Positions 1 through 64,000 of a DNA stretch of 64,000 nt are shown in pieces (within the stretch, counting starts at the first letter, position 1; each line of letters opens with the position of its first letter). Under the pieces are notes generated by a model. The model did not search any database and was not told where the DNA came from. It saw nothing but the letters and a program-made list of their open reading frames with translations. The stretch covers positions 608,001 through 672,000 of the forward strand of contig CAVPLT010000007.1 in assembly GCA_963706325.1 (NCBI GenBank). The letters are read 5' to 3'. The stretch is from an uncultured Nitrospiraceae bacterium. Lineage in GTDB: Bacteria; Nitrospirota; Nitrospiria; Nitrospirales; Nitrospiraceae. The position numbers were made by a program, and so were the translations under genes.

Positions 1-273
1 GCCGAGATCTCCCTTGAAGACAAATGCGACGCCAAGGTCATTGTGACGCATGGCTTCCGCGTCGGTGTCAACCGGCTTGGTGATCTTGTCCGTAGTTGAG
101 ACTATTTGTTCCTCCTCTAAGGAAGTGGTGTCTGACGGCTCCGGCTGGGATGGCTGTTTTCCGGGAGCGGCTGACGACGAAGGGGCAAAGGAGGGCAGCA
201 GTCCCAGTGTTAGGAGAATGAACATATAAGTAATTGGGCGCGCCACGTTGTGGCCGCGGACACCATCTGGCAT
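1..273 (-). CDS. Exported TPR-repeat protein, 5' part only (runs off window start)
   Basis: My translation, not in the ORF track: ATG at 273 preceded by GGAAGGAG gives MPDGVRGHNVARPITYMFILLTLGLLPSFAPSSSAA...AMRHNDLGVAFVFKGDLG. Hydrophobic signal-like N-terminus plus the start of a TPR helix (HNDLGV). Confidence 0.7.
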   Translation of the reverse strand, partial: MPDGVRGHNVARPITYMFILLTLGLLPSFAPSSSAAPGKQPSQPEPSDTTSLEEEQIVSTTDKITKPVDTDAEAMRHNDLGVAFVFKGDLG

Positions 274-487
274 GGAGACTCCTTCCAAGAACATGCAATG
301 GGAATGTGGAACTCGGCGTCACCGCTGTCCAAGGCGCGGCTCGCATGGAACTGTAGATCGCCTGTTGTCAGATAGCCCTATCCGAAAAAAAATTCAAGCC
401 CTGTTGCCGCCGCGGCGAGTCCGGCCAGCAGGCCGATTGTTCCACAATTGACGCACAGCTGTGGGTAAAAGGATCGGCGGCCAGCGC

Positions 488-1262
488 TTATCGCGCCGCT
501 GACTTCTGCGAGGCGGGTAGGACACCTTCTGCGGCAGCGGACGATCCGCCTCCAAGAGATTTATAAAGACCTACCATGTCGGTGAGACGGGCTCGCTCGG
601 TTTGGGCGAGTTGCGTTTCCGCCGCGAGCATCGTGCGCTGGGCATCGAGCACGTCCAGATAGTTCACCAATCCTTTGCGGTATCGCACATCTGCGAGGCC
701 GACGGCCGCGGTGGCCGCAGCCACCTGCTCGCGTTGGCGCGCGAGTTGCTCACCACGCGCCTGAATCGACACGAGCAGATCCGCGACTTCGCGAAAAGCG
801 AGGAGAATGGTTTGTTGGTAACTTTCCAACATTTGCTGATACCGTGCTTGGGCCGCATCCAAACGGGCCACGTTCGTGCCGCCCAGGAAGATAGGCAAGG
901 TCACAGACGGGCCGATACCATAGTTTGCACTGTTTTCCGTGAACCAGTTCGCGAACTCGACGCTCTGTTATCCCCCCCCTGGCCCGTGATGGAGGGGGTA
1001 GGAAAAAAGTAGGGCGCGCTTGCCCGATCCTGGCATTGGCGGCCACGAGGGTGGATTCTGCCTAGAGAAATCAGGCCGACGCCCCAGCAGTTGCGAGGGG
1101 AGGCCCACGGGGATCTCCGGCTGAACGATCACGGTCCGCAACGATTTCGGTTGCAAGAGGACAGAGCCGGGAGAGGCCCCGGTCAGAACCTCCATGCGGT
1201 GCAGTTCCATAGCGCGCAAGCGAGTCAAATCCGGATTTTGTCCGGCACTTTCCGCCACGAGG
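488..1262 (-). pseudogene. Outer-membrane efflux factor (NodT/OprM family) remnant
   Basis: OMF-like pieces in different frames: PVGLPSQLLGRRPD; AANARIGQAR; VTLPIFLGG...YRKGLVNYLDVLDAQR...LYKSLGGG. The 5' half is missing. Confidence 0.8.
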
Positions 1263-2268
1263 AGAGTTGCCCGTCTTTTGCCGTCAAAAGCCCGAAGGCA
1301 GTGGCCAAGCCGACGCCTACCCCATAACCTGTGATCCCCACCGTAAATGCTTGTGAAAGAATCATGCGGGCCAGCCTGGCGGTGGAAGCCCCCATGGCTT
1401 TTAATGCGCCGAAGTGCCGGAGGTTCTCGACCGTAAACAAGTAGAACGTTTGTCCTGCGATGGCCATGCCGACGACGAAGCCCAGCAGGATCGTGGTGCC
1501 GAAGTTGATGCCGATTCCGGTGTTCTTGAGCACCCAGCCGATGGTTTTCCACCCGAACTCCTCGCCGGTGAAGGCGCCGAGCTTTGTCTGGTCGCGGATA
1601 CGCTGGATCACCGCGTCAACCGGTGCGTCATCTTTAGCCTTGGCGAGGACGTAAAAGAGGGTGCGCCGTTCCCGCGCCAGATAGCGCATGGCGCGATCCT
1701 ACGTTGTGTAAACCACCGGAATGTTCGTGAAGGTTTTTTTAGTTTTCGCGATAGCCACGACGCGGACCAGCTTGTCGTTAAGTTCGAGGACCGTGCCGAC
1801 TCTGATGACCTGCGGCCCTCCCATCCGCTCCACGGCCCACTGGTCCACGGCGACGGCATCAGGCTGGCGCAGGTCTTCGAACCGTCTTGCCAAAACTTCA
1901 GCCGGTCGGCCGATCAAGGTGGCGGCATCCAGGCCGGTCAATGTGATCTGGTGATATTCCCCATTCGCGAGCCGGGCGCGCAACAATCCTCTGTGGAGCG
2001 GCACAGCCCATTCTACCCCGGGGATGCTGCGGACTTGATGGGCGGTGGTATCGGCGATCGGGTTCACTTCGTCCACTTGCGAGATGCCCGAATCCGTGAC
2101 CCAGATGGGCACGTTGAGGTTACTGATGCTCGATTGGGACCAGATCATGAGGCCCCAGAAGATAGAGCCCTGCTGGACGATCAGCATGACGGCGAAGGTC
2201 AACCCGCAGAGCAGCATGAGATACTTCGCGCAATCTCCGAAGAGCATTCTGAGTGCGACGTAGTTCAT
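1225..2268 (-). pseudogene. ABC transporter permease (FtsX/DevC-like) with in-frame stop and 3' truncation
   Basis: ORFs 1699-2268 and 1225-1689 are in the same frame, separated by TAG (YTT*DRAMRY). FtsX-type motif ENLRHFGALKAMGA. Last TM helix is missing. Confidence 0.8.
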
Positions 2269-2431
2269 GTAGCGCTCTCTCGATTGGGAGGGATTATGAG
2301 GACGACTGGTTCAGGTCACGCTGACGATGTGGCGTTCTCCGTCGAACGAAAACAGTACCACGTCTCCGTTTGTGTTTACCAAGCCGGAGATCGAAGATTC
2401 TTGGAGGTGGAACGATAGCCCGAGCTTGGCC

Positions 2432-3880
2432 TTATACCTGGGAGCGTTCCTTCATGGCCTCCAGGCGGCGTTTATCGAGCGTGACGTGCAGGGATTTTTC
2501 CTGCGTGACTGTCACGGCTCCCGCCGCGTGACCTTTGGACTTCCGTACCCACTTTCGCCTGGTATAGATGACCTCGCCCTTTCCACTCTTTTTGAGATCG
2601 CTGTAAAGCAGGGCCAAGGCGGCCGCGTCTTTCAGCGTTTCCGGCGGCGCGTCGCTGCCCTTTTCCAATCGCACGACGACATGTGAGCCAGGAACGCCTT
2701 GGGCGTGCAGCCAGAGGTCCTCGCTTTTGGCGAGCCCGAACGTCAATTCATCGTTCTCGCGGGCGTTCCGTCCGACAAAAATATGGTGGCCGTCCGATGA
2801 GACGAAGCGCCGAAAGGGCGCGCGCCGTTCATCAGCGGCAGCCCGGCGGCGACTCGTGGAATGTGTGGAACGGGGCGCGCTCTGTGCGCCCATGGTTGGC
2901 GCTTGCCAGGTTCCCTGTTTGATGGTGTCCAACTCAACCTGGATTTGCTGCATGTCCGCTTCGATTGCCGCCAGCCGAGGCGCTATTTCCCGCTGGGCCG
3001 ACCCGACCTTTCGATACTTTGCAAAATACGCCTCCATGTTGGCCTGCGGGGCCTTTGTCGGATCCAGAGGAATGGTCAGTTCAGGGAGTGTCGCGTCGTA
3101 GTAGTCCACCACAGTGACGGTCGTGAGCCCTTTCTTCAATGAGCCGAGATTGGCTTTCAACAATTCGCCATAGCGCGCATAGGGTTCGTATTTGGTGGCT
3201 TGTTCAAGATCGTGGCTGAGTCCCGCCATGCGACGAAGGTGCTTCTTGAGGGTTTTGCGCAGAACCGATTCTCGCGCTCGAAGTTTTGTCTGGTGCGAGA
3301 GCTCGATTTCGCGCTCACGATACAGTATTTCCAGTTGGGCGGAGAGTGGGAAGGGCTCGGTCTCGAATGCGGCCTCGGGTGTAGATATGACCGGATCATG
3401 AGGCAGTTCTCGTGACGGAGTGTGCGAAGGGGCCTGATAGGGCTGACCGGTCCGTTCCTTGTTGTGCCGGAGCGTAGCAATCACGCGTTGTCCCCCGTCG
3501 AGGAAAAGCAGATCGGCATTTCGCCCGAACAATTCCGCGACCAGGGAAACCGGGCCGTCACGACTGGTGAGATCCACACGAACGATCCGGTCGTCTGCGA
3601 TTTGACGGATCCTCTCGATGCGCGCGCCTTGAACGCGCGCCCGCAGCAGTTGGCAAAAGGACGGCGGCGTCGGCGGGTTAGAAAGGGTCTGGCGAACGAG
3701 ATGCATCCGCGCGGTCTCGTCGTGAACCGAATAGAGCAGTCGACGGGTATGCCCGGGGACACGAATCTCCAGCAGCAGAACGTCGGGGAGCGGTTGCGTG
3801 ACTTTCTGAATCCAACCTTCAGTCAAAGCGGGCGCCAGTTCCTGAACAATGGAACCAATTTCTGTCGCAGTCAGGGCCAT
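2432..3880 (-). CDS. rqcH: NFACT/RqcH (FbpA-like) ribosome quality-control protein
   Basis: NFACT-N (FCQLLR...DRIV...ELFGRNADL), coiled coil, and NFACT-R (IFVGRNARENDELT, DLWLHAQGVPGSHVV). Confidence 0.85.
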   Translation of the reverse strand: MALTATEIGSIVQELAPALTEGWIQKVTQPLPDVLLLEIRVPGHTRRLLYSVHDETARMHLVRQTLSNPPTPPSFCQLLRARVQGARIERIRQIADDRIVRVDLTSRDGPVSLVAELFGRNADLLFLDGGQRVIATLRHNKERTGQPYQAPSHTPSRELPHDPVISTPEAAFETEPFPLSAQLEILYREREIELSHQTKLRARESVLRKTLKKHLRRMAGLSHDLEQATKYEPYARYGELLKANLGSLKKGLTTVTVVDYYDATLPELTIPLDPTKAPQANMEAYFAKYRKVGSAQREIAPRLAAIEADMQQIQVELDTIKQGTWQAPTMGAQSAPRSTHSTSRRRAAADERRAPFRRFVSSDGHHIFVGRNARENDELTFGLAKSEDLWLHAQGVPGSHVVVRLEKGSDAPPETLKDAAALALLYSDLKKSGKGEVIYTRRKWVRKSKGHAAGAVTVTQEKSLHVTLDKRRLEAMKERSQV

Positions 3881-4094
3881 TTCTGGAACCTCGCGTCATA
3901 GAGAAGGGACTGGAAGGGTATGCTGATCGGGCCCTGTTCCAAGCACGGACAACGTGTTAGCAGGATTATCCGATTCTACTCAATTCTGTCGCGTGAGACC
4001 AATGAGGTCACAGCCGGGTCAAATTGTCATGAGAGGAGGGGTTTTGGCTCCATCTCATGATGGCCAAGGCAAACGAACAAGGCAGGCGAATCGG

Positions 4095-4110
4095 TGGCAT
4101 CCACATTGCT
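4095..4110 (+). promoter_or_regulatory. Putative sigma54 (-24/-12) promoter
   Basis: TGGCATCCACATTGCT: GG-N10-GC, ~95 bp upstream of ORF 4205. Confidence 0.6.
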
Positions 4111-4204
4111 TCTATCCAGCCTGGGATGGTGGTGGCCTGGTTGACTCTGAACCATATGGGCTGACATCGACGCCCACATCCTCAGCGTCTGAAGGGAGGG
4201 ACTC

Positions 4205-4432
4205 ATGACCTGTACACGATGTGAAGGTTTGATGGTTTCGGATGATTTACTCGACCTTCAAGAAAGTTTTCACCCCATGCGGTTGGAAGGCCACCGTTGT
4301 CTCACTTGTGGCAATGTGGTTGATCCGCTGATCCAACGCCATCGGATGGTGCAAAATTCGCATCTCCGCCTTGTCGCCGCATCCTGCCCTGAGAAGCCGT
4401 TCCTCTTCGATCTTATCAAGTTGACGGCCTAA
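4205..4432 (+). CDS. Small CxxC...CxxC (zinc-ribbon-like) protein
   Basis: CTRC and CLTC motifs; GGGAGGG RBS. Confidence 0.75.
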   Translation: MTCTRCEGLMVSDDLLDLQESFHPMRLEGHRCLTCGNVVDPLIQRHRMVQNSHLRLVAASCPEKPFLFDLIKLTA

Positions 4433-4728
4433 GCTGAGGCCGCGAAGCCAGGGCAAACTTCGCGGAGCCCTCGTTGTCGGTCGGGCTCACCTTCGATTCC
4501 TTCCTTTCACCGATTCATTCCGTTTCCATTCTGTGACGCTCCCTACTGCCTACCTTTCTTTTCCTGGCCACCACAGAATGTCGAATAGTCTTCCCGCCTT
4601 GTGGGGGATCGTTCACTCTGTTCACCAACATTGTGCTCTCGTCACATTGATCGCGCACTGCCTTGTCAGTGATCGGACAGTCACGTACAGTGCGCGCGCA
4701 GTGGTTCCAATCGGAAAGGTATGAAACG

Positions 4729-6279
4729 ATGCCGTTGCTTGATGTTCGAGGTCTCGAAGAACTCATGTTGGAGTTTCGTGGCTCCATGCGCGGGTTACTG
4801 AGGGACTTGTGCCGTGATTTTGAGCGGAATTATGCCGAGCCTGCTCGTACCCTTCACTTACCGATCGAGTGGTTTCGAATGATCGAGCGCTCATTGGGGC
4901 AGGCCGAGTTCAGTCATTGGAAGGTCGTAGGCTGGATCGAGTCATTGAACGATCTGCTTTATTTCGTCGATATCTTGCACCAGGTACGGCAGGAGCGATC
5001 TCGGCGAGACATTGCCGAACAGCTCCGCGCGGAGTTCAAGGAGAAGTTTTATGAACATGGATATGCCGATGAGGTATTCCCGCACGGGACGCCCGAACCT
5101 AGCCGACTTCTCTCTCGCCTCACTGGACTTTGCCGACGACTGGCGCGGGAAGTGACTCAGGAATCCCTGTGTCTTGCTCCACGGCTGGCTTGCCGGTGGG
5201 TCGCCATGCAGCCAGGGAAGAAGGTTTGGCTGGTGCCGTGCGACATCAGCGCCGATGTTGAGCGAGTCGAACTGCCTGGAGTCTGCGTGATCGGCACGAC
5301 GGGCTTGGGTTATGAAGCGCCTAGGCTTGCGAGACAGGCGCTCACGCGCGCAGGAGGGCAGGCAAAGTTTGCGGTCAAGGCCTCTGGCATCGACCTGCTG
5401 GTCGGCGGGCAATCCTATGTCATGGTCGAATTCGGTGAGGTCGAACGGTGGCATTGGCGTCGTATCGATTCGTACCGCTTGAAGGATACCGGTGCGCGCG
5501 CGCTCTCCCTCGGGCCGACTCTGGTATACGGGAAAGAGAAGACTCCGGTGGCGGTACGACCGACGAGGTCAGAAGTGGCAAGCCGCATGCGGCGCGCGCT
5601 GGAAGTGATCGAATCGGCATGGCCGGAGGGTAACCAGCTGCTGAGGCTGTTGACCTCACGGATTGTTCCGCTCAGAGCGTCGGGCGTGGTGAGCTTCAGC
5701 TATCGACATCGTCCCGGTCTGTCCGCGATCAATTGTTTCGACCGTGACCGACTTGACCTGATCGACGATCTCATTCACGAGAACAGCCACCATCATCTGA
5801 ATCTGTTGTTGTGTAAAGCCGTGCTGTACAAAAACGATCACAATCAGGAGATCTTTTATTCCCCTTGGCGACGGACCTTGCGGCCGTTGAGGGGCATTCT
5901 GCACGCGACCTTTACGTTCACGATGGGAGCGATATTGTTTGAACGGCTGTCTACCTGGGCGGGCACGAAGGAGGGGAAGAGGAAATGGAAGGAAGCGGGG
6001 CTAACTGCACGCGACCTCACGCGCGCGCGATTCCGTTGTTTGGAAGAAATTGACTCGGTTCGCTACTCGCTTGAGGATCTCGCCCATGCCGGTGGCCAGT
6101 TGAAATGGCTCACTGCCAAGGGCAATCAATTAGTCGATCGATTGGCCGAGGCAATGGGCCATGTCGAGCAGAACATGAAAAAATATGACGCTGCAGTAAG
6201 TCGCTCGTCATTCGGTCCGGCTCTGCGTCGCCATCGCGCCGAACTGGTTCGGGCACGCGAGACTTGTGGTCTGACGTGA
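4729..6279 (+). CDS. HExxH-motif peptide-modification protein (alphaKG-HExxH-like)
   Basis: LIHENSHHHL followed by YSPWRRTLRPLRGILHA. ATG 4729 follows GGAAAGG (ORF is open from 4663). Confidence 0.75.
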   Translation: MPLLDVRGLEELMLEFRGSMRGLLRDLCRDFERNYAEPARTLHLPIEWFRMIERSLGQAEFSHWKVVGWIESLNDLLYFVDILHQVRQERSRRDIAEQLRAEFKEKFYEHGYADEVFPHGTPEPSRLLSRLTGLCRRLAREVTQESLCLAPRLACRWVAMQPGKKVWLVPCDISADVERVELPGVCVIGTTGLGYEAPRLARQALTRAGGQAKFAVKASGIDLLVGGQSYVMVEFGEVERWHWRRIDSYRLKDTGARALSLGPTLVYGKEKTPVAVRPTRSEVASRMRRALEVIESAWPEGNQLLRLLTSRIVPLRASGVVSFSYRHRPGLSAINCFDRDRLDLIDDLIHENSHHHLNLLLCKAVLYKNDHNQEIFYSPWRRTLRPLRGILHATFTFTMGAILFERLSTWAGTKEGKRKWKEAGLTARDLTRARFRCLEEIDSVRYSLEDLAHAGGQLKWLTAKGNQLVDRLAEAMGHVEQNMKKYDAAVSRSSFGPALRRHRAELVRARETCGLT

Positions 6280-6451
6280 ACGAGACTTTCATCCTCACAA
6301 GAGTGAACGGCGCAACCCGGTGGAGCTCGTGGGGTTGGCGTTGCCTTGGCTGTTGCCGAGGCGCCCCATCCTAATTCCCTTGAGCTATCGATTCCAGCCG
6401 GTCTTCCGCAGCCTTGACGCAGATTTGACCGTTTGAACGTGGCTTCTTTGC

Positions 6452-6572
6452 AGGCTGCTAAAAAGGTCATCCAACGAGGCCGCAGGCGAGGAGAAACCGA
6501 AGGCGTAGCCTCTGGCTACATTGAGGATTGATTCGAGCCGAGAACGAAGTTGTGGACCTTTTTCAGCAACCT
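6452..6572. repeat. ~120-bp MITE/REP-like element with imperfect terminal inverted repeats
   Basis: AGGCTGCT-AAAAAGGTC at the left end versus the reverse complement AGGTTGCTGAAAAAGGTC at the right end; internal palindrome GTAGCC-tct-GGCTAC; lies between convergent genes. Confidence 0.65.
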
Positions 6573-6574
6573 CA

Positions 6575-7693
6575 CTAGGGCTCGACGGTGACGTCGACGA
6601 ACGCCGGCGCTCCATCAGCGCCTTTCTTGTCCGTCACGCGCAGCTTGAAACGAAAGGTGCGCGTTTCTGACACGTAGGGCGCGGTGAAGGACGGCTCCGG
6701 CATATTGACGTCGAGCATGGCAACCTTACTCCCGCGCACCTGACTCCAAGCATAGAACAGGGCCTCTCCCTCCGGGTCGCGACTCTGCAACCCGCTCAAT
6801 CGTACCTTCGTCCCGGCTTTTACCGTCCTTGCGGTTCCGGCATTCGCAATCGGAGGTTCATTGGGCTCGGAGTTCACTTCGACTCGCACATCGAGCGTCG
6901 CCTGCTTGCCTCGATTGGTCACGGTCAGGGACGTTTTGCCGTTGCCGACGATTTGGAGTAAGCCGTCCGGTAGGATTTTGATGATGCGCTCGTCGCCGGA
7001 GCGATAGCTCGTGCCGGTGCTCGGCGACGACAGGGGACGATCGATACCGTCGGCAAATTCGCCGACCACCGGGAGTTCGAAAATTTTTCCCAGCGAATCA
7101 ACATGGCCGTAAGCAGAGGATTGCCCTGTCCGCCCCAGTTGCAGTGGTTTCTCGGTTTCAAAGTCGATGGAGATCAGATCGACTGCTGGCTGAACGGTGA
7201 CCAATACTTCGTCGAACACGGCTTTTCGGCCGAGACGACCTTGAGAAATATCAGCGATGGCCAAGAGACGCATCCGTCCGATCGCGTCCGAGGGTATGGG
7301 CAGGGCGCCGCCATAGGGCGGTTGGCGGTCGACCGTAGAGGTCAAGGCCGGCAGGGCGACCACGGGTGCGCCGGTAATGCTGTCTTTCTGCCAGTATTTC
7401 TCCGTGGACATGCTTCCCTGCGACGCCGGCCCCGTCCGCTCCGCGCCCTGCTCCACGAGCGCCTCGGTCTGCTCCGGATACCAGTAGTAGCGCACTTCGA
7501 CCAGACCGGCCTCCCTGCCTGCCTCGACTTCAACTGGGACCGATTGGCCTGAAACCAAAGTCGCCCCGTCGGCTGGTGAAACGATACGAAACGCATGCGC
7601 TGGATCAGAGGGCAGGCTCAGGAAAAAACATGCGGCAAAAAGATAGCGATACCATGAAAACCACGGAGTCAAATTGGTGGCCGTGTTAGGCAT
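6575..7693 (-). CDS. Secreted Ig-like/PKD-domain protein
   Basis: Signal peptide ending PAHA; C-terminal NEPPIANAG...LSGLQSRDPEG...YAWSQ...FKLRVTD. Confidence 0.75.
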   Translation of the reverse strand: MPNTATNLTPWFSWYRYLFAACFFLSLPSDPAHAFRIVSPADGATLVSGQSVPVEVEAGREAGLVEVRYYWYPEQTEALVEQGAERTGPASQGSMSTEKYWQKDSITGAPVVALPALTSTVDRQPPYGGALPIPSDAIGRMRLLAIADISQGRLGRKAVFDEVLVTVQPAVDLISIDFETEKPLQLGRTGQSSAYGHVDSLGKIFELPVVGEFADGIDRPLSSPSTGTSYRSGDERIIKILPDGLLQIVGNGKTSLTVTNRGKQATLDVRVEVNSEPNEPPIANAGTARTVKAGTKVRLSGLQSRDPEGEALFYAWSQVRGSKVAMLDVNMPEPSFTAPYVSETRTFRFKLRVTDKKGADGAPAFVDVTVEP

Positions 7694-7697
7694 GCCG

Positions 7698-9512
7698 TTA
7701 CCTCGTCAGATGGTAAGGGACGTCGGTCAGGATGACACGATCTTTGAAGAGCAGGGCGCCCTTCAACATGAGGGCGCGTTGATTGTGAAGGATGTTTTGC
7801 CACCAGCGAGCCGGGAGAATTTCAGGAATGACGACGGTGACCCAACATTCCTCATCCTTCTTCAACACCTGCTCGATATATTCGAGCAGAGATCTCAGGA
7901 CCGAGCGATAGGGGGAGGGCAAGACCGCGAGCGGGACACCGCAGCCCCACTGAGCCCATTGAATCTCCACCCGCGCGGTTTCTTCCGGGTCGACATCGAC
8001 CAGCACGGCGCGAATATCTCCGGAGCGACTCCGTGCATAGTCTACAGCGCGAATGACCGCCCGATTGACCCCCCCGATGGGCAGCACGACAATATTGCGT
8101 CGCGGCATCGGGGGACGATGGTCGCGTGAGAGCGCGACCTGCTCGGACACCGCTTTGTAGTGAGCGCGAATGGCTCGAAAGAGCATGATCAACAGCGGGA
8201 TCAGGACGATGACGATCCAGGCCCCGTGCGTAAATTTCGTGCTCGCGATAATCAGCGTGGCGATCCCGGTAGTGACGGCGCCGATACCGTTGACGAGCAG
8301 TTTCTTCTCCCAATGCGGTCCTTTCTTCACCAGCCAACGTTTCACCATGCCGGCCTGCGCAATGGTGAAGGAGAGGAACACCCCTACCGCATAGAGAGGA
8401 ATGAGTGCGTGGGTATCACCGTGGAAGAGGACGATCAGCAGGCAGGAAAAGACGCCGAGGATGATGACGCCGTTTGAGAAGACCAGTCGATCGCCCATCA
8501 TCGACATCTGGTGCGGCATATACCCGTCGCGCGCCAGAATTGAAGCCAGGCGCGGAAAGCCGTTAAAACTGCTGTTGGCCGCCAGAATCAAGATCACCAT
8601 GGTCGCGCCCTGGACGAGAAAGTAGAGAGGGCCGGTCCCAAACGTGGCGCGCGCAATTTGTGACACCACGGTCTCGTCCGCCTTGGGCACAATGCCGAAG
8701 TAGTAGGCCATGACGCTGATGCCGACGAACAGTGTGCCAAGAATCGTTGCCGTGGCGATCATAGTGAGCGCAGCATTTTTCGGCTCGGGTTTCTGGAACG
8801 CCGAGACGCCATTGGAGATCACTTCTACACCGGTGAGGGCGGTACAACCGGAGGAGAAGGCACGAAGGAGGAGAAACAAAGTCAGCGGTTCTGTCACGGC
8901 GACATCGGCCAACGGTGCGAGAGGTGTCGCATGGGCGACAAGAACCTGCGCGGCGCCCATGCCAAGGAGGGTGATCATGGTTCCGATAAAAATATACGTC
9001 GGCACGGCAAAAAATTGGCCTGATTCGCGGACCCCGCGTAAATTGACGAGCAGCACGAGGACGATGGCCGCGAGGCAGAGCATGACGCGATAGGCAAGTA
9101 AGGAAGGGACGGCGGACGTCAAGGCAGCGATTCCGGCCGCCACGCTGACTGTCACCGTGAGAAGATAATCAATCATGAGTGCAGCGGCGGCGACGAGTCC
9201 CGGCCACTCGCCGAGGTTGGACTTGCCGACAATATAGGCGCCGCCGCCCTCGGGGTACTCAAAGATAATTTGCCGATAGGACATGGTCAGGATCGCCAGC
9301 AGGCCGATGATGGAGAGGCTGATCGGGATTGAATACGCCACCATGGCGGTGCCCGCCAGGGTCAGGACGAGAAGAATTTCCTCCGTGGCATAGGCCACCG
9401 AAGAGAGTGAATCGGACGAAAAGACGGCTAGGGCGAGTCGCTTAGAGAGGCGTTCGTGAGCGGCTTCCTTCGTCTTGAGTGGCAGGCCGACGAGCCAGCG
9501 TTTCAAGATCAT
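7698..9512 (-). CDS. APC-superfamily transporter, KimA/YdaO-like (probable K+ uptake)
   Basis: LAVFSSDSLSSVAYATEE, GGGAY, ALTGVEVISNG, LIPLYAVGVF; C-terminal cytosolic domain ending LHNQRAL. Confidence 0.8.
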   Translation of the reverse strand: MILKRWLVGLPLKTKEAAHERLSKRLALAVFSSDSLSSVAYATEEILLVLTLAGTAMVAYSIPISLSIIGLLAILTMSYRQIIFEYPEGGGAYIVGKSNLGEWPGLVAAAALMIDYLLTVTVSVAAGIAALTSAVPSLLAYRVMLCLAAIVLVLLVNLRGVRESGQFFAVPTYIFIGTMITLLGMGAAQVLVAHATPLAPLADVAVTEPLTLFLLLRAFSSGCTALTGVEVISNGVSAFQKPEPKNAALTMIATATILGTLFVGISVMAYYFGIVPKADETVVSQIARATFGTGPLYFLVQGATMVILILAANSSFNGFPRLASILARDGYMPHQMSMMGDRLVFSNGVIILGVFSCLLIVLFHGDTHALIPLYAVGVFLSFTIAQAGMVKRWLVKKGPHWEKKLLVNGIGAVTTGIATLIIASTKFTHGAWIVIVLIPLLIMLFRAIRAHYKAVSEQVALSRDHRPPMPRRNIVVLPIGGVNRAVIRAVDYARSRSGDIRAVLVDVDPEETARVEIQWAQWGCGVPLAVLPSPYRSVLRSLLEYIEQVLKKDEECWVTVVIPEILPARWWQNILHNQRALMLKGALLFKDRVILTDVPYHLTR

Positions 9513-9643
9513 GCGTCATTATGCCTGAACTATCGGAAGAGAGACAATGGAGCAAGCAATGTCGTCGGCGTGCCCGAACATCGCAGGTGTGTACGTAGCG
9601 CGCAATTCACTCTCGGCAAGCAGTGAGCGAAGGGGTCAGGGGG

Positions 9644-9672
9644 TTGACAGAGAGGAGAGACTGCAGTAATGT
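9644..9672 (+). promoter_or_regulatory. sigma70-type promoter for the multicopper oxidase
   Basis: TTGACA-17bp-TAATGT; a leader hairpin follows at ~9705-9731. Confidence 0.65.
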
Positions 9673-9833
9673 TCAGCCCCTGTTTTCATACGGGTGCTCT
9701 GCGTCCGTCAACGACGCAGCTGTCGTGACGGAACAACTCAACTAGATGCCGAGGTAGTCTTATGGTTTTCTCCTAAACCGCTCATAACGCTTTCATCAAA
9801 ACCTTTCTCAACTCTATCCAAGGAGGCCGGTCC

Positions 9834-12800
9834 ATGGATTCTCATTGGTTCACCCGTGTTACAACACGCGCCCTCAGCGTCATCGCTGGCGGCGCCCTCG
9901 TGTGTCTGCCGCTGGCCGCATCGGCTGAGGATCAGCCGCATGCAAACCATGCGGCGCCGCAACAGACGGCGATGTCACATCAATTGCCGTCGTGGGCGGA
10001 GCAGCTCAAGGGACAGACGATCGTCGAGGACGCCATGGTTGGAAAGCCAGAGCGTTCTGCCATGGTTGAACAGCAACATCAGCGCATCATGGATCATTTG
10101 ACCCAGGATCCGCAGGTGCAGCAGGTGAATACGGGTATGTTCAATACCCAAACCATGATGCATCAGTACGGCGCGGGTGGTCAGGACCTTCTCTTGATGT
10201 CCGACCCCCGGGTGGAGCCGGTGGCATTGACAAGTGGCGGTAAGTGTCCGGCCACCGCTCCTGTGAGGCAGTACAATGTGTCCGCGATCAACGTCGAGAT
10301 CACGCTCAATCAGTGGCTCGATTTCTATCCTGGCTACATGTATACGCTGGATGAGAATCTCGACAAGGTGCGAGCGGAAGAAACGACAAATCGCGAAGCG
10401 CGTGAAAAAGAAGGATTCGATCCAGGTGCGGTGATTCCGGGTGTGCAGGCGCAGTGGATTCAGCCCCTGGCCATTCGCGGTAATCAGGGCGATTGCGTCA
10501 AGATCAAGCTGAGCAATAAGTTAGAAGGCGGGGAGGACGTGAGCCTGCATATCCACGGCTCCAGCATGGTTGTCAGCGCTACCGGTGCATCGGCCGCGAC
10601 GACCAATTCGGATTCGATTGTTGCAAAAGAGAAGAGTGGCGAGTTCGAGTGGTACATCCATCCCAGCACGCAGGAGGGGGTGCGGCAGTTCCACACCTTC
10701 GCCAACGATCGTGAATTGACGGTGATGGGACTCTTCGGTTCCTTCATTGTTGAACCCCGCGGATCTGAATATCTCGAACCATTAGGCACCGGTGATCCTA
10801 CACCAGCGACCAGTGGCTGGCAGGTCATTATCAAGAATGGAACCGGCCCAGATTTTCGGGAATTCGTTCTGATGTATCACGAAGTCGGCGACGAAGCCTT
10901 CCGCCCCGTCAATAAGAAGGGCGACTTTTTGCCACAGCGAGATCCGCTGACAGATGCCTATCGTCCGGGTGGCCGCGCGATCAACTATCGCAGCGAGCCC
11001 TTCGGGATCAATAACATGCATGTGCAACACGAATATTTCGGCTTCGAGGATGAGTCGATGGGGTACAGCTCCTATACCTTCGGCGACGCCTCTCCGACAA
11101 TCCCCCGTTCCTACATGGGGGATCCGGCCAAGTTTAGGCTGGTTCATGGCGGATCGGAAGTATTCCACAGCCACCATCCCCATGGTGGAACTATCCGGTG
11201 GCCGCGGAGTCCTCGGGCCATCGATGACATGAATCTCTGGTCTACCGCTCAGAACGGGCCGGTCAAGTATCCCGTCATCCGTGCCAAGACGGACCGTGTC
11301 GATGTGGAAGTGATTGGGCCGTCAGAAGCCTTGGACCTGGAAACGGAGTGCGGATCGGGCCTCTGCCAGCAATTGGCCGGCGACTTCCTCTTCCACTGTC
11401 ACGTGGCGCACCACTATGTGGCTGGTATGTGGGGCTACTGGCGCGTCTATAATACGATTCAGCAGGGCGACATGCGTAACGACGTCATGCCGGACATGCG
11501 CGAATTGCCGGATCGGAAGGGGCGTATCAGGGCTCCCATCACTTCAGATAAATTAGTCGGTCAGACAGTCGATTGGTTCGGCAAAGCCTTCAAGATCGTG
11601 GAAAAGGGCAAGAGTGATTGGAAGTCCAATCCGGCTACGATCACGATCAAGGACTGGGTTGAAATGCAGCTCCCGACCATGGGCAAGCCAGGGCACAAGA
11701 ATGATGAAAAGGGTCAGATTGTGTCCTATGACGCCACGGTGTTGGACTGGGCTTGGGAAGGCACGCGTGCCTTGAGCGAGACGGAAAGCACTATCGACAA
11801 TCCTAAGTACAAGTCGACCCATCCAGGCAAACGGCATCCGATCACGTTCGAGCCCTTGACCGGCAAAGTTGCCTGGCCCCATCTCACCCCGCACTTCGGT
11901 AAGCGCGTCATGTTCTCTCCGAATCATAGCGGGGCACCTTGGCTAGAAATGATCCGCCGGGAAGCGAATGGCGAGGAGAGCGTCGATCAGGCGTTACCGG
12001 GTGAGAATGGCAATTGGAGCCTCTGCCCTGAGAACGCTGGTCGGAAAAGCTTTAACGTTCACTTCATCAAGCTGCCGATTACTATAGCGAAAAAAACTGG
12101 CAAAGAACCGTCAGTCGTCGACCCGAATGGTTTGATTTATGTGTTACATGAAGAGGAAGCCGACATTCGGAAGAATGACGATCTGAAATATCCGTTGGTT
12201 GTTCGTGGCAACATCTATGATTGTGTAGACTGGACTTTGACCAGTGAATGGGACGACGACGACTATACCAATTTCCAATCGTCGAAGATCAACACCCACT
12301 GGCATTTCCTCCAGTTCGACAACCAGGCATCTGACGGTGTGATCACCGGCTTCTCGTATGAACAGTCTGTGCGTCCGTTCACGATGCTCGAAAAGAAGAA
12401 TCCGAAGGGACTGCCTGTCCCGATGAACACCGTGTTTACCGCGCCGGCCAAGAAGGGCGCAACCACCATCACGGTGAAGAACGCCAAGCAGTACCATGTT
12501 GGCACGTTGATCCTCGTTGGTGCCGACAATGTGAAGGGTAACGAAATTTCCCGCATCAAGGCCATCAACGGTAACACGATCACGCTGGCCAAAGGGCTGA
12601 AGCATGATCACCCTGCCAATGACATCGTGACGGTGGAATTCGTTCGGCAACGATTCTGGGTTGATGCGGATGTGGGGACGGTCTTTTGGCACGACCACGC
12701 ATTCGGAGCGACCACTTGGCCACACGGTGGTTTCGGGACCTTTATCGCGGAGCCGGTTGGATCGACCTATCATGATCCGAAAAGTGGAAAGGCGATTCGC

Positions 12801-14699
12801 AGCGGCCCCATCGCAGACATTCACACCAACGAGCCGGTCGGCCATGGAGTGAACAACAGCTTCCGTGAGTTGATGGTGCAAGTGCACGATACCGTGCCGC
12901 ATACCGTCAACGTTGTGACGGCCGGTAATCCTCCCGGGCAGCCGATCGAAGTGGCGCTGGAAGCAGGCAAGACCGTATCGTTTATGATGCCTGAGAAAAT
13001 CTACATGACACCGATGCCGTTCCTGAACGGTGGCACACACACCACCGGCAGCGGCTTGAATTTCAGGGCGGCACCGATCGCGCAGCGGTTGGCGACGAAC
13101 CCCGATGTGTCGCAGGCCTTCAGCAGTCTCGTGCATGGTGATCCCTACACGCCGACCTTGCGGGCCTATGTCGGAGATACGATGGTGTTCCGTCTATTGC
13201 ACACCCTCATGAACGAGACTATGACCTGGACGCTGTCCGGTCACACGTTCTGGAGTGAGCGGTATGCCTCGGATGCCAATCGAAAGAATTCCATCCATAT
13301 CGGTATCGCGGAGCGGTACGATTTGGTCGTTCCCGAAGCGGGTGGTTCGCGGCATCAAGCCGGCGACTACATTCACTTCAATGGCCGGTCTTCGAAATTC
13401 TCCGAGGGCGGGTGGGGAATCATTCGAGTGCTGGATAAGGAGCAAGCGGACCTGAAGAAGCTGCCAGCGGGCTTCTCGATCAAGGGCGACATCCCAAAGA
13501 CTCTGCCGGTGTGTCCTGCAGGGGCTCCGGTCAAGAGTTTCAATGTCGTCGCGATGGATTTCGCCGGAATGAAGTTCAACGCGAAGGCGCCGGACGAAAT
13601 TGAAGTGGACTTCGAGCGCAAGATCCTTCTCAGCAACTCGGAAGCCAAGATCTATGCGTTGGAAGAGGACACGGCGAAAGTTGCGGCCGGCACGCATCCG
13701 ATGCCGCTGACGCTTCGCGTCAATTCCGGTGACTGTGTGAAGGTCCATTTGAAGAATAAGATGAAAGACAGCAGAGCCTCCTTCTCTGCGATCGGCCTGG
13801 CCTTCGATCCGAAGGATTCCATGGGCGCGAATGTGGGGAACAACCCGGGTGACCAGACGATTGCCCCGGGAGGCGAGCGTGAATATACATATTACGCGGA
13901 TCCGTTCAACGGTGAGACGACGTCGCTGGTGTGGGATTGGGGCAATGTGATGACCAATCCACGGAACGGGCTGTTCGGCGCCGTGGTAGTTGGTCCAAAG
14001 GGATCGAAGTATCGTGACCCGAAGACCGGGGCGGATCTGACCAACAAGAACGCCTGGATGGCCGACGTCATCATCGACCGTTCGGTGCCGGGGAATGAAA
14101 TGCGCCCGAATTACCGGGACGTGGCGTTGTTCTTCCAAGACGAAGACAACATCATCGGCACGAGCTTTATGCCGTACGTTCAGAATGTGGCGGGTTTGAC
14201 CGGCGTGAACTATCGGTCAGAACCGTACAAGTTCCGCGAAGAACAGGGCTGCTCGTTAGGCAAGGTCTTCCAGCCTTGCAAAGCGGACAAGCCGGAGGAT
14301 CCTACGACTCCGATCGTGGAGGCGCATGCGGGTGATCCTGTCCGTATCCACGTATTGGGTGTCAGCAACGAACAGAATGGCATGTTCAGTGTCGAGAAGC
14401 ACGAATGGCCGATCGAGCCGTTTATGCGCGGAGCCGACCACATTAGCGTGGTTGAATTCTCCGGCTCCGAAGTGCTCGATGCCTTCCTCCCTTCGGCTGG
14501 CGGTCCGTATCGTCTGCCGGGCGACTATGTCTACAGCAATCAGCGATTGCCTTACTCGCAGTCTGGTCAGTGGGGGTATGTGCGGGTATTGCCATCGGGT
14601 GATACGCGACTGCTGCCATTGGCTGGGGCAAGCGCCGGCGCGAAGAGTGCCGCGGTTGAGCAACCGGCTGCGCACGCGATACCTGTCGCGGCAAAATAG
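9834..14699 (+). CDS. Large periplasmic multicopper oxidase, MnxG-type motif order
   Basis: Signal peptide; HSHHPH, HCHVAHHYVAGM, THWH, WHDH; three repeats starting CPxxA...xNV. Confidence 0.85.
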   Translation: MDSHWFTRVTTRALSVIAGGALVCLPLAASAEDQPHANHAAPQQTAMSHQLPSWAEQLKGQTIVEDAMVGKPERSAMVEQQHQRIMDHLTQDPQVQQVNTGMFNTQTMMHQYGAGGQDLLLMSDPRVEPVALTSGGKCPATAPVRQYNVSAINVEITLNQWLDFYPGYMYTLDENLDKVRAEETTNREAREKEGFDPGAVIPGVQAQWIQPLAIRGNQGDCVKIKLSNKLEGGEDVSLHIHGSSMVVSATGASAATTNSDSIVAKEKSGEFEWYIHPSTQEGVRQFHTFANDRELTVMGLFGSFIVEPRGSEYLEPLGTGDPTPATSGWQVIIKNGTGPDFREFVLMYHEVGDEAFRPVNKKGDFLPQRDPLTDAYRPGGRAINYRSEPFGINNMHVQHEYFGFEDESMGYSSYTFGDASPTIPRSYMGDPAKFRLVHGGSEVFHSHHPHGGTIRWPRSPRAIDDMNLWSTAQNGPVKYPVIRAKTDRVDVEVIGPSEALDLETECGSGLCQQLAGDFLFHCHVAHHYVAGMWGYWRVYNTIQQGDMRNDVMPDMRELPDRKGRIRAPITSDKLVGQTVDWFGKAFKIVEKGKSDWKSNPATITIKDWVEMQLPTMGKPGHKNDEKGQIVSYDATVLDWAWEGTRALSETESTIDNPKYKSTHPGKRHPITFEPLTGKVAWPHLTPHFGKRVMFSPNHSGAPWLEMIRREANGEESVDQALPGENGNWSLCPENAGRKSFNVHFIKLPITIAKKTGKEPSVVDPNGLIYVLHEEEADIRKNDDLKYPLVVRGNIYDCVDWTLTSEWDDDDYTNFQSSKINTHWHFLQFDNQASDGVITGFSYEQSVRPFTMLEKKNPKGLPVPMNTVFTAPAKKGATTITVKNAKQYHVGTLILVGADNVKGNEISRIKAINGNTITLAKGLKHDHPANDIVTVEFVRQRFWVDADVGTVFWHDHAFGATTWPHGGFGTFIAEPVGSTYHDPKSGKAIRSGPIADIHTNEPVGHGVNNSFRELMVQVHDTVPHTVNVVTAGNPPGQPIEVALEAGKTVSFMMPEKIYMTPMPFLNGGTHTTGSGLNFRAAPIAQRLATNPDVSQAFSSLVHGDPYTPTLRAYVGDTMVFRLLHTLMNETMTWTLSGHTFWSERYASDANRKNSIHIGIAERYDLVVPEAGGSRHQAGDYIHFNGRSSKFSEGGWGIIRVLDKEQADLKKLPAGFSIKGDIPKTLPVCPAGAPVKSFNVVAMDFAGMKFNAKAPDEIEVDFERKILLSNSEAKIYALEEDTAKVAAGTHPMPLTLRVNSGDCVKVHLKNKMKDSRASFSAIGLAFDPKDSMGANVGNNPGDQTIAPGGEREYTYYADPFNGETTSLVWDWGNVMTNPRNGLFGAVVVGPKGSKYRDPKTGADLTNKNAWMADVIIDRSVPGNEMRPNYRDVALFFQDEDNIIGTSFMPYVQNVAGLTGVNYRSEPYKFREEQGCSLGKVFQPCKADKPEDPTTPIVEAHAGDPVRIHVLGVSNEQNGMFSVEKHEWPIEPFMRGADHISVVEFSGSEVLDAFLPSAGGPYRLPGDYVYSNQRLPYSQSGQWGYVRVLPSGDTRLLPLAGASAGAKSAAVEQPAAHAIPVAAK

Positions 14700-14729
14700 A
14701 CAAGCCGAATCTCACGAGAGAGGCGCACG

Positions 14730-14764
14730 AAGGGGGGAGCCTGCAAAGGCTCCCCCCTTTTGTT
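14730..14764 (+). terminator. Rho-independent terminator
   Basis: AAGGGGGGAGCCT-GCAA-AGGCTCCCCCCTT followed by a T-rich tail. Confidence 0.85.
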
Positions 14765-14859
14765 ATGGCGTCTCCATTGTGTATGATGAAAACACGTGTT
14801 CAATGTTTTTGTGGATACTCTACGTAATCGACCACATTTTTATTAGTTGGAGGGATGAC

Positions 14860-15768
14860 ATGCGAATGGTCGGCTTTGCCCTGTTGTGTGCCATCGGTGC
14901 CTGCTGGTCGTCGTCGTGGGCCTATGACGAGATCCCGGTCACGGATGGCGGGAGCATTTCCGGTACAGTGACCATGATCGGGGGAAAACCCACCCCTAAA
15001 GGATATAACCTGATCACATTCCCTGACCCTGTCTATTGCGGCCGGATTTCTACCGGGACCGGATGGCGAATCCTTGACGAATTTGCCATGGGTGCCGGTA
15101 ACGGCCTCAAGGATGTAGTGGTCGTGCTCACCGACGCCACGAAGGGCAAACCGTTCAAGTTCGAACCCTTGACCATTGAAGCGCGCGATTGTCGGTTCCT
15201 TCCCTTTGTGACGGTGGTCAAAGACGGAGCAGATGTCGTCGTCATGAACATGGATCCGGTCATGCACGATATCCAGGCCTATGAAACGTCTCAATTGGGC
15301 CCTCGAGTCTTGTTTAATACGCCGCTGCCGATGAATCCCCATCATAAGCGCGTGGTGACCGCAGAGAGCCATGAACATTTGCCCGGCCAGCCGGTCAAGG
15401 AAGAGATTCATATGACCAAGGGCCGGCGTTTGTTTGTTATGCAATGTGGGTTTCATGCCTACATGGAAAGCTGGGGATTCGCGGTGGACAATCCCTACTA
15501 TTCCTTGACCGGCGACGGTGGGACGTTCACGTTGACGGATGTGCCGCCTGGTGAATACACACTGATGGCATGGCACCCCGGCGTTGGAACGACCTTGCAA
15601 AAGACTGTGACGGTTACGGGGAAAGATGTGACAACGGCCGATTTTTCGTTCGACGCGCCCAAGGGACGGCGAAGTGTCCATGAAATCGAAGAGAATCCAC
15701 ACTATGGGCCGGAGTCTTTAGGGAAAGTGGTCGATATTCGTCCCACCTTGCAGCGTCAAGTTCCGTAA
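14860..15768 (+). CDS. Periplasmic carboxypeptidase-regulatory-like/cupredoxin-like protein
   Basis: Signal peptide; VMHDI...QCGFHAYM; G.F.L.DVPPGEYTLMAWH. Start taken after GGAGGG. Confidence 0.75.
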   Translation: MRMVGFALLCAIGACWSSSWAYDEIPVTDGGSISGTVTMIGGKPTPKGYNLITFPDPVYCGRISTGTGWRILDEFAMGAGNGLKDVVVVLTDATKGKPFKFEPLTIEARDCRFLPFVTVVKDGADVVVMNMDPVMHDIQAYETSQLGPRVLFNTPLPMNPHHKRVVTAESHEHLPGQPVKEEIHMTKGRRLFVMQCGFHAYMESWGFAVDNPYYSLTGDGGTFTLTDVPPGEYTLMAWHPGVGTTLQKTVTVTGKDVTTADFSFDAPKGRRSVHEIEENPHYGPESLGKVVDIRPTLQRQVP

Positions 15769-15794
15769 TTTCTGCGCAAGAAAATGGGTGACAT

Positions 15795-16727
15795 ATGGCG
15801 CTGAGTCTATCCCGTGTGGTTCGCGTTGCTCTGCTTCTCGCTGCCGTCTGGCTCGGTTCTCTCGTTCCGCCAGCCGATTCCTATGACGTCGTAGTCGTTC
15901 AGCATGGGGGTACGGTCGAGGGTCAAGTCACCCTCGTTGGAGCCGTTCCGGAACCCAAGGGATTCAATCTGATTACCTTTCCCGACCCCACCTATTGCGG
16001 CCGGATCTCAAATGGGAAGGGTTGGCGTTTGCTGTACGACTTCACCGTTGCTTCCGACGGAGGGCTGAAAAATGCGATCGTCACGCTGGAAGGTGTCGAG
16101 TCAGGCAAACCGTTCGATCTTTCGGTGCCGTTGATCGAAGCGCGCGATTGTATCTTTCAGCCGTGGGTTACGATTGTACGGAATGGGCATGCGGTAGAGG
16201 TCGTGAACATGGATCCAGTCATGCACGACATTCAAGGTTATGAAACCTCCCTGGAAGCCGGCGCGCGGGTTCTGTTCAATACCCCCCTGATCCTCAATCA
16301 AAACCATCAACGGGGCAACATTCACGCCATTCATAATCATGCGCCGGGCAAGTCTTTGGTTGGCCCGATCTATTTGAACAAGGGACGCCGCACGTTTTAC
16401 ATGCAGTGCGGGTTTCACGCCTATATGGAAAGCTGGGCCATGGCTGTCAACAATCCCTATTATGCCGTGACGGACGACCAGGGCGCGTTCAAGATTGATG
16501 ATGTCCCACCTGGGATCTATCAGATGGTCGTGTGGCATCCGCAGTCTGGCCCGGGGGTGACGCGGACCATCACTGTCGTTCCGAATGGAAAGACAACGGA
16601 ACAGGTCGCCCTCCCGGCCCCGAAGGGGAACCGGACAGCCTATAGAGTCATGGAGAACCCTCGGTTCGGCCTGGAATCTCTTGGGCATCCCGTGGAGATT
16701 CTGCCGCTGGTGGAGCATCAACACTAA
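15795..16727 (+). CDS. Paralog of the 14860 protein (cupredoxin-like)
   Basis: Shares NLITFPDP.YCGRIS, IEARDC, NMDPVMHDIQ and MQCGFHAYMESW. Confidence 0.8.
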   Translation: MALSLSRVVRVALLLAAVWLGSLVPPADSYDVVVVQHGGTVEGQVTLVGAVPEPKGFNLITFPDPTYCGRISNGKGWRLLYDFTVASDGGLKNAIVTLEGVESGKPFDLSVPLIEARDCIFQPWVTIVRNGHAVEVVNMDPVMHDIQGYETSLEAGARVLFNTPLILNQNHQRGNIHAIHNHAPGKSLVGPIYLNKGRRTFYMQCGFHAYMESWAMAVNNPYYAVTDDQGAFKIDDVPPGIYQMVVWHPQSGPGVTRTITVVPNGKTTEQVALPAPKGNRTAYRVMENPRFGLESLGHPVEILPLVEHQH

Positions 16728-17373
16728 TTTAGAACGAAGCGACCTCGCGCTGTGGATATTGGCAAGTTGCTTCTCGCTGAGCCTATGTCTGGCTACCGGT
16801 CTTCGCGCAGCTGATCAACTGGACTCGCCCGAGCCGCCGATTGCTAAGCAGGCAGAGTTTTCAGGGACATTGGTGAAGCGGGTGGAAGGGCGTCGCTTCG
16901 AGGCTCAAGTGTATGCCAAGGGCGACCGACTGCGTCTGGAATATAAGTACGCCCTGAAGACGGACCTGGGATATTCCAGCATCGAAATTATTTGCTTGGA
17001 TAGAGGCGAATCTTGGTTCTTGTTGGCTCAGCGCCGCCAAATACTTCCTGTTCCTATTAAATCCGACGACATCCTGCCGATTCAACCGGGTCTCCCCGGA
17101 GAAGAAAGTAGAGCGCTGGTGGGTGATGCCACGACGATCGGTCGCCCGTCGAAACTCTACGAGGTGCGAGTGGATTATAACGGGCGGAACGAACGATTTT
17201 ATGAATGGGTGGATGTGGAAACAGGGGTTGTATTGAAATTGGTGAGCCAAGATCGAGAGTGGTCCGTAGAGTATCTGCGTATTCGATTCTCCCCCCAGCC
17301 AGCCTACTATTTTGACGAGCCGACGGGGTATAGGCGCTGGGTACCGACATCTACTTCACAAGAACGAGGGTGA
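16585..17373 (+). CDS. Exported beta-rich protein (LolA/RseB/DUF4412-like); true start probably after 16727
   Basis: Signal-like LWILASCFSLSLCLATGLRA; IGRPSKLYEV...YEWVDVETGVVLK...YFDEPTGY resembles LolA-fold proteins. Confidence 0.5.
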   Translation: MERQRNRSPSRPRRGTGQPIESWRTLGSAWNLLGIPWRFCRWWSINTNLERSDLALWILASCFSLSLCLATGLRAADQLDSPEPPIAKQAEFSGTLVKRVEGRRFEAQVYAKGDRLRLEYKYALKTDLGYSSIEIICLDRGESWFLLAQRRQILPVPIKSDDILPIQPGLPGEESRALVGDATTIGRPSKLYEVRVDYNGRNERFYEWVDVETGVVLKLVSQDREWSVEYLRIRFSPQPAYYFDEPTGYRRWVPTSTSQERG

Positions 17374-17406
17374 TGCGCCGGGCCGCGACTCTCATTGAGG
17401 CATGCC

Positions 17407-18858
17407 ATGCATTTGAAGGCGAGTGCGAGTGGGGCTCGGAAGTCGGGCGGATGGATGGCGCTGATGATCATCTCGGGGGCGCTGGTGTGTCTCTGGCCAT
17501 CTGCCGCATCGGCGCGTTCGGTAAAGGAGGCTCAAGGGGCGTTTGACAAGAAGCAGTATGAGGAGGCGCTGGACCTGATCGAGCAGATTGTCAAAGAGAA
17601 GGGGCCTCAGCCAGAGATGAGGCGGCTCAAGATTCGATCCCTCATTCATGTGGGCAAACCGAAAGACGCGCTGGCTGAATATGATCAGCTGACACAAGGA
17701 CTTACGCAGGACGATCCGGTTCTTCTCAGAGAATTGGGAATAGGGTTTGCCACGGTCCTGGTGAAAGACATGCGGGAGCAGATGCGAGGCGCGGCCTATA
17801 CGGCTCTTAAAGATGTGGATTCTCCCGAAACCATCCCCTTCCTGGAAGACGGGTTGAGTGATGGGTCAGGCTTGGTGCGAGCTCTGGCGGCAGAGGCGTT
17901 GGGGAAACTCGAAGCCGGTCGGCGTTCGCCGCGATTGCGCAATGCTCTGGAGGACCAAGCGGGATTGGTGAAGGCGACCGTGCTGAAAGTGCTGGGAAAG
18001 AGCGGCGATCGATCCGTGATCCCGCTGCTTGAGAAGGCTCTGAAGGACGAGCAGCCGGTCGTGCGCTTGGCGGCCGCCGGGGCGCTCTACCACATGGGGC
18101 AGACGGCGATGTGGGAAACGGTTCGTCAGGCGGCATCGGCGCAAAACCCAGAAGAGCGAGCCACGGCACTCCGCTTGGTTGGAGAGTTGAAGGACGCGCG
18201 AGGGTTGGAGATTCTTTTGGAGGCCGTCACCCATGCGCAACCTTCCGTCAGAGGCGCCGCTGCCTCCGCCTTGGGAGATCTTGGGAAAGTGCAGGGAATT
18301 CCAGCCTTGGAGCGCGCTCTTGAAGACAAGATTCCAGCCGTCAAGACGTCAGCGGCGATCAGCCTAGGAGAATTGGGCGTGAAAGATTCTCTGGTTCCAC
18401 TGAGGAAAGCGCTGGTGGATCCAAACCCTGTGGTGAGGGCTGCAGTGGTATCGGCGCTGCTGCGAGTGGGAGAACCGTTTGAAGCGGTTGGGCCCGAGCT
18501 GTATGAATTGGCTCAAAACAATGATCCGGGAACTCGCTCCGCGGTCGGCAAAGCCGTGGGTCGCGCCCATGGCGTCAACCGGAAGGCGGGCATCGAATTC
18601 CTCGCCGGCATGTTGAAGGATCCCATTCCCCGCCCTCGCATTGCGGCGGCTCGCGCGCTTGGACAGATCGGAGGGGCTGACGTCCTACCGATCTTGAAAG
18701 CGTCGCTGCGCGATGAAGATGATGCCGTTCGTGCGACTGCGGGGGGAGCGATAGCCCGAGTTCTCGGACACACAAAATTATCAGGTAATTCAGCGAAAAT
18801 TGTGAGCGTCCAGGTGGCTGGATTTCAAGTTGACAGTGCGAGTAAGATTCCAGTATAG
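17407..18858 (+). CDS. Exported HEAT-repeat protein with N-terminal TPR-like segment
   Basis: Repeated L.D....VR..AA.ALG units; signal peptide. Confidence 0.8.
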   Translation: MHLKASASGARKSGGWMALMIISGALVCLWPSAASARSVKEAQGAFDKKQYEEALDLIEQIVKEKGPQPEMRRLKIRSLIHVGKPKDALAEYDQLTQGLTQDDPVLLRELGIGFATVLVKDMREQMRGAAYTALKDVDSPETIPFLEDGLSDGSGLVRALAAEALGKLEAGRRSPRLRNALEDQAGLVKATVLKVLGKSGDRSVIPLLEKALKDEQPVVRLAAAGALYHMGQTAMWETVRQAASAQNPEERATALRLVGELKDARGLEILLEAVTHAQPSVRGAAASALGDLGKVQGIPALERALEDKIPAVKTSAAISLGELGVKDSLVPLRKALVDPNPVVRAAVVSALLRVGEPFEAVGPELYELAQNNDPGTRSAVGKAVGRAHGVNRKAGIEFLAGMLKDPIPRPRIAAARALGQIGGADVLPILKASLRDEDDAVRATAGGAIARVLGHTKLSGNSAKIVSVQVAGFQVDSASKIPV

Positions 18859-18859
18859 A
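18830..18859 (+). promoter_or_regulatory. Possible sigma70 promoter
   Basis: TTGACA-18bp-TATAGA upstream of 19006. Confidence 0.45.
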
Positions 18860-19005
18860 CAAATGTTCAGAGGTCTGAGCTCAGCGCGTTATCTCTGTCT
18901 ATCGAACGAGACTGACATCGGGGGCAGTAGTCACCGGCCCCTCCGTAATTGATTGGGTGACGGAAGTAGAGATTCGGTTAATGTTCATTACAAGGAGGCA
19001 GTGAC

Positions 19006-19800
19006 ATGAAGGGTGCGATGAAAATAGTATTCGGCGTTGCGGCCGCAGCGTTTCTGGCTGCGCCCCTCGCCTCGTTTGCCGGCGGCACGATAGCCGGTAA
19101 GGTGACGTATGCAGGGAAGGCGGAGCAGAAGGAATTTCTCTTCTCGAAGTTTCCGAATCCAAAGTTCTGCCCCAAGAACCCGAACAAGGCCCTCATGGAT
19201 GGCGATAAGCGCTTCCTGAAGACCATAGAGGTGGGTAAAGACGGCGGATTGAAAAACGCCATTGTCTCTGTGGTTGACGTCGAGGATCAGGCTTTTATGG
19301 ATGGCTATAAGGGCGTGGATGTCGTTGCAGAGTTTTGCGAATTCCTGCCGTTTTCCGGAGTGGTGGTCAACAACAAGAATTTTCGCGTAGAAAATCATGA
19401 TGCTGATCCCGATGACCCCAAGTCCACCTTGGGCGTGCTCCACAACCCGCACAGCTTTGTGGTGAAGGGTTCCAGCTCCGCCACCGGTTTCAACATCGGT
19501 TTGGCGAAGAAGGGTGATAAGTTAGAGAAGCCCGTACAGTTCCGCGGCGGTGCCGAAAAGACCGGCTTCTATCGCTTGCAGTGCGACCAGCATGAGTTCA
19601 TGCAGTCCTTCTTCCTCCCGGTATGGAATCCGTACCATGCCGTGGTGAAGGACGATGGATCGTTCGAGCTCTCTGGTGTTCCAGCCGGGAAGCACAAAGT
19701 GGTGGTTTGGCACCCTGCTGTCGGCAAGGGTAAGCTGAATGAATTCGAAGTTGAAGTTCCGGAAGGTGGAGCGGCCACTTTGAAGGCTGACCTCAAGTAA
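19006..19800 (+). CDS. Third cupredoxin-like/carboxypeptidase-regulatory-like periplasmic protein
   Basis: AAGGAGG RBS; signal peptide; VLHNPH...QCDQHEFM; GVPAGKHKVVVWHP. Confidence 0.8.
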   Translation: MKGAMKIVFGVAAAAFLAAPLASFAGGTIAGKVTYAGKAEQKEFLFSKFPNPKFCPKNPNKALMDGDKRFLKTIEVGKDGGLKNAIVSVVDVEDQAFMDGYKGVDVVAEFCEFLPFSGVVVNNKNFRVENHDADPDDPKSTLGVLHNPHSFVVKGSSSATGFNIGLAKKGDKLEKPVQFRGGAEKTGFYRLQCDQHEFMQSFFLPVWNPYHAVVKDDGSFELSGVPAGKHKVVVWHPAVGKGKLNEFEVEVPEGGAATLKADLK

Positions 19801-19835
19801 GATCAGTTTTTAAGCTGCGGAATGGCTCGCTGACA

Positions 19836-19872
19836 GAAGGGCAGTGGTTCGAACCGGACCACTGCCCTTTTT
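19836..19872 (+). terminator. Rho-independent terminator
   Basis: AAGGGCAGTGGT...ACCACTGCCCTT followed by a T tract. Confidence 0.8.
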
Positions 19873-20083
19873 GTTGCGTCGCTTCATCTACTGCTTGGTC
19901 GTGTCGTACGCGCGCAGTTTTAGGAGGCCAATCGACGGCGCCTGTACCAGCCAATCTGCCGAGTGAGCGCATCAGCAAGAGGCTTGTCGGCACGGGTTTC
20001 TGAAGGGTTACTCGCCTTGCGTTTCTCTTTCTGAACTTAGTAAGATGCCCACTTCAATGCCACATTTTTTGAGTGGGTGACGA

Positions 20084-21073
20084 GTGCCTCGAGAATTGTC
20101 CCTCGCCGAAGTCTTCCAGTTAGGATACTACTGGGAGACCAAAATTCTTTTGACTGCCGTAAAGTTAGACGTATTTTCAGCGCTGGATGCGCGGGGACGT
20201 ACTGCCATTGAAGCCGCCGAAAAAGTCCGCGCCAATGTGCGAGCGCTGGAACTTCTGCTGAACGCGCTGGTAGCTATCAGGCTCCTCACGAAAACCGGTG
20301 ATCTCTATACAAACACGTCGGTAGCCACGACCCATCTGGTTAAGCATTCGCCACAATACGTGGGGCATTTGCTTCTCCTGCACGATGCTGAGTGGGGCAA
20401 TTGGGGACAGCTGGAAGCGGCGGTCACCACCGGCAGGTCCCCTGTCACGCAACATGTCTTTGAAACGGACCCGGCTCTCGGTGCGAACGTATTGTCCGTG
20501 TTGCACCGAATCGGGCAACAGAGTGGTCCTGATTTGGCAAAGCGTTTAGCCCTTGGCCATGCGCGGACGATGCTTGATCTCGGCGGAGGTGCGGGGACGA
20601 ATGCTATCGCATTTTGTCAGGTCTATCCACAACTCTCGGCGACGGTCTTTGACTTGCCGGCCACTCTGCCGTTGACAGAGAGGACCGTGAAGGACACTGG
20701 TTTAGAATCGAGGATTGTACTCAAGTCCGGTGACTTTAATCGTGACTCACTGGGCGGTCCCTACGATGTGGTGTTGATGTCGGACATTCTGCATTACCAG
20801 GACCTGGCGACGAATGCCGCATTGGTGAAGAAGATCTATGGCCATCTCAACCCCGGGGGCCGGTTGGTAATCAAAGATCGATTTTTGGATGCGTCCGGCA
20901 CCAGCCCCGCCTGGACGGCGGCATTTGCCGTCCATATTCTCGTCAATACGGAACGAGGCGCCTGCTATCGAACGGCAGAAGCTATGCAGTGGATGCATGA
21001 TGGTGGGTATGAGTCTGTCGAGGAAATTGAGCGGACGGCCGTGGTTCTAGGTATCAGGGCGAGTGCTGGTTAG
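20084..21073 (+). CDS. SAM-dependent methyltransferase (Methyltransf_2, CrtF/BchU-like with dimerisation domain)
   Basis: MLDLGGGAG, VFDLP, GDF, SDILHY, LNPGGRLVI. Confidence 0.85.
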   Translation: MPRELSLAEVFQLGYYWETKILLTAVKLDVFSALDARGRTAIEAAEKVRANVRALELLLNALVAIRLLTKTGDLYTNTSVATTHLVKHSPQYVGHLLLLHDAEWGNWGQLEAAVTTGRSPVTQHVFETDPALGANVLSVLHRIGQQSGPDLAKRLALGHARTMLDLGGGAGTNAIAFCQVYPQLSATVFDLPATLPLTERTVKDTGLESRIVLKSGDFNRDSLGGPYDVVLMSDILHYQDLATNAALVKKIYGHLNPGGRLVIKDRFLDASGTSPAWTAAFAVHILVNTERGACYRTAEAMQWMHDGGYESVEEIERTAVVLGIRASAG

Positions 21074-21081
21074 GATGTACC

Positions 21082-21798
21082 ATGTTTGATTTGCTTCGAC
21101 AGCCAGGTTTCTTCGGGACCCATGCCACACTGGGGGCCGACCTGAGCCAGTTGATGGCGGCCTTGTTTACGGGACTGTTTATCATCGGATGGTTCCAGGC
21201 GAAACGCCATCGTGGACATGGCCACCACTGGCTGATGCTGGGAGGCATGGTGGCCATGGTGGGATTTTTTACGGCCTATTACCTATTTCGGCAGTTGGGC
21301 GTGCTGGCCTTCGAAGGAAAGGAAGGATTCGGCGGCTCCCAAGCTTTGTACGATTATGTCTTTATTCCCGTGCTCACTGTCCACATCATTCTCGTGATTA
21401 TCGGGCTGGTGATGGCCGTTTACATGATTGTGCTTGGATTTCGCTCGCAACAATTCATCAGCGGCGCGCGGTTGCTGAGTAAAAACCTGCTGCAGACGTC
21501 GTGGAAAAAGGTCAGTCTGATTTTTGTGGGCCTCACCGCCGTGGTGGCGCTGCTCTTTGGGACGCGCGTGATGTCCGCCGGATTTTCTATGCGAAAGATG
21601 GAGGTCTATCTCTCGCTCCTCATTCTTGTGGCGATTGTCTTTGCAGTCGAAATGGGGATTCAGCGCATTTGGCCTGATGGTGGTCAGCGCCATCGCGCCC
21701 TTGGCCGATTCACAATGATTGTGTACTGTATTTTGTTTCTAACCGGAAGCTTCACCTACGCCATGCTGTATATCCTCTATCCGGGGAAGATTGGCTAA
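21082..21798 (+). CDS. DUF420-like membrane protein
   Basis: HHWLM, Y..Y..VLTVHIIL and C-terminal HRALGR...TG...Y.MLY pattern. Confidence 0.65.
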   Translation: MFDLLRQPGFFGTHATLGADLSQLMAALFTGLFIIGWFQAKRHRGHGHHWLMLGGMVAMVGFFTAYYLFRQLGVLAFEGKEGFGGSQALYDYVFIPVLTVHIILVIIGLVMAVYMIVLGFRSQQFISGARLLSKNLLQTSWKKVSLIFVGLTAVVALLFGTRVMSAGFSMRKMEVYLSLLILVAIVFAVEMGIQRIWPDGGQRHRALGRFTMIVYCILFLTGSFTYAMLYILYPGKIG

Positions 21799-21821
21799 AG
21801 GCGGATAGCCGGAAAGTAGAC

Positions 21822-22310
21822 ATGCTTGTATGTGGGTGCGGCAGATGGATGCATACCGAGGGAGTCGAGGAGCGGATCGGGAGTGAAGGCGCGCACTCGT
21901 GGTTCGTCCGATCGGAATGTCGACCATGCCGGTGGTTGGTCGGCATCGACGTGCCGGTGGGGAAGGTTGATGGCATCGTCGACCGGTTGATGTGGAGCGA
22001 TGATGCCAGGCATCGGTTGGATCGTGTCCCGCCCTATGCCGTTCCAGTGTTGCGGGATCTGGTGGAAAGTTTTGCCCGGACAAGGCAACAGCGCGTGATT
22101 ACCTACGATTTGATCGATCAGGCGCAAATCGGTGATGTGGTGTCGTGGGATTCTGACGCCGAGCAACGCCTCGCTAATGTCCCGGCCGCGGTCCGTGCCA
22201 TGGCACGGACCGAACTGGAACGGACGGCCGTGGATCGTGGCGCAGGGCGCGTGACCGTGGCCTTGATGGAAGAGGTCAAGGCGCGATATTTCGGCATGGC
22301 CGCGCAGTGA
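21822..22310 (+). CDS. Protein with an N-terminal Cys motif and two PCP_red-like repeats
   Basis: CGC...CRPC; WSDDARHRLDRVP and WDSDAEQRLANVPAAVR...E..A...G...VT. Confidence 0.7.
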   Translation: MLVCGCGRWMHTEGVEERIGSEGAHSWFVRSECRPCRWLVGIDVPVGKVDGIVDRLMWSDDARHRLDRVPPYAVPVLRDLVESFARTRQQRVITYDLIDQAQIGDVVSWDSDAEQRLANVPAAVRAMARTELERTAVDRGAGRVTVALMEEVKARYFGMAAQ

Positions 22311-22402
22311 GATGAGGCGTAAGTCTTGAGAGCGGTGTGAGGAACGCGGCAGTCATCGTCTCCTTCCTCGTCCAAAAGCTTCCTATTCCCAACGGATGAA
22401 AC

Positions 22403-23488
22403 ATGTTGCACCGGCTGGCACTACGAGTTCTTCCGAGTTTGACCTTAGCCGTGACGGAAGACTCAGTCCGCAAGCGCAAGCGTCTGGTCATGTTTGTTCC
22501 TGGGTTGGTGGCCTTCGCGGTATACCGAGCGGCCAAACAGGGATTTTCATTAGCGGAGCCTATGACCTTGTTGCTCCTGAGCGGCCTGATATCGATGGTG
22601 ACGGCTCTCTGCGCCTATCGTGTTGGACGCGGATTGCCGTTCGCCAGATTGGTCGGCGCGGATGGTGCTCGACGCATCGGGTGGGTCCTGGCCTGGATAG
22701 GTTTTGTCTACGGCATTCAACTCTCGCTGTTGGTGTTAGCCCTGTTGTGGCTGGTCGGATATGATTATGCCCAGCATCCTGATGGACCGGCCATGATGGC
22801 GATCATCATTCCCAGTACCGCAGTCGCGCGCGATGCTTTTGAGATCGGGTACATTCGCTGGCTTGAATCGAGTGGGCGTCCACTGCTCACCTTTCCCGAT
22901 GGCGCCGGACTGCGCACTTTACTTCAGCGGGTCAGTCCCGACTTGTTGGGTTGGATTGTCGGAGGGGCACTCGCTTGCGCAAGCCTGTCCGTTCTGACGA
23001 GCATTTTCATACGCGGCGAGCTGGCGGTGTTGACCCAAGGAACCATCGTCACAGTGGCGGCGGGAACCGTGGCTCTCCTGGCGTTTTTCGCCGGGCAATC
23101 CAGCGGAGGCGCGTGGTTCTCCAGGGTGACCGCGACTCGTTGGGGAGAGCTGATGAAGTTTTGGTGGTGGCCTGGGCTCGCCTTCGCCGCTACGTACTAT
23201 CTGGTGCTGCTCGGAGGCTGCCTGTATATGTTGAAGCGACCGATGGATTCGATTGGACTCTTCGCCGGGGTCGCCGGAATGGTGGGTGGGCTGATGGCGT
23301 TGTACTGTTATTATTTGGGCCATCGACGAGAGATTGAGAATCGCCAGCAGGGAGCCGTATCCAGCGCCTTGTTACGTTGTCCGTTCGTAATGGGGATACT
23401 CGGCAAGTCTCGCGAGGCGATTTCTGGTCCGGCGTTAAATGGATCTGCGGCTGTCTATGACAAGGACAGTGAGAGAGTGTCGTCATGA
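22403..23488 (+). CDS. Polytopic membrane protein, unknown function
   Basis: About 8 hydrophobic segments; ATGA overlap with the next gene. Confidence 0.7.
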   Translation: MLHRLALRVLPSLTLAVTEDSVRKRKRLVMFVPGLVAFAVYRAAKQGFSLAEPMTLLLLSGLISMVTALCAYRVGRGLPFARLVGADGARRIGWVLAWIGFVYGIQLSLLVLALLWLVGYDYAQHPDGPAMMAIIIPSTAVARDAFEIGYIRWLESSGRPLLTFPDGAGLRTLLQRVSPDLLGWIVGGALACASLSVLTSIFIRGELAVLTQGTIVTVAAGTVALLAFFAGQSSGGAWFSRVTATRWGELMKFWWWPGLAFAATYYLVLLGGCLYMLKRPMDSIGLFAGVAGMVGGLMALYCYYLGHRREIENRQQGAVSSALLRCPFVMGILGKSREAISGPALNGSAAVYDKDSERVSS

Positions 23489-25353
23489 CCACAGGCCTTT
23501 CGTTCCGCTCATGCATCCTTCTGTTGGTCTGCGCAGGACTATTGGTCGCAGGGGCGAGCCTGCTGAATCCCAAACCGCTCGGCGCAGCGGGTCCGTCCAG
23601 TGATGTGTATTTTCAGACGCCCGGCGTGCCTAGTGGTCCCTCGGCCCCTGCGGGGAATGAGAGCCACTATCCTCAGTATGGCTCAGTCGACAGTCGGTTG
23701 CTCATGTGGATCATCATTCAACAGCATACTTATTTCGGTGGCTTTGTGTTGGCGTTGCCGATTTTTTGTGTCCTGCTGGAATTTCTCGGGCTGGTGGCGA
23801 AAAATCCTGGGCTCGCATTGCGCTATGATGGCTTGGCTCAAGATCTCCTGAAGGTCGCTCTCCTTGCCATTTCCGTCACTGCGGCGGTGGGAAGTGTGAT
23901 GTTGACGATGTTCATCACTCTGTATCCCAGTTTTATGCAGTATATGGGAGGGACCTTTAAGGTCATGATGCCTCTCTATGCACTCGTGTTTGTCGGGACC
24001 ACTTTTCTCACGATCGCCTATTATTATAGTTGGGATCGTATGGCGGCACGTGGGACGAAGTGGTTGCATCTCTCGATCGGCCTGCTTGCCGTGGTGTTCG
24101 GCACGTCGCTGCTACTGCTCGCCAATGCCTGGTCGGCCTTCATGATGGCGCCGGCGGGTGTTGATGGCCAAGGCCGGTATTTGGGCAACCCCTGGCATTT
24201 GCTCCATTCCGCGCTGTGGAACCCGTTGAACCTGCATCGGTTTTTGGCGGATATCATGTCGGGCGGAGCAGTAGTCCTCGCCTATGCCTGCTACCGGTTC
24301 TTCACCGGCAAGAGCGAGGAGGAGCGCGCCTACTACGATTGGGTCGGCTACATCTTTTTATTTGTCACCGTGTGCGCTCTGCTGCCGATGCCCTTCGCTG
24401 GCTATTGGTTGATGCGTTCCGTGTATGCGTACAGCCAGAGCATGGGTGTCACGATGATGGGCGGGCTCTTGACCTGGCTGTTTGTGGTGCAAGCGCTCTT
24501 AATCGGCGCGCTCTTTCTCGGCGTCAACTATTATCTGTGGCAAAGTATGGGGCGGATTCGGGGGGGGGAGCGGTATCAATCCTACTACCAATATCTCCTG
24601 CTCGCTCTCACGGGTTGTCTGTTTATTTGGCTGACCCCCCACACGATTCTCATGACCGGCACTGAAGTGAAAGCCATGGGCGGGGCTCAGCACCCCGTGA
24701 TTGGAAACTATGGCGTGATGTCGTCAAAGAATGGGGCAGTCAATGTGATGATCTGCATCACGGCTTTGAGCTATATCTACTACCGTCGGGCGAATCGCAG
24801 CATGACGATTTCCTGGGTGAAGACTGGGAACATCATCCTGGGGGCATTGTTCGGCCTCGGAGCCGCGCACAATATCGGATTATCAGTGTACGGATTTTAT
24901 CTGCCGGCCAGTCTCCGCGTGGGGCTGTCTGGACCGCAGGCGGTGACGACATTGCTGGTGGTTACATTGGGATTGCTGTTGAATCGGCGCATGCTGCAGG
25001 GCGCAACGATTCACGGCCCAGTGCAGTGGGGGCGGATTTCGGTCCGGGGCATGATCGGATTGTTTGGATTGGCAGCGGCGTTTACCTGGGTGATGGGGTT
25101 AATGGGATACATTCGCTCTTCAGGGCGGCTGGCGTGGCATGTCAACGAACTGATGCCAGATACCTCTCCCTGGGCTTTCACACCATCGCTTGGATTTGCC
25201 GCGAAAATGGTCACCATCAACATGGTTGTTTTTTGGGGGGCTGTGTTTATTTTGTTTTGGGTTTGTCAGCGTGGTCGGCAACCGGTCATGCATGAAGAGG
25301 TGATCGCGGAAAAGGAGCCGGGTTTCTTACCCGCTGCCTCGCATGAGGGATAG
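23485..25353 (+). CDS. Cytochrome bd-like oxidase subunit I (CydA-like), paralog 1
   Basis: QQHTYFGGFVLALP, NAWSAFMMAPAG, WNPLNLHR, MGYIRSSGRLAW. Confidence 0.85.
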   Translation: MTTGLSFRSCILLLVCAGLLVAGASLLNPKPLGAAGPSSDVYFQTPGVPSGPSAPAGNESHYPQYGSVDSRLLMWIIIQQHTYFGGFVLALPIFCVLLEFLGLVAKNPGLALRYDGLAQDLLKVALLAISVTAAVGSVMLTMFITLYPSFMQYMGGTFKVMMPLYALVFVGTTFLTIAYYYSWDRMAARGTKWLHLSIGLLAVVFGTSLLLLANAWSAFMMAPAGVDGQGRYLGNPWHLLHSALWNPLNLHRFLADIMSGGAVVLAYACYRFFTGKSEEERAYYDWVGYIFLFVTVCALLPMPFAGYWLMRSVYAYSQSMGVTMMGGLLTWLFVVQALLIGALFLGVNYYLWQSMGRIRGGERYQSYYQYLLLALTGCLFIWLTPHTILMTGTEVKAMGGAQHPVIGNYGVMSSKNGAVNVMICITALSYIYYRRANRSMTISWVKTGNIILGALFGLGAAHNIGLSVYGFYLPASLRVGLSGPQAVTTLLVVTLGLLLNRRMLQGATIHGPVQWGRISVRGMIGLFGLAAAFTWVMGLMGYIRSSGRLAWHVNELMPDTSPWAFTPSLGFAAKMVTINMVVFWGAVFILFWVCQRGRQPVMHEEVIAEKEPGFLPAASHEG

Positions 25354-25371
25354 GCAGGACTATTACGGAAT

Positions 25372-26040
25372 GTGGAGATGAGTATGAGATTGACGGTCGG
25401 AGTCGCATGGGTTGTGGCGGTGATGGGGTGGTGTGGCCTCACGGGAGTTGGAACGCCGGTGCATGCTGCCGAAGCCAAGGTGTTGGTGCTGGAAGACTTT
25501 CAATCGGCGGATCAGGATGGCTTCCCGATCGATTGGCAACATGAAAATCAGCGCAGCCAAGCCAAGGGCAGGGACGCCTACAAGATTCAATCATCTGACG
25601 GACAGAAGTTCCTTGCCGCCAAAGATGCGGGCCAGCGCGTAAAAAAGCGCAAAATCGATTGGGATCCGAAGGCCTATCCGGTCTTGACGTGGCGGTGGCG
25701 GCTGCATAAAGCGCCGAGCGGTTCGGAGCCCATTGCGGCGCTCTATGCCTCTTTAGATACGGATCTCCTATTCATACCGGTGTTCACCAAATACATCTGG
25801 AGTGCCGGGAGGCCGGAAGGCACCTTCATCGAGGGTGGGATGTTCAGCGGGTCAGAATTGGTGGTGCAAAGCGGCCTGTTGCCTGTCGGCGAGTGGATCG
25901 AAGAACGCATTGATGTCTATGAAGACTTCAAGCGCATTCACAAGCATGAGCCGGCAGAAAAGGCGTGGGGGATTTCTCTGTTTGCCGCTCCCGGCGTCGA
26001 GATCGACTTCGGCACAATTGCAGTGAGTTCTGCCAAGTGA
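25372..26040 (+). CDS. DUF3047-like periplasmic protein
   Basis: YPVLTWRW, KYIWS, GEWIEERIDVYEDFK; signal peptide. Confidence 0.7.
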   Translation: MEMSMRLTVGVAWVVAVMGWCGLTGVGTPVHAAEAKVLVLEDFQSADQDGFPIDWQHENQRSQAKGRDAYKIQSSDGQKFLAAKDAGQRVKKRKIDWDPKAYPVLTWRWRLHKAPSGSEPIAALYASLDTDLLFIPVFTKYIWSAGRPEGTFIEGGMFSGSELVVQSGLLPVGEWIEERIDVYEDFKRIHKHEPAEKAWGISLFAAPGVEIDFGTIAVSSAK

Positions 26041-26083
26041 GCACGCGCGTCGTCGTGACGGGTCTAAGGAATCGATCATCACT

Positions 26084-26476
26084 ATGAGCCGACCGTGGAC
26101 CAAGACCTGGCTGGATGTCGTGTTTGGTATGGTGGTTATGGGCACGGTTGGAGCATTGATTGGCACGATCTTGGGTGGCTCCTCAGTTCCCATCACGGCT
26201 GGATTGGGAGTCGTACTCGGCGCCATGGTCGGCTTTCTCGGAGGGCGTCGGTTCCTGTTGAGTATCTTGGTGGGGACGGTCCTGGGCGGCCTGCTGGCGT
26301 GGCTCGTTGCGGAGTTTGACAAGATTTTGTACGGTGCTGGAGCCGGTGCGGCTATGGGTGGATTTTTGGGCGTGCAGATTTCGATGTTACTGGATATGCG
26401 AGCGGCGCGGAGAGCAGCGGCTGTAGATGCGAGCGCTGAAGATCTCCCAGCTCAATCGACGGTCACCAAATCATGA
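26084..26476 (+). CDS. Gly-rich small membrane protein
   Basis: GxxxG-rich TM helices. Confidence 0.7.
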   Translation: MSRPWTKTWLDVVFGMVVMGTVGALIGTILGGSSVPITAGLGVVLGAMVGFLGGRRFLLSILVGTVLGGLLAWLVAEFDKILYGAGAGAAMGGFLGVQISMLLDMRAARRAAAVDASAEDLPAQSTVTKS

Positions 26477-26491
26477 GGTGCGAGTAGTCTA

Positions 26492-27406
26492 ATGGAAAAC
26501 AGGGGCGTGCTTATTGGGTCGATCATTTTTGTGTTCGCATCGTTCATTTTGATGATCGGGGCGCTGGTTTACGAATCGTATAAGGCCAAGCAGATGCGCC
26601 AATTAGCACTATCTATCACGACAGAGACGAAGGCGGTGGAGGTGTCTACCGCTCAGGACTTCTCTATGTATAAGACGCTCATTGGAGACGACGGGCGAGG
26701 GATGGTTCAAATATCCGAGGGCCCGTTCGTGATGGGCAGTCGTGATAATGATAGTGATCCGGACGAAAAGCCGGAGCATCAAGTCTATTTGAAGCCGTAT
26801 TTCTTAGATAAGCATGAAGCGACGCAGGAAGCGTATGCGCGATTTTCGAAGATGACGAAGCGGCAGACGCGAAAGATCGAGGTGTTTGAAGGCGATCCTG
26901 CCAAGTTGCTCAAGCCGGAAAGCCCGATGATCGCCGTGACGTGGGATGACGCGGAGGCCTATTGTAAGTGGGCAGGAAAGCGGTTGCCGACCGAAGCGGA
27001 ATGGGAGAAGGCCGCGCGCGGGGAAGGCAAACGCCGATATCCTTGGGGCGAGGAGTTTGTGGTGGGCTATGCGAACATCGACGGGGATGAGGATGGGTTT
27101 CGATACCTGGCGCCACCTGGGTCGTTCGAGTCTGGCCGCAGCCCTTACGGGATCTACGATATGACGGGGAATGTCGGTGAATGGGTCGCGGACTTTTATG
27201 ATGAGAACGCCTATCGAAAATCGGCATACCGGGATCCGAAGGGACCAGAGCAAGGCGAGCAGCGCGTCATTCGTGGAGGGTCCTGGCGGGAAACCAAGCG
27301 GAACGTGCGCTCCTCCAAACGATTTCAGGCAAAGCCGTGGCGGCACGATATTACGGTCGGGTTCCGTTGCGCCAAAGATATTGAGGCTGATGGGCCGGCC
27401 AAGTAG
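26492..27406 (+). CDS. Membrane-anchored FGE-sulfatase-fold protein
   Basis: RLPTEAEWEKAARG, YDMTGNVGEW, RGGSW, GFRC. Confidence 0.85.
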   Translation: MENRGVLIGSIIFVFASFILMIGALVYESYKAKQMRQLALSITTETKAVEVSTAQDFSMYKTLIGDDGRGMVQISEGPFVMGSRDNDSDPDEKPEHQVYLKPYFLDKHEATQEAYARFSKMTKRQTRKIEVFEGDPAKLLKPESPMIAVTWDDAEAYCKWAGKRLPTEAEWEKAARGEGKRRYPWGEEFVVGYANIDGDEDGFRYLAPPGSFESGRSPYGIYDMTGNVGEWVADFYDENAYRKSAYRDPKGPEQGEQRVIRGGSWRETKRNVRSSKRFQAKPWRHDITVGFRCAKDIEADGPAK

Positions 27407-27417
27407 TCGGTCAGGTC

Positions 27418-28380
27418 ATGCTTGAAACACGATTCAAAATTATCTTCCTCGTCGTCGTGTTGTTTGCCGCAAGCTTGCCCCTCATAGCCATCCTTCGCGG
27501 AACGATTTCCACTCCGTTTGAAGCTGAGCCTCCGCATGGGGAAGAAAATTCTGGGTGGCCTTCCGCTGAGCCGGAAGTCGTGGAAGAGCCTATCGCTGAG
27601 GAGCTTATCCCAATTCCTGCGGGCCCGTTCGTGCGTGGAACGAATGGAGGGGGATTTGATGAGCGTCCTGAACGGACGATTTACCTCGATGGTTTTTTTA
27701 TTGATCGTTACGAAGTGACGAACGCCCAATACGCCGCCTTTGTGAAGGCAACGGGCCATCGAAAATCAGGGCCACCATCACGCTATGCGAAAAATACAGC
27801 CCGTATGCGAGGAGTGAACCAGCCGGTTGTCTATGTATCCTGGGAGGATGCGAAAGCCTACTGTGAGTGGCGTGGTAGACGATTACCTACTGAGGCGGAA
27901 TGGGAAAAGGCCATGCGTGGTACGGATGGCCGTCTCTGGCCATGGGGTAATGTCGAAATCCAGGATGGGGCGAATTGGGCCCGTGTGGATGATGGTTTTG
28001 AAGTTGCCGCACCGGTAGGTCAAGTGCGGAGTGATGTGAGCCCCTATGGAGTCATGGATGGCGCTGGCAATGTCATGGAGTGGGTGGATGATTGGTATCA
28101 GGAAAACGCGTACGCTGGGTCTTTGGAGAGAAATCCGGCAAGTCCAGAGTACGGCACGTACAAGGTGCTGCGCGGAGGGGGGTATACGAGTTCTGGGTCG
28201 GACTTGCGCATTACGACACGCAGCAAGATGATGCTGGATTTTCGAGATGAAACCATCGGGTTTCGCTGTGCGCAATCAGGTGCGGGGAATGGTGGCTCGC
28301 AAGGGGGAAGGGTTTCGGGAAAATCGCAGGAAATCACAGGAAATCAAAGTAGTAGAGGATCAGGAACACGGCCAAAATGA
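27418..28380 (+). CDS. Membrane-anchored FGE-sulfatase-fold protein, paralog 2
   Basis: RLPTEAEWEKAMRG, GNVMEW, RGGGY, GFRC. Confidence 0.85.
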   Translation: MLETRFKIIFLVVVLFAASLPLIAILRGTISTPFEAEPPHGEENSGWPSAEPEVVEEPIAEELIPIPAGPFVRGTNGGGFDERPERTIYLDGFFIDRYEVTNAQYAAFVKATGHRKSGPPSRYAKNTARMRGVNQPVVYVSWEDAKAYCEWRGRRLPTEAEWEKAMRGTDGRLWPWGNVEIQDGANWARVDDGFEVAAPVGQVRSDVSPYGVMDGAGNVMEWVDDWYQENAYAGSLERNPASPEYGTYKVLRGGGYTSSGSDLRITTRSKMMLDFRDETIGFRCAQSGAGNGGSQGGRVSGKSQEITGNQSSRGSGTRPK

Positions 28381-28382
28381 TA

Positions 28383-28411
28383 TTGACAACCATTCCAGCC
28401 AAAACTATAAT
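28383..28411 (+). promoter_or_regulatory. Consensus sigma70 promoter
   Basis: TTGACA-17bp-TATAAT, exact consensus. Confidence 0.85.
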
Positions 28412-28536
28412 GTCGAACACTTTTGAATTTTTAGCCATAAAAATCCCTTTTAAAAACATGCAAATGAGGGATTTTGATTAACACAGCCTAGTTGGTGTGT
28501 CAATTCAAAATACGTACTTAAACCGTTGGGAGAATC

Positions 28537-28656
28537 ATGATGGAAGCTGCTCAGGGGGACGTCTCAATTAAAATCGGCAAAATGATTTTCTATATCACCT
28601 GTGCAATGGGTATTTGGTTTTTCTATTGGATGGCAGGGATTCAATGCCCTTGCTGA
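28537..28656 (+). CDS. 39-aa single-TM peptide ending CPC
   Basis: GGGAGA RBS; MMEAAQGDVSIKIGKMIFYITCAMGIWFFYWMAGIQCPC (my translation; below the ORF-track cutoff). Confidence 0.65.
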   Translation: MMEAAQGDVSIKIGKMIFYITCAMGIWFFYWMAGIQCPC

Positions 28657-28707
28657 GGCTGGCTTCCGGACGAGGAAACTGCTTGTACATGTTGAGGGGG
28701 GTTTGAG

Positions 28708-28830
28708 ATGGGCCAAACAATTGTGTATTTCATCGTATCCGTGTTGATATGCGTCACGTTTTTTACGGCCGTTGATCACTTTTTGATGGATGCGCAAGGA
28801 TTGGATTTTTGGTATCTCTTGCGGAAGTAG
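28708..28830 (+). CDS. 40-aa single-TM peptide
   Basis: GAGGGGG RBS; MGQTIVYFIVSVLICVTFFTAVDHFLMDAQGLDFWYLLRK (my translation). Confidence 0.65.
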   Translation: MGQTIVYFIVSVLICVTFFTAVDHFLMDAQGLDFWYLLRK

Positions 28831-28888
28831 ACATTGAAGTAAGGTTTGAGTTGTTGCTCACGTACGCGATGTATCAAGGAGGTAACCC

Positions 28889-30808
28889 ATGGGCTCTGTA
28901 ACCCGCACGAAGTTGATGTCGGTCATGGCGCTGTGCGCGATGATTGGCCTTCTCCTTCTGCCCGTTCTGGTTGCGATCCCTGCCCTTGCCAGCGACAGCG
29001 GCGCGCCAGCGGCTGGCGTGAAAAAAGAGGGTGGTGATGCAAAAGTTGAGAAGGGCAAGGATGTTTATTATAAGACGGAAGGGATTGTTTCTGGCCCTCC
29101 GGCTCCTAAGACGACCGATAGCGAAAAGGACTATCCTCGTTACAACTTCGAGAGCCGCGTTCTTCTTTGGATTGCCAATCAGCAGCATCTTTACTATGGC
29201 AGCTTCGTGTTGGCCGTCCCCATTTTCTGTATGATCATCGAGTTCATGGGTGTTGTGAGCAAGGATAAAGCGTTAGCCAAGCGATACGACCAGCTGGCCT
29301 ATGATTTTATTAAGATCAGTTTGACGGCGTATTCCTTGACGGCAATTCTGGGCGGAATTCTGATCTTTACCTTTCTGACTCTCTATCCCGCCTTCTTCCA
29401 ATATCTGTCCGGTATCTTTAGGCCGGTCATGCACATCTATGCATTGATGTTCGTGGCAGAGAGCGGAACTCTCTACATTTATTATTATGGTTGGGACAAG
29501 ATGAAGGAGGGATTCCTGAAGTGGATTCACCTCAGCATGTCCGTAGTCCTGAACGTTATCGGAACGGTCTTAATGTTCCTGGCGAACTCGTGGATCGGCT
29601 TCATGATGTCGCCGGCAGGAGTCGATGAGCAGGGACGGTTTCTCGGCAATATCTGGCACGTGATCCATACTGCCCTGTGGAACCCTCTGAACTTGCACCG
29701 TATTCTCGGCAACATGGCGTTTGGTGGTGGCGTCGTCGCGGCTTATTCCGCCTACCGGTTCCTGTCGGCTAAAACCGATGAGGAGCGCGCTCATTATGAC
29801 TGGATGGGCTACATCGCCATGGCCCTCGGGGTGTCGTTCTTGATCCCATTGCCATTCGCTGGCTATTGGTTGATGCGCGAGGTCTACGCCTATCGGCAGC
29901 AGATGGGTATCACCTTGATGGGCGGGTTGCTAGCCTGGTTGTTTATTATTCAGGCAACCATGATCGGCATTCTATTTCTCAGCACCAACTACTATCTTTG
30001 GCAGGCGCTCGGCCGGATGCGCGGTGCGGAAAAGTATCAACGGTACATTAAGTATCTTGTTTTCCTGCAGACTTGCGGTTTCTTAGTCTTTATTACCCCG
30101 CATACGATGGTGATGTCTCCGGCTGAATTGAAGGCCATGGGTGGTCAGCAGCACCCGGTGCTTGGTAACTATGGTGTTATGTCGGCCAAGAACGGCGGCA
30201 TCAACGTGGTAATCACGACAACCATATTGAGCTTCGTGTGGTATATGCGAGGCAATAAGATCTCCACGGTGTCGTGGTCAAAGTTCGGCAATATTTTCAT
30301 GGGCTGCTTTTTCTTCTTTGCCTATCTCAATATTATCTTGCTGGCCATTTACGGGTACTACATTCCTGCCAACGTACGCGTAGGGCTTTCTGTGCCACAG
30401 GTGGCGACCACGTTATCTTGCCTGTTCTTCATGTTTGCGCTCAACAGCGTCATGATGAAGGGTGCGAAGCAAATGGGTCCTATTGAATGGGGTAAAATTT
30501 CCGTTCGATCGCAGTATGCACTCATCATGTTGGCAACAGCCTTTACATGGATGATGGGGCTGATGGGATATATCCGGTCGTCTGTCCGCCTGTTTTGGCA
30601 CGTTAATGAGATTATGCGCGACAACTCTCCGTGGGCTTACACGCACACGGTCGGTTTTGCTGCGAACATGATCTCTTTCAACGTGTTGTTCTTCTGGACC
30701 ACCATCATGTTTGTATTTTGGTTAGGTGCCCTCGCGGCCAAGAAGGCTCCAGTCGAGGCAAAGGCAGCTGTGCCTGGAAGAGCGACCGCCCCTGCGGTCG
30801 GCCACTAG
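28889..30808 (+). CDS. Cytochrome bd-like oxidase subunit I (CydA-like), paralog 2
   Basis: AAGGAGG RBS; QQHLYYGSFVLAVP, FVAESG, WNPLNLHR, MGYIRSSVRLFW. Confidence 0.85.
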   Translation: MGSVTRTKLMSVMALCAMIGLLLLPVLVAIPALASDSGAPAAGVKKEGGDAKVEKGKDVYYKTEGIVSGPPAPKTTDSEKDYPRYNFESRVLLWIANQQHLYYGSFVLAVPIFCMIIEFMGVVSKDKALAKRYDQLAYDFIKISLTAYSLTAILGGILIFTFLTLYPAFFQYLSGIFRPVMHIYALMFVAESGTLYIYYYGWDKMKEGFLKWIHLSMSVVLNVIGTVLMFLANSWIGFMMSPAGVDEQGRFLGNIWHVIHTALWNPLNLHRILGNMAFGGGVVAAYSAYRFLSAKTDEERAHYDWMGYIAMALGVSFLIPLPFAGYWLMREVYAYRQQMGITLMGGLLAWLFIIQATMIGILFLSTNYYLWQALGRMRGAEKYQRYIKYLVFLQTCGFLVFITPHTMVMSPAELKAMGGQQHPVLGNYGVMSAKNGGINVVITTTILSFVWYMRGNKISTVSWSKFGNIFMGCFFFFAYLNIILLAIYGYYIPANVRVGLSVPQVATTLSCLFFMFALNSVMMKGAKQMGPIEWGKISVRSQYALIMLATAFTWMMGLMGYIRSSVRLFWHVNEIMRDNSPWAYTHTVGFAANMISFNVLFFWTTIMFVFWLGALAAKKAPVEAKAAVPGRATAPAVGH

Positions 30809-30896
30809 GCAAACGCACAAGAAACGAATCAATGAGGGAAGGCGCCTGGGCTGCTCCTGCAGTCAGGGCCTTCCCCTCCTGCAGGAGGTTTGAGCT

Positions 30897-32210
30897 GTGA
30901 TTGAACTCATTAAAGCGGGCATGGCAATGGGATGGCCTGCATTGGGGCTTCTGGTTGCCCTCTTGTTCTATTTTAAATTTTCCATTTCCGATCCTGCTGC
31001 GAACAAACGAGCAGTCTTCAAGACGTTCATCGGGATTTTGGCCACCTTTCTCCTCTTTATGGCGATTGCCAATTACAAGATGAATTTCTTTGAAGAGTCG
31101 CGGCTTTTGCCCGTTTCTCTCGTTTTGATCACTTGTACGGCATTCATGATGGCGCTCTATTTTACGAATCTCAGCTCCTTGCTGAGGATCGGTGGTTTCA
31201 TGTTTTTCATCGGCGCGGCCCTTTCTGGTTATGGCAATTGGCTGCCGCAGGTCGAGGGAGGGTTTCCGCCCGTTGAAGAGAAGAAAGACTTCAGCAACAT
31301 GCCGCAAACTGAGCTTGCTGACGAAGGTGAGAAAATCATTTTCGGCGGAGTTGGACAAAATAAAGTTCAGGGTGCCATTGGTAAGGGGCAGTGTCCTCTG
31401 TGTCATGCCTTCCACAAAGGGATGTTGGGAGAGCGCGCACCAAACCTGGATGGGCTGCCGGAGCGGGCTGGAACCCAAATCGGAGATGCCAGGTACCATA
31501 AAGGTAATCCTGCCGCTCGGGATTCCAACCAAAAGGAAGCGTTTCCTGGTTCCGGCACCGCTGAAAATGCTCAGGAGTACATTGCGGAATCTCATTCATG
31601 CCCAAGCTGCTTCGTTGTTGCAGGATATGGTGTCAAAGGCACAAACGACAAGGAAAGCCCCATGCCGGCGATCCATAAGCCGCCAATTTCATTGTCCCTG
31701 CCAGAGCTGGCTGCCGTCGACACCTGGCTGTATGTGCGTGAAGGGCGTGAGGCTCCAAGTTTCGATGAAATTGTCAAATCGTATGAAAAATTCATCCCTG
31801 AATCGGATCGCCCAAAGCCTCCTACGGAGGGCGATGCAAAGCCTGGAGCCAGTGCTTTGATGGCCGATGGGACGGAGCCAGTTGATCAGATTTTTGCGAA
31901 AGGCCAGTGTGTAGCTTGCCACACCATTCCTGGTATCGCCGGTGCCACAGGGACTATTGGTCCGAAGTTGGTTGAGGGGACTAACGCACCGCTTAGGATT
32001 AAGGACAAGGAATACAAGGGCAAGGCTAAGAGCGTTTCTGACTACATTATGGAATCCATTGTCGAGCCTAGTGCCTACGTCGTGAAGGGTTTTCCTGACA
32101 ACACTATGCCGAAGGTGTTCGGCCAAAAGCTCAGTGCTGGAGCATTGAAGAAAATTGTTGATTACCTTTCGCAGGTCCAGGAAGGGAAAGAGCCACCCAA
32201 GGCCTCTTAG
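30897..32210 (+). CDS. Membrane-bound diheme cytochrome c
   Basis: Four N-terminal TM helices; CPLCH and CVACH. Confidence 0.85.
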   Translation: MIELIKAGMAMGWPALGLLVALLFYFKFSISDPAANKRAVFKTFIGILATFLLFMAIANYKMNFFEESRLLPVSLVLITCTAFMMALYFTNLSSLLRIGGFMFFIGAALSGYGNWLPQVEGGFPPVEEKKDFSNMPQTELADEGEKIIFGGVGQNKVQGAIGKGQCPLCHAFHKGMLGERAPNLDGLPERAGTQIGDARYHKGNPAARDSNQKEAFPGSGTAENAQEYIAESHSCPSCFVVAGYGVKGTNDKESPMPAIHKPPISLSLPELAAVDTWLYVREGREAPSFDEIVKSYEKFIPESDRPKPPTEGDAKPGASALMADGTEPVDQIFAKGQCVACHTIPGIAGATGTIGPKLVEGTNAPLRIKDKEYKGKAKSVSDYIMESIVEPSAYVVKGFPDNTMPKVFGQKLSAGALKKIVDYLSQVQEGKEPPKAS

Positions 32211-32262
32211 GTAAGGGAAATGGGTATCTCATTGCGGCTGCGGAACAAAGGGAGATGACGAA

Positions 32263-33300
32263 ATGAAAGCATTAATGTCAGTCGGGGCGTTGATCGGAGT
32301 CGTTGGGTTACTCATGTTGATCGGTATGATCTTCGGAGTCGTTCCCTCGAATACGGTCCGGCTTGTTGAGGGCTACATGCCCATGCAGGTATTGAGTGAG
32401 CTCGCCATTTTCGTGGCAGGTTTTACCGGTCTGAGCTATATGCTCAATGTAATGGGAATTGCCTTCCCTCGTTTCTGGCAGGGCATTTTGTTTTGGGTGT
32501 TTATCATGACTTACCTCAAGTTCCGTATCTACCCACCAATACCTTTCAGTGTTCGGGCGATGTATGGCACGGTGTCGTTTGTCGCGGTGTTTATGTGGGT
32601 ATCGGCGAATGAAGAGGATTGGAAGAAGTTCAAACAGCCTATATTGAATGTGCTCGATGCCCACACGGGATTCCACAAGGCGCTTCGCACAATGTATCTG
32701 ATACTCTTGCCGCTCCTCATCGGTGGCTTCTCGTTTTTGACGATGAAGCCCAGCGTCGATGAGCCGATTGAGCTTCGAACCGTGCATCCAGCACCGCCTG
32801 CCAGCACGAAGGTGCATGGCAAGACCTATACGTTGCAAACATCACAGAATCCCTACCGCGTGAATCCCGAAGGAAAGTATGATCAGGAATATAGCAATAA
32901 AATGATCGTGGAGCAGTCGATGGGACGATTGATGTCCCCCAATGCCAATCCGTGGGACGACAAGGCTGAAGGATATTTGAAATACGTTCGTGAGGGTGGT
33001 GAAATATTTTTCCAGAACTGTCATTTCTGTCATGGCGACAATCTTAACGGACGCGGTCTGCACGCCTTTGCCTTTAATCCCATTCCTGCAAACTTCACCG
33101 ATCCGGGAACGATTGCCCAGCTACAAGAGACATTCATTTTCTGGCGTGTAGCCAAGGGTGGAATCGGTTTGCCGACTGAAGGTTTCCCCTGGGCTTCTGT
33201 CATGCCACCATGGGAACAACATCTGACAACCGATGAAATCTGGAAAGTGATTCTTTTCGAATATTGGCACACGGGATACTATCCTCGGACATGGGATTAA
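32263..33300 (+). CDS. Membrane-bound monoheme cytochrome c
   Basis: About 5 TM helices; CHFCH; distal SVMPPW. Confidence 0.85.
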   Translation: MKALMSVGALIGVVGLLMLIGMIFGVVPSNTVRLVEGYMPMQVLSELAIFVAGFTGLSYMLNVMGIAFPRFWQGILFWVFIMTYLKFRIYPPIPFSVRAMYGTVSFVAVFMWVSANEEDWKKFKQPILNVLDAHTGFHKALRTMYLILLPLLIGGFSFLTMKPSVDEPIELRTVHPAPPASTKVHGKTYTLQTSQNPYRVNPEGKYDQEYSNKMIVEQSMGRLMSPNANPWDDKAEGYLKYVREGGEIFFQNCHFCHGDNLNGRGLHAFAFNPIPANFTDPGTIAQLQETFIFWRVAKGGIGLPTEGFPWASVMPPWEQHLTTDEIWKVILFEYWHTGYYPRTWD

Positions 33301-33344
33301 TCGAATCTTACAAACAACCTGGGAGAACAGGTGTGAGGCTAACA

Positions 33345-35123
33345 ATGAGCAAATTTGGGATGAACGGAAAGCCGACGTTGGTTATCGGTGCGGCATTAGG
33401 CGCCCTTCTCTTCTCCGCGGTCGGTGAGGGGGTCCTTGCGGCAGATCTTCCAGCGGGCTTCAAGGCGGGTGAGCTGTCGCCAGCACCTCCGGCAGACATG
33501 ATCGAAGCCGGGAAACGGGTCTATTTTACTAAATGCGTATGGTGCCATGGCGTCGATGGTGCTGGAGATGGGCCTGGAGCCGACCGCCTGTGGCCGCGTC
33601 CCAGGAACTTCAATCAGGGGACCTTCAAAATTCGTCATACGGCGAGCGGGGAATTGCCTCTGTTTAACTACAATGAACGATCCGCGGATTCTGGAAAGAA
33701 CGACCTTTTTGATACCGTGACACATGGCCTACCTGGTTCTGCAATGCCGCCGTGGGAAGGTATTCTAAGCGAAGAGCAACGTACTCAAGTGTTGTCTTTC
33801 GTGACGACGCAGTTGGTCAAGGACCGGAAGTTTACCGATAAGGAAGAATCACAGACCATTCTTCAATTGGGTACGATCAAGGCGGTTGAGGCGACCGAAG
33901 AGAGTCTGAAGAAGGGCGCAGCGCTAATTGTCGATAAGAAATGCATTGAGTGTCATGGTGTGGAAGGGCGCGGAGACGGGAATGCTTTCAACCTGAAGGA
34001 TGACTGGGGATTTTCCATCCAGCCAGCCAATTGGCACAAGTGCTGGAATTTTCGTGGTAGCCGCCAGGATCCCTATAATGTACGGAACATTTTCCGTACC
34101 TTTTCAACCGGGGTGAACGGTACGCCCATGCCGTCATTTGCGGACAATACGACTGTCGAGGAGCGATGGGACATTGCCAACTTCGTCAACTCGTTATGTG
34201 AGCGCGATGGCGACGGGAAACCGCTCGGTATCGATCCGCAATCAGACAAGCCCAAAATCAATTTCGTCGTTCCCTCTGCTCCGATTGAAGGGGAAATTTC
34301 AGATGACCCCGAGAATGAGATGTGGAAGAAGGCGAGCCGTCGCTACATAGCTATGGGCGGTCAGATCACCCACAAACCACGGAACTTTGTGAATCGTATC
34401 GACGATATTTGGGTGAAGTCACTGTATAACGAAAAGAATGTTGTCTATCTCATCCAGTGGGATGATCGAACGAAGAGCGTCGCGGAGGGGAAACTTCCAT
34501 GGGCGCCGACCCAAGTTAACGTGGAAAATTTCGGTGTGAAGGAACAAGCGCCGAAAACTGGCGAAGAGGGATCCATCGCGTCTGCCCAGAACAATTATGC
34601 GGTCTATAACGATGGGATTGGTTTCCAGTTCCCGATTAAGTGGCAGGAAATTCCCGCTCCTTTCAAGCCCCGGTATTTGTGGGGAGATGCGAAGTTCAAT
34701 GCCGATATTCTCAAGTGGGAATCGGACGGTTCTTTGAGGTCCTTTAAAGGGACTGGGTGGGACCAGGACTTTGAAGAGCGGGATGATTTCGAAGAGAAAG
34801 TTAAGGTGTTGAAGTCCGAGTGGAAGAATGGTCAGTGGACCGTCATGATCTCTCGTCCGCTCAAGGGTGACAAGGACGATTATGACGAGTACACCAGGTT
34901 CGATGTCGGAAAGTATATTCCAATGGTTTTCTTTGCCTGGGATGGGCATAACGGTGATGCGGGACGTAAGATGGCCGTATCGGCTTTCTATTACACGATT
35001 CTCCAGCCGCCGATTCCTCAGGAAGTGTACATTTACCCGGCCGTCATCGCGGTTGGCGTGGTGCTTCTGGAAGGCTGGATGCTGACCCGCCGTGCCAACA
35101 AGAAGAAGGGCAAAGTGCTCTAG
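33345..35123 (+). CDS. Diheme cytochrome c fused to an EbdC/NxrC-like domain, with C-terminal TM anchor
   Basis: CVWCH, CIECH; WDDRT, WKNGQWTVMISRPL, FFAWDG; C-terminal hydrophobic helix. Confidence 0.8.
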   Translation: MSKFGMNGKPTLVIGAALGALLFSAVGEGVLAADLPAGFKAGELSPAPPADMIEAGKRVYFTKCVWCHGVDGAGDGPGADRLWPRPRNFNQGTFKIRHTASGELPLFNYNERSADSGKNDLFDTVTHGLPGSAMPPWEGILSEEQRTQVLSFVTTQLVKDRKFTDKEESQTILQLGTIKAVEATEESLKKGAALIVDKKCIECHGVEGRGDGNAFNLKDDWGFSIQPANWHKCWNFRGSRQDPYNVRNIFRTFSTGVNGTPMPSFADNTTVEERWDIANFVNSLCERDGDGKPLGIDPQSDKPKINFVVPSAPIEGEISDDPENEMWKKASRRYIAMGGQITHKPRNFVNRIDDIWVKSLYNEKNVVYLIQWDDRTKSVAEGKLPWAPTQVNVENFGVKEQAPKTGEEGSIASAQNNYAVYNDGIGFQFPIKWQEIPAPFKPRYLWGDAKFNADILKWESDGSLRSFKGTGWDQDFEERDDFEEKVKVLKSEWKNGQWTVMISRPLKGDKDDYDEYTRFDVGKYIPMVFFAWDGHNGDAGRKMAVSAFYYTILQPPIPQEVYIYPAVIAVGVVLLEGWMLTRRANKKKGKVL

Positions 35124-35153
35124 GCGATAGACGAACCAAGTCTACGATTGTAG

Positions 35154-35189
35154 CGAGGGGGTGGGGGAACTCACCCCCTCGTTCTTTTT
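35154..35189 (+). terminator. Rho-independent terminator
   Basis: CGAGGGGGTG...CACCCCCTCG followed by TTCTTTTT. Confidence 0.75.
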
Positions 35190-35217
35190 GCACCAATTGA
35201 GCAGACAGCTAAGAACG

Positions 35218-35838
35218 ATGCCGAGCCACATTATTAGCAAGGTGTCAGGTGTTCTGATTGCCGGTGGACAGAGCCGGCGGATGGGTCACGACAAACGATT
35301 TATCACGGTGGGCGGAATCGGGATATTTCGGCGGACCCTGGATGTCTTGAAGAAGACATTTGCGGAGACGATTGTGGTGTTAGCGGAGCCTGTTGATTCG
35401 CTCGATGCGCAGGGAAGCAAGGTTGTGTATGACATCGTTCCAAATGCTGGCAGTCTGGGCGGCCTTTATACCGGTCTGATGACCTCCTCAGAGTCACGTG
35501 TATTCGCAGTGGCTTGCGACATGCCGTTTCTGGACGCTGAGGTGATTCATTACATGGCTTCATTTGATAGGACGGCCGATGTAGTCGTCGCAGAACTGGA
35601 GGGCAGGTTTCAGCCTATGCATGCGATGTATTCTCAACGATGCCTTCCTTATCTTCAGGCTATGGCGGATAAGCAGGATCTCAAGATACAACGCCTGTTT
35701 CTCGAGAAACAGCTGCGGGTTGCTGTGTTAAGCAAGTCTCACTTAACAGGGCTCGCCTCGGGGCATAGGTCGTTTCAGAATATCAATACGCCGGACGACT
35801 TGGCGCGGGCTGTGGCACCCCTCCATGACCAACCGTGA
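35218..35838 (+). CDS. mobA: Molybdenum cofactor guanylyltransferase
   Basis: IAGGQSRRMGHDK, GSLGGL, VACDMPF, NINTPDD. Confidence 0.9.
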   Translation: MPSHIISKVSGVLIAGGQSRRMGHDKRFITVGGIGIFRRTLDVLKKTFAETIVVLAEPVDSLDAQGSKVVYDIVPNAGSLGGLYTGLMTSSESRVFAVACDMPFLDAEVIHYMASFDRTADVVVAELEGRFQPMHAMYSQRCLPYLQAMADKQDLKIQRLFLEKQLRVAVLSKSHLTGLASGHRSFQNINTPDDLARAVAPLHDQP

Positions 35839-36869
35839 CAAGTCATGCTGCGCCGCATATTGAACGGCGTGGGGTACTTGTCGTTCACCCCGGCTCAATT
35901 GGTGACGTGCTGTTGTCTCGCCCTGCCTTGAGCCTGCTGCGGCATCAATTCCCACAGCATGAAATTGCGCTCTTAGCCGGTGCAGCTGTGGGGTTGCTCT
36001 TGCGTGATGCTGGGGAGATTGATCGCGTATTCCCGCTCGAATCGACATGTTTGGCAGAATTATTCGCCGGGAGCGATAGCGTTCATCTGTCGTTCAAGCG
36101 GTGGTCGACCACGTGTGATCTCGCGCTGGCTTGGCTGCAGGATAGAGACGGAGCGATCGCGGATACACTTAGGGACCTCGGCGTTCAACGCGTGTGTGTG
36201 CAATCCCCTTCCTCCCCTCACCTGCTGTCCGAACATCAAGCGGCTCGGTATATTGAAGTGCTGGAGGGCAAATTTGCCAGTGAGGTGAAGAGCAGCCCAC
36301 TAATGATCTCAGCATCAGCGCGAGAACATGGAAGGCAGATACTTCAAGCGCTGAACTGGAGCATGCAGCAATGTCTAGTGGTGATTCATCCCGGTAGTGG
36401 GAGCATCCACAAATGTATGGAAGCGTCATGCTTCGCGCCTGTGATCACGTGGTTAGACAGAGAAGGAGCGTTTCCCGTACTGCTGGAGGGGCCATCGGAT
36501 GGGGAATGTGTCGCTCGGGTGCTGGGGGCTCTCAGTGTATCTGTGCCGGTCATCCGCGGTCGCGAACTTTCTTCGTCCGCGGGAGTCCTCTCGCATGCGG
36601 ATATCTACCTTGGGCACGACTCCGGCATGACGCACCTTGCCGCGGCTCTATCCATACCGACCATTGCCTGCTTCGGTCCTACGAACCCGCGACGATGGGC
36701 TCCACTTGGGCACAGAGTCTCCATTCTGACCGGGGAGCTATGCCGTTGTCACGATTGGACAAGTGTGGAGTGTTGCCGAGAGAAGGTTTGCCTTGGCATT
36801 CACCCTGAGCGCGTCATTGAAGGTTGCCGAGAGCTATTGATGCGACGATCAGCGCAGCCCACACTCTAA
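35835..36869 (+). CDS. Glycosyltransferase family 9 (heptosyltransferase-like)
   Basis: SIGDVLL, IHPGSG, GHDSGMTHLAAA, FGPT. Confidence 0.85.
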   Translation: MTSHAAPHIERRGVLVVHPGSIGDVLLSRPALSLLRHQFPQHEIALLAGAAVGLLLRDAGEIDRVFPLESTCLAELFAGSDSVHLSFKRWSTTCDLALAWLQDRDGAIADTLRDLGVQRVCVQSPSSPHLLSEHQAARYIEVLEGKFASEVKSSPLMISASAREHGRQILQALNWSMQQCLVVIHPGSGSIHKCMEASCFAPVITWLDREGAFPVLLEGPSDGECVARVLGALSVSVPVIRGRELSSSAGVLSHADIYLGHDSGMTHLAAALSIPTIACFGPTNPRRWAPLGHRVSILTGELCRCHDWTSVECCREKVCLGIHPERVIEGCRELLMRRSAQPTL

Positions 36870-36952
36870 CCGCGATCTTGTCTCTCATGTGCTGGTGTGT
36901 TAGATTTCCAGTTTGATTTTCGCTGTTTCCACGCAGACTTAGAGAGGTTTCT

Positions 36953-38707
36953 GTGAGTCAAGGTGTCGTGCAGGATAAGGTCAGCGCGGCGTTGGTCGGG
37001 GCGCTCCGGCTGGCGCAACAACGAGGCCTTCTCAAGGTGGAGCAGATGCCGGTTGTGAACCTCGAAGCCCCAAAGCGACCTGAGTGGGGCGATGTCTCCT
37101 CCACTCTGGCCATGTCCATGTCGGCATCCGAACGACGGCCACCGTTCGAAATCGCCCAAATCATCATTGATCACATCGAACAACGAGATGCGCTATTCAA
37201 TCGCGTTGAAATTGTGCGACCTGGATTTCTCAATCTAACTGTCAAGCAGCAGTTGTGGATGGAAGTCTTGCATGAAATCGAGGCTCAAGGCGCAGCGTAT
37301 GGACATAGTCAGGTGGGGAAAGCGCGTCGAGTCTTGGTGGAGTATGTCAGCGCGAATCCGACTGGCCCGTTGCATGTGGGGCATGGACGTGGCGCAGCCG
37401 TAGGGCAGGCCCTGGTTCGTCTCTTAAAAGCCACCGGTCATGAGGTGGTCAGCGAATACTACATTAACGATGCCGGCAGACAGATGAAACTGTTGGGGGT
37501 GTCCGTTCTGGCGCGTTACCTGGAGTCCTGCGGAAGGCCAGTGCCGTTTCCCGAAGATGGGTATCACGGTGACTATATTCGCGCGGTCGCTGCCCGTGTG
37601 AAAGCGGAACAGGGCGAGGACTTACTTTCCTTGCCCACGGTTGAGGCGGAAGAACGGAGTAAGAACGTTGCCTACCAGGAGTTACTAACCCTCATCCGGC
37701 AGGATCTGGAAACCTTTGGAATTACCTTTGAGTCCTGGTTCAGTGAAGCCTCGTTGTTATCTTCGGGCACTGTGGTCCAAGTCTTGAGTGAGCTCAAGAC
37801 TCGCGACCTGTTGTTCGACCAGGATGGCGCGCAATGGTTTCGTTCGTCGGCGTTCGGGGATGAAAAGGATCGCGTCGTCCGCAAGCAGGAAGGGGACTAT
37901 ACCTATCTGGCCTCCGACATCGCCTACCATCGCGATAAATTGCGGCGCGGCTTTGATCTATTGGTTGATGTGTGGGGCGCCGATCACCACGGCTACATAC
38001 CACGGATGCAGGCCGTCGTCCAAGCCTATGGGTATCCCAAGGAGCGGCTGAGGGTCGTGCTGGTGCAAATGGTCAATCTCTTGCGCGGCGGTCAGAAGGT
38101 CGAGATGTCGAAGCGGGCTGGAGAGTTCATCACGCTTCGCGAGGTGATGGACGAGGTCGGGGCGGATGCCGCGAAGTTTTTCTTTCTCATGCGTGACGCC
38201 AACTCTCATCTGGACTTCGACTTGGAATTAGCCAAGCAGCAATCGCAAGAGAACCCTGTCTACTATGTGCAGTATGCGCACGCGCGGATTGCCAGTCTCC
38301 GGCGTGTGGCGGCCGCGCGCGGTATCGACTGTCCGCTCCCGAGTCAGGCAAACCTCGATCTGTTGCAAGACCCCGATGAACTCGCGCTCATTCGAAAATT
38401 GTCGGCCTTTCCGGTGGTGCTGCAAGCAAGTGCGCTGGAACTTGAGCCACACCGAATGGCCTACTACCTGCGTGAGTTGGCCGGCATGCTGCACCCATTT
38501 TATAATAAGCATCGGATTTTGCCTCCCGCGCCTGAGAGTGAAACGGCCCTTGTACCTTCAACCGATATAGCGCCTTCGACCAGCCGACACCTGGCGGTCG
38601 TAACGCCAGGCCTGACGGGCGCCCGGTTAGCATTAATGTGGGCAGTGCAGCAGGTGGTCCGAAACGGGCTGAATGTGCTGGGCGTCTCAGCTCCGGAGCA
38701 GATGTAG
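36953..38707 (+). CDS. argS: Arginine--tRNA ligase
   Basis: SANPTGPLHVGHGR, WGADHHGY, MSKRAG, YVQYAHAR. Confidence 0.97.
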   Translation: MSQGVVQDKVSAALVGALRLAQQRGLLKVEQMPVVNLEAPKRPEWGDVSSTLAMSMSASERRPPFEIAQIIIDHIEQRDALFNRVEIVRPGFLNLTVKQQLWMEVLHEIEAQGAAYGHSQVGKARRVLVEYVSANPTGPLHVGHGRGAAVGQALVRLLKATGHEVVSEYYINDAGRQMKLLGVSVLARYLESCGRPVPFPEDGYHGDYIRAVAARVKAEQGEDLLSLPTVEAEERSKNVAYQELLTLIRQDLETFGITFESWFSEASLLSSGTVVQVLSELKTRDLLFDQDGAQWFRSSAFGDEKDRVVRKQEGDYTYLASDIAYHRDKLRRGFDLLVDVWGADHHGYIPRMQAVVQAYGYPKERLRVVLVQMVNLLRGGQKVEMSKRAGEFITLREVMDEVGADAAKFFFLMRDANSHLDFDLELAKQQSQENPVYYVQYAHARIASLRRVAAARGIDCPLPSQANLDLLQDPDELALIRKLSAFPVVLQASALELEPHRMAYYLRELAGMLHPFYNKHRILPPAPESETALVPSTDIAPSTSRHLAVVTPGLTGARLALMWAVQQVVRNGLNVLGVSAPEQM

Positions 38708-38720
38708 GACCACCGATCGG

Positions 38721-39878
38721 ATGTTATCGTTCCGCATCACACATGAAGAATCCACCGGGTGTGCTCGTGTGGGTCTGTTGACTACCGGGCGCGGTGAGAT
38801 TGCCACGCCAGCCTTTATGCCGGTCGGCTCATTGGGCAATGTGCGAAGCGTTGATGGCGAGGAACTTCTCAAGATGGGCTATGGGCTCATCCTGAATAAT
38901 GCCTACCATCTGTTCTTGCGTCCCGGCCACAAGGTGGTACAAGAGTTGGGCGGGGTGCATGGATTTACCGCCTGGCCCGGCGCCATCCTGACCGATAGTG
39001 GTGGCTTTCAAGTCTTCAGTTTGGCCAAGTTTTGCAAGATCACGGATCAAGGCGTGATCTTTCAATCGCATATCGATGGGTCGTCGCGGTTTATCAGTCC
39101 AGAAACCTCGATTGAGATTCAGGAAGCCTTAGGCGCGGATATCATCATGGCGTTCGATCATGTCGTCGCGCTGCCTTCGTCCTCTGAGCAGGTGCGTGAT
39201 GCCGCCAAACGGACGTCGTTGTGGGCGCGTCGTTGTGTGAGCGCCAGACGGCGCACAGATCAATCACTGTTCGGTATCGTCCAGGGGGGATTAGATCCGG
39301 CGTTGCGGGTAGAGTCGGCGCGCGACTTGGTGTCCGTCGGATTTGATGGATATGCCGTCGGCGGATTATCAGTGGGCGAGGGGAAGGCCGACATGTATGC
39401 CATGTTGGACGTGACAGTGCCCGAGCTGCCATCAACCAAACCCCGCTACCTCATGGGTGTGGGCATGCCTGAGGATCTCGTCGAAGGGGTGGCGCGCGGG
39501 ATTGATATGTTCGACTGTGTCGTCCCCTCCCGTCATGGTCGCACGGGCTGGTTGTTCACATCGTTTGGGCGTGTCGTCATCAAGCAAGCCCGCTATGCGA
39601 GGGATGAACAGCCCATCGACCCGGCCTGCCACTGTCCGGTCTGCACTCGCTATACGCGGGCCTATTTACACCATTTGTTCGGTATCAAGGAAATGTTGGG
39701 CGCTCGTCTGAATACGATTCATAATTTGTGGTTTTTTGCACAGCTGATGCAGGAGATCCGGAGCGCCGTGCGAGGTGGAACGTTTCAAGAGTTTCGGCGC
39801 CAATTTCATCGGACCTACCTTGTTGATCGGCCGGGGGGCGAATGCCGGTTGGATGCCCAGAATATAGACGTTTCTTAA
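38721..39878 (+). CDS. tgt: tRNA-guanine transglycosylase
   Basis: TPAFMPVG, TDSGGFQVFSL, DMFDCV, CHCPVC zinc site. Confidence 0.95.
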   Translation: MLSFRITHEESTGCARVGLLTTGRGEIATPAFMPVGSLGNVRSVDGEELLKMGYGLILNNAYHLFLRPGHKVVQELGGVHGFTAWPGAILTDSGGFQVFSLAKFCKITDQGVIFQSHIDGSSRFISPETSIEIQEALGADIIMAFDHVVALPSSSEQVRDAAKRTSLWARRCVSARRRTDQSLFGIVQGGLDPALRVESARDLVSVGFDGYAVGGLSVGEGKADMYAMLDVTVPELPSTKPRYLMGVGMPEDLVEGVARGIDMFDCVVPSRHGRTGWLFTSFGRVVIKQARYARDEQPIDPACHCPVCTRYTRAYLHHLFGIKEMLGARLNTIHNLWFFAQLMQEIRSAVRGGTFQEFRRQFHRTYLVDRPGGECRLDAQNIDVS

Positions 39879-39901
39879 CGGCGAAATAGGCGAGGGACAT
39901 T

Positions 39902-40222
39902 ATGTGGGATTCGGTGGCATGGGCACAGGGAATATCCGGGGGAACGGGGACAGGGGGTGGCCTCTTGTCATTGGTACCATTTGTTCTGATCTTCGTCATT
40001 TTCTATTTCATGCTGATTCTGCCGCAACAGAAGCGCAAGAAGCAGGCGGATGCCATGATGGCCGCTCTCAAGAAGGGGGATAAGGTGGTCACGGCGTCCG
40101 GGATTTGGGGCAGCATCACGAACATGGGAAAAGACACGGTCACGCTGCAAATTGCGGACAACACGAAAATCAAAATCCAGAAAGAGCATATTGCTCGGCT
40201 GCGCGGTGACGAAGAGGATTGA
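39902..40222 (+). CDS. yajC: Preprotein translocase subunit YajC
   Basis: FYFMLILPQQKR, LKKGDKVVTASGIWG; tgt-yajC-secDF synteny. Confidence 0.95.
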   Translation: MWDSVAWAQGISGGTGTGGGLLSLVPFVLIFVIFYFMLILPQQKRKKQADAMMAALKKGDKVVTASGIWGSITNMGKDTVTLQIADNTKIKIQKEHIARLRGDEED

Positions 40223-40257
40223 CGCACGCGACGGAGACGGGAAGGATTGGCGCACGT

Positions 40258-41907
40258 ATGAAGAAAGTCGGCGGACGGTTGTTGGCCTTAGTGACGATGG
40301 TGATCGCCTCGATCATCTTTTTTTTGCCTTCGTATCAACCCTTGTACAAGGAGCTGCCGAGGTGGGTTCGGGATGTCCTGCCTGATAAGGGCATTACCCT
40401 GGGACTTGATCTGCAAGGGGGAATTCATTTGGTCCTCGAGGTGGAGGAAGATCGCGCCGTGGAAATCGCGGTGGACCGCGCGGCCGCGGGGATACAAGAC
40501 CTGCTGCTCGAAAAGAAGATTCCGGCCGAATCGGTCAAACGTACCGGATCCTCGCGGATTACCATCGGGTTTCAAAATGCCGAGCTGAAGGCGCAAGTCC
40601 AGAAGATGCTGGAAGATTTTCCGACCTATATGGAAGTGGAGCCGGCGGGGTCCGCCAACAGTATCGTGTGGGAATTGCGGGATGCGGAGATCAAGCGCAT
40701 CAAGGATTCCGCCATCAATCAGGCGCTGGAGACGATTCGGAATCGCATTGACCAGTTTGGCGTGGCCGAACCGCTGATCCAACGGCAGGGCTTGAAGCAG
40801 GTCGTGGTGCAGTTACCTGGAATCAAGGATGCCAAGTTGGCCAAGGATCTCATCAAGCAAACCGCGTTGCTCGAATTCAAGCTACTGGATGATGACAATC
40901 AGGCGAAGTTGGACTTGCCTGGTCGGATCCAGAAAGGGAAAGAGCGCGAAGAGGCGCTTTTGAAGCAAGTAGAAGGGAAGATGCCGGAAGGCGACCAGAT
41001 TCTTTTCGAGAGGATCGTGGAAAAAGACAGCGGACAGGAATGGCTCGCGCCCTATCTGGTGAAGAAGCGAGTCATGCTGGCCGGCGATGTGTTGAGCGAT
41101 GCCCGGGTGTCCATCGGCCAATTCAACGAGCCCTACGTGTCGGTGACGTTCGACGCGAAGGGGGCAAGGGAATTCGACCGGATCACAGGCGAGAACGTCA
41201 AGAAGCGCATGGCCATCGTGCTCGACAATACCATCTATTCGGCGCCGGTCATTCAGGAGCGAATCAGTGGAGGAAGGGCTCAAATCACCGGGACGTTTTC
41301 GATGGAAGAAGCGAACAATCTAGCGATTGTTCTTCGGGCCGGCGCCTTGCCGGCACCGCTGAAGATCATTCAGGATCTGACCGTCGGCCCATCGCTCGGG
41401 CGAGATTCGATCGAGAAGGGGGTGAAGGCGACCCTCTTCGCGGGGCTTCTCGTGATCGTGTTTATGGCAATCTATTACCGATTGTCTGGCGTGATCGCGA
41501 ATTTTGCGCTGATGCTGAATCTGATCTGCCTGATCGGGTTCCTCGCGGCCTTGAATGCCACGCTGACGTTGCCCGGTATTGCCGGCATTATTCTGACGAT
41601 CGGCATGGGAGTCGACTCAAACGTCTTGATCTTCGAGCGTATCCGTGAAGAGCTGCGGCTGGGAAAACCGGTTCGGTTGGCCATTGATGCGGGGTACGAT
41701 AAGGCCTTTTTGACCATTGTCGACTCGCACGTCACGACGTTGATCACCGGGTTCGCGTTGTTTCTGTTCGGAACCGGGCCGATCAAAGGCTTTGCTGTCA
41801 CCTTGTGCCTCGGCATCGCGATCAATCTTTTCACGGCGCTGGTCGGGACCAAGGTGGTCTTCGATCTGCTGAATCAGCGAAAGAAAATTGAGCAGCTCAG
41901 TATCTAG
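40258..41907 (+). CDS. secD: Protein translocase subunit SecD
   Basis: LGLDLQGG, RNRIDQFGV, VDSNVLIFERIREE. Confidence 0.96.
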   Translation: MKKVGGRLLALVTMVIASIIFFLPSYQPLYKELPRWVRDVLPDKGITLGLDLQGGIHLVLEVEEDRAVEIAVDRAAAGIQDLLLEKKIPAESVKRTGSSRITIGFQNAELKAQVQKMLEDFPTYMEVEPAGSANSIVWELRDAEIKRIKDSAINQALETIRNRIDQFGVAEPLIQRQGLKQVVVQLPGIKDAKLAKDLIKQTALLEFKLLDDDNQAKLDLPGRIQKGKEREEALLKQVEGKMPEGDQILFERIVEKDSGQEWLAPYLVKKRVMLAGDVLSDARVSIGQFNEPYVSVTFDAKGAREFDRITGENVKKRMAIVLDNTIYSAPVIQERISGGRAQITGTFSMEEANNLAIVLRAGALPAPLKIIQDLTVGPSLGRDSIEKGVKATLFAGLLVIVFMAIYYRLSGVIANFALMLNLICLIGFLAALNATLTLPGIAGIILTIGMGVDSNVLIFERIREELRLGKPVRLAIDAGYDKAFLTIVDSHVTTLITGFALFLFGTGPIKGFAVTLCLGIAINLFTALVGTKVVFDLLNQRKKIEQLSI

Positions 41908-41920
41908 GAAGGGAGCCGGC

Positions 41921-42838
41921 ATGTTCGAGATTTTGGGGAAGACAAATATCGATTTTATGGGAAAGCGGGCGATCTCGTTTACGCTCTCCGGCATCCTCGC
42001 GTTTCTGGGCATCATTGCAGTAATTCAAATCGCGCGCGGCGCGGCAAATTTGGGAATTGATTTTGCCGGTGGGACGGCGGTGCAACTGAAATTCGATCAA
42101 GCCATAAAGATCGATGAGGCGCGGCACGCATTAGAAGCGAATGGCCTGGGGTCGGCTGAATTGCAGGAATTTACGCAGGACAACAAGCTGCTCATCCGCG
42201 TGAAAGCATCGACGGCGATCGAAGAGAAGATCGCCGAACGGGTGATGGCGGTGTTCAGTAAGGAATTTCCCGGCAACAAGTTTGTGGTCGACTCCAGCAT
42301 GGAAATTGGTCCGACTATCGGAAAGAAGCTCCAGGAAGATGCGCTGATCGCGGTGCTCATTTCATTTGTGGGCATCGTCCTCTACATCGCGGTACGCTTT
42401 GAGTTGCGGTTCGGGATGGCGGCAGCCCTGGCGACGTTCCATGACGTGTTGGCTGTGCTCGGAGTGTTCTATTTGTTGGACAAAGAGATCACCTTGCTGG
42501 TGGTCACGGCCTTGCTGACGTTGGCGGGGTATTCACTCACTGATACGGTGGTGGTATTTGACCGTATCCGTGAGAATCTGCGAACGCGCCGGCGGGAGGA
42601 TGAGGAGACGATCATTAATACGGCTATCAACCAAGTGCTCAGCCGAACCATCGTCACCAGCTTGACCGTGGTCATCGTGCTGATCCCATTAGTGATTGCG
42701 GGTGCCGAGGTCTTGCACGATTTCTCGCTGGCTTTGCTCGGAGGCGTCATGTTCGGGACCTATTCGTCAGTGTTTGTGGCAAGCCCGTTGCTGTTGCTAT
42801 GGCCCAGCAGCGCCGGGGGCCTCATGAAGCGTCGCTAG
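41921..42838 (+). CDS. secF: Protein translocase subunit SecF
   Basis: GIDFAGG, HDV, GYSLTDTVVVFDRIRE. Confidence 0.96.
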   Translation: MFEILGKTNIDFMGKRAISFTLSGILAFLGIIAVIQIARGAANLGIDFAGGTAVQLKFDQAIKIDEARHALEANGLGSAELQEFTQDNKLLIRVKASTAIEEKIAERVMAVFSKEFPGNKFVVDSSMEIGPTIGKKLQEDALIAVLISFVGIVLYIAVRFELRFGMAAALATFHDVLAVLGVFYLLDKEITLLVVTALLTLAGYSLTDTVVVFDRIRENLRTRRREDEETIINTAINQVLSRTIVTSLTVVIVLIPLVIAGAEVLHDFSLALLGGVMFGTYSSVFVASPLLLLWPSSAGGLMKRR

Positions 42839-42895
42839 GCGTCGGCCTGTTCGGGTCGAAGCCCAAGCCCCACACAGGTGATTTGAGAGGGCTGT

Positions 42896-45800
42896 TTGTC
42901 GGGGCAAATCATACCCATGCTGTTCTGGAGCCGGTCTCACAGTCTCCAGCGTAAAATCATCGCGGCCATCGTGATGGTCGGTCTCCTACCGCTCTGCCTC
43001 TCCCTGATCATGACTTACATCGAAGAGCGCCGGGCGCTGCGAGAAACAATCGGCGCCAATTTTAAAGAGGTGGCCGTCGAAGCCGCCCGACGCATCGAAA
43101 TGCAGGTGACGCGTGGTATCAATGAGGCGCAGCAACTAGCCGCGACGCCCTTCCTTCGCACATCCGTGACCGAATCGAACCGCACTTACGTGGACAAGGA
43201 TGAGAAGGCCATCCAATCCATCATCAAAGCCTGGCAGAAGCGGTGGCGGCAACGGGACAAACAGAGCGAATTTCCGCTGTTCATCAATCGTATCGTCACG
43301 AATTATTTGATTCGATGGCATGACATCCGCAAAGACGACTATGTCGGGATTTTCGTCACCGACAACCGCGGCGCCCTTGTTGTGAGCTCCATTCCGCAGG
43401 TCGAGTATTATTATGGCAAGACCTCCTGGTGGCAGGCCGTCATGAAAGGCGGAATCGGCGCAGTTTTTGTCAGTGACCTGTTCTTCGACCCCGCCTTTGG
43501 GACTCATGTGCTCAATGTGTCCGTGCCGATCCTTGACGATGAGCAGCATGTGGCGATCGGCGCGATCACGATCCTGTTGCGTCGAGATACGTTGTTCCAT
43601 TCGGTATCGGAAGTCACGGTGGGGCAAACGGGCCACGCAATGTTATTCAATTCAGACGGCGTTCCATTGATCTGTCCGGTTCTGTCTCCCGAAGAACATG
43701 CGGTCACGCCTGAGCTGTTGAGCGCCATCAATGCGAGCCATGCCGGCTGGAGTATCGTGGCCAACGATTCACACGGTGGACAAAACTCGATCGTAGGATT
43801 TGCGCCGGTTCGTTTAGGCGATCATCTTACATCGGGCAGTTTGGGAAGTACGCGATGGGTGACGTTCGTACGGCAGGACCCTCACGAGTCCTATGCGCCC
43901 TTGTTGCGGCTTGTCGTTCAGGTGACGGTCTACGGGTTGGGTGTGCTGGGTGTCCTCATGCTGACAGGACTGGCTGTCGCGCGTCGGATCGCCCGCCCGA
44001 TTCGTCTGCTCCAGGAAGGGGTCCAGAGAATTGGTAGCGGTCGGTTGGATCAGCAACTGAATCTTAAGACCGGCGACGAAATCGAGCAATTGGCCGACGC
44101 CTTCAACAATATGGCAATCAATTTGCGTGCGTCATTTGAACAGATTGAGCACCGGATGGAAGATGTCCGCCGATTGGAGGCACGTTACCGCGATCTGATC
44201 GAGCATTCTCCGGAAATGATCTATCAGCTGAACAAGGCCGGACAGTTTGTGCATGTGAACAAAACCGGTCTGGACAAGCTGGGGTATTCGCTGGAAGAGA
44301 TGCTGCAGATGCGGCTCTGGGATCTCGTTCCGAAAGGGCGCGAAACAGAGGTGTTGGGCTATCTGGAGCGCCTGGTTGCGCAGGGACGCAGTACGATTGA
44401 GACGGTGTTTGTTGCAGGAGACGGCCATCCGATCGATGTGGAAATTCATGCGACAGCGCTTTTCGAAAGCGGCGGGGGCCTCGTGCACTCCCGCGCGTTC
44501 GTGCGCGATGTGACGGAACGGCGTCTGCTGGAACAGCAAATCCAGCAGTACACGACTCAGCTCGAACAAGCGGTCAATGAGCGCACACAGCAACTGGTGG
44601 TTTCGCAAGCGCGCTATAAGGCGCTATTCGACTTAGTTGCGGACTCTGTGTTTATGGTGGGCGAAGACGGCCTGATTGTGGCGGTGAATAAGCGGGAAGA
44701 GCAGGCGTTGGGATATTCCGAGCAGCAGGTTGTGGGGAGCAGTATCCTCAATGTGATTGAACCGGTCCACCATGACGCCATGAGATTGATGCTGGAAAAG
44801 ATTCGTGCAGGCGAGTGCCAGGTGCCGACCCAGGAAATGACGGTACGGGACGCCACCGGTAAGGAGACGCCGGTGGAAATGGACCTCATATTGGTGCGCG
44901 GCAGCGACCACACGTGGGTCATGGTTCAGCTTCGTGATATCACCGATCGCAAGCGCCTTGAACGGCAGATGCATACCTATCAGCAGGAGCTGGAAGCGAA
45001 GGTTGCAGAGCGGACTCGCGAGATCGAGGAGACGAAACAATATCTTGAAAACTTGTTAGAAAATGCGAACGACGTCATTTACACGCTCGACAGCGAGCAG
45101 TGTTTTACCTACGTCAACAGCAAGGTCCTGGCGTGGGGCTATGCGAAAGAAGATTTGCTGGGACGGCCGTATTTGGCATTGTTGTCGAAGCGGCATCGGG
45201 GCCGCCGTTTGAAATCGACCTTAGACATCGGCGTTAAACAAGTCTATGAGGTCGAAGTGCTGACCAAGACGGGCGAGCCCCGGTCTGTGATGGTCAGTGT
45301 TTCACCCTTGCATGGTGCCGAGGAAGAGATATTGGGTGTCCTCGGCATCGCGCGTGATATGACGGATACCAAAAAACTGGAACAGCAAATCAGGAACTCC
45401 GAGAAGCTGGCATCAGTGGGAAAACTTGCCGCGGGGGTCGCACATGAGATCAACAATCCACTGGGCGGCATTTTGAACTGCCTGTACAACATGCGAAAGG
45501 GGACCCTCTCGCCCTCTCGGCAGGAGGAGTACTTGGTATCGATGGAGGACGGTTTGAGGCGTGTGCAAAAGATCGTTCGGCAGCTTCTCGACTTTTCGCA
45601 ACAGCACAATCCGGAGTTGGCGCTCGCCGATATCCACCAGGTGATCAAGCAGGTATTGCTGCTGACGGAACACCTGTTGGTGTCCCACCATGTTCGTCTG
45701 GAAACTGCATTGGCCAATGAAGTGCCGGAAATCATGATCGATCGTCATATGATCGAGCAGGTTCTGATGAATCTCATTTTGAATGCCATTCAGGCCATGC

Positions 45801-46093
45801 GGGCCGGCGGGGTACTGGCCATTCGTACCACGGTAGAGAGCGCCAATTGCCTCGTCCACATTCGGGATTCCGGCTGCGGGATTTCCCCGTCAGTGCTTCC
45901 ACGGATCTTCGATCCGTTTTTCACGACGAAGAACGAAGGTGAGGGCACCGGGCTTGGCCTGTCGGTAAGTTTAGGCATTGTGGAACGGCATGGGGGAAAG
46001 ATTTTGGTCGAGAGCGAAGTCGGGAAAGGCACAACATTTACTGTCTCCATTCCGCTCGCGATCGCTCGCTACGCCGGTGGGAGGTTTTCGTGA
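42896..46093 (+). CDS. Sensor histidine kinase (periplasmic Cache-like, HAMP, 3 PAS, HisKA, HATPase)
   Basis: Two TMs; DEIEQLADAFN; three PAS ending RDVTER/RDITDR/RDMTD; AHEINNPL; GTGLGL. Confidence 0.92.
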   Translation: MSGQIIPMLFWSRSHSLQRKIIAAIVMVGLLPLCLSLIMTYIEERRALRETIGANFKEVAVEAARRIEMQVTRGINEAQQLAATPFLRTSVTESNRTYVDKDEKAIQSIIKAWQKRWRQRDKQSEFPLFINRIVTNYLIRWHDIRKDDYVGIFVTDNRGALVVSSIPQVEYYYGKTSWWQAVMKGGIGAVFVSDLFFDPAFGTHVLNVSVPILDDEQHVAIGAITILLRRDTLFHSVSEVTVGQTGHAMLFNSDGVPLICPVLSPEEHAVTPELLSAINASHAGWSIVANDSHGGQNSIVGFAPVRLGDHLTSGSLGSTRWVTFVRQDPHESYAPLLRLVVQVTVYGLGVLGVLMLTGLAVARRIARPIRLLQEGVQRIGSGRLDQQLNLKTGDEIEQLADAFNNMAINLRASFEQIEHRMEDVRRLEARYRDLIEHSPEMIYQLNKAGQFVHVNKTGLDKLGYSLEEMLQMRLWDLVPKGRETEVLGYLERLVAQGRSTIETVFVAGDGHPIDVEIHATALFESGGGLVHSRAFVRDVTERRLLEQQIQQYTTQLEQAVNERTQQLVVSQARYKALFDLVADSVFMVGEDGLIVAVNKREEQALGYSEQQVVGSSILNVIEPVHHDAMRLMLEKIRAGECQVPTQEMTVRDATGKETPVEMDLILVRGSDHTWVMVQLRDITDRKRLERQMHTYQQELEAKVAERTREIEETKQYLENLLENANDVIYTLDSEQCFTYVNSKVLAWGYAKEDLLGRPYLALLSKRHRGRRLKSTLDIGVKQVYEVEVLTKTGEPRSVMVSVSPLHGAEEEILGVLGIARDMTDTKKLEQQIRNSEKLASVGKLAAGVAHEINNPLGGILNCLYNMRKGTLSPSRQEEYLVSMEDGLRRVQKIVRQLLDFSQQHNPELALADIHQVIKQVLLLTEHLLVSHHVRLETALANEVPEIMIDRHMIEQVLMNLILNAIQAMRAGGVLAIRTTVESANCLVHIRDSGCGISPSVLPRIFDPFFTTKNEGEGTGLGLSVSLGIVERHGGKILVESEVGKGTTFTVSIPLAIARYAGGRFS

Positions 46094-47541
46094 GGGGCCT
46101 CAAGGTACTCATTGTTGACGACGAACCGTTGATGAGACTGTCGATGCTGGATGCCTTGGAAGCCGTTGGGTGCGAGGTGACGGCAGCGGCGACCGGAACA
46201 GAGGGATTGGTGATCCTTGGCACACGGCAATTTGATATCGTGATCACCGATTTACGTCTCCCCGGGGCGGATGGGCTTACAATTTTGAGGGCATCCAAAG
46301 AACGAAGTCCCACGACCGAGGTGATCTTGATTACCGCGCATGGGTCGGTCGATACGGCCGTCGGCGCAATCAATTTGGGCGCATACGATTATATTACCAA
46401 ACCTTTTCAGATGGACGAGTTGCTGCTGATCGTCGAGCGCGTCGGGAAAATTATCGGGCTACGACGTGAAAACATTGAGTTGAAAGAGGTGCTGGAGGGC
46501 CGCTTTAGCTTCAGTGGGATACACGGTTGCAGCCACCACATGCGAGGGCTGTTGGAACGGATCAAGCTGCTTGCGGCCACCGATTCACCAGTGTCAATCA
46601 TTGGGGAGCGTGGGACGGGCAAAGAATTGGTAGCCCATGCCATCCATTTGAATAGTCCGCGACGAAATCAGCCCTTGATTAAGGTCTGTTGTGCAGACCT
46701 TCCCGAAGACCTGATGGAGTCTGAACTCTTTGGCCATGAGAAGGGAGCCATCTCGTCGGCGGTGCGGCAACGGCGAGGGCGGTTCGAACTGGCACACAAG
46801 GGCACATTGCTTCTTGACGATATCGGCTCACTGTCTCTCGCGCTTCAAGCGAAAATTGTGCGTCTGGTTCAGGAAAAGCGGTTCCAGCGTGTCGGTGGTC
46901 GCGAAACGATTGACGTCGATGTTCGAATCATTTCTGCCGCTCAAGAAGATCACCAAGTTGCGGTGACCACGGGACGGTTTCGCCGGGACCTTTACGACTA
47001 TCTCACGGCCGTGCAACTCACCGTCCCGCCTCTGCGTGAGCGGCGAGAGGACGTGTTAATTATCGCCGACCACGTCCTGGAAAATCAGTCGGCGAACCTT
47101 GGCAAGGGGTTAAAGGGGTTCGCTCAGCCCAGTCGCGAGCTGCTTCTGCATTACTCTTTCCCTGGAAATGTGGGTGAGTTGGAGCAAATGGTCGAGCGTG
47201 CGGTTGCCTTGGGGCAAGAAGGGGAGGCGCTGCAACCCTGGAATCTTTGCGGGTTTCAAACCTGCCCCTATCTCGGCGGGTCGCCTCAGGCGGGGTGTGG
47301 TTTCTGTGCTGAGGGACTCTCTGCGGAGACCAAGAAATCATCCGTGGCCGCACAGGTGACCCTGGCGACAGCACGGGAAGCATTTGAGCGAAACTATATT
47401 CTCGAGGTGTTGAAGCAAGTGGAGGGTAATCGCACCAAGGCCGCCAATGTACTGGGCCTGTCCAGAAAAGCCTTATGGGACAAGTGCAAACGGTACGGTC
47501 TCTCCTCTCCCCGAGGCGAGGCGGAGGAGGATGACGAGTAG
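46090..47541 (+). CDS. NtrC-family response regulator with degenerate AAA+ domain
   Basis: Intact receiver (DD, D, T, K); GERGTGKE; ESELFGHEKGAISSA; Fis-type HTH. Confidence 0.9.
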   Translation: MRGLKVLIVDDEPLMRLSMLDALEAVGCEVTAAATGTEGLVILGTRQFDIVITDLRLPGADGLTILRASKERSPTTEVILITAHGSVDTAVGAINLGAYDYITKPFQMDELLLIVERVGKIIGLRRENIELKEVLEGRFSFSGIHGCSHHMRGLLERIKLLAATDSPVSIIGERGTGKELVAHAIHLNSPRRNQPLIKVCCADLPEDLMESELFGHEKGAISSAVRQRRGRFELAHKGTLLLDDIGSLSLALQAKIVRLVQEKRFQRVGGRETIDVDVRIISAAQEDHQVAVTTGRFRRDLYDYLTAVQLTVPPLRERREDVLIIADHVLENQSANLGKGLKGFAQPSRELLLHYSFPGNVGELEQMVERAVALGQEGEALQPWNLCGFQTCPYLGGSPQAGCGFCAEGLSAETKKSSVAAQVTLATAREAFERNYILEVLKQVEGNRTKAANVLGLSRKALWDKCKRYGLSSPRGEAEEDDE

Positions 47542-47542
47542 G

Positions 47543-48655
47543 TTATTCCGCCGGTTCTTGCCCGCCTTCCCACAGCTTCACGGTTCGATCCCAAGAGGCG
47601 CTGGCTAAGCGTAATCCGTCAGGTGAGAACGCAATACCGCGAACGGCGCCGGAATGGCTCTTATCGGTTCGAAAGTTGCGGCCCGTGGCAATGTCCCAGA
47701 ACCGGATTGTGCTGTCGTCACCGGCGCTCACGAGCACTTTTCCGTCCGGTGAGACAGCCAATGATCGTACCCAGCCGCCATGCGCCCGCAGAACGCGAAT
47801 TTCGTTCATGGTCGGCATTTCGAAGAAACGGATCGTATTGTCCCGGCTCCCGGTGATCAAGATTTTTGCGTCCGGCGTGAATACCATCGCGCCGATCCAA
47901 AACTCCATGGGTTTCTGGAATCCTCCATCGTCTTCGATGAAGAACCCGCGGGTTTCCGTCGAGTCTTCGGCGGTTTCTTCCCAATGACCGTTGTGCAGAA
48001 TTTTTTCTTCGCCGCTTGGCAATACTTCCCAAATTCTGATCTTGCCGATGTCGGACCCGCTGGCGAGATGCATGCCGTCAGGGGAGAATGCCACACAGAC
48101 CGACCAGTGGTGATCGTATTGATCTTTTCCCAGCAAAGTCATGAGGTCGGTTCCCGTCGTGACTTCCCAGATCTTAATATCCTTATTGTGACTGCCGCGG
48201 GCTAGCATGAGGCCGTCTGGGGAGAGGGAGAGGCTGCAGACATTGTGGTCATAACGTGTGAACAAGAGTTTCGTCGGTTCCCCGGTTTTCGGATTCCAGA
48301 GGCGGATGGTCCGATCCTCACTCCCGGAGGCGAGCGCCCGACCGTCCGGCATGAAGACCAGGGCTCGGATGTCAGCCGTATGGCCACGCAACGAACGCAG
48401 GAGCCGTCCCGTTTCAATATCCCAGAGGCGGACATATCGATCGACGCCTCCGCTGGCAAGGGTTTGGCCGTCGGGAGCATAGGCCACAGTCCACACCCCA
48501 TGGGAATGCCCTCGAAACGTCTTGAGTTCCCGCAGACCCGCCTTCCAATATTCTAAATGATCGATGGTTGGCGCCGTGGTCGATGAAGATCCTCCCTGGC
48601 TAGGCAACGGTCCTGCGGAAGGAGTCGTGGGGGGCGCGGTGATGTGATTGCTCAT
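47543..48655 (-). CDS. WD40-repeat protein
   Basis: Seven GH...W(D) repeats (e.g. LASGSEDRTIRLW). Confidence 0.9.
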   Translation of the reverse strand: MSNHITAPPTTPSAGPLPSQGGSSSTTAPTIDHLEYWKAGLRELKTFRGHSHGVWTVAYAPDGQTLASGGVDRYVRLWDIETGRLLRSLRGHTADIRALVFMPDGRALASGSEDRTIRLWNPKTGEPTKLLFTRYDHNVCSLSLSPDGLMLARGSHNKDIKIWEVTTGTDLMTLLGKDQYDHHWSVCVAFSPDGMHLASGSDIGKIRIWEVLPSGEEKILHNGHWEETAEDSTETRGFFIEDDGGFQKPMEFWIGAMVFTPDAKILITGSRDNTIRFFEMPTMNEIRVLRAHGGWVRSLAVSPDGKVLVSAGDDSTIRFWDIATGRNFRTDKSHSGAVRGIAFSPDGLRLASASWDRTVKLWEGGQEPAE

Positions 48656-48716
48656 AAAGCCTGTGCCTCGTCTCTGGTCTGAGCGGGGCTACCGGCCCCT
48701 GCTTACCCTCAACGGT

Positions 48717-48746
48717 TTGCAAAAATCGCCAAGGGGTTTGTATAAT
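48717..48746 (+). promoter_or_regulatory. Putative sigma70 promoter
   Basis: TTGCAA-18bp-TATAAT. Confidence 0.55.
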
Positions 48747-48849
48747 CGGCGGTCGTTTTCGATGATCGTAAGAGAAGGACCGGGAGCAAGTCAAGCGCAG
48801 TGCTCGCGCGCGTTCTTCCCCTTCAGTGAACCAGAACATGTGAGGTCTT

Positions 48850-49881
48850 ATGGCAACCGGAGTAGAAGTATCCAAGCCGTCGATGGAGATCCGTTTTCAG
48901 CCGGCCTTACTGCAGGAGGTGATCGACTCCTTCATTGAAAAGACGGAACGGGAAGGGGATCCTACCTATTATAAAGAGTTTCATGAGCTGGCCGATCCGA
49001 TCTATGAGAAATTCACGCTCGATGATCGCGAAGCAGAGTTCAAGAAGCTGTATCAGTATTTGTTCGGAATCTGGGGTTTTTCCGATATTATCCGCGACGC
49101 CTTCAACGAGTTTCCTGAATTGAAGCAGCGTGTTGGCGTAGTGCTGGTCAAAGGTGTACTGAAGGAAGATCAGGAAGGGGTCGATGTGCTGCGGAAGTGG
49201 GGCTCCGTCGAACACGACCTGGCCAAGCAATTCGAGGAAAAGGGCTTGAAGGGAGTCGGCATCAAGTTGATTCCAAGACGGTTCTATGATCCGGCCCTCA
49301 CGCGCTACTGTCGGCATGAGCTCATGCACATCCATGACATGCTTGATCCCACCTTTGGATACGACCCTGATACCAGGGTCGGGCAAAACCCCGGTGAAGA
49401 AACCCTGATTCTGCATCGTTATCGGATTCTTTGGAATATCAGCGTCGACAGTCGGCTGATCGTGATGGGCAAAGAGCCCATGTTGTCGAAAGAGGATCGG
49501 TTCAAAGAATTTCGGTCATGGTACAGAAAAATCCCGCCCGCCCAATTGAAATCGGTGTTTGAAGGTCTCTGGCAGACCAGCTATTTCACGCACTCAGAAT
49601 TGGTTGAAATGGCGACAGACACGCTGCGCATTTTGGATCGCGCGGTGGACGTCGAGGGAGGAGAAGTCCCGGAGACCAACACAAAAGTCATGCTCATGCC
49701 GGGATTTCCTTGTCCATTGTGCCGCTTCCCCACCTATTCATGGGTGGAAGACATGGAAACCAAGCTGGAAGGATACATCCTGGACTTCATCCGCGAGAAC
49801 CATCCGGGGTGGGATGTCGAGTATGGCGCCTGCGATCGTTGCGTGGAAGTGTACAAGTTGCGCGCTGATGGTGTGATGTAG
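48850..49881 (+). CDS. Hypothetical protein with HExxH and C-terminal CxxC...CxxC
   Basis: RHELMHIHD; CPLC...CDRC. Confidence 0.8.
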   Translation: MATGVEVSKPSMEIRFQPALLQEVIDSFIEKTEREGDPTYYKEFHELADPIYEKFTLDDREAEFKKLYQYLFGIWGFSDIIRDAFNEFPELKQRVGVVLVKGVLKEDQEGVDVLRKWGSVEHDLAKQFEEKGLKGVGIKLIPRRFYDPALTRYCRHELMHIHDMLDPTFGYDPDTRVGQNPGEETLILHRYRILWNISVDSRLIVMGKEPMLSKEDRFKEFRSWYRKIPPAQLKSVFEGLWQTSYFTHSELVEMATDTLRILDRAVDVEGGEVPETNTKVMLMPGFPCPLCRFPTYSWVEDMETKLEGYILDFIRENHPGWDVEYGACDRCVEVYKLRADGVM

Positions 49882-49893
49882 TCGGAGACTATT

Positions 49894-50496
49894 GTGGCCG
49901 GTGATCCGAAATACGGGCGTCGAGATTTTTTAAAAGACTCCGTGGTCTCGGTGGCTAAGGCGGCTCGTGAGTTTGCCGCCTATAAAGATGCCCCCCGTGA
50001 GCTGCCTGCGGCTCCGTTACGGACGGATTGGCTACGTCCTCCGGGTGCGGTCGATGAAGTAACGTTCCTGGAGCAGTGCACGCGTTGCAGCGACTGCATG
50101 AAAGCCTGCCCACCAGGGGCGATCGTGAGCGATGTAGCGAACGGCAGTCCGATAATTTTCTCGGATCAAGTAGCGTGCGAATTGTGTGACGATTTTCCTT
50201 GTATCGCAGCCTGTGCAACGGAGGCTCTCCTCCCAGTCACAGATTGTCTCGACGTGCGGATGGGTGTGGCGACCGTATCGCACCGCGTGTGCACGGCGGG
50301 TCAAGGTTGTCATGCCTGCGTGTCGAAGTGCCCCGTCGAGGCGCTGTCGATGGATTTCAACGCCTTGCATTTGGTGGTGGCTCAAGACCGTTGTGTCGGA
50401 TGTGGAATGTGTGAACAGATTTGCAAGACCGTGAATGATCGTATTGCGATCAAGGTGGTACCGGCGCGAAACCTTGCTGCCGGCGCTCTTGGGTAG
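49894..50496 (+). CDS. NapG/MauM/NapF-like poly-[4Fe-4S] ferredoxin
   Basis: GRRDFLK; LRPPGA; CTRCSDCMKACP; CELC...C...C; CHACVSKCP; CVGCGMCEQIC. Confidence 0.88.
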   Translation: MAGDPKYGRRDFLKDSVVSVAKAAREFAAYKDAPRELPAAPLRTDWLRPPGAVDEVTFLEQCTRCSDCMKACPPGAIVSDVANGSPIIFSDQVACELCDDFPCIAACATEALLPVTDCLDVRMGVATVSHRVCTAGQGCHACVSKCPVEALSMDFNALHLVVAQDRCVGCGMCEQICKTVNDRIAIKVVPARNLAAGALG

Positions 50497-50589
50497 TCGT
50501 CCGTCAAACCTGTGTGAAAGATGAAGAACGTCAAGGAAATGATTGAAACGTCGGCACGTATGGCGATGAAAATGGAAGAGAGTTCATGC

Positions 50590-50618
50590 TTGACATCCCT
50601 CCTTCCTTTACCTATCAT
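50590..50618 (+). promoter_or_regulatory. sigma70 promoter for the chaperone-NxrC-like pair
   Basis: TTGACA-17bp-TATCAT; inverted repeat ATGTTGCG...CGCAACAT at 50644-50677. Confidence 0.7.
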
Positions 50619-50701
50619 ACGCCTCCTGTGCCGCAGGACTCAGATGTTGCGTAGTATGCGTAGAAAATGCGCAACATGTTGAGGTGAGGAGCAATAAACG
50701 T

Positions 50702-51679
50702 ATGACATCGAAACAAGTCGTGCAGCCCACCTCCGCCTCCTCTACCGCAGTCGCTCCCCCGCAGACTGTCGCTATCAAAGATTCGCCAGCCGTTGAACGA
50801 GCTCTTAATCGCAGCAAAATATATCTTCTATTCTCATGGAGCCTCTTGTATCCGGAGGATGAAGAGTTTCTTGATTACCTCCAGTGCGGTGAATTCGTTG
50901 AGGATGGACGGGCAGCGCTGGAAGGCCTGCGCGTGGCGCTAGACGGCATGGGTGGTGACCGCGCAGTTCAGAAAATTGCGTTGATGAAGAAACAGTTCGA
51001 CCACATCGAGAAGCTGGTCGCCGCCGAATGTGTCAACTGGCAGATCGGTGACCTCCAGACTGAGCACCGTCGGGTGTTTACCAATGTCATTACACTCGAT
51101 TGTCCGCCGTATGAAACTCTTTTCGGAAATGATCACGTCTTCGCGCAATCCCATGTCATGGGCGACATTGCCGGTTTTTACAAGGCATTCGGGGTCGAGC
51201 TGTCCAAGGATGTTCACGAACGTCTGGACCACCTGAGCGTCGAACTCGAGTTCATGCATTTTTTGACCTATAAGGAATCATATTCGCGTTGTCATGATGG
51301 CATGGATAAGACCGACATCGTGGTCGATGCGCAAAAGAAATTTATCAGAAATCATATCGGCCGTTGGGTGCCTTTGTTCTGTCGGATGTTGGCGAAGAAG
51401 TCTGATGACGGGTTGTTCAAATTGATCGCCGATTGTATGTCGGAGTGGATGGATTTTGAGGTCGCCTTTCTCGGAGTCCCTGTGCAGCCGTACTCCGAGA
51501 CGGATTACAGACCAGCTACCTTCAATGCTCCGGAAGGTCAAACCTACGAGTGTGGGGCGCAGGACAAAGGAAATGAGCTCAGTATGTTACTGAGCGAGGT
51601 TGGGGCCGAGTCCTTCATGGACCATAAGGCGAAAGAGAAGGACGGTGAAAAGGATGAAGGCCCTGTCGGAACTGCGTAG
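50702..51679 (+). CDS. TorD/DmsD-family molybdoenzyme maturation chaperone
   Basis: CPPYET, FYKAFG, ERLDHLSVELEFM, HIGRWVP. Confidence 0.88.
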   Translation: MTSKQVVQPTSASSTAVAPPQTVAIKDSPAVERALNRSKIYLLFSWSLLYPEDEEFLDYLQCGEFVEDGRAALEGLRVALDGMGGDRAVQKIALMKKQFDHIEKLVAAECVNWQIGDLQTEHRRVFTNVITLDCPPYETLFGNDHVFAQSHVMGDIAGFYKAFGVELSKDVHERLDHLSVELEFMHFLTYKESYSRCHDGMDKTDIVVDAQKKFIRNHIGRWVPLFCRMLAKKSDDGLFKLIADCMSEWMDFEVAFLGVPVQPYSETDYRPATFNAPEGQTYECGAQDKGNELSMLLSEVGAESFMDHKAKEKDGEKDEGPVGTA

Positions 51680-51778
51680 GGGTTCTTGGTTTGCGGGCAG
51701 TGTGGGATTCAGGTTTCGGTAGATGTTATAAGTTTTCCGTTCTTTTTCTTATTAATCTTTCAGAGGAGGGCATACGCA

Positions 51779-52732
51779 ATGAGACTGGTGCAGACACGCA
51801 ACAAAAGTTTGGTGTTTGGCATTCTGTTCTCTGCGCTGATCGTTGGCATTATGTTGACGATTGGGCAGGTGCCTCTCGCGGTTAGCCAACCGGTGACCAT
51901 TCCCGCGAAGGCGATCAAGGGGGCAATCCCAATGGATGGTGCGAACCCCATCTGGGAAGGAGTTCCGGGTGTCATCATTCCACTGAGCGGTCAGACTATC
52001 ACGACCCCGATGCATCCGAACATTTCGGTGAAGTCGGTGTTTGTGAAGGCGATCACCAATGGGAAGGACTTAGGTGTGCGCCTCGATTGGAGCGATCAAA
52101 CCAAGAATGACACGGCAATCGGACCGCAGGATTTTCGTGACCAGGTGGCGATCATGTTCCCGGTCAACACTGCGGGAGCTCCTCCATTCCAATGCATGGG
52201 TCAGTCTGGTGGGACCGTCAATATCTGGCGTTGGAACGCCGAGTGGCAGAAGGATCTTGGTAAGGACAGTGCCGGGATGTGGGACGTTGATGACCAATAC
52301 CCTGGCATTTTCTGGGACTATTATTTCGAAGAGCCGGCCGGTGGAGTCACCTATCCGGATCGTATCGGCCGAAGCCTTGGCCCATTCAATTCCGGTATTT
52401 GGTCCGGTAACATCATGTCCGACCCGACCCTGCGCGTCAGCTCCGTCGAGGATCTGAATGCCAATGGGTTCAGCACCCTAACCACCCAGGCCCATCAAGA
52501 TGTGATCGGCAATGGTGTGTGGGAGCCGGCAGGGTCACTTAAGGGCGGTGGATACTCAGGTCCGACGTGGCGTGTGGTTGTGAAGCGTTCGCTGGAAACC
52601 GGCGATGCAAACGACACGCAGTTCAAGGGTGGAGCTGCCGTGCCTATCGCCTTTGCGGTATGGGATGGTAACAACATCGAACGGAACGGCATGAAGGCGC
52701 TGTCCACCTGGTTTACGCTGAAGTTGCCGTAA
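51779..52732 (+). CDS. EbdC-like heme b subunit (NxrC candidate)
   Basis: GAGGAGG RBS; WSDQT, FRDQVA, CMGQ, NIWRW, FAVWDG, RNGMK. Confidence 0.85.
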   Translation: MRLVQTRNKSLVFGILFSALIVGIMLTIGQVPLAVSQPVTIPAKAIKGAIPMDGANPIWEGVPGVIIPLSGQTITTPMHPNISVKSVFVKAITNGKDLGVRLDWSDQTKNDTAIGPQDFRDQVAIMFPVNTAGAPPFQCMGQSGGTVNIWRWNAEWQKDLGKDSAGMWDVDDQYPGIFWDYYFEEPAGGVTYPDRIGRSLGPFNSGIWSGNIMSDPTLRVSSVEDLNANGFSTLTTQAHQDVIGNGVWEPAGSLKGGGYSGPTWRVVVKRSLETGDANDTQFKGGAAVPIAFAVWDGNNIERNGMKALSTWFTLKLP

Positions 52733-52797
52733 ACCAAGTAGCCCAGAGAGTATTATCCGCTCAGAAGTCGAGTAGAAGGATAGTTCAAGAATCGTAA

Positions 52798-52847
52798 AAG
52801 AAGGCCTCGAGTCGCTGCCAGCAGGGCAAAAGACTCGGGGCCTTCTT
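52798..52847 (+). terminator. Long hairpin, probable terminator
   Basis: AAGAAGGCCTCGAGTC...GACTCGGGGCCTTCTT. Confidence 0.6.
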
Positions 52848-53005
52848 GCATGTAGAGCAGCAATTTCAATCGGCTAGCTGAGAAGAGTTCCTTGCCTCGC
52901 AGTAAGCGTGAAGGGTTGCATTTGAGCTGGAGCGGAGTGTATAAACCGATACGGTGCGATGTTACCGAAAACACTGATTTTCCTGCTTAATATAAAGATT
53001 GTCTT

Positions 53006-54787
53006 ATGAAAGTTTCACTCCTGTTTCCGCCTACATGGCATCCGTCTCAACCCTATCTGAGCCTGCCATCCCTCACAGGGTTCCTTACGCAGGCGGGGGT
53101 GAAAAGTGTCTCCCAACGCGATCTTGGCATCGAGTTGTTGGACAAGGTTCTGACTCAATCATTTGCTCATAATCTCTATCAGCAACTGGTAGCGAAACAG
53201 CGCGGCCTCGAGCGAGAACGCACGGGCGAGACCGGCCCAGGGAGCGCCGAACAACTCGCACGGATCATCGAGTCGCTCGATCGGTTTCCGTATTTGTTTG
53301 AGCGAATCGAGTTGGCAAAAGAAACGTTACGCGGAGAAGGGTTCTACGATATCGAAGCCTACCGCAACAGTCTTTTTCTGATCGATAAATGGCTTGAAGT
53401 GCTCTCCTCGCTCTATTTCCCGACACGAATGACGGTTGTCGACAATCAGTTCGGCGACTATTCCATCTACTCGTCGAAAGATTTGGTTAAGGCGATCCGG
53501 GATGAAACGCAGAATCCCTATGTCAGTTTATTTCGTGAACATGTGTTACCGTCTATTCTGACGGATCGTCCGGATTTGGTCGGCGTGTCCATCACAGCGA
53601 CCTCGCAAATTATTCCTGGTCTCACGCTCTGCCGATTAATCAAAGAACATGCGCCGGAGCTGCACGTGACGGTCGGCGGTAGCATTTTCACCAGATTGGT
53701 GGATAACCTCCGCCGCTGTCCATGGCTGTTCGACCTTGTTGACGACTTCGTAGTATTCGAAGGAGAAACGGCGCTTCTTGAACTTGTGAATCAGATGGAC
53801 GGTAGGCGGGATTTCAGTAAGGTCCCCAATCTAATTTATCGCCAGAACGGCAAAATTACGGTCAATCAACCGTTTTACTCTGAAAATATCAACCAGCTCA
53901 CGGCGCCGAATTACGACGGGTTTCCGCTCGACCTTTATTTGTCGCCGGAGCCCGTTCTTCCGGTACAATTTTCACGCGGGTGTTATTACAAGGACTGCGC
54001 GTTCTGTGCCCTGACGCTGGATCATCAAAACTTTCGTCAGCGCGACCCTGGCAAAACGGTGGATGACCTTGCCTGGTTGAAGGAGCGCTATGGGGCGCAG
54101 TCATTTTTCTTCACCGACGAATGTTTTGCCCTGTCTCCCACCAAACGCCTTTGCCAACAAATGATTGACCGGCAGTTGAACGTCAAATGGACCTGTGAGT
54201 TGCGTTTTGAGAAAAACCTCACGCGGGAATTGCTTGGACAGATGCGGGACGCCGGGTGTTTGAAAATTGTGTTCGGTTTGGAGTCGTTTAATCAACGGGT
54301 CATGGATTTCATGAAAAAGGGCATCAAGCAGGAGTCCGTGCGCCGAATCGCCGAGGATTGCGTGGATCTGGGCATCGCCGTGCACTGTTATGTGATCGTC
54401 GGATTTCCTACGGAGAAGGAGGAGGAGGCGCTTGATACGATGAACTTCGTCGTGGAAAACACGAAGCTCAACGGGTCATACGGGTTCTCTTGTCAGCCCT
54501 GTCTGTTCGATCTGGAAAAAGAAGCGCCGATCATGAGTGATCCTGGCAGTTACGGCATCCGACGAATTATGCGTCCGGCAGCGGAAGATTTAAGTTTGGG
54601 GTTCTTTTATGAAGTGCAAGAGGGCATGACTCCTGCCCAAGCCGAACAACTTTACCAGCACGTCTACGAAAAAATCAGTGAAGTCGTGTGTGAATTGCCG
54701 TTTAATTATTCGATGGCTGACGGGTTGCTATATATCGCCCGGGCCAAGTCGCAAGCATTACAGATCCCACAACCGACCGGTTCCTAA
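53006..54787 (+). CDS. Cobalamin-binding radical SAM enzyme
   Basis: LLFPP...PYLSLPSL; B12-like DLVGVS...VGG...FEGE; SRGCYYKDCAFC; FGLES. Confidence 0.85.
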   Translation: MKVSLLFPPTWHPSQPYLSLPSLTGFLTQAGVKSVSQRDLGIELLDKVLTQSFAHNLYQQLVAKQRGLERERTGETGPGSAEQLARIIESLDRFPYLFERIELAKETLRGEGFYDIEAYRNSLFLIDKWLEVLSSLYFPTRMTVVDNQFGDYSIYSSKDLVKAIRDETQNPYVSLFREHVLPSILTDRPDLVGVSITATSQIIPGLTLCRLIKEHAPELHVTVGGSIFTRLVDNLRRCPWLFDLVDDFVVFEGETALLELVNQMDGRRDFSKVPNLIYRQNGKITVNQPFYSENINQLTAPNYDGFPLDLYLSPEPVLPVQFSRGCYYKDCAFCALTLDHQNFRQRDPGKTVDDLAWLKERYGAQSFFFTDECFALSPTKRLCQQMIDRQLNVKWTCELRFEKNLTRELLGQMRDAGCLKIVFGLESFNQRVMDFMKKGIKQESVRRIAEDCVDLGIAVHCYVIVGFPTEKEEEALDTMNFVVENTKLNGSYGFSCQPCLFDLEKEAPIMSDPGSYGIRRIMRPAAEDLSLGFFYEVQEGMTPAQAEQLYQHVYEKISEVVCELPFNYSMADGLLYIARAKSQALQIPQPTGS

Positions 54788-54875
54788 TCTGCCTGCCTTA
54801 GCCAAGTCCTGAGGCTGCGAGTATCGACCGGTGTTTTTCGCGGGACGATCACTAATGTTGCACAGGAGGCTGGAG

Positions 54876-55997
54876 ATGTCTGTTATAGCCGCTACAGCCG
54901 AACGATCCACTGGACGAGTGGAAGATCAGGGCCTACTGTTCGAATACACCATCAAGCTGGTGTTAATCGTCGGTTTCTTCGAACTCGTGCTCTATCGGCT
55001 GGTTTCCCGTCTCGGCATGCATATCAGCAAGATCGCCGCGGAGCACGAGTGGGTCGGTACGACCTTTCAATTGCTCACATCTGTCGGCTTTGCCCTGCTG
55101 AATGTCGTCGCAATCTTTGTCTTTCTGGCGCTCGTTGTCTTGCTTCTGAATAGGCTGCGCGCACGTGGGATTTCGGGGGTCCACGCCGTCACGATTCCCA
55201 GCGTCGGACTCCTCTTGATTCTAACGGTCGCATTCCTGATCGTGCCGCCGGGTATGGTGGGTTCCATCGCATACAATGTCACTACGGTCATTGCTCTTAC
55301 CGCCTTGATGATCGAATACCTGTCACAGCACCAGGAGTGGTCCAAGCGGATCATGGGTGCGACCTACTATTTCGGCATTTCCGGGTGGCTGTACTACCAG
55401 ATTCTTTCCACCACTTACGGATGGATGGGGGTGATTGCGGCTCCCCCGTTGGTTTATGAAGCCAATCGTCTTGGCGAAGCGCTGATGGTCCTCGCAAGCA
55501 TCCTCGTGTTTTGGGCCTATGGCCGCGGGGTGTCGTTTCGCACTCGAAACCGACAGCAGCGCCGACGCGCTATCTGGTTCGGGGCCGTCTCTGGAGTAGT
55601 ATTTCTCGCCCTCTTCTTCATGGACTATTTCCTCGGCCTCTACAATCCGGTATTGGCCCATTCCATTCGGAAAGCCGGCGAGGGTATCAGCTGGATCTTT
55701 CAGATGGGCATGGGGTATACCTTTTACTTGCCCTTTGCGTTTTATGTTGCGGGGCTGTTGTGTTGGTCCTATACCGTGATCAGGCTTGTGACTATGGGAC
55801 GCCTGGCGGGATATGGTCTCGCATTAATGTTTATTGCCGGCTACGCGTTGCTGTTTTCAAGTTTGAGTCTAATGGTCATACTCGGGGTCATGTTGCTGAC
55901 ACTCGATCGGCCCACGGGCGTCGCGATGGAGCAGGCGGCCGTGATTAAGCCCCCGCTTGTGGACTCGCAGAATTCTCTCGTTAGCGGACACATTTAA
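54876..55997 (+). CDS. Polytopic membrane protein, unknown function
   Basis: About 10 TM segments; AGGAGG RBS. Confidence 0.75.
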   Translation: MSVIAATAERSTGRVEDQGLLFEYTIKLVLIVGFFELVLYRLVSRLGMHISKIAAEHEWVGTTFQLLTSVGFALLNVVAIFVFLALVVLLLNRLRARGISGVHAVTIPSVGLLLILTVAFLIVPPGMVGSIAYNVTTVIALTALMIEYLSQHQEWSKRIMGATYYFGISGWLYYQILSTTYGWMGVIAAPPLVYEANRLGEALMVLASILVFWAYGRGVSFRTRNRQQRRRAIWFGAVSGVVFLALFFMDYFLGLYNPVLAHSIRKAGEGISWIFQMGMGYTFYLPFAFYVAGLLCWSYTVIRLVTMGRLAGYGLALMFIAGYALLFSSLSLMVILGVMLLTLDRPTGVAMEQAAVIKPPLVDSQNSLVSGHI

Positions 55998-56026
55998 TCT
56001 TTCCCGTCACCCAGAGAGTAGGACAT

Positions 56027-56846
56027 GTGGCTATGGATGAACAGACACAGATGACCGGCGCAGAGCAAGGCAGCGCGGCGGTAGATCCAGAAGAGCAGGC
56101 CTTGAATCCCGATGAAGAAATCACGGAGATTGAAAAATTGCTCAGCACTGAGCCGGACGATTTTCAGGCTCGATGCCGGCTGGGGGAATTGTATTTCAGC
56201 AAAGGTCGGCTCGACGACGCGTTGACCGAAGTGAAGAAATCGATTGAGATGGCCGAGGGTCTCAGGACGGAAATGAATCGGTCTCTCGCGATGTATTATT
56301 CGAACCTCGGGACCATCTACGCCACGAAAGGTATGATCGATGAGGCCGAGGCAGAATTCAAGCGCGCACTCGATGTGCATGCCTATGATGTTTTGGCCCT
56401 CTTCAATCTTGGGCCGCGTGCAGGCGGACAAGAGAAAATACATGGAGTCGAAGAACTATTACGAGCGACTCGTGGAGATTACGCCAGACGATCCGATGGC
56501 ATGGTACAATCTTGCGGGCGTCTATGTGGAATTGGACAATCCGCAAGTGTCCGACTACAACACCATGGATATGGCGATTCAGTGTTACCTACGGGTCCTC
56601 GAACTCGATCCGAAGCATTTGGAAGCCAGTTTCAAGCTGATGGAGATCGCCCTCAATCACAAAAAGACCGATCTGGCGATCAAGGTGATGGAGAGTGCCG
56701 TGGAGCACAGTCCTGATGAGCCGCTCGCCTACTACAATTTGATCAGTGTCTACGATAAGTGCAAAATGTTTGAACAGGCCGAGCAGGCTCGCCAGCGCCT
56801 GAAGGAACGATTCGCGAAGAAGGCCAAAGAGGGAGCCGCATCCTAA
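56027..56846 (+). pseudogene. TPR protein split by a frameshift near 56411 (or a sequencing error)
   Basis: TPR helices run up to ALFNLG in one frame and continue as GRVQADK...AWYNLAG in the next frame. Confidence 0.75.
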
Positions 56847-56870
56847 ACATGTGAGCAAAGGAGACACACC

Positions 56871-57281
56871 ATGTTTGGCAGCCTTGGTTTTACAGAGTTG
56901 ATCCTGATCCTGTTCATCGTACTGATTATTTTTGGTGCGGGGAAATTGCCTCAGCTGGGCGAAGGAATCGGCAAAGCGATCAAGGGATTCAAGAAATCCG
57001 TCCACGAGGCGGATATGATCGAAGCCGAGGCCCAGGCACAAGCCCAGCAGGCCGAGCCAGTTCAAGCACAGGCCATTCAGGCGCAGCCTGCCGTACCCAT
57101 GCCGACGCCACAGGCGGAACAACCGGTTGCGGCCGTCAACTCCACCCGCGCACGCGTAAATTTTTCGACACAACGGGCTCAGCACAGAACGGATCTAGTC
57201 AGTTATGGAAACAGATGTTCAGTTGGCGATCGGATACATCGAGACCTTCGCCGGAAACGGCAAGGCACGGAGCACAGGTGA
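56871..57281 (+). CDS. tatA: Twin-arginine translocase TatA/E (3' end uncertain)
   Basis: [36 protein letters not shown]-rich tail. Confidence 0.9.
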
Positions 57282-58458
57282 CGGCAAACGTGCCGTGAAG
57301 GCAGGCATCCCTCTTCCGCATCATGTTGCATTGGACCGTGAGGAACGATGGTTGTACTTTGCAGAGTCCGGGTCTGACCGCGTGCGGCGCGTGAATCTGG
57401 CGGAAGGCACCCTCCATAATTTCGCCGGAATCGGTGAGACCTGCTACAGCGGAGACGAAGGGCTGTGCGGTGAAGCCGGATTGTATCTGCCGCTTGATGT
57501 GGCCTTTGACTCGCACAATGACCTGTACATTTGTGATTCAGGCAGCAACCGAATCCGCAAGATCGATCGCGAGACCGGGATCATCTCGACCGTGGTGGGA
57601 ACCGGCGAACATGGATTCAACGGTGACGGTGCAGCGCTGGAAGTGAATTTGACGTGGCCGGCGGCGATCGCGTTCGACGCTGACGATGTGATGTACATCG
57701 CCGATACGCAAGCGCACCGCATTCGCCGGTATGATTCACGAACCGGCCGGGTGGAGACCATCGCGGGAAGCTGGACTGCGGAAGACGAAGCTCGCGAGCA
57801 GCCGCTGGTGGCGCGGAACCTGGTCGTCCTTTCAGGCGACGCGATCGGGATTGATTTCAGTGACGACAATGGATGGCTCATGCCAGTCTGCTCGGACGGT
57901 CTCAGTCTGTCCATGTATCTCGACGATGGTCATCCGGCGATGGAGGCGCGACTGTACGATATTGTGGGCATTGCGGTCGACAAAGCTGGGGATGTCCACA
58001 TTGTGGACAAGGGCAGCAATCGTGTGCGGAAGATTGATGGCAAAACAGGGTTGATCTCCACACTTGCCGGTGTGTGCCGGTACGGATATGACGGAGACGG
58101 CAAGCTGGCGGCGAAGTCGATGCTGCACGCGCCTGAAGCCATCGTGTTCGATCAGCACAATCATGCCTATATTTCCGATACAGGCAATCATCGAGTCCGT
58201 AAGGTTGACGCAGACACCGGGCTCATCAGCACCGTGGCTGGCAACGGTGACAGCGGCTACGATGATAAGAATATGGGCGGCTGTGGCGCTGCTCGGTTTG
58301 TTGCCAAGGATGCCGCAGGTGGACTGAAGCATGGAGATGGCCTGCTGGCCGTAGAGGCGGTCGTGAATTCTCCAGTCGGGCTGACGCTCGATACGCAAGG
58401 GTATCTCTATATCTGCGAGCGGGGGGAAAACAAGATCCGTCGCGCCAAGTTATGGTAG
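57205..58458 (+). CDS. NHL-repeat beta-propeller protein
   Basis: Repeated P..IAFD....YI.D.GN.R(I/V)RK.D..TG.ISTVAG. Confidence 0.85.
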
Positions 58459-58535
58459 TGGCGTTCGACGGATTCATCGTTCCCAGTTGTGGAACGTATG
58501 CATGAGTTCTCACGGCTAGGGCATCGCGCCGGGGC

Positions 58536-59378
58536 ATGAGGCGAATGACGTCGGTCCACACATCCCGTACCAAGCTGCTGTATTTTCTCTCCGGTCTGCT
58601 TCTTCTCGCCCTCATTCTGGGCGGCCTTGGTATTCCCATCGTCAGTTCGGAAGGCATGATTATTCGTGCACAGGCGGTCACGGGAGACATTCCCGTCACG
58701 CCTGAAGATCCTCTGTGGCAGAAAATCTCCCCCATGACACTGCCGTTGAGCGGGCAAATCATTACCAGGCCCGTGTGGCCCGAGCCGACGGCGCATGCGT
58801 TGGCGGTCCGTGCGGTTCACAACGGCACAGACATTGCTTTTCTGCTTGAGTGGCAAGACAACACGAAAAACGATCGACTCACGCCCGGTACCTTTCGCGA
58901 TGGGGTGGCGCTGGGATTGCCGCTCGGCGATGCTCCGGCATTTTTCTGCATGGGTCAATTAGATCACTACATCAATATTTGGCACTGGAAGGCCGATTGG
59001 CAGAGTGATATCGATCGCCGGGCCGCCAGGACGACGGAAAAAGACAAAGCGGTCAGTGGTGAGCCGCGGCGCTTCGAGGTCATTCCTCGGCGAGCATCGT
59101 CGGTGGAGGATTTGATCGGCGGCGGGTTCAGTACCCTGACCACGAAAGAGAAGCAGGGGCGTGTGCAGGGCAAGGCCACATGGAAAGACGGCATGTGGAG
59201 GGTGGTGATGCGACGGCCACTATCCAGCGAAGAACAAGAAAATGAAGCGAAATTAATTCCGGGACGTATCCAGGCGGTTTCCTTTGCCGTGTGGAATGGC
59301 GAGAACAAGGAGCGCAATGGCCAAAAAGCCATCGCCCCTTGGTTTCAACTCTCGCTTGACCCTGTCACAAAAACGTAG
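58536..59378 (+). CDS. EbdC-like heme b subunit (NxrC candidate), paralog
   Basis: WQDNT, FRDGVA, FCMGQ, NIWHW, FAVWNG, RNGQK. Confidence 0.85.
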   Translation: MRRMTSVHTSRTKLLYFLSGLLLLALILGGLGIPIVSSEGMIIRAQAVTGDIPVTPEDPLWQKISPMTLPLSGQIITRPVWPEPTAHALAVRAVHNGTDIAFLLEWQDNTKNDRLTPGTFRDGVALGLPLGDAPAFFCMGQLDHYINIWHWKADWQSDIDRRAARTTEKDKAVSGEPRRFEVIPRRASSVEDLIGGGFSTLTTKEKQGRVQGKATWKDGMWRVVMRRPLSSEEQENEAKLIPGRIQAVSFAVWNGENKERNGQKAIAPWFQLSLDPVTKT

Positions 59379-59392
59379 TTGTTGCTGGTAGG

Positions 59393-59935
59393 ATGACAGA
59401 GCAACCGGTTAAAGTCTGGTTTGGTCGCGCGAAAGAGGTGAATACGTTGGAGGCGAGAGCCCAGAGGATCCGGTCTCTTCTGATAAAAGCCCTTTCTCTT
59501 GGAAGGGCTTTTTCTGTATGTGTGGCTTTGCTCACCGCAAATGGGTGGAGCAGCGCGGCCAACGCGGACACCGGCACGACCACCAACGGCGAGATGACGG
59601 CAGAGGAAGCCATCCAACTCGGAGAAGATTTCGGGATTGCGGTCGGCGAGGTCGACGAAGAGATTCGAAAAGAACTGAAGTTGCAACGGGCGGAAGGTGT
59701 CGCCGTGTTTGAAGTGATCGGCAATTCCCGCGCAGACTATGCAGGCATCAAGGTGCGGTCAGTCATCAAGGAAATTGATAAAAAGGAAGTGCGTTCCCTC
59801 ATCGATTTCGGGAAAGCCGTCAAGGCTTCGCTCAAAGAATGTAATTTCACGGTTGGAACCTACGAGCCGGCAGATCCTGGCGATCCGGTCGGGTGGGGTG
59901 TAAACTTCCATTTTGTGGGCTGCAAGCGAGATTAG
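59393..59935 (+). CDS. Exported PDZ-domain protein (start uncertain)
   Basis: FGIAV, GVAVFEVIGNSRADYAGIK...IKEID. Confidence 0.65.
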   Translation: MTEQPVKVWFGRAKEVNTLEARAQRIRSLLIKALSLGRAFSVCVALLTANGWSSAANADTGTTTNGEMTAEEAIQLGEDFGIAVGEVDEEIRKELKLQRAEGVAVFEVIGNSRADYAGIKVRSVIKEIDKKEVRSLIDFGKAVKASLKECNFTVGTYEPADPGDPVGWGVNFHFVGCKRD

Positions 59936-59952
59936 ATCAGGATAGACCGAGC

Positions 59953-61260
59953 GTGAACGACACAGGACGACTGATACAAAAACTCGCGATGGGTGGGCTC
60001 CTGCTGATCATGGGGGTGCTGAACGTTACCTTCCATGAGCGGGCAATTGCCCAGAAGACCGACGGCCAGGCTCCGCCTGATTGGGTTGCCGAGATTGAAA
60101 AGATTTTTATTCGGTCCGAAGACTGTAAGCAGTGCCACGATCGACATTACGAGGAGTGGAAGGGGATACGGGAACAGACTCCGGACCTCAAATCTTTCGG
60201 CCGGGTCGACGCGGCCTTGCTGCATGGAACCGCCTTTGAATCGCCGGTGTTTCGCACTGTCTTAGGTTTGTGGATGCAGACGAATCCGACTGTGCAAGAG
60301 CGACAGCGTTGCCTGTCGTGCCACGCACCAGCGGTGACAGTGTTTCCGCAACATGTGGAAAAAATTGTCGCGCAGGTTTTGTCCGGCAAGCCCCAGGTGG
60401 AGGGAATCGGTTGCGCCTCATGTCACCTCATCAATGCAGTAGAAACCACGCAGCAGCCCCCGCCGACCTACAAAGTGCAGCCCGGGGAGATGCTCTACGG
60501 ACCCTATGCGGATCCGGAAGAGAACCTCGTGCATCCGGCGACACAATCTTCGCTTTTCCGTGGCGCGAATTTTTGCACGTCCTGTCATTTCGACAAAGTG
60601 AAGGACGTCACGCAGAAAGATTTGCCCGGAGAAATCCTGCAAGGTACGATTTGCCAGGATTGCCATATGGAACCCTCTACCGGAAGTTCGACCTCGAAGC
60701 GTGGTGCGATGACTCGGGCGATCGGCCGGCATTGGTTCCGTGGGGTGGTCATTCCAGGCACCTTGTTGAAAAATCGCAATCTGCAGGCAGAATGGATGCC
60801 TCGTATCGAAGTGGAGGCAACGAAGTCTGGGACAGGTGTAGAAGGTACCGTGCTGGTGAAGATCGGGAGTTTGCCTCATAGTTTTCCAGACGGTGACCCG
60901 GTCTTGAAGCAGTTCCTGCTATCGATCACGACCAAGGATGCGCAGGGCAATGTGCTTGGGGAGGAGACGAAGCGGTTTGGCCTACCATACGAAAAGATCT
61001 TGCGTGGTCCGATTCCCGATCCTTTCATCAAGGGTGGGAATACACGTCGCGTGCCGTTTTCGCAGGCCCTGAAGGCCGGGGGAGAGCCGGCGAATATCGA
61101 GGTTGTGCTCAGCTATGCGTTGATTCCCGAGCCGGAGGCGGAACTCAAAGCCAAGTATCTGGCGACACTGGCGAACGAGCAGGAGCGCGCGACCGCGAAG
61201 AAGGTAATCGAAGAATACATTCAGCCTCGTTTGCTGACTTACCGGGTTAAGTCACTCTAA
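59953..61260 (+). CDS. Pentaheme c-type cytochrome
   Basis: CKQCH, CLSCH, CASCH, CTSCH, CQDCH. Confidence 0.88.
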   Translation: MNDTGRLIQKLAMGGLLLIMGVLNVTFHERAIAQKTDGQAPPDWVAEIEKIFIRSEDCKQCHDRHYEEWKGIREQTPDLKSFGRVDAALLHGTAFESPVFRTVLGLWMQTNPTVQERQRCLSCHAPAVTVFPQHVEKIVAQVLSGKPQVEGIGCASCHLINAVETTQQPPPTYKVQPGEMLYGPYADPEENLVHPATQSSLFRGANFCTSCHFDKVKDVTQKDLPGEILQGTICQDCHMEPSTGSSTSKRGAMTRAIGRHWFRGVVIPGTLLKNRNLQAEWMPRIEVEATKSGTGVEGTVLVKIGSLPHSFPDGDPVLKQFLLSITTKDAQGNVLGEETKRFGLPYEKILRGPIPDPFIKGGNTRRVPFSQALKAGGEPANIEVVLSYALIPEPEAELKAKYLATLANEQERATAKKVIEEYIQPRLLTYRVKSL

Positions 61261-61316
61261 GATGCCGTGCTGGCTGTGACGTGCAGAGACCAAGGGATGC
61301 ACGATGTGCGGAGGAT

Positions 61317-62564
61317 ATGCCAACGGTGAAAAATCGACGAAGATTCCTGCAGGGGATCGTAATCAGCGCACTGTTCTTGGTTCTGGCCCTGACAAGCTAT
61401 GGCGTGCAGCAGGGGCTCGCGCAGGATGCGAAAGCTCAGGCCACCATCGAGAAAGCCTTTCCCAGTTCCAGCAAGTGTAAGCGTTGCCATGAGAGGGTGT
61501 TCGAAGAGTGGGAAACGTCGCCGCTCTCGCGTTCGATCCATACGCCGACCTTCCGTGCCGCGCTCGACGCCTACCTGACTTCCTCTGCCGGCAAAGATAA
61601 AGCCATGTGTTTTCGCTGCCATGCGCCGCATGTGCGCGAGTTTGCAGACCAGGCTCAATTGTTCGTGACTCAGGCGCAGTCCGGCGAGCCGTCGCTGGAC
61701 GGCGTAGCTTGCGCGCAATGTCATCTCATCAAGCAAGTAGACCGGACGAAACAGCCGCCAGAACCGAAGTACGACCTCGGGAGTAAGACCATGTATGGGC
61801 CCTACAAAGATTTTGCACAGAACCTTGCGCACCAATCTATGGAGTTGGGCCTTTTTCACAAATCGGACCTCTGTTTGAATTGCCATCAGGTAGTGCCGGC
61901 TGCGGCGGACCTCGGGAAAAGTAACGATCTTTTGGGTAACTGGGACCAGAGTAAATCCGTGAAGTCCGGGAAAGAATGCCAGACCTGTCATATGCCTGAA
62001 CAGGTCGGCGAATCGGCCAACGGAGAGGCCAAGCGTAAGGTGGCTAACCATTCGTTTCCTGGTCGGATCGGCCAGCTTAGGCAGGAAGCTGCGAAATTAG
62101 AAGTCACGACCAAGGTCGAAGGTGAAAAGACTACCGTGACCGTGGCGGTGCAGAGCTTGGTGCCGCACAATCTGCCGACGACTCATCCGGGTTGGGCTAG
62201 CGTCGTGTTAGAGCTGGGGATCAAAGGCAAGAACCTCAAGACCGTCTTCAGCGACAGACGTGTCTACGGTCGAACCTATGCCGATGCTAAGGGCCAGAAG
62301 ACCGTATTCGACTTTGAGGCCGTGAAGGTTCTTGAAGAAACGGTTCTAAAGCCGGAAGAGAAACGGGTGGAAACCTTTACCTTTCCCACACCCAAAGACA
62401 CCAAGACCTTCGACGTCGAAGCCATCCTCAGCTATGCCCCAGTGACCGGACCAGCCCCTTTCCTGCAGCGCATTGAAGCTGAGTCCTCCAAAGGCGCGCA
62501 GGATCCCGTGTTTCAATCCATCCCTATCGTGAAGCTCAGCGAGAATATACCAGTCGTCAAGTAA
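61317..62564 (+). CDS. Pentaheme c-type cytochrome, paralog
   Basis: CKRCH, CFRCH, CAQCH, CLNCH, CQTCH; GGAGG RBS. Confidence 0.88.
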   Translation: MPTVKNRRRFLQGIVISALFLVLALTSYGVQQGLAQDAKAQATIEKAFPSSSKCKRCHERVFEEWETSPLSRSIHTPTFRAALDAYLTSSAGKDKAMCFRCHAPHVREFADQAQLFVTQAQSGEPSLDGVACAQCHLIKQVDRTKQPPEPKYDLGSKTMYGPYKDFAQNLAHQSMELGLFHKSDLCLNCHQVVPAAADLGKSNDLLGNWDQSKSVKSGKECQTCHMPEQVGESANGEAKRKVANHSFPGRIGQLRQEAAKLEVTTKVEGEKTTVTVAVQSLVPHNLPTTHPGWASVVLELGIKGKNLKTVFSDRRVYGRTYADAKGQKTVFDFEAVKVLEETVLKPEEKRVETFTFPTPKDTKTFDVEAILSYAPVTGPAPFLQRIEAESSKGAQDPVFQSIPIVKLSENIPVVK

Positions 62565-62662
62565 CGGCGGTCGACTTTCCTGACACCAGAAAGACCGTCT
62601 CTTGTGAAAGACTGAGGGTGCTCTGTTACACGACCGATGAACGACCGCGCAAGAGTTCTGCG

Positions 62663-62917
62663 TTACTCAGAGACAATACTGGAGCCGGGAGACTTCATCT
62701 TGAAGATCTGTATCGCGCTATAGATGCTCTTGGCAGGGTGATTGAGGATGAGCCGCGAATTGGTGATATGGGTGTCGATCAATTCATACTGCCCGCCGCT
62801 GTAGTAGATGTCGCAGTCATCTATCTCGCAATTTTTATAGACGTGATTGTCCAGTGCCAGCTTGGCCTTGCTGAATTTCTGCTGATCTATCAGAATATAT
62901 TCCGGCGCGAGTCCCAT
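62663..62917 (-). CDS. Small hypothetical protein
   Basis: 84-aa ORF with an AAGGAG RBS on the minus strand. Confidence 0.6.
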   Translation of the reverse strand: MGLAPEYILIDQQKFSKAKLALDNHVYKNCEIDDCDIYYSGGQYELIDTHITNSRLILNHPAKSIYSAIQIFKMKSPGSSIVSE

Positions 62918-63156
62918 TCATGCTCCTTCGCCCGCGCACTATAACAAAGTCACTCCTTCTCCGCAAACCGTGAGCAGTCAGGATTTTTGTCTGGCCCGCA
63001 GTGCGTCAGCTCCGTTTCGAAGGATGCCAACGCAGCCTTCTCCATGTAGCGACCCTCTGAGCACACCTGTCTATCGGACTTCGAATAGAGCTCGCTTCAG
63101 ACTACGCCATGCACGGGCATGAAGAATGGCCAGATAGCTCCCTACGCACTTTCACC

Positions 63157-63185
63157 TTGATCCATTCTTGTCACCTCTATAGAAT
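63157..63185 (+). promoter_or_regulatory. Putative sigma70 promoter for hppA
   Basis: TTGATC-17bp-TAGAAT. Confidence 0.55.
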
Positions 63186-63399
63186 GGCGCGACTTTTCAG
63201 ATAGTTAGGCCATGCGTCCGTAGGCGAGCGATGCTGTGGTTCTTCCGTTGGTTCGTCTGCTCTCGATGCGATGACGCCACGAGGAACCTGGGTAAGCACC
63301 GACCAGTGCACGGTCTGCTTCGATTGTATGCGGAGTATCTCAGGAGACAGTTCAGCTGGATTCTCAGTTTCACCATTCTGTCAACAGGAGGAGAACACT

Positions 63400-64000
63400 G
63401 TGAGCGACTCAGCGATTGTGACATTTGCTCTCATTGCGGCGGTGGCCGGTATTGCCTATGGCCTCTATCTCGCCATGTGGGTCTTCAAACTCAACGCCGG
63501 TAACGCGAAGATGCAGGAAATTGCCAAGGCCATTCAAGAAGGCGCCAGTGCTTATATGAATCGACAATATCGGACAGTCGGCGTGGTGGCGGCAGTCCTC
63601 TTTGTCGTGTTGTGGGGAGCTGGGGCGATGTCGGATAAGTTCGGAATGTTGACGGCAATTGGATTTCTGGTCGGGGCCGGCGCGTCGTCCCTTGCCGGAT
63701 ATGTCGGGATGATCATCGCGGTACGGGCGAATGTCCGCACGGCGCAAGCGGCACATGATGGGATGAACGCGGCGCTGACCGTGGCCTTCCGCGGGGGAGC
63801 TGTGACCGGCTTGCTGTTGATTGGATTGGGCCTATTGGCCATCACAGGCTTCTATACGCTTGCCTCCCACTTCGCGGGGCAGGAAAAGGCGATCCATGCG
63901 CTGCTTAGCCTTGGCTTCGGCGGCAGCTTGATCTCGGTGTTTGCGCGTGTAGGTGGCGGAATTTATACCAAGGCAGCGGACGTCGGCGCGGATCTCGTGG
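63400..64000 (+). CDS. hppA: Membrane-bound ion-translocating pyrophosphatase, 5' part
   Basis: My translation from GTG after AGGAGG: MQEIAKAIQEGASAYMNRQY, RANVRTA, GGGIYTKAADVGADLV. Confidence 0.93.
   Translation, partial: MSDSAIVTFALIAAVAGIAYGLYLAMWVFKLNAGNAKMQEIAKAIQEGASAYMNRQYRTVGVVAAVLFVVLWGAGAMSDKFGMLTAIGFLVGAGASSLAGYVGMIIAVRANVRTAQAAHDGMNAALTVAFRGGAVTGLLLIGLGLLAITGFYTLASHFAGQEKAIHALLSLGFGGSLISVFARVGGGIYTKAADVGADLV

Follow-up and report, generated by a model that had tools for sequence, protein, structure and literature searches.

The respiratory gene cluster considered here is a known one, described between 2010 and 2019 and never purified. The NXR-associated cluster of Nitrospina, Nitrospira, and Kuenenia (kustd1709-1713) contains an alternative NxrC, mono- and diheme cytochromes, cupredoxin-like proteins, and a bd-like oxidase without a Q-loop, with a multicopper oxidase included in the two aerobes (Luecker et al. 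2013, PMC3578206). All of these recur in the window, the whole 64,000-nucleotide stretch of an uncultured Nitrospiraceae genome that we analyzed, and the supplement of that paper gives N. defluvii matches of 639 and 1621 amino acids, the lengths of the window proteins. The whole gene set had been described in 2013, and the "uncharacterised system" of an earlier note on this DNA is not an unreported one. In Kuenenia, according to the published description (not an alignment of our own), the cluster genes adjoin nxrABC and the multicopper oxidase is absent, whereas the nearest nxrB copies in the window lie ~38 and 70 kb from the block. The block also matches N. moscoviensis NITMOv2_3640-3660 (Mundinger et al. 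2019, PMC6606698), which encodes bd-like_3, two cytochromes c, alt_NxrC_2, bd-like_4, cupredoxins, and the multicopper oxidase; there is no essential difference, each gene from Cu3 to altC having a single orthologue there in matching order at 54-90% identity, tags 3656-3660 being assigned by order, length, and annotation only. Chromosome coordinates agree with Table S1 of that report, which is the source of all N. moscoviensis RNA levels given below.

Three further systems bear on the locus. The OR-N family (Murali, Gennis, Hemp; bioRxiv 10.1101/2021.01.16.426971) comprises CydA homologues without a quinol site that keep His19, have extra helices, and lack CydB; bd-like_3 is likewise a CydA homologue with His19, no quinol site, and about 14 helices. 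That paper states that all paralogues keep His19, whereas two relatives in our set lack it. The accessible portions of PMC12342949 and PMC10839748 report no assay of any OR-N enzyme, and the CydAA' oxidase proposed for Nitrospirales in the former uses a NIDE0901-like gene, which by our reading is another locus of the source genome (C1) and not the bd-like_3/bd-like_4 pair. TO_1 of Ca. Manganitrophaceae (bioRxiv 10.1101/2021.11.15.468770) shares a bd-like clade I protein, two cytochromes c, and a periplasmic EbdC-like cytochrome; its donor is Mn(II), whereas the source genome bears NXR (no AMO match was found in it, in a search run without a positive control). Canonical cytochrome bd (CydABX, E. 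coli) has in common with bd-like_3 the subunit I fold, His19, Glu107, His186, and small single-helix proteins nearby, but bd-like_3 lacks the Q-loop, Glu99, Glu445, and CydB, and has extra helices and cytochrome c partners.

Twenty-one + strand genes make up the block (9834-35123), with the parts that the earlier note had listed; its "co-oriented" character extends to these genes and breaks down at a third small gene on the minus strand (28334-28438). Core gene order was kept in 21/21 relatives fetched, the synteny check that the note had proposed, and all 21 genes are present in 9/10 same-genus genomes, so the arrangement is not due to chance. As its sequence signals indicate, the region is a conserved neighborhood of at least five separately transcribed units and not one operon. 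A promoter-like site under the threshold of the promoter scan (9644..9672, + strand; perfect -35 box at position 9644, 17-nt spacing, weak -10) precedes the multicopper oxidase gene, and the block is split by conserved terminators: intrinsic terminator-like hairpins 3' of the multicopper oxidase (14730..14765, +; 16/16 relatives) and of Cu3 (19836..19875, +; 17/17 relatives), and an intrinsic terminator 3' of altC (35152..35183, +; 20/21 relatives) that closes the core operon of pepA, pepB, bd-like_3, the diheme and monoheme cytochromes c, and alt_NxrC_2. In N. moscoviensis, RNA is high only for the core, Cu3, and the multicopper oxidase (PMC6606698); RNA levels that differ 10-fold between units, the number of units, and the internal terminators tell against treating the 25 kb as one system.

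The core protein bd-like_3 (28889..30808, +) is an OR-N-type CydA homologue, 90% identical to NITMOv2_3643. Among the Foldseek and VIA matches of its model (pLDDT 91.5), the top ten all belong to CydA (Z 31.6-35.5, rmsd 3.1-4.1, 331-353 residues aligned). Residues 85-616 form 13 long helices, and a further hydrophobic segment lies at the N terminus. H100 (His19), H270 (His186), and E191 (Glu107) are kept in 26/26 sequences, as are Ser in the Glu445 column and Tyr in the Glu99 column; an indel of one residue close to Glu445 allows Ser or Arg at this position, but not Glu. With Glu445, the ligand of the third heme, and Glu99 both replaced, bd-like_3 does not preserve the canonical two-heme O2 site. 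The Q-loop (Lys252/Glu257) is gone, with QQMGITLMGG and helices in its place. The C-terminal half was left unaligned by the profile, and M431 within G-V-M-S-A-K is a candidate for Met393, the heme b558 ligand. Published work assigns the oxidase role to bd-like_2 on account of its extra copper-type histidines; bd-like_3 mostly has FWH (24/26) where bd-like_2 has HWH. No CydB lies near either CydA-like gene of the block, and the only CydB of the 96% complete genome adjoins its own canonical CydA ~170 kb away. The earlier description of two CydA-like subunits without CydB was borne out, and the pairing with a distant CydB that it had named as the contrary outcome was not found, no CydB of the genome being free to pair.

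The bd fold, the invariant His19 and Glu107 equivalents, the absent Q-loop, and the lack of a free CydB argue for an oxidase, and bd-like_3, a putative cytochrome-c-fed relative of cytochrome bd, is a strong candidate for the missing O2-reducing enzyme of the organism. Published RNA and inhibitor data agree: it is the most transcribed candidate oxidase in N. moscoviensis (RPKM 2645, compared with 1167 for bd-like_1, 816 for bd-like_2, 262 for bd-like_4, and 76 and 1.4 for canonical CydA; PMC6606698 Table S2), and nitrite-driven respiration of that species is HQNO-insensitive and azide-sensitive (10.1101/2021.08.20.457082). Many Nitrospinae have neither cbb3 nor the oxidase that was proposed for Nitrospira (PMC8115632), yet they keep OR-N (PMC10839748). 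In a Mn oxidizer, no oxidase cluster is expressed more strongly than the orthologous TO_1 (bioRxiv 10.1101/2021.11.15.468770).

The altered O2 site, the published choice of bd-like_2, and several further observations count against this reading. RNA level is not flux, and the RNA is from another species; the source genome also encodes canonical CydAB and a cbb3-like locus. The same gene order occurs in the nxr cluster of anammox bacteria, which are anaerobes, and genes of that cluster drop 2.2- to 7.7-fold when NO is supplied instead of nitrite (PMC6423088). Family members precede a complete CuA/heme-copper oxidase (G143), and relatives with Met for His19 (G169, G160) are the sole polytopic heme-b-type protein in operons with NxrA/B/C-like genes and TorD. 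The earlier note had left the choice between oxidase and reverse transport undecided, which is the alternative already open in the literature (PMC3578206, PMC6606698): the core complex would be an NXR membrane anchor and a reverse electron transfer conduit to the quinone pool, like alternative complex III (ACIII) run backwards. Conservation and co-regulation with the anammox nxr cluster, the positions of these relatives, the loss of Glu445 and Glu99, and further matches of the bd-like_3 model to ACIII ActF/ActC (Z 20-23) and PsrC (Z 15) make this reading possible, if not probable. The ActC/ActF likeness, however, is probably common to the whole fold, no canonical CydA model having served as control; no quinone site was identified in bd-like_3; the NXR-operon relatives lie outside the bd-like_3 clade; both His19 and Glu107 are retained in the window protein; Rieske/cytochrome b genes able to do the job cluster with bd-like_1/2, not at this block; and a near full-length NxrB-like match occurs in only 5/18 module-bearing genomes outside families f1 and f2. 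Reduction of another acceptor (NO), or service as an electron hub among NXR, cupredoxins, and other oxidases, would suit the remodeled site with its extra conserved His214, His405, His422, and His571, the varied neighbors across Nitrospirota, and the statement that anammox NXR electrons serve NO formation (PMC8387239), but it seems quite improbable given very high expression in steady aerobic growth, which better fits a main respiratory role.

The presumed electron donors of bd-like_3 are encoded directly downstream, where the mono- and diheme membrane cytochromes c reported earlier are both present. The membrane-anchored diheme protein (30897..32210, +) is of His/Met type with M256 and M404 invariant, and the monoheme protein (32263..33300, +) has CxxCH at 253-257 and M314, with H175 invariant. 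OR-N proteins naturally fused to a diheme cytochrome homologue (P0121, E 6e-16 pairwise; P0134) point to the diheme cytochrome as the partner of the CydA-like protein. The third gene, alt_NxrC_2 (altC; 33345..35123, +), joins a diheme c domain, an EbdC/NxrC-like domain (EB_dh, PF09459, 45.8 bits against a cut-off of 33.3), and a C-terminal TM anchor. In EbdC, Met108 and Lys201 form the heme b ligand pair. These positions, checked on 2ivf_C, are Trp and Met in altC, in contrast to Met and Lys in the two soluble NxrC genes that the window also contains. The heme c/EbdC fusion is real as a diheme c/EB_dh fusion, but its EbdC-like domain lacks the ligand pair.

Three proteins have an upstream His and C-x2-H-x2-M, together with a cupredoxin fold, as expected of the type-1-Cu-like proteins noted before. 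Cu1 (14863..15768, +; NITMOv2_3659) has its cupredoxin domain inside a carboxypeptidase-regulatory-like sandwich, Cu2 (15795..16727, +; NITMOv2_3658) is its paralogue, and Cu3 (19006..19800, +; NITMOv2_3655) is a type-1-copper-like cupredoxin whose orthologue ranks 20 among expressed genes of N. moscoviensis (PMC6606698). An exported protein without Pfam family (16747..17373, +; NITMOv2_3657) and an exported TPR/HEAT-repeat protein (17395..18858, +; NITMOv2_3656) lie between Cu2 and Cu3. The motif is present in 54/54 Cu3, 15/15 Cu2, and 21/23 Cu1-like sequences, and the upstream ligand His is invariant (56/56). In the Cu3 model (pLDDT 95.7), the similarity to plastocyanin spans residues ~76-181 (Z 10.8, rmsd 2.5, 87 aligned), and the top Foldseek match is amicyanin, in support of a cupredoxin fold. 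Cupredoxin genes directly adjoin the bd-like module in distant Nitrospirota, and outside families f1 and f2 cupredoxin-module co-occurrence is 13/18 versus 9/95, counts in which kin are non-independent and for which the profile included rows from several such genomes. The parts co-occur, and the earlier idea of a complex linked to cytochrome c and copper and fed from the periplasm is supported; this membrane complex would have neither CydB nor a Q-loop.

The giant multicopper oxidase announced earlier is indeed present, as an exported MnxG-like protein of 1621 residues (9834..14699, +; NITMOv2_3660). Assigned from known MCO motifs, its single type-1 site is H445, C522, H527, and M532 and its trinuclear set H448, H450, H521, H523, H822, H824, H953, and H955, the His and Cys ligands being kept in 20/20 aligned sequences. 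MnxG of Bacillus (PDB 9bxa) is its best solved match (E 1.5e-73), with the same copper motifs, but the window protein scores 130.3 bits, below the 3100-bit cut-off of NCBIfam NF041487, and has cupredoxins as neighbors; beyond this likeness, nothing favors the Mn(II) donor suggested before. Upstream of the core, an O-methyltransferase, a DUF420 membrane protein, a PCP_red-domain protein, and a Nitrospirota-specific multi-TM protein (20084..23488, +; NITMOv2_3654-3651), poorly expressed in N. moscoviensis (PMC6606698), may have assembly roles, and bd-like_4 (23485..25353, +; NITMOv2_3650), a faster-evolving CydA-like paralogue, is followed by a DUF3047 protein, a glycine-rich 3-TM protein, and two membrane-anchored FGE-fold proteins (25372..28380, +; NITMOv2_3649-3646). 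The His19 equivalent of bd-like_4 is kept in 21/22 sequences (one gap) and His186 in 22/22; Glu107 is Thr in 7/22 (the source genus and one other locus), and no cytochrome c gene lies beside it. Of the supposed "twin bd-like oxidases", two CydA-like genes (PF01654) remain, but they are sister paralogues whose RNA differs 10-fold (PMC6606698 Table S2), and a 1:1 twin is therefore unlikely. All 25 kb could still specify one copper/heme supercomplex, possibly Mn(II)-fed, in which bd-like_3 and bd-like_4 would pair as CydAA' and hold the giant oxidase; a gene order that three families share, high transcription of the multicopper oxidase and Cu3, and the MnxG relationship are in keeping with it. 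We nonetheless find it very unlikely, because of the conserved terminators, the 10:1 RNA ratio, two f4 loci in which bd-like_4 was not seen, and an oxidase that has its own O2-reducing copper cluster, is unlinked from the bd-like module in 3/14 single-contig genomes, has three paralogues in the source genome, and went undetected in 16 genomes that carry the module but lie outside families f1, f2, and f5. By its distribution the multicopper oxidase is separable from the module; with Cu1/Cu2 it may be a separate periplasmic O2-consuming enzyme, and bd-like_4 and its neighbors a low-level variant or assembly unit.

The present analysis adds three conserved membrane proteins of 34-40 residues and a perfect sigma-70 promoter that lies antisense in one of them and faces a second promoter. 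The small membrane peptides mentioned earlier are two + strand genes, pepA (28537..28656; 38-39 residues, single TM, W-F-F-Y-W-F motif, C-terminal CPC in families f1-f3) and pepB (28708..28830; 40 residues, single TM, M-x-x-Q-G-L motif), joined by pepC on the minus strand (28334..28438; 34 residues, single helix, nearly invariant), which overlaps the 3' end of FGE2. All three track the bd-like_3 clade, and none had a Pfam or NCBIfam match below E 0.05, CydX/CydS-type families included. Small single-helix proteins are also encoded near bd, as with CydX and CydH, and by analogy pepA, pepB, and pepC may be accessory subunits of the core complex. The core operon promoter (28383..28411, +; 12/12 match) lies on the opposite strand of pepC, where it is frozen at synonymous sites, and faces a probable pepC promoter (28475..28503, -; perfect -35, 17-nt spacing, TG extension, weak -10). 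Literature searches found no published description of the three proteins or the antisense promoter; the RNA table of PMC6606698 has no rows for tags 3644/3645, a pair of small genes flanked by 3643 and 3646, and the accessible portion of that paper does not mention the minus-strand gene or the promoter overlap.

An electron route from NXR through c-hemes and copper to bd-like_3 and O2 appears to us evenly balanced between right and wrong. We infer that the core operon products would form one membrane complex with a periplasmic redox face, in which anchored cytochromes stand in for CydB. Soluble NXR would oxidize nitrite, and electrons may enter via alt_NxrC_2 and/or the abundant Cu3, travel along five His/Met c-hemes to a low-spin heme b on bd-like_3 (His270 and probably Met431), and then reach a high-spin heme on His100, where O2 would be reduced with protons drawn from the cytoplasm past Glu191; charge separation would thus be generated without quinol. 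A wider reading is rather unlikely to hold in every part: bd-like_3, and not bd-like_2, would be the main terminal oxidase of Nitrospira-type nitrite oxidizers. As a bd enzyme that works without quinol, it would have an O2 site rebuilt without Glu, receive its electrons from five c-hemes and a blue-copper shuttle, and carry three unrecognized 34-40 residue subunits. An inversion of pepC would have put the core promoter within the pepC coding strand, opposite the second promoter, and the two convergent promoters would act as a conserved switch controlling how strongly the respiratory core is expressed.

At stake is the enzyme that hands electrons from nitrite to O2 in Nitrospira, the most widespread nitrite oxidizer. 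The analysis provides a parts list for purification, namely the six-gene core plus Cu3 and not the whole 25 kb, including three small proteins that RNA counts passed over and that routine proteomics could overlook. The promoter overlap at pepC is precise and testable, and the residue changes predict a two-heme or histidine-rebuilt site in bd-like_3.

The gene content claimed in the earlier note was confirmed: 21 genes lie on the plus strand at 9834-35123, including both CydA-like genes. The block opens with a giant multicopper oxidase (1621 aa), followed by two cupredoxins (Cu1 and Cu2), an exported protein, a HEAT protein, and a third cupredoxin (Cu3); next come methyltransferase, DUF420, PCP_red, and multi-TM genes with the first CydA-like gene (bd-like_4), and then DUF3047, a glycine-rich protein, and two FGE-fold genes. 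The end of the block, here called the core, consists of two small genes (pepA and pepB), the second CydA-like gene (bd-like_3), diheme and monoheme cytochromes, and a diheme/EB_dh fusion (alt_NxrC_2, altC). The multi-TM protein had no named family in atlas and family searches, and an Rfam search of 9400-36000 gave no match. The source genome (G000; 4.2 Mb, 96% complete, with the window on contig C7) has five PF01654 genes, namely, the two of the block, a pair on contig C1 adjoining Rieske/cytochrome b genes, and one canonical CydA; the latter adjoins the only CydB, leaving no distant CydB to pair with the CydA-like proteins. The genome has three nxrB copies, and a comammox identity is unsupported, as a search of it without a positive control returned no AMO match.

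The block is a further copy of an already described system. Its second CydA-like protein shares 90% identity with NITMOv2_3643 of N. moscoviensis, the stretch running from Cu3 through altC corresponds gene by gene to the coordinates of NITMOv2_3655-3640, and the available text of PMC6606698 names the N. moscoviensis orthologues bd-like_3, alt_NxrC_2, and bd-like_4. According to the accessible portion of PMC3578206, a cluster of an alternative NxrC, both cytochromes, two cupredoxin-like proteins, a Q-loop-less bd-like protein, and a multicopper oxidase is common to Nitrospira, Nitrospina, and Kuenenia, although the Kuenenia version lacks the multicopper oxidase. In the available parts of two preprints, the CydA-like proteins belong to the OR-N family, which has no quinol site (bioRxiv 10.1101/2021.01.16.426971), and the same family is called TO_1 in Manganitrophaceae (bioRxiv 10.1101/2021.11.15.468770). 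The cluster itself is not novel; our analysis adds the parts list and a promoter overlap. Elsewhere in the window, 42896-62564 carries a sensor kinase/regulator, a ferredoxin, a radical SAM enzyme, two pentaheme cytochromes, a TorD-like chaperone (50684-51679), and soluble NxrC genes (51686-52732, 58536-59378), which fits the description of the nitrite-oxidizer cluster NITMOv2_3614-3631 in the accessible text of PMC12342949. A 538-aa protein at 4663-6279 has an HEXXH-type motif and no Pfam match; by annotation and position, it appears to correspond to NITMOv2_3665 of N. moscoviensis.

Synteny and profiling upheld the linkage proposed in the earlier note for the core, whose gene order is kept in 21/21 fetched relatives, and not for the oxidase, which is remote from the bd-like_3/cytochrome module in 3 of 14 single-contig genomes, with Cu3 still ~11 kb upstream of the module there. 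The whole set of 21 genes is present in 9/10 same-genus genomes; in the two loci of family f4, just the core, FGE2, and the small genes were seen. altC was found in 39/41 genomes, and the oxidase family in 40 of the 151 genomes of the phylum, all 40 in families f1, f2, and f5. Strict coupling of the module to nitrite oxidoreductase (NXR) was rejected (5/18 outside f1/f2). Directly 3' of the core terminator, mobA (35161-35838) follows in 21/21 relatives and plausibly serves the NXR molybdenum cofactor.

The 25-kb block is more than one operon. Sequence signals flanking the core are a predicted 12/12 sigma-70 promoter at 28383-28411 and a terminator at 35152-35183, and a hairpin with a U-run lies 3' of the oxidase in 16/16, of Cu3 in 17/17, and of altC in 20/21 relatives, with stems that differ among relatives. 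Negative controls gave 0/16 after Cu1, 0/21 after bd-like_4 (two of these 21 rows being bd-like_3), and 0/17 after FGE2. These terminator calls rest on folding and conservation; a generic scan, whose overall performance was at chance level, missed the oxidase and Cu3 hairpins, and a search upstream of Cu3 and the methyltransferase unit found no promoter. Unequal RNA levels in N. moscoviensis, as far as the available data of PMC6606698 extend, agree with this split, being 2602-4743 RPKM for the core, 4348 for Cu3, 1922 for the oxidase, and 154-443 for the remaining thirteen genes; together with the conserved hairpins, they speak against the 25 kb being one system, as proposed earlier. Assembled RNA contigs from four studies, which carry no strand, start, or level, cover Cu3 and parts of the core, one of them spanning 28769-29035.

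Three membrane proteins of 34 to 40 aa accompany the core. In 78/78 loci whose upstream sequence was long enough (2/80 were dropped), pepA and pepB are both located at most 600 nt 5' of bd-like_3. pepB is single copy in 42/151 Nitrospirota genomes; in 40 of these 42 it immediately precedes the gene that most resembles bd-like_3, and in the remaining two it is on a separate short contig. Among the 151, it was not found in genomes whose OR-N falls outside the bd-like_3 clade in a quick tree. pepC (34 aa, minus strand; single copy in 39/151 genomes) is annotated as hypothetical by gene callers and had no named family in atlas and family searches; it is inverted in Nitrospirales loci and has the same orientation as pepB in G047 and G051. 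The literature searchable without subscription yielded nothing relevant on the three genes. The core promoter sits within pepC on the opposite strand. Across 94 different pepC coding sequences drawn from 96 loci, whose kinship makes the counts nonindependent, codons 10, 11, 17, and 18 make up the -10 and -35 boxes and show no variation (94/94), codon 11 being ATA (11/319 Ile in eight long window genes); all other degenerate codons vary, codons 12 and 13 barely (88/94 and 93/94). In four f4/f5 loci set aside from this count, the -10 box is gone and the peptide is retained, so that peptide and promoter both appear to be functional. The minus strand carries another -35 box in 92/94; it belongs to a probable pepC promoter with -35 at 28503, a 17-nt spacer, a TG extension, and a weak -10. 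From this layout, core and pepC transcripts would start near 28418 (+) and 28468 (-), respectively, and overlap by ~50 nt, and pepC transcription would traverse the core promoter. An SD-like match for pepC (83/94) comes from a loose pattern and was not counted as evidence.

CydA chains are the top structural matches of the bd-like_3 model (pLDDT 91.5), with Z 31.6-35.5, followed by ACIII ActF/ActC (Z 20-23) and PsrC (Z 15). In E. coli numbering, transferred via the canonical CydA of the source genome, His19, Glu107, and His186 are present in 26/26 sequences; Glu99 is replaced by Tyr, Glu445 by Ser, and the Q-loop is replaced. Met431 is a candidate equivalent of Met393, and His214, His405, His422, and His571 are additional invariant residues. 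In the quick tree, whose deep branches are uncertain, bd-like_4 is a sister paralogue with longer branches; it has lost Glu107 in 7/22, adjoins no cytochrome gene, and is transcribed in N. moscoviensis at one tenth of bd-like_3, according to the available data of PMC6606698. Two proteins (P0121 and P0134), each a single ORF, combine an OR-N domain with a diheme-cytochrome homologue, and the diheme cytochrome is therefore proposed as the likely second subunit of bd-like_3. The diheme part of altC matches PDB 6h5l_B (E 2.9e-39); its EbdC-like part has Trp at the Met108 column and Met at the Lys201 column, which makes heme b in altC uncertain.

The Cu3 model (pLDDT 95.7) is a cupredoxin inserted into a transthyretin-like sandwich, matching plastocyanin and amicyanin, and the cupredoxin ligand motif is present in 90/92 family members. 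Cupredoxin genes directly adjoin the module in G056, G101, G116, G143, and G147. In 20/20 sequences, the multicopper oxidase carries a single type-1 site together with a complete trinuclear set; its closest structure is MnxG, and its score falls far under the MnxG cut-off. Going by the established chemistry of multicopper oxidases, it can reduce O2 alone and requires no membrane partner. Two further giant paralogues lie at G000:C7:373437-378137 (75%) and C1:63413-68314 (66%), the latter preceding a cupredoxin gene and FGE-fold genes.

Related loci differ in their surroundings. The C1 cluster of the source genome (L071:4523-14437) contains bd-like_1, Rieske, cytochrome b, bd-like_2, and alt_NxrC_1; bd-like_2 has HWH at the FWH site of bd-like_3, and the EbdC ligand columns of alt_NxrC_1 are occupied by His and Lys. 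A cbb3-like locus (G000:C4:978356-981005; L076:4321-7177) has its COX1 profile spread over two overlapping ORFs, the second with three CxxCH, which may reflect a frameshift or an unusual fusion. Additional solitary OR-N copies (G179:C1:1758968-1760539, G118:C36:233905-235470) have neither cytochrome neighbors nor a GVMSAK motif. L173:1883-11208 (G169, which also carries dsrA) and L174 (G160) each hold one operon in which Met replaces His19 of the OR-N protein; the operon also encodes two cytochromes, TorD, and alpha, beta, and anchored gamma subunits of NXR/periplasmic-NAR-like type. In L172:1083-11415 (G143), a single run comprises a cupredoxin, OR-N, three cytochromes, CuA subunit II, heme-copper oxidase subunit I, a second COX1-like gene, and an SCO-like gene.

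The earlier note took the block as one unconventional respiratory system, a terminal oxidase or a reverse-electron-transport complex. This interpretation was supported in part: the 25 kb did not hold up as one system, and an O2-reducing complex is now the best-rated reading. Reverse electron transfer by the core was initially given slightly better than even chances, and the transcript level shifted the balance toward O2 reduction: in the available data of PMC6606698, bd-like_3 is the most transcribed of six CydA-type genes in N. moscoviensis, 3.2-fold above bd-like_2, the candidate oxidase of the literature. Nitrite respiration of this organism is HQNO-insensitive and azide-sensitive (10.1101/2021.08.20.457082, available part), and Nitrospinae exist without cbb3 and without the proposed oxidase (PMC8115632 and PMC10839748, available parts). 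Given these observations and the retained His19 and Glu107, we consider it evenly balanced whether the bd-like_3 complex reduces O2. Reverse transfer is now held to be rather unlikely and is kept in consideration by the lost Glu ligands of bd-like_3, by genes conserved and coregulated in anammox (PMC6423088, available part), and by relatives that lie in front of a CuA/heme-copper oxidase, within an NXR-like operon where Met replaces His19, or in dsrA-bearing genomes with their own heme-copper oxidases (3/5 tested were above the dsrA cut-off). The OR-N family has the look of a reusable module leading from periplasm to membrane, the end reaction of which may depend on the clade.
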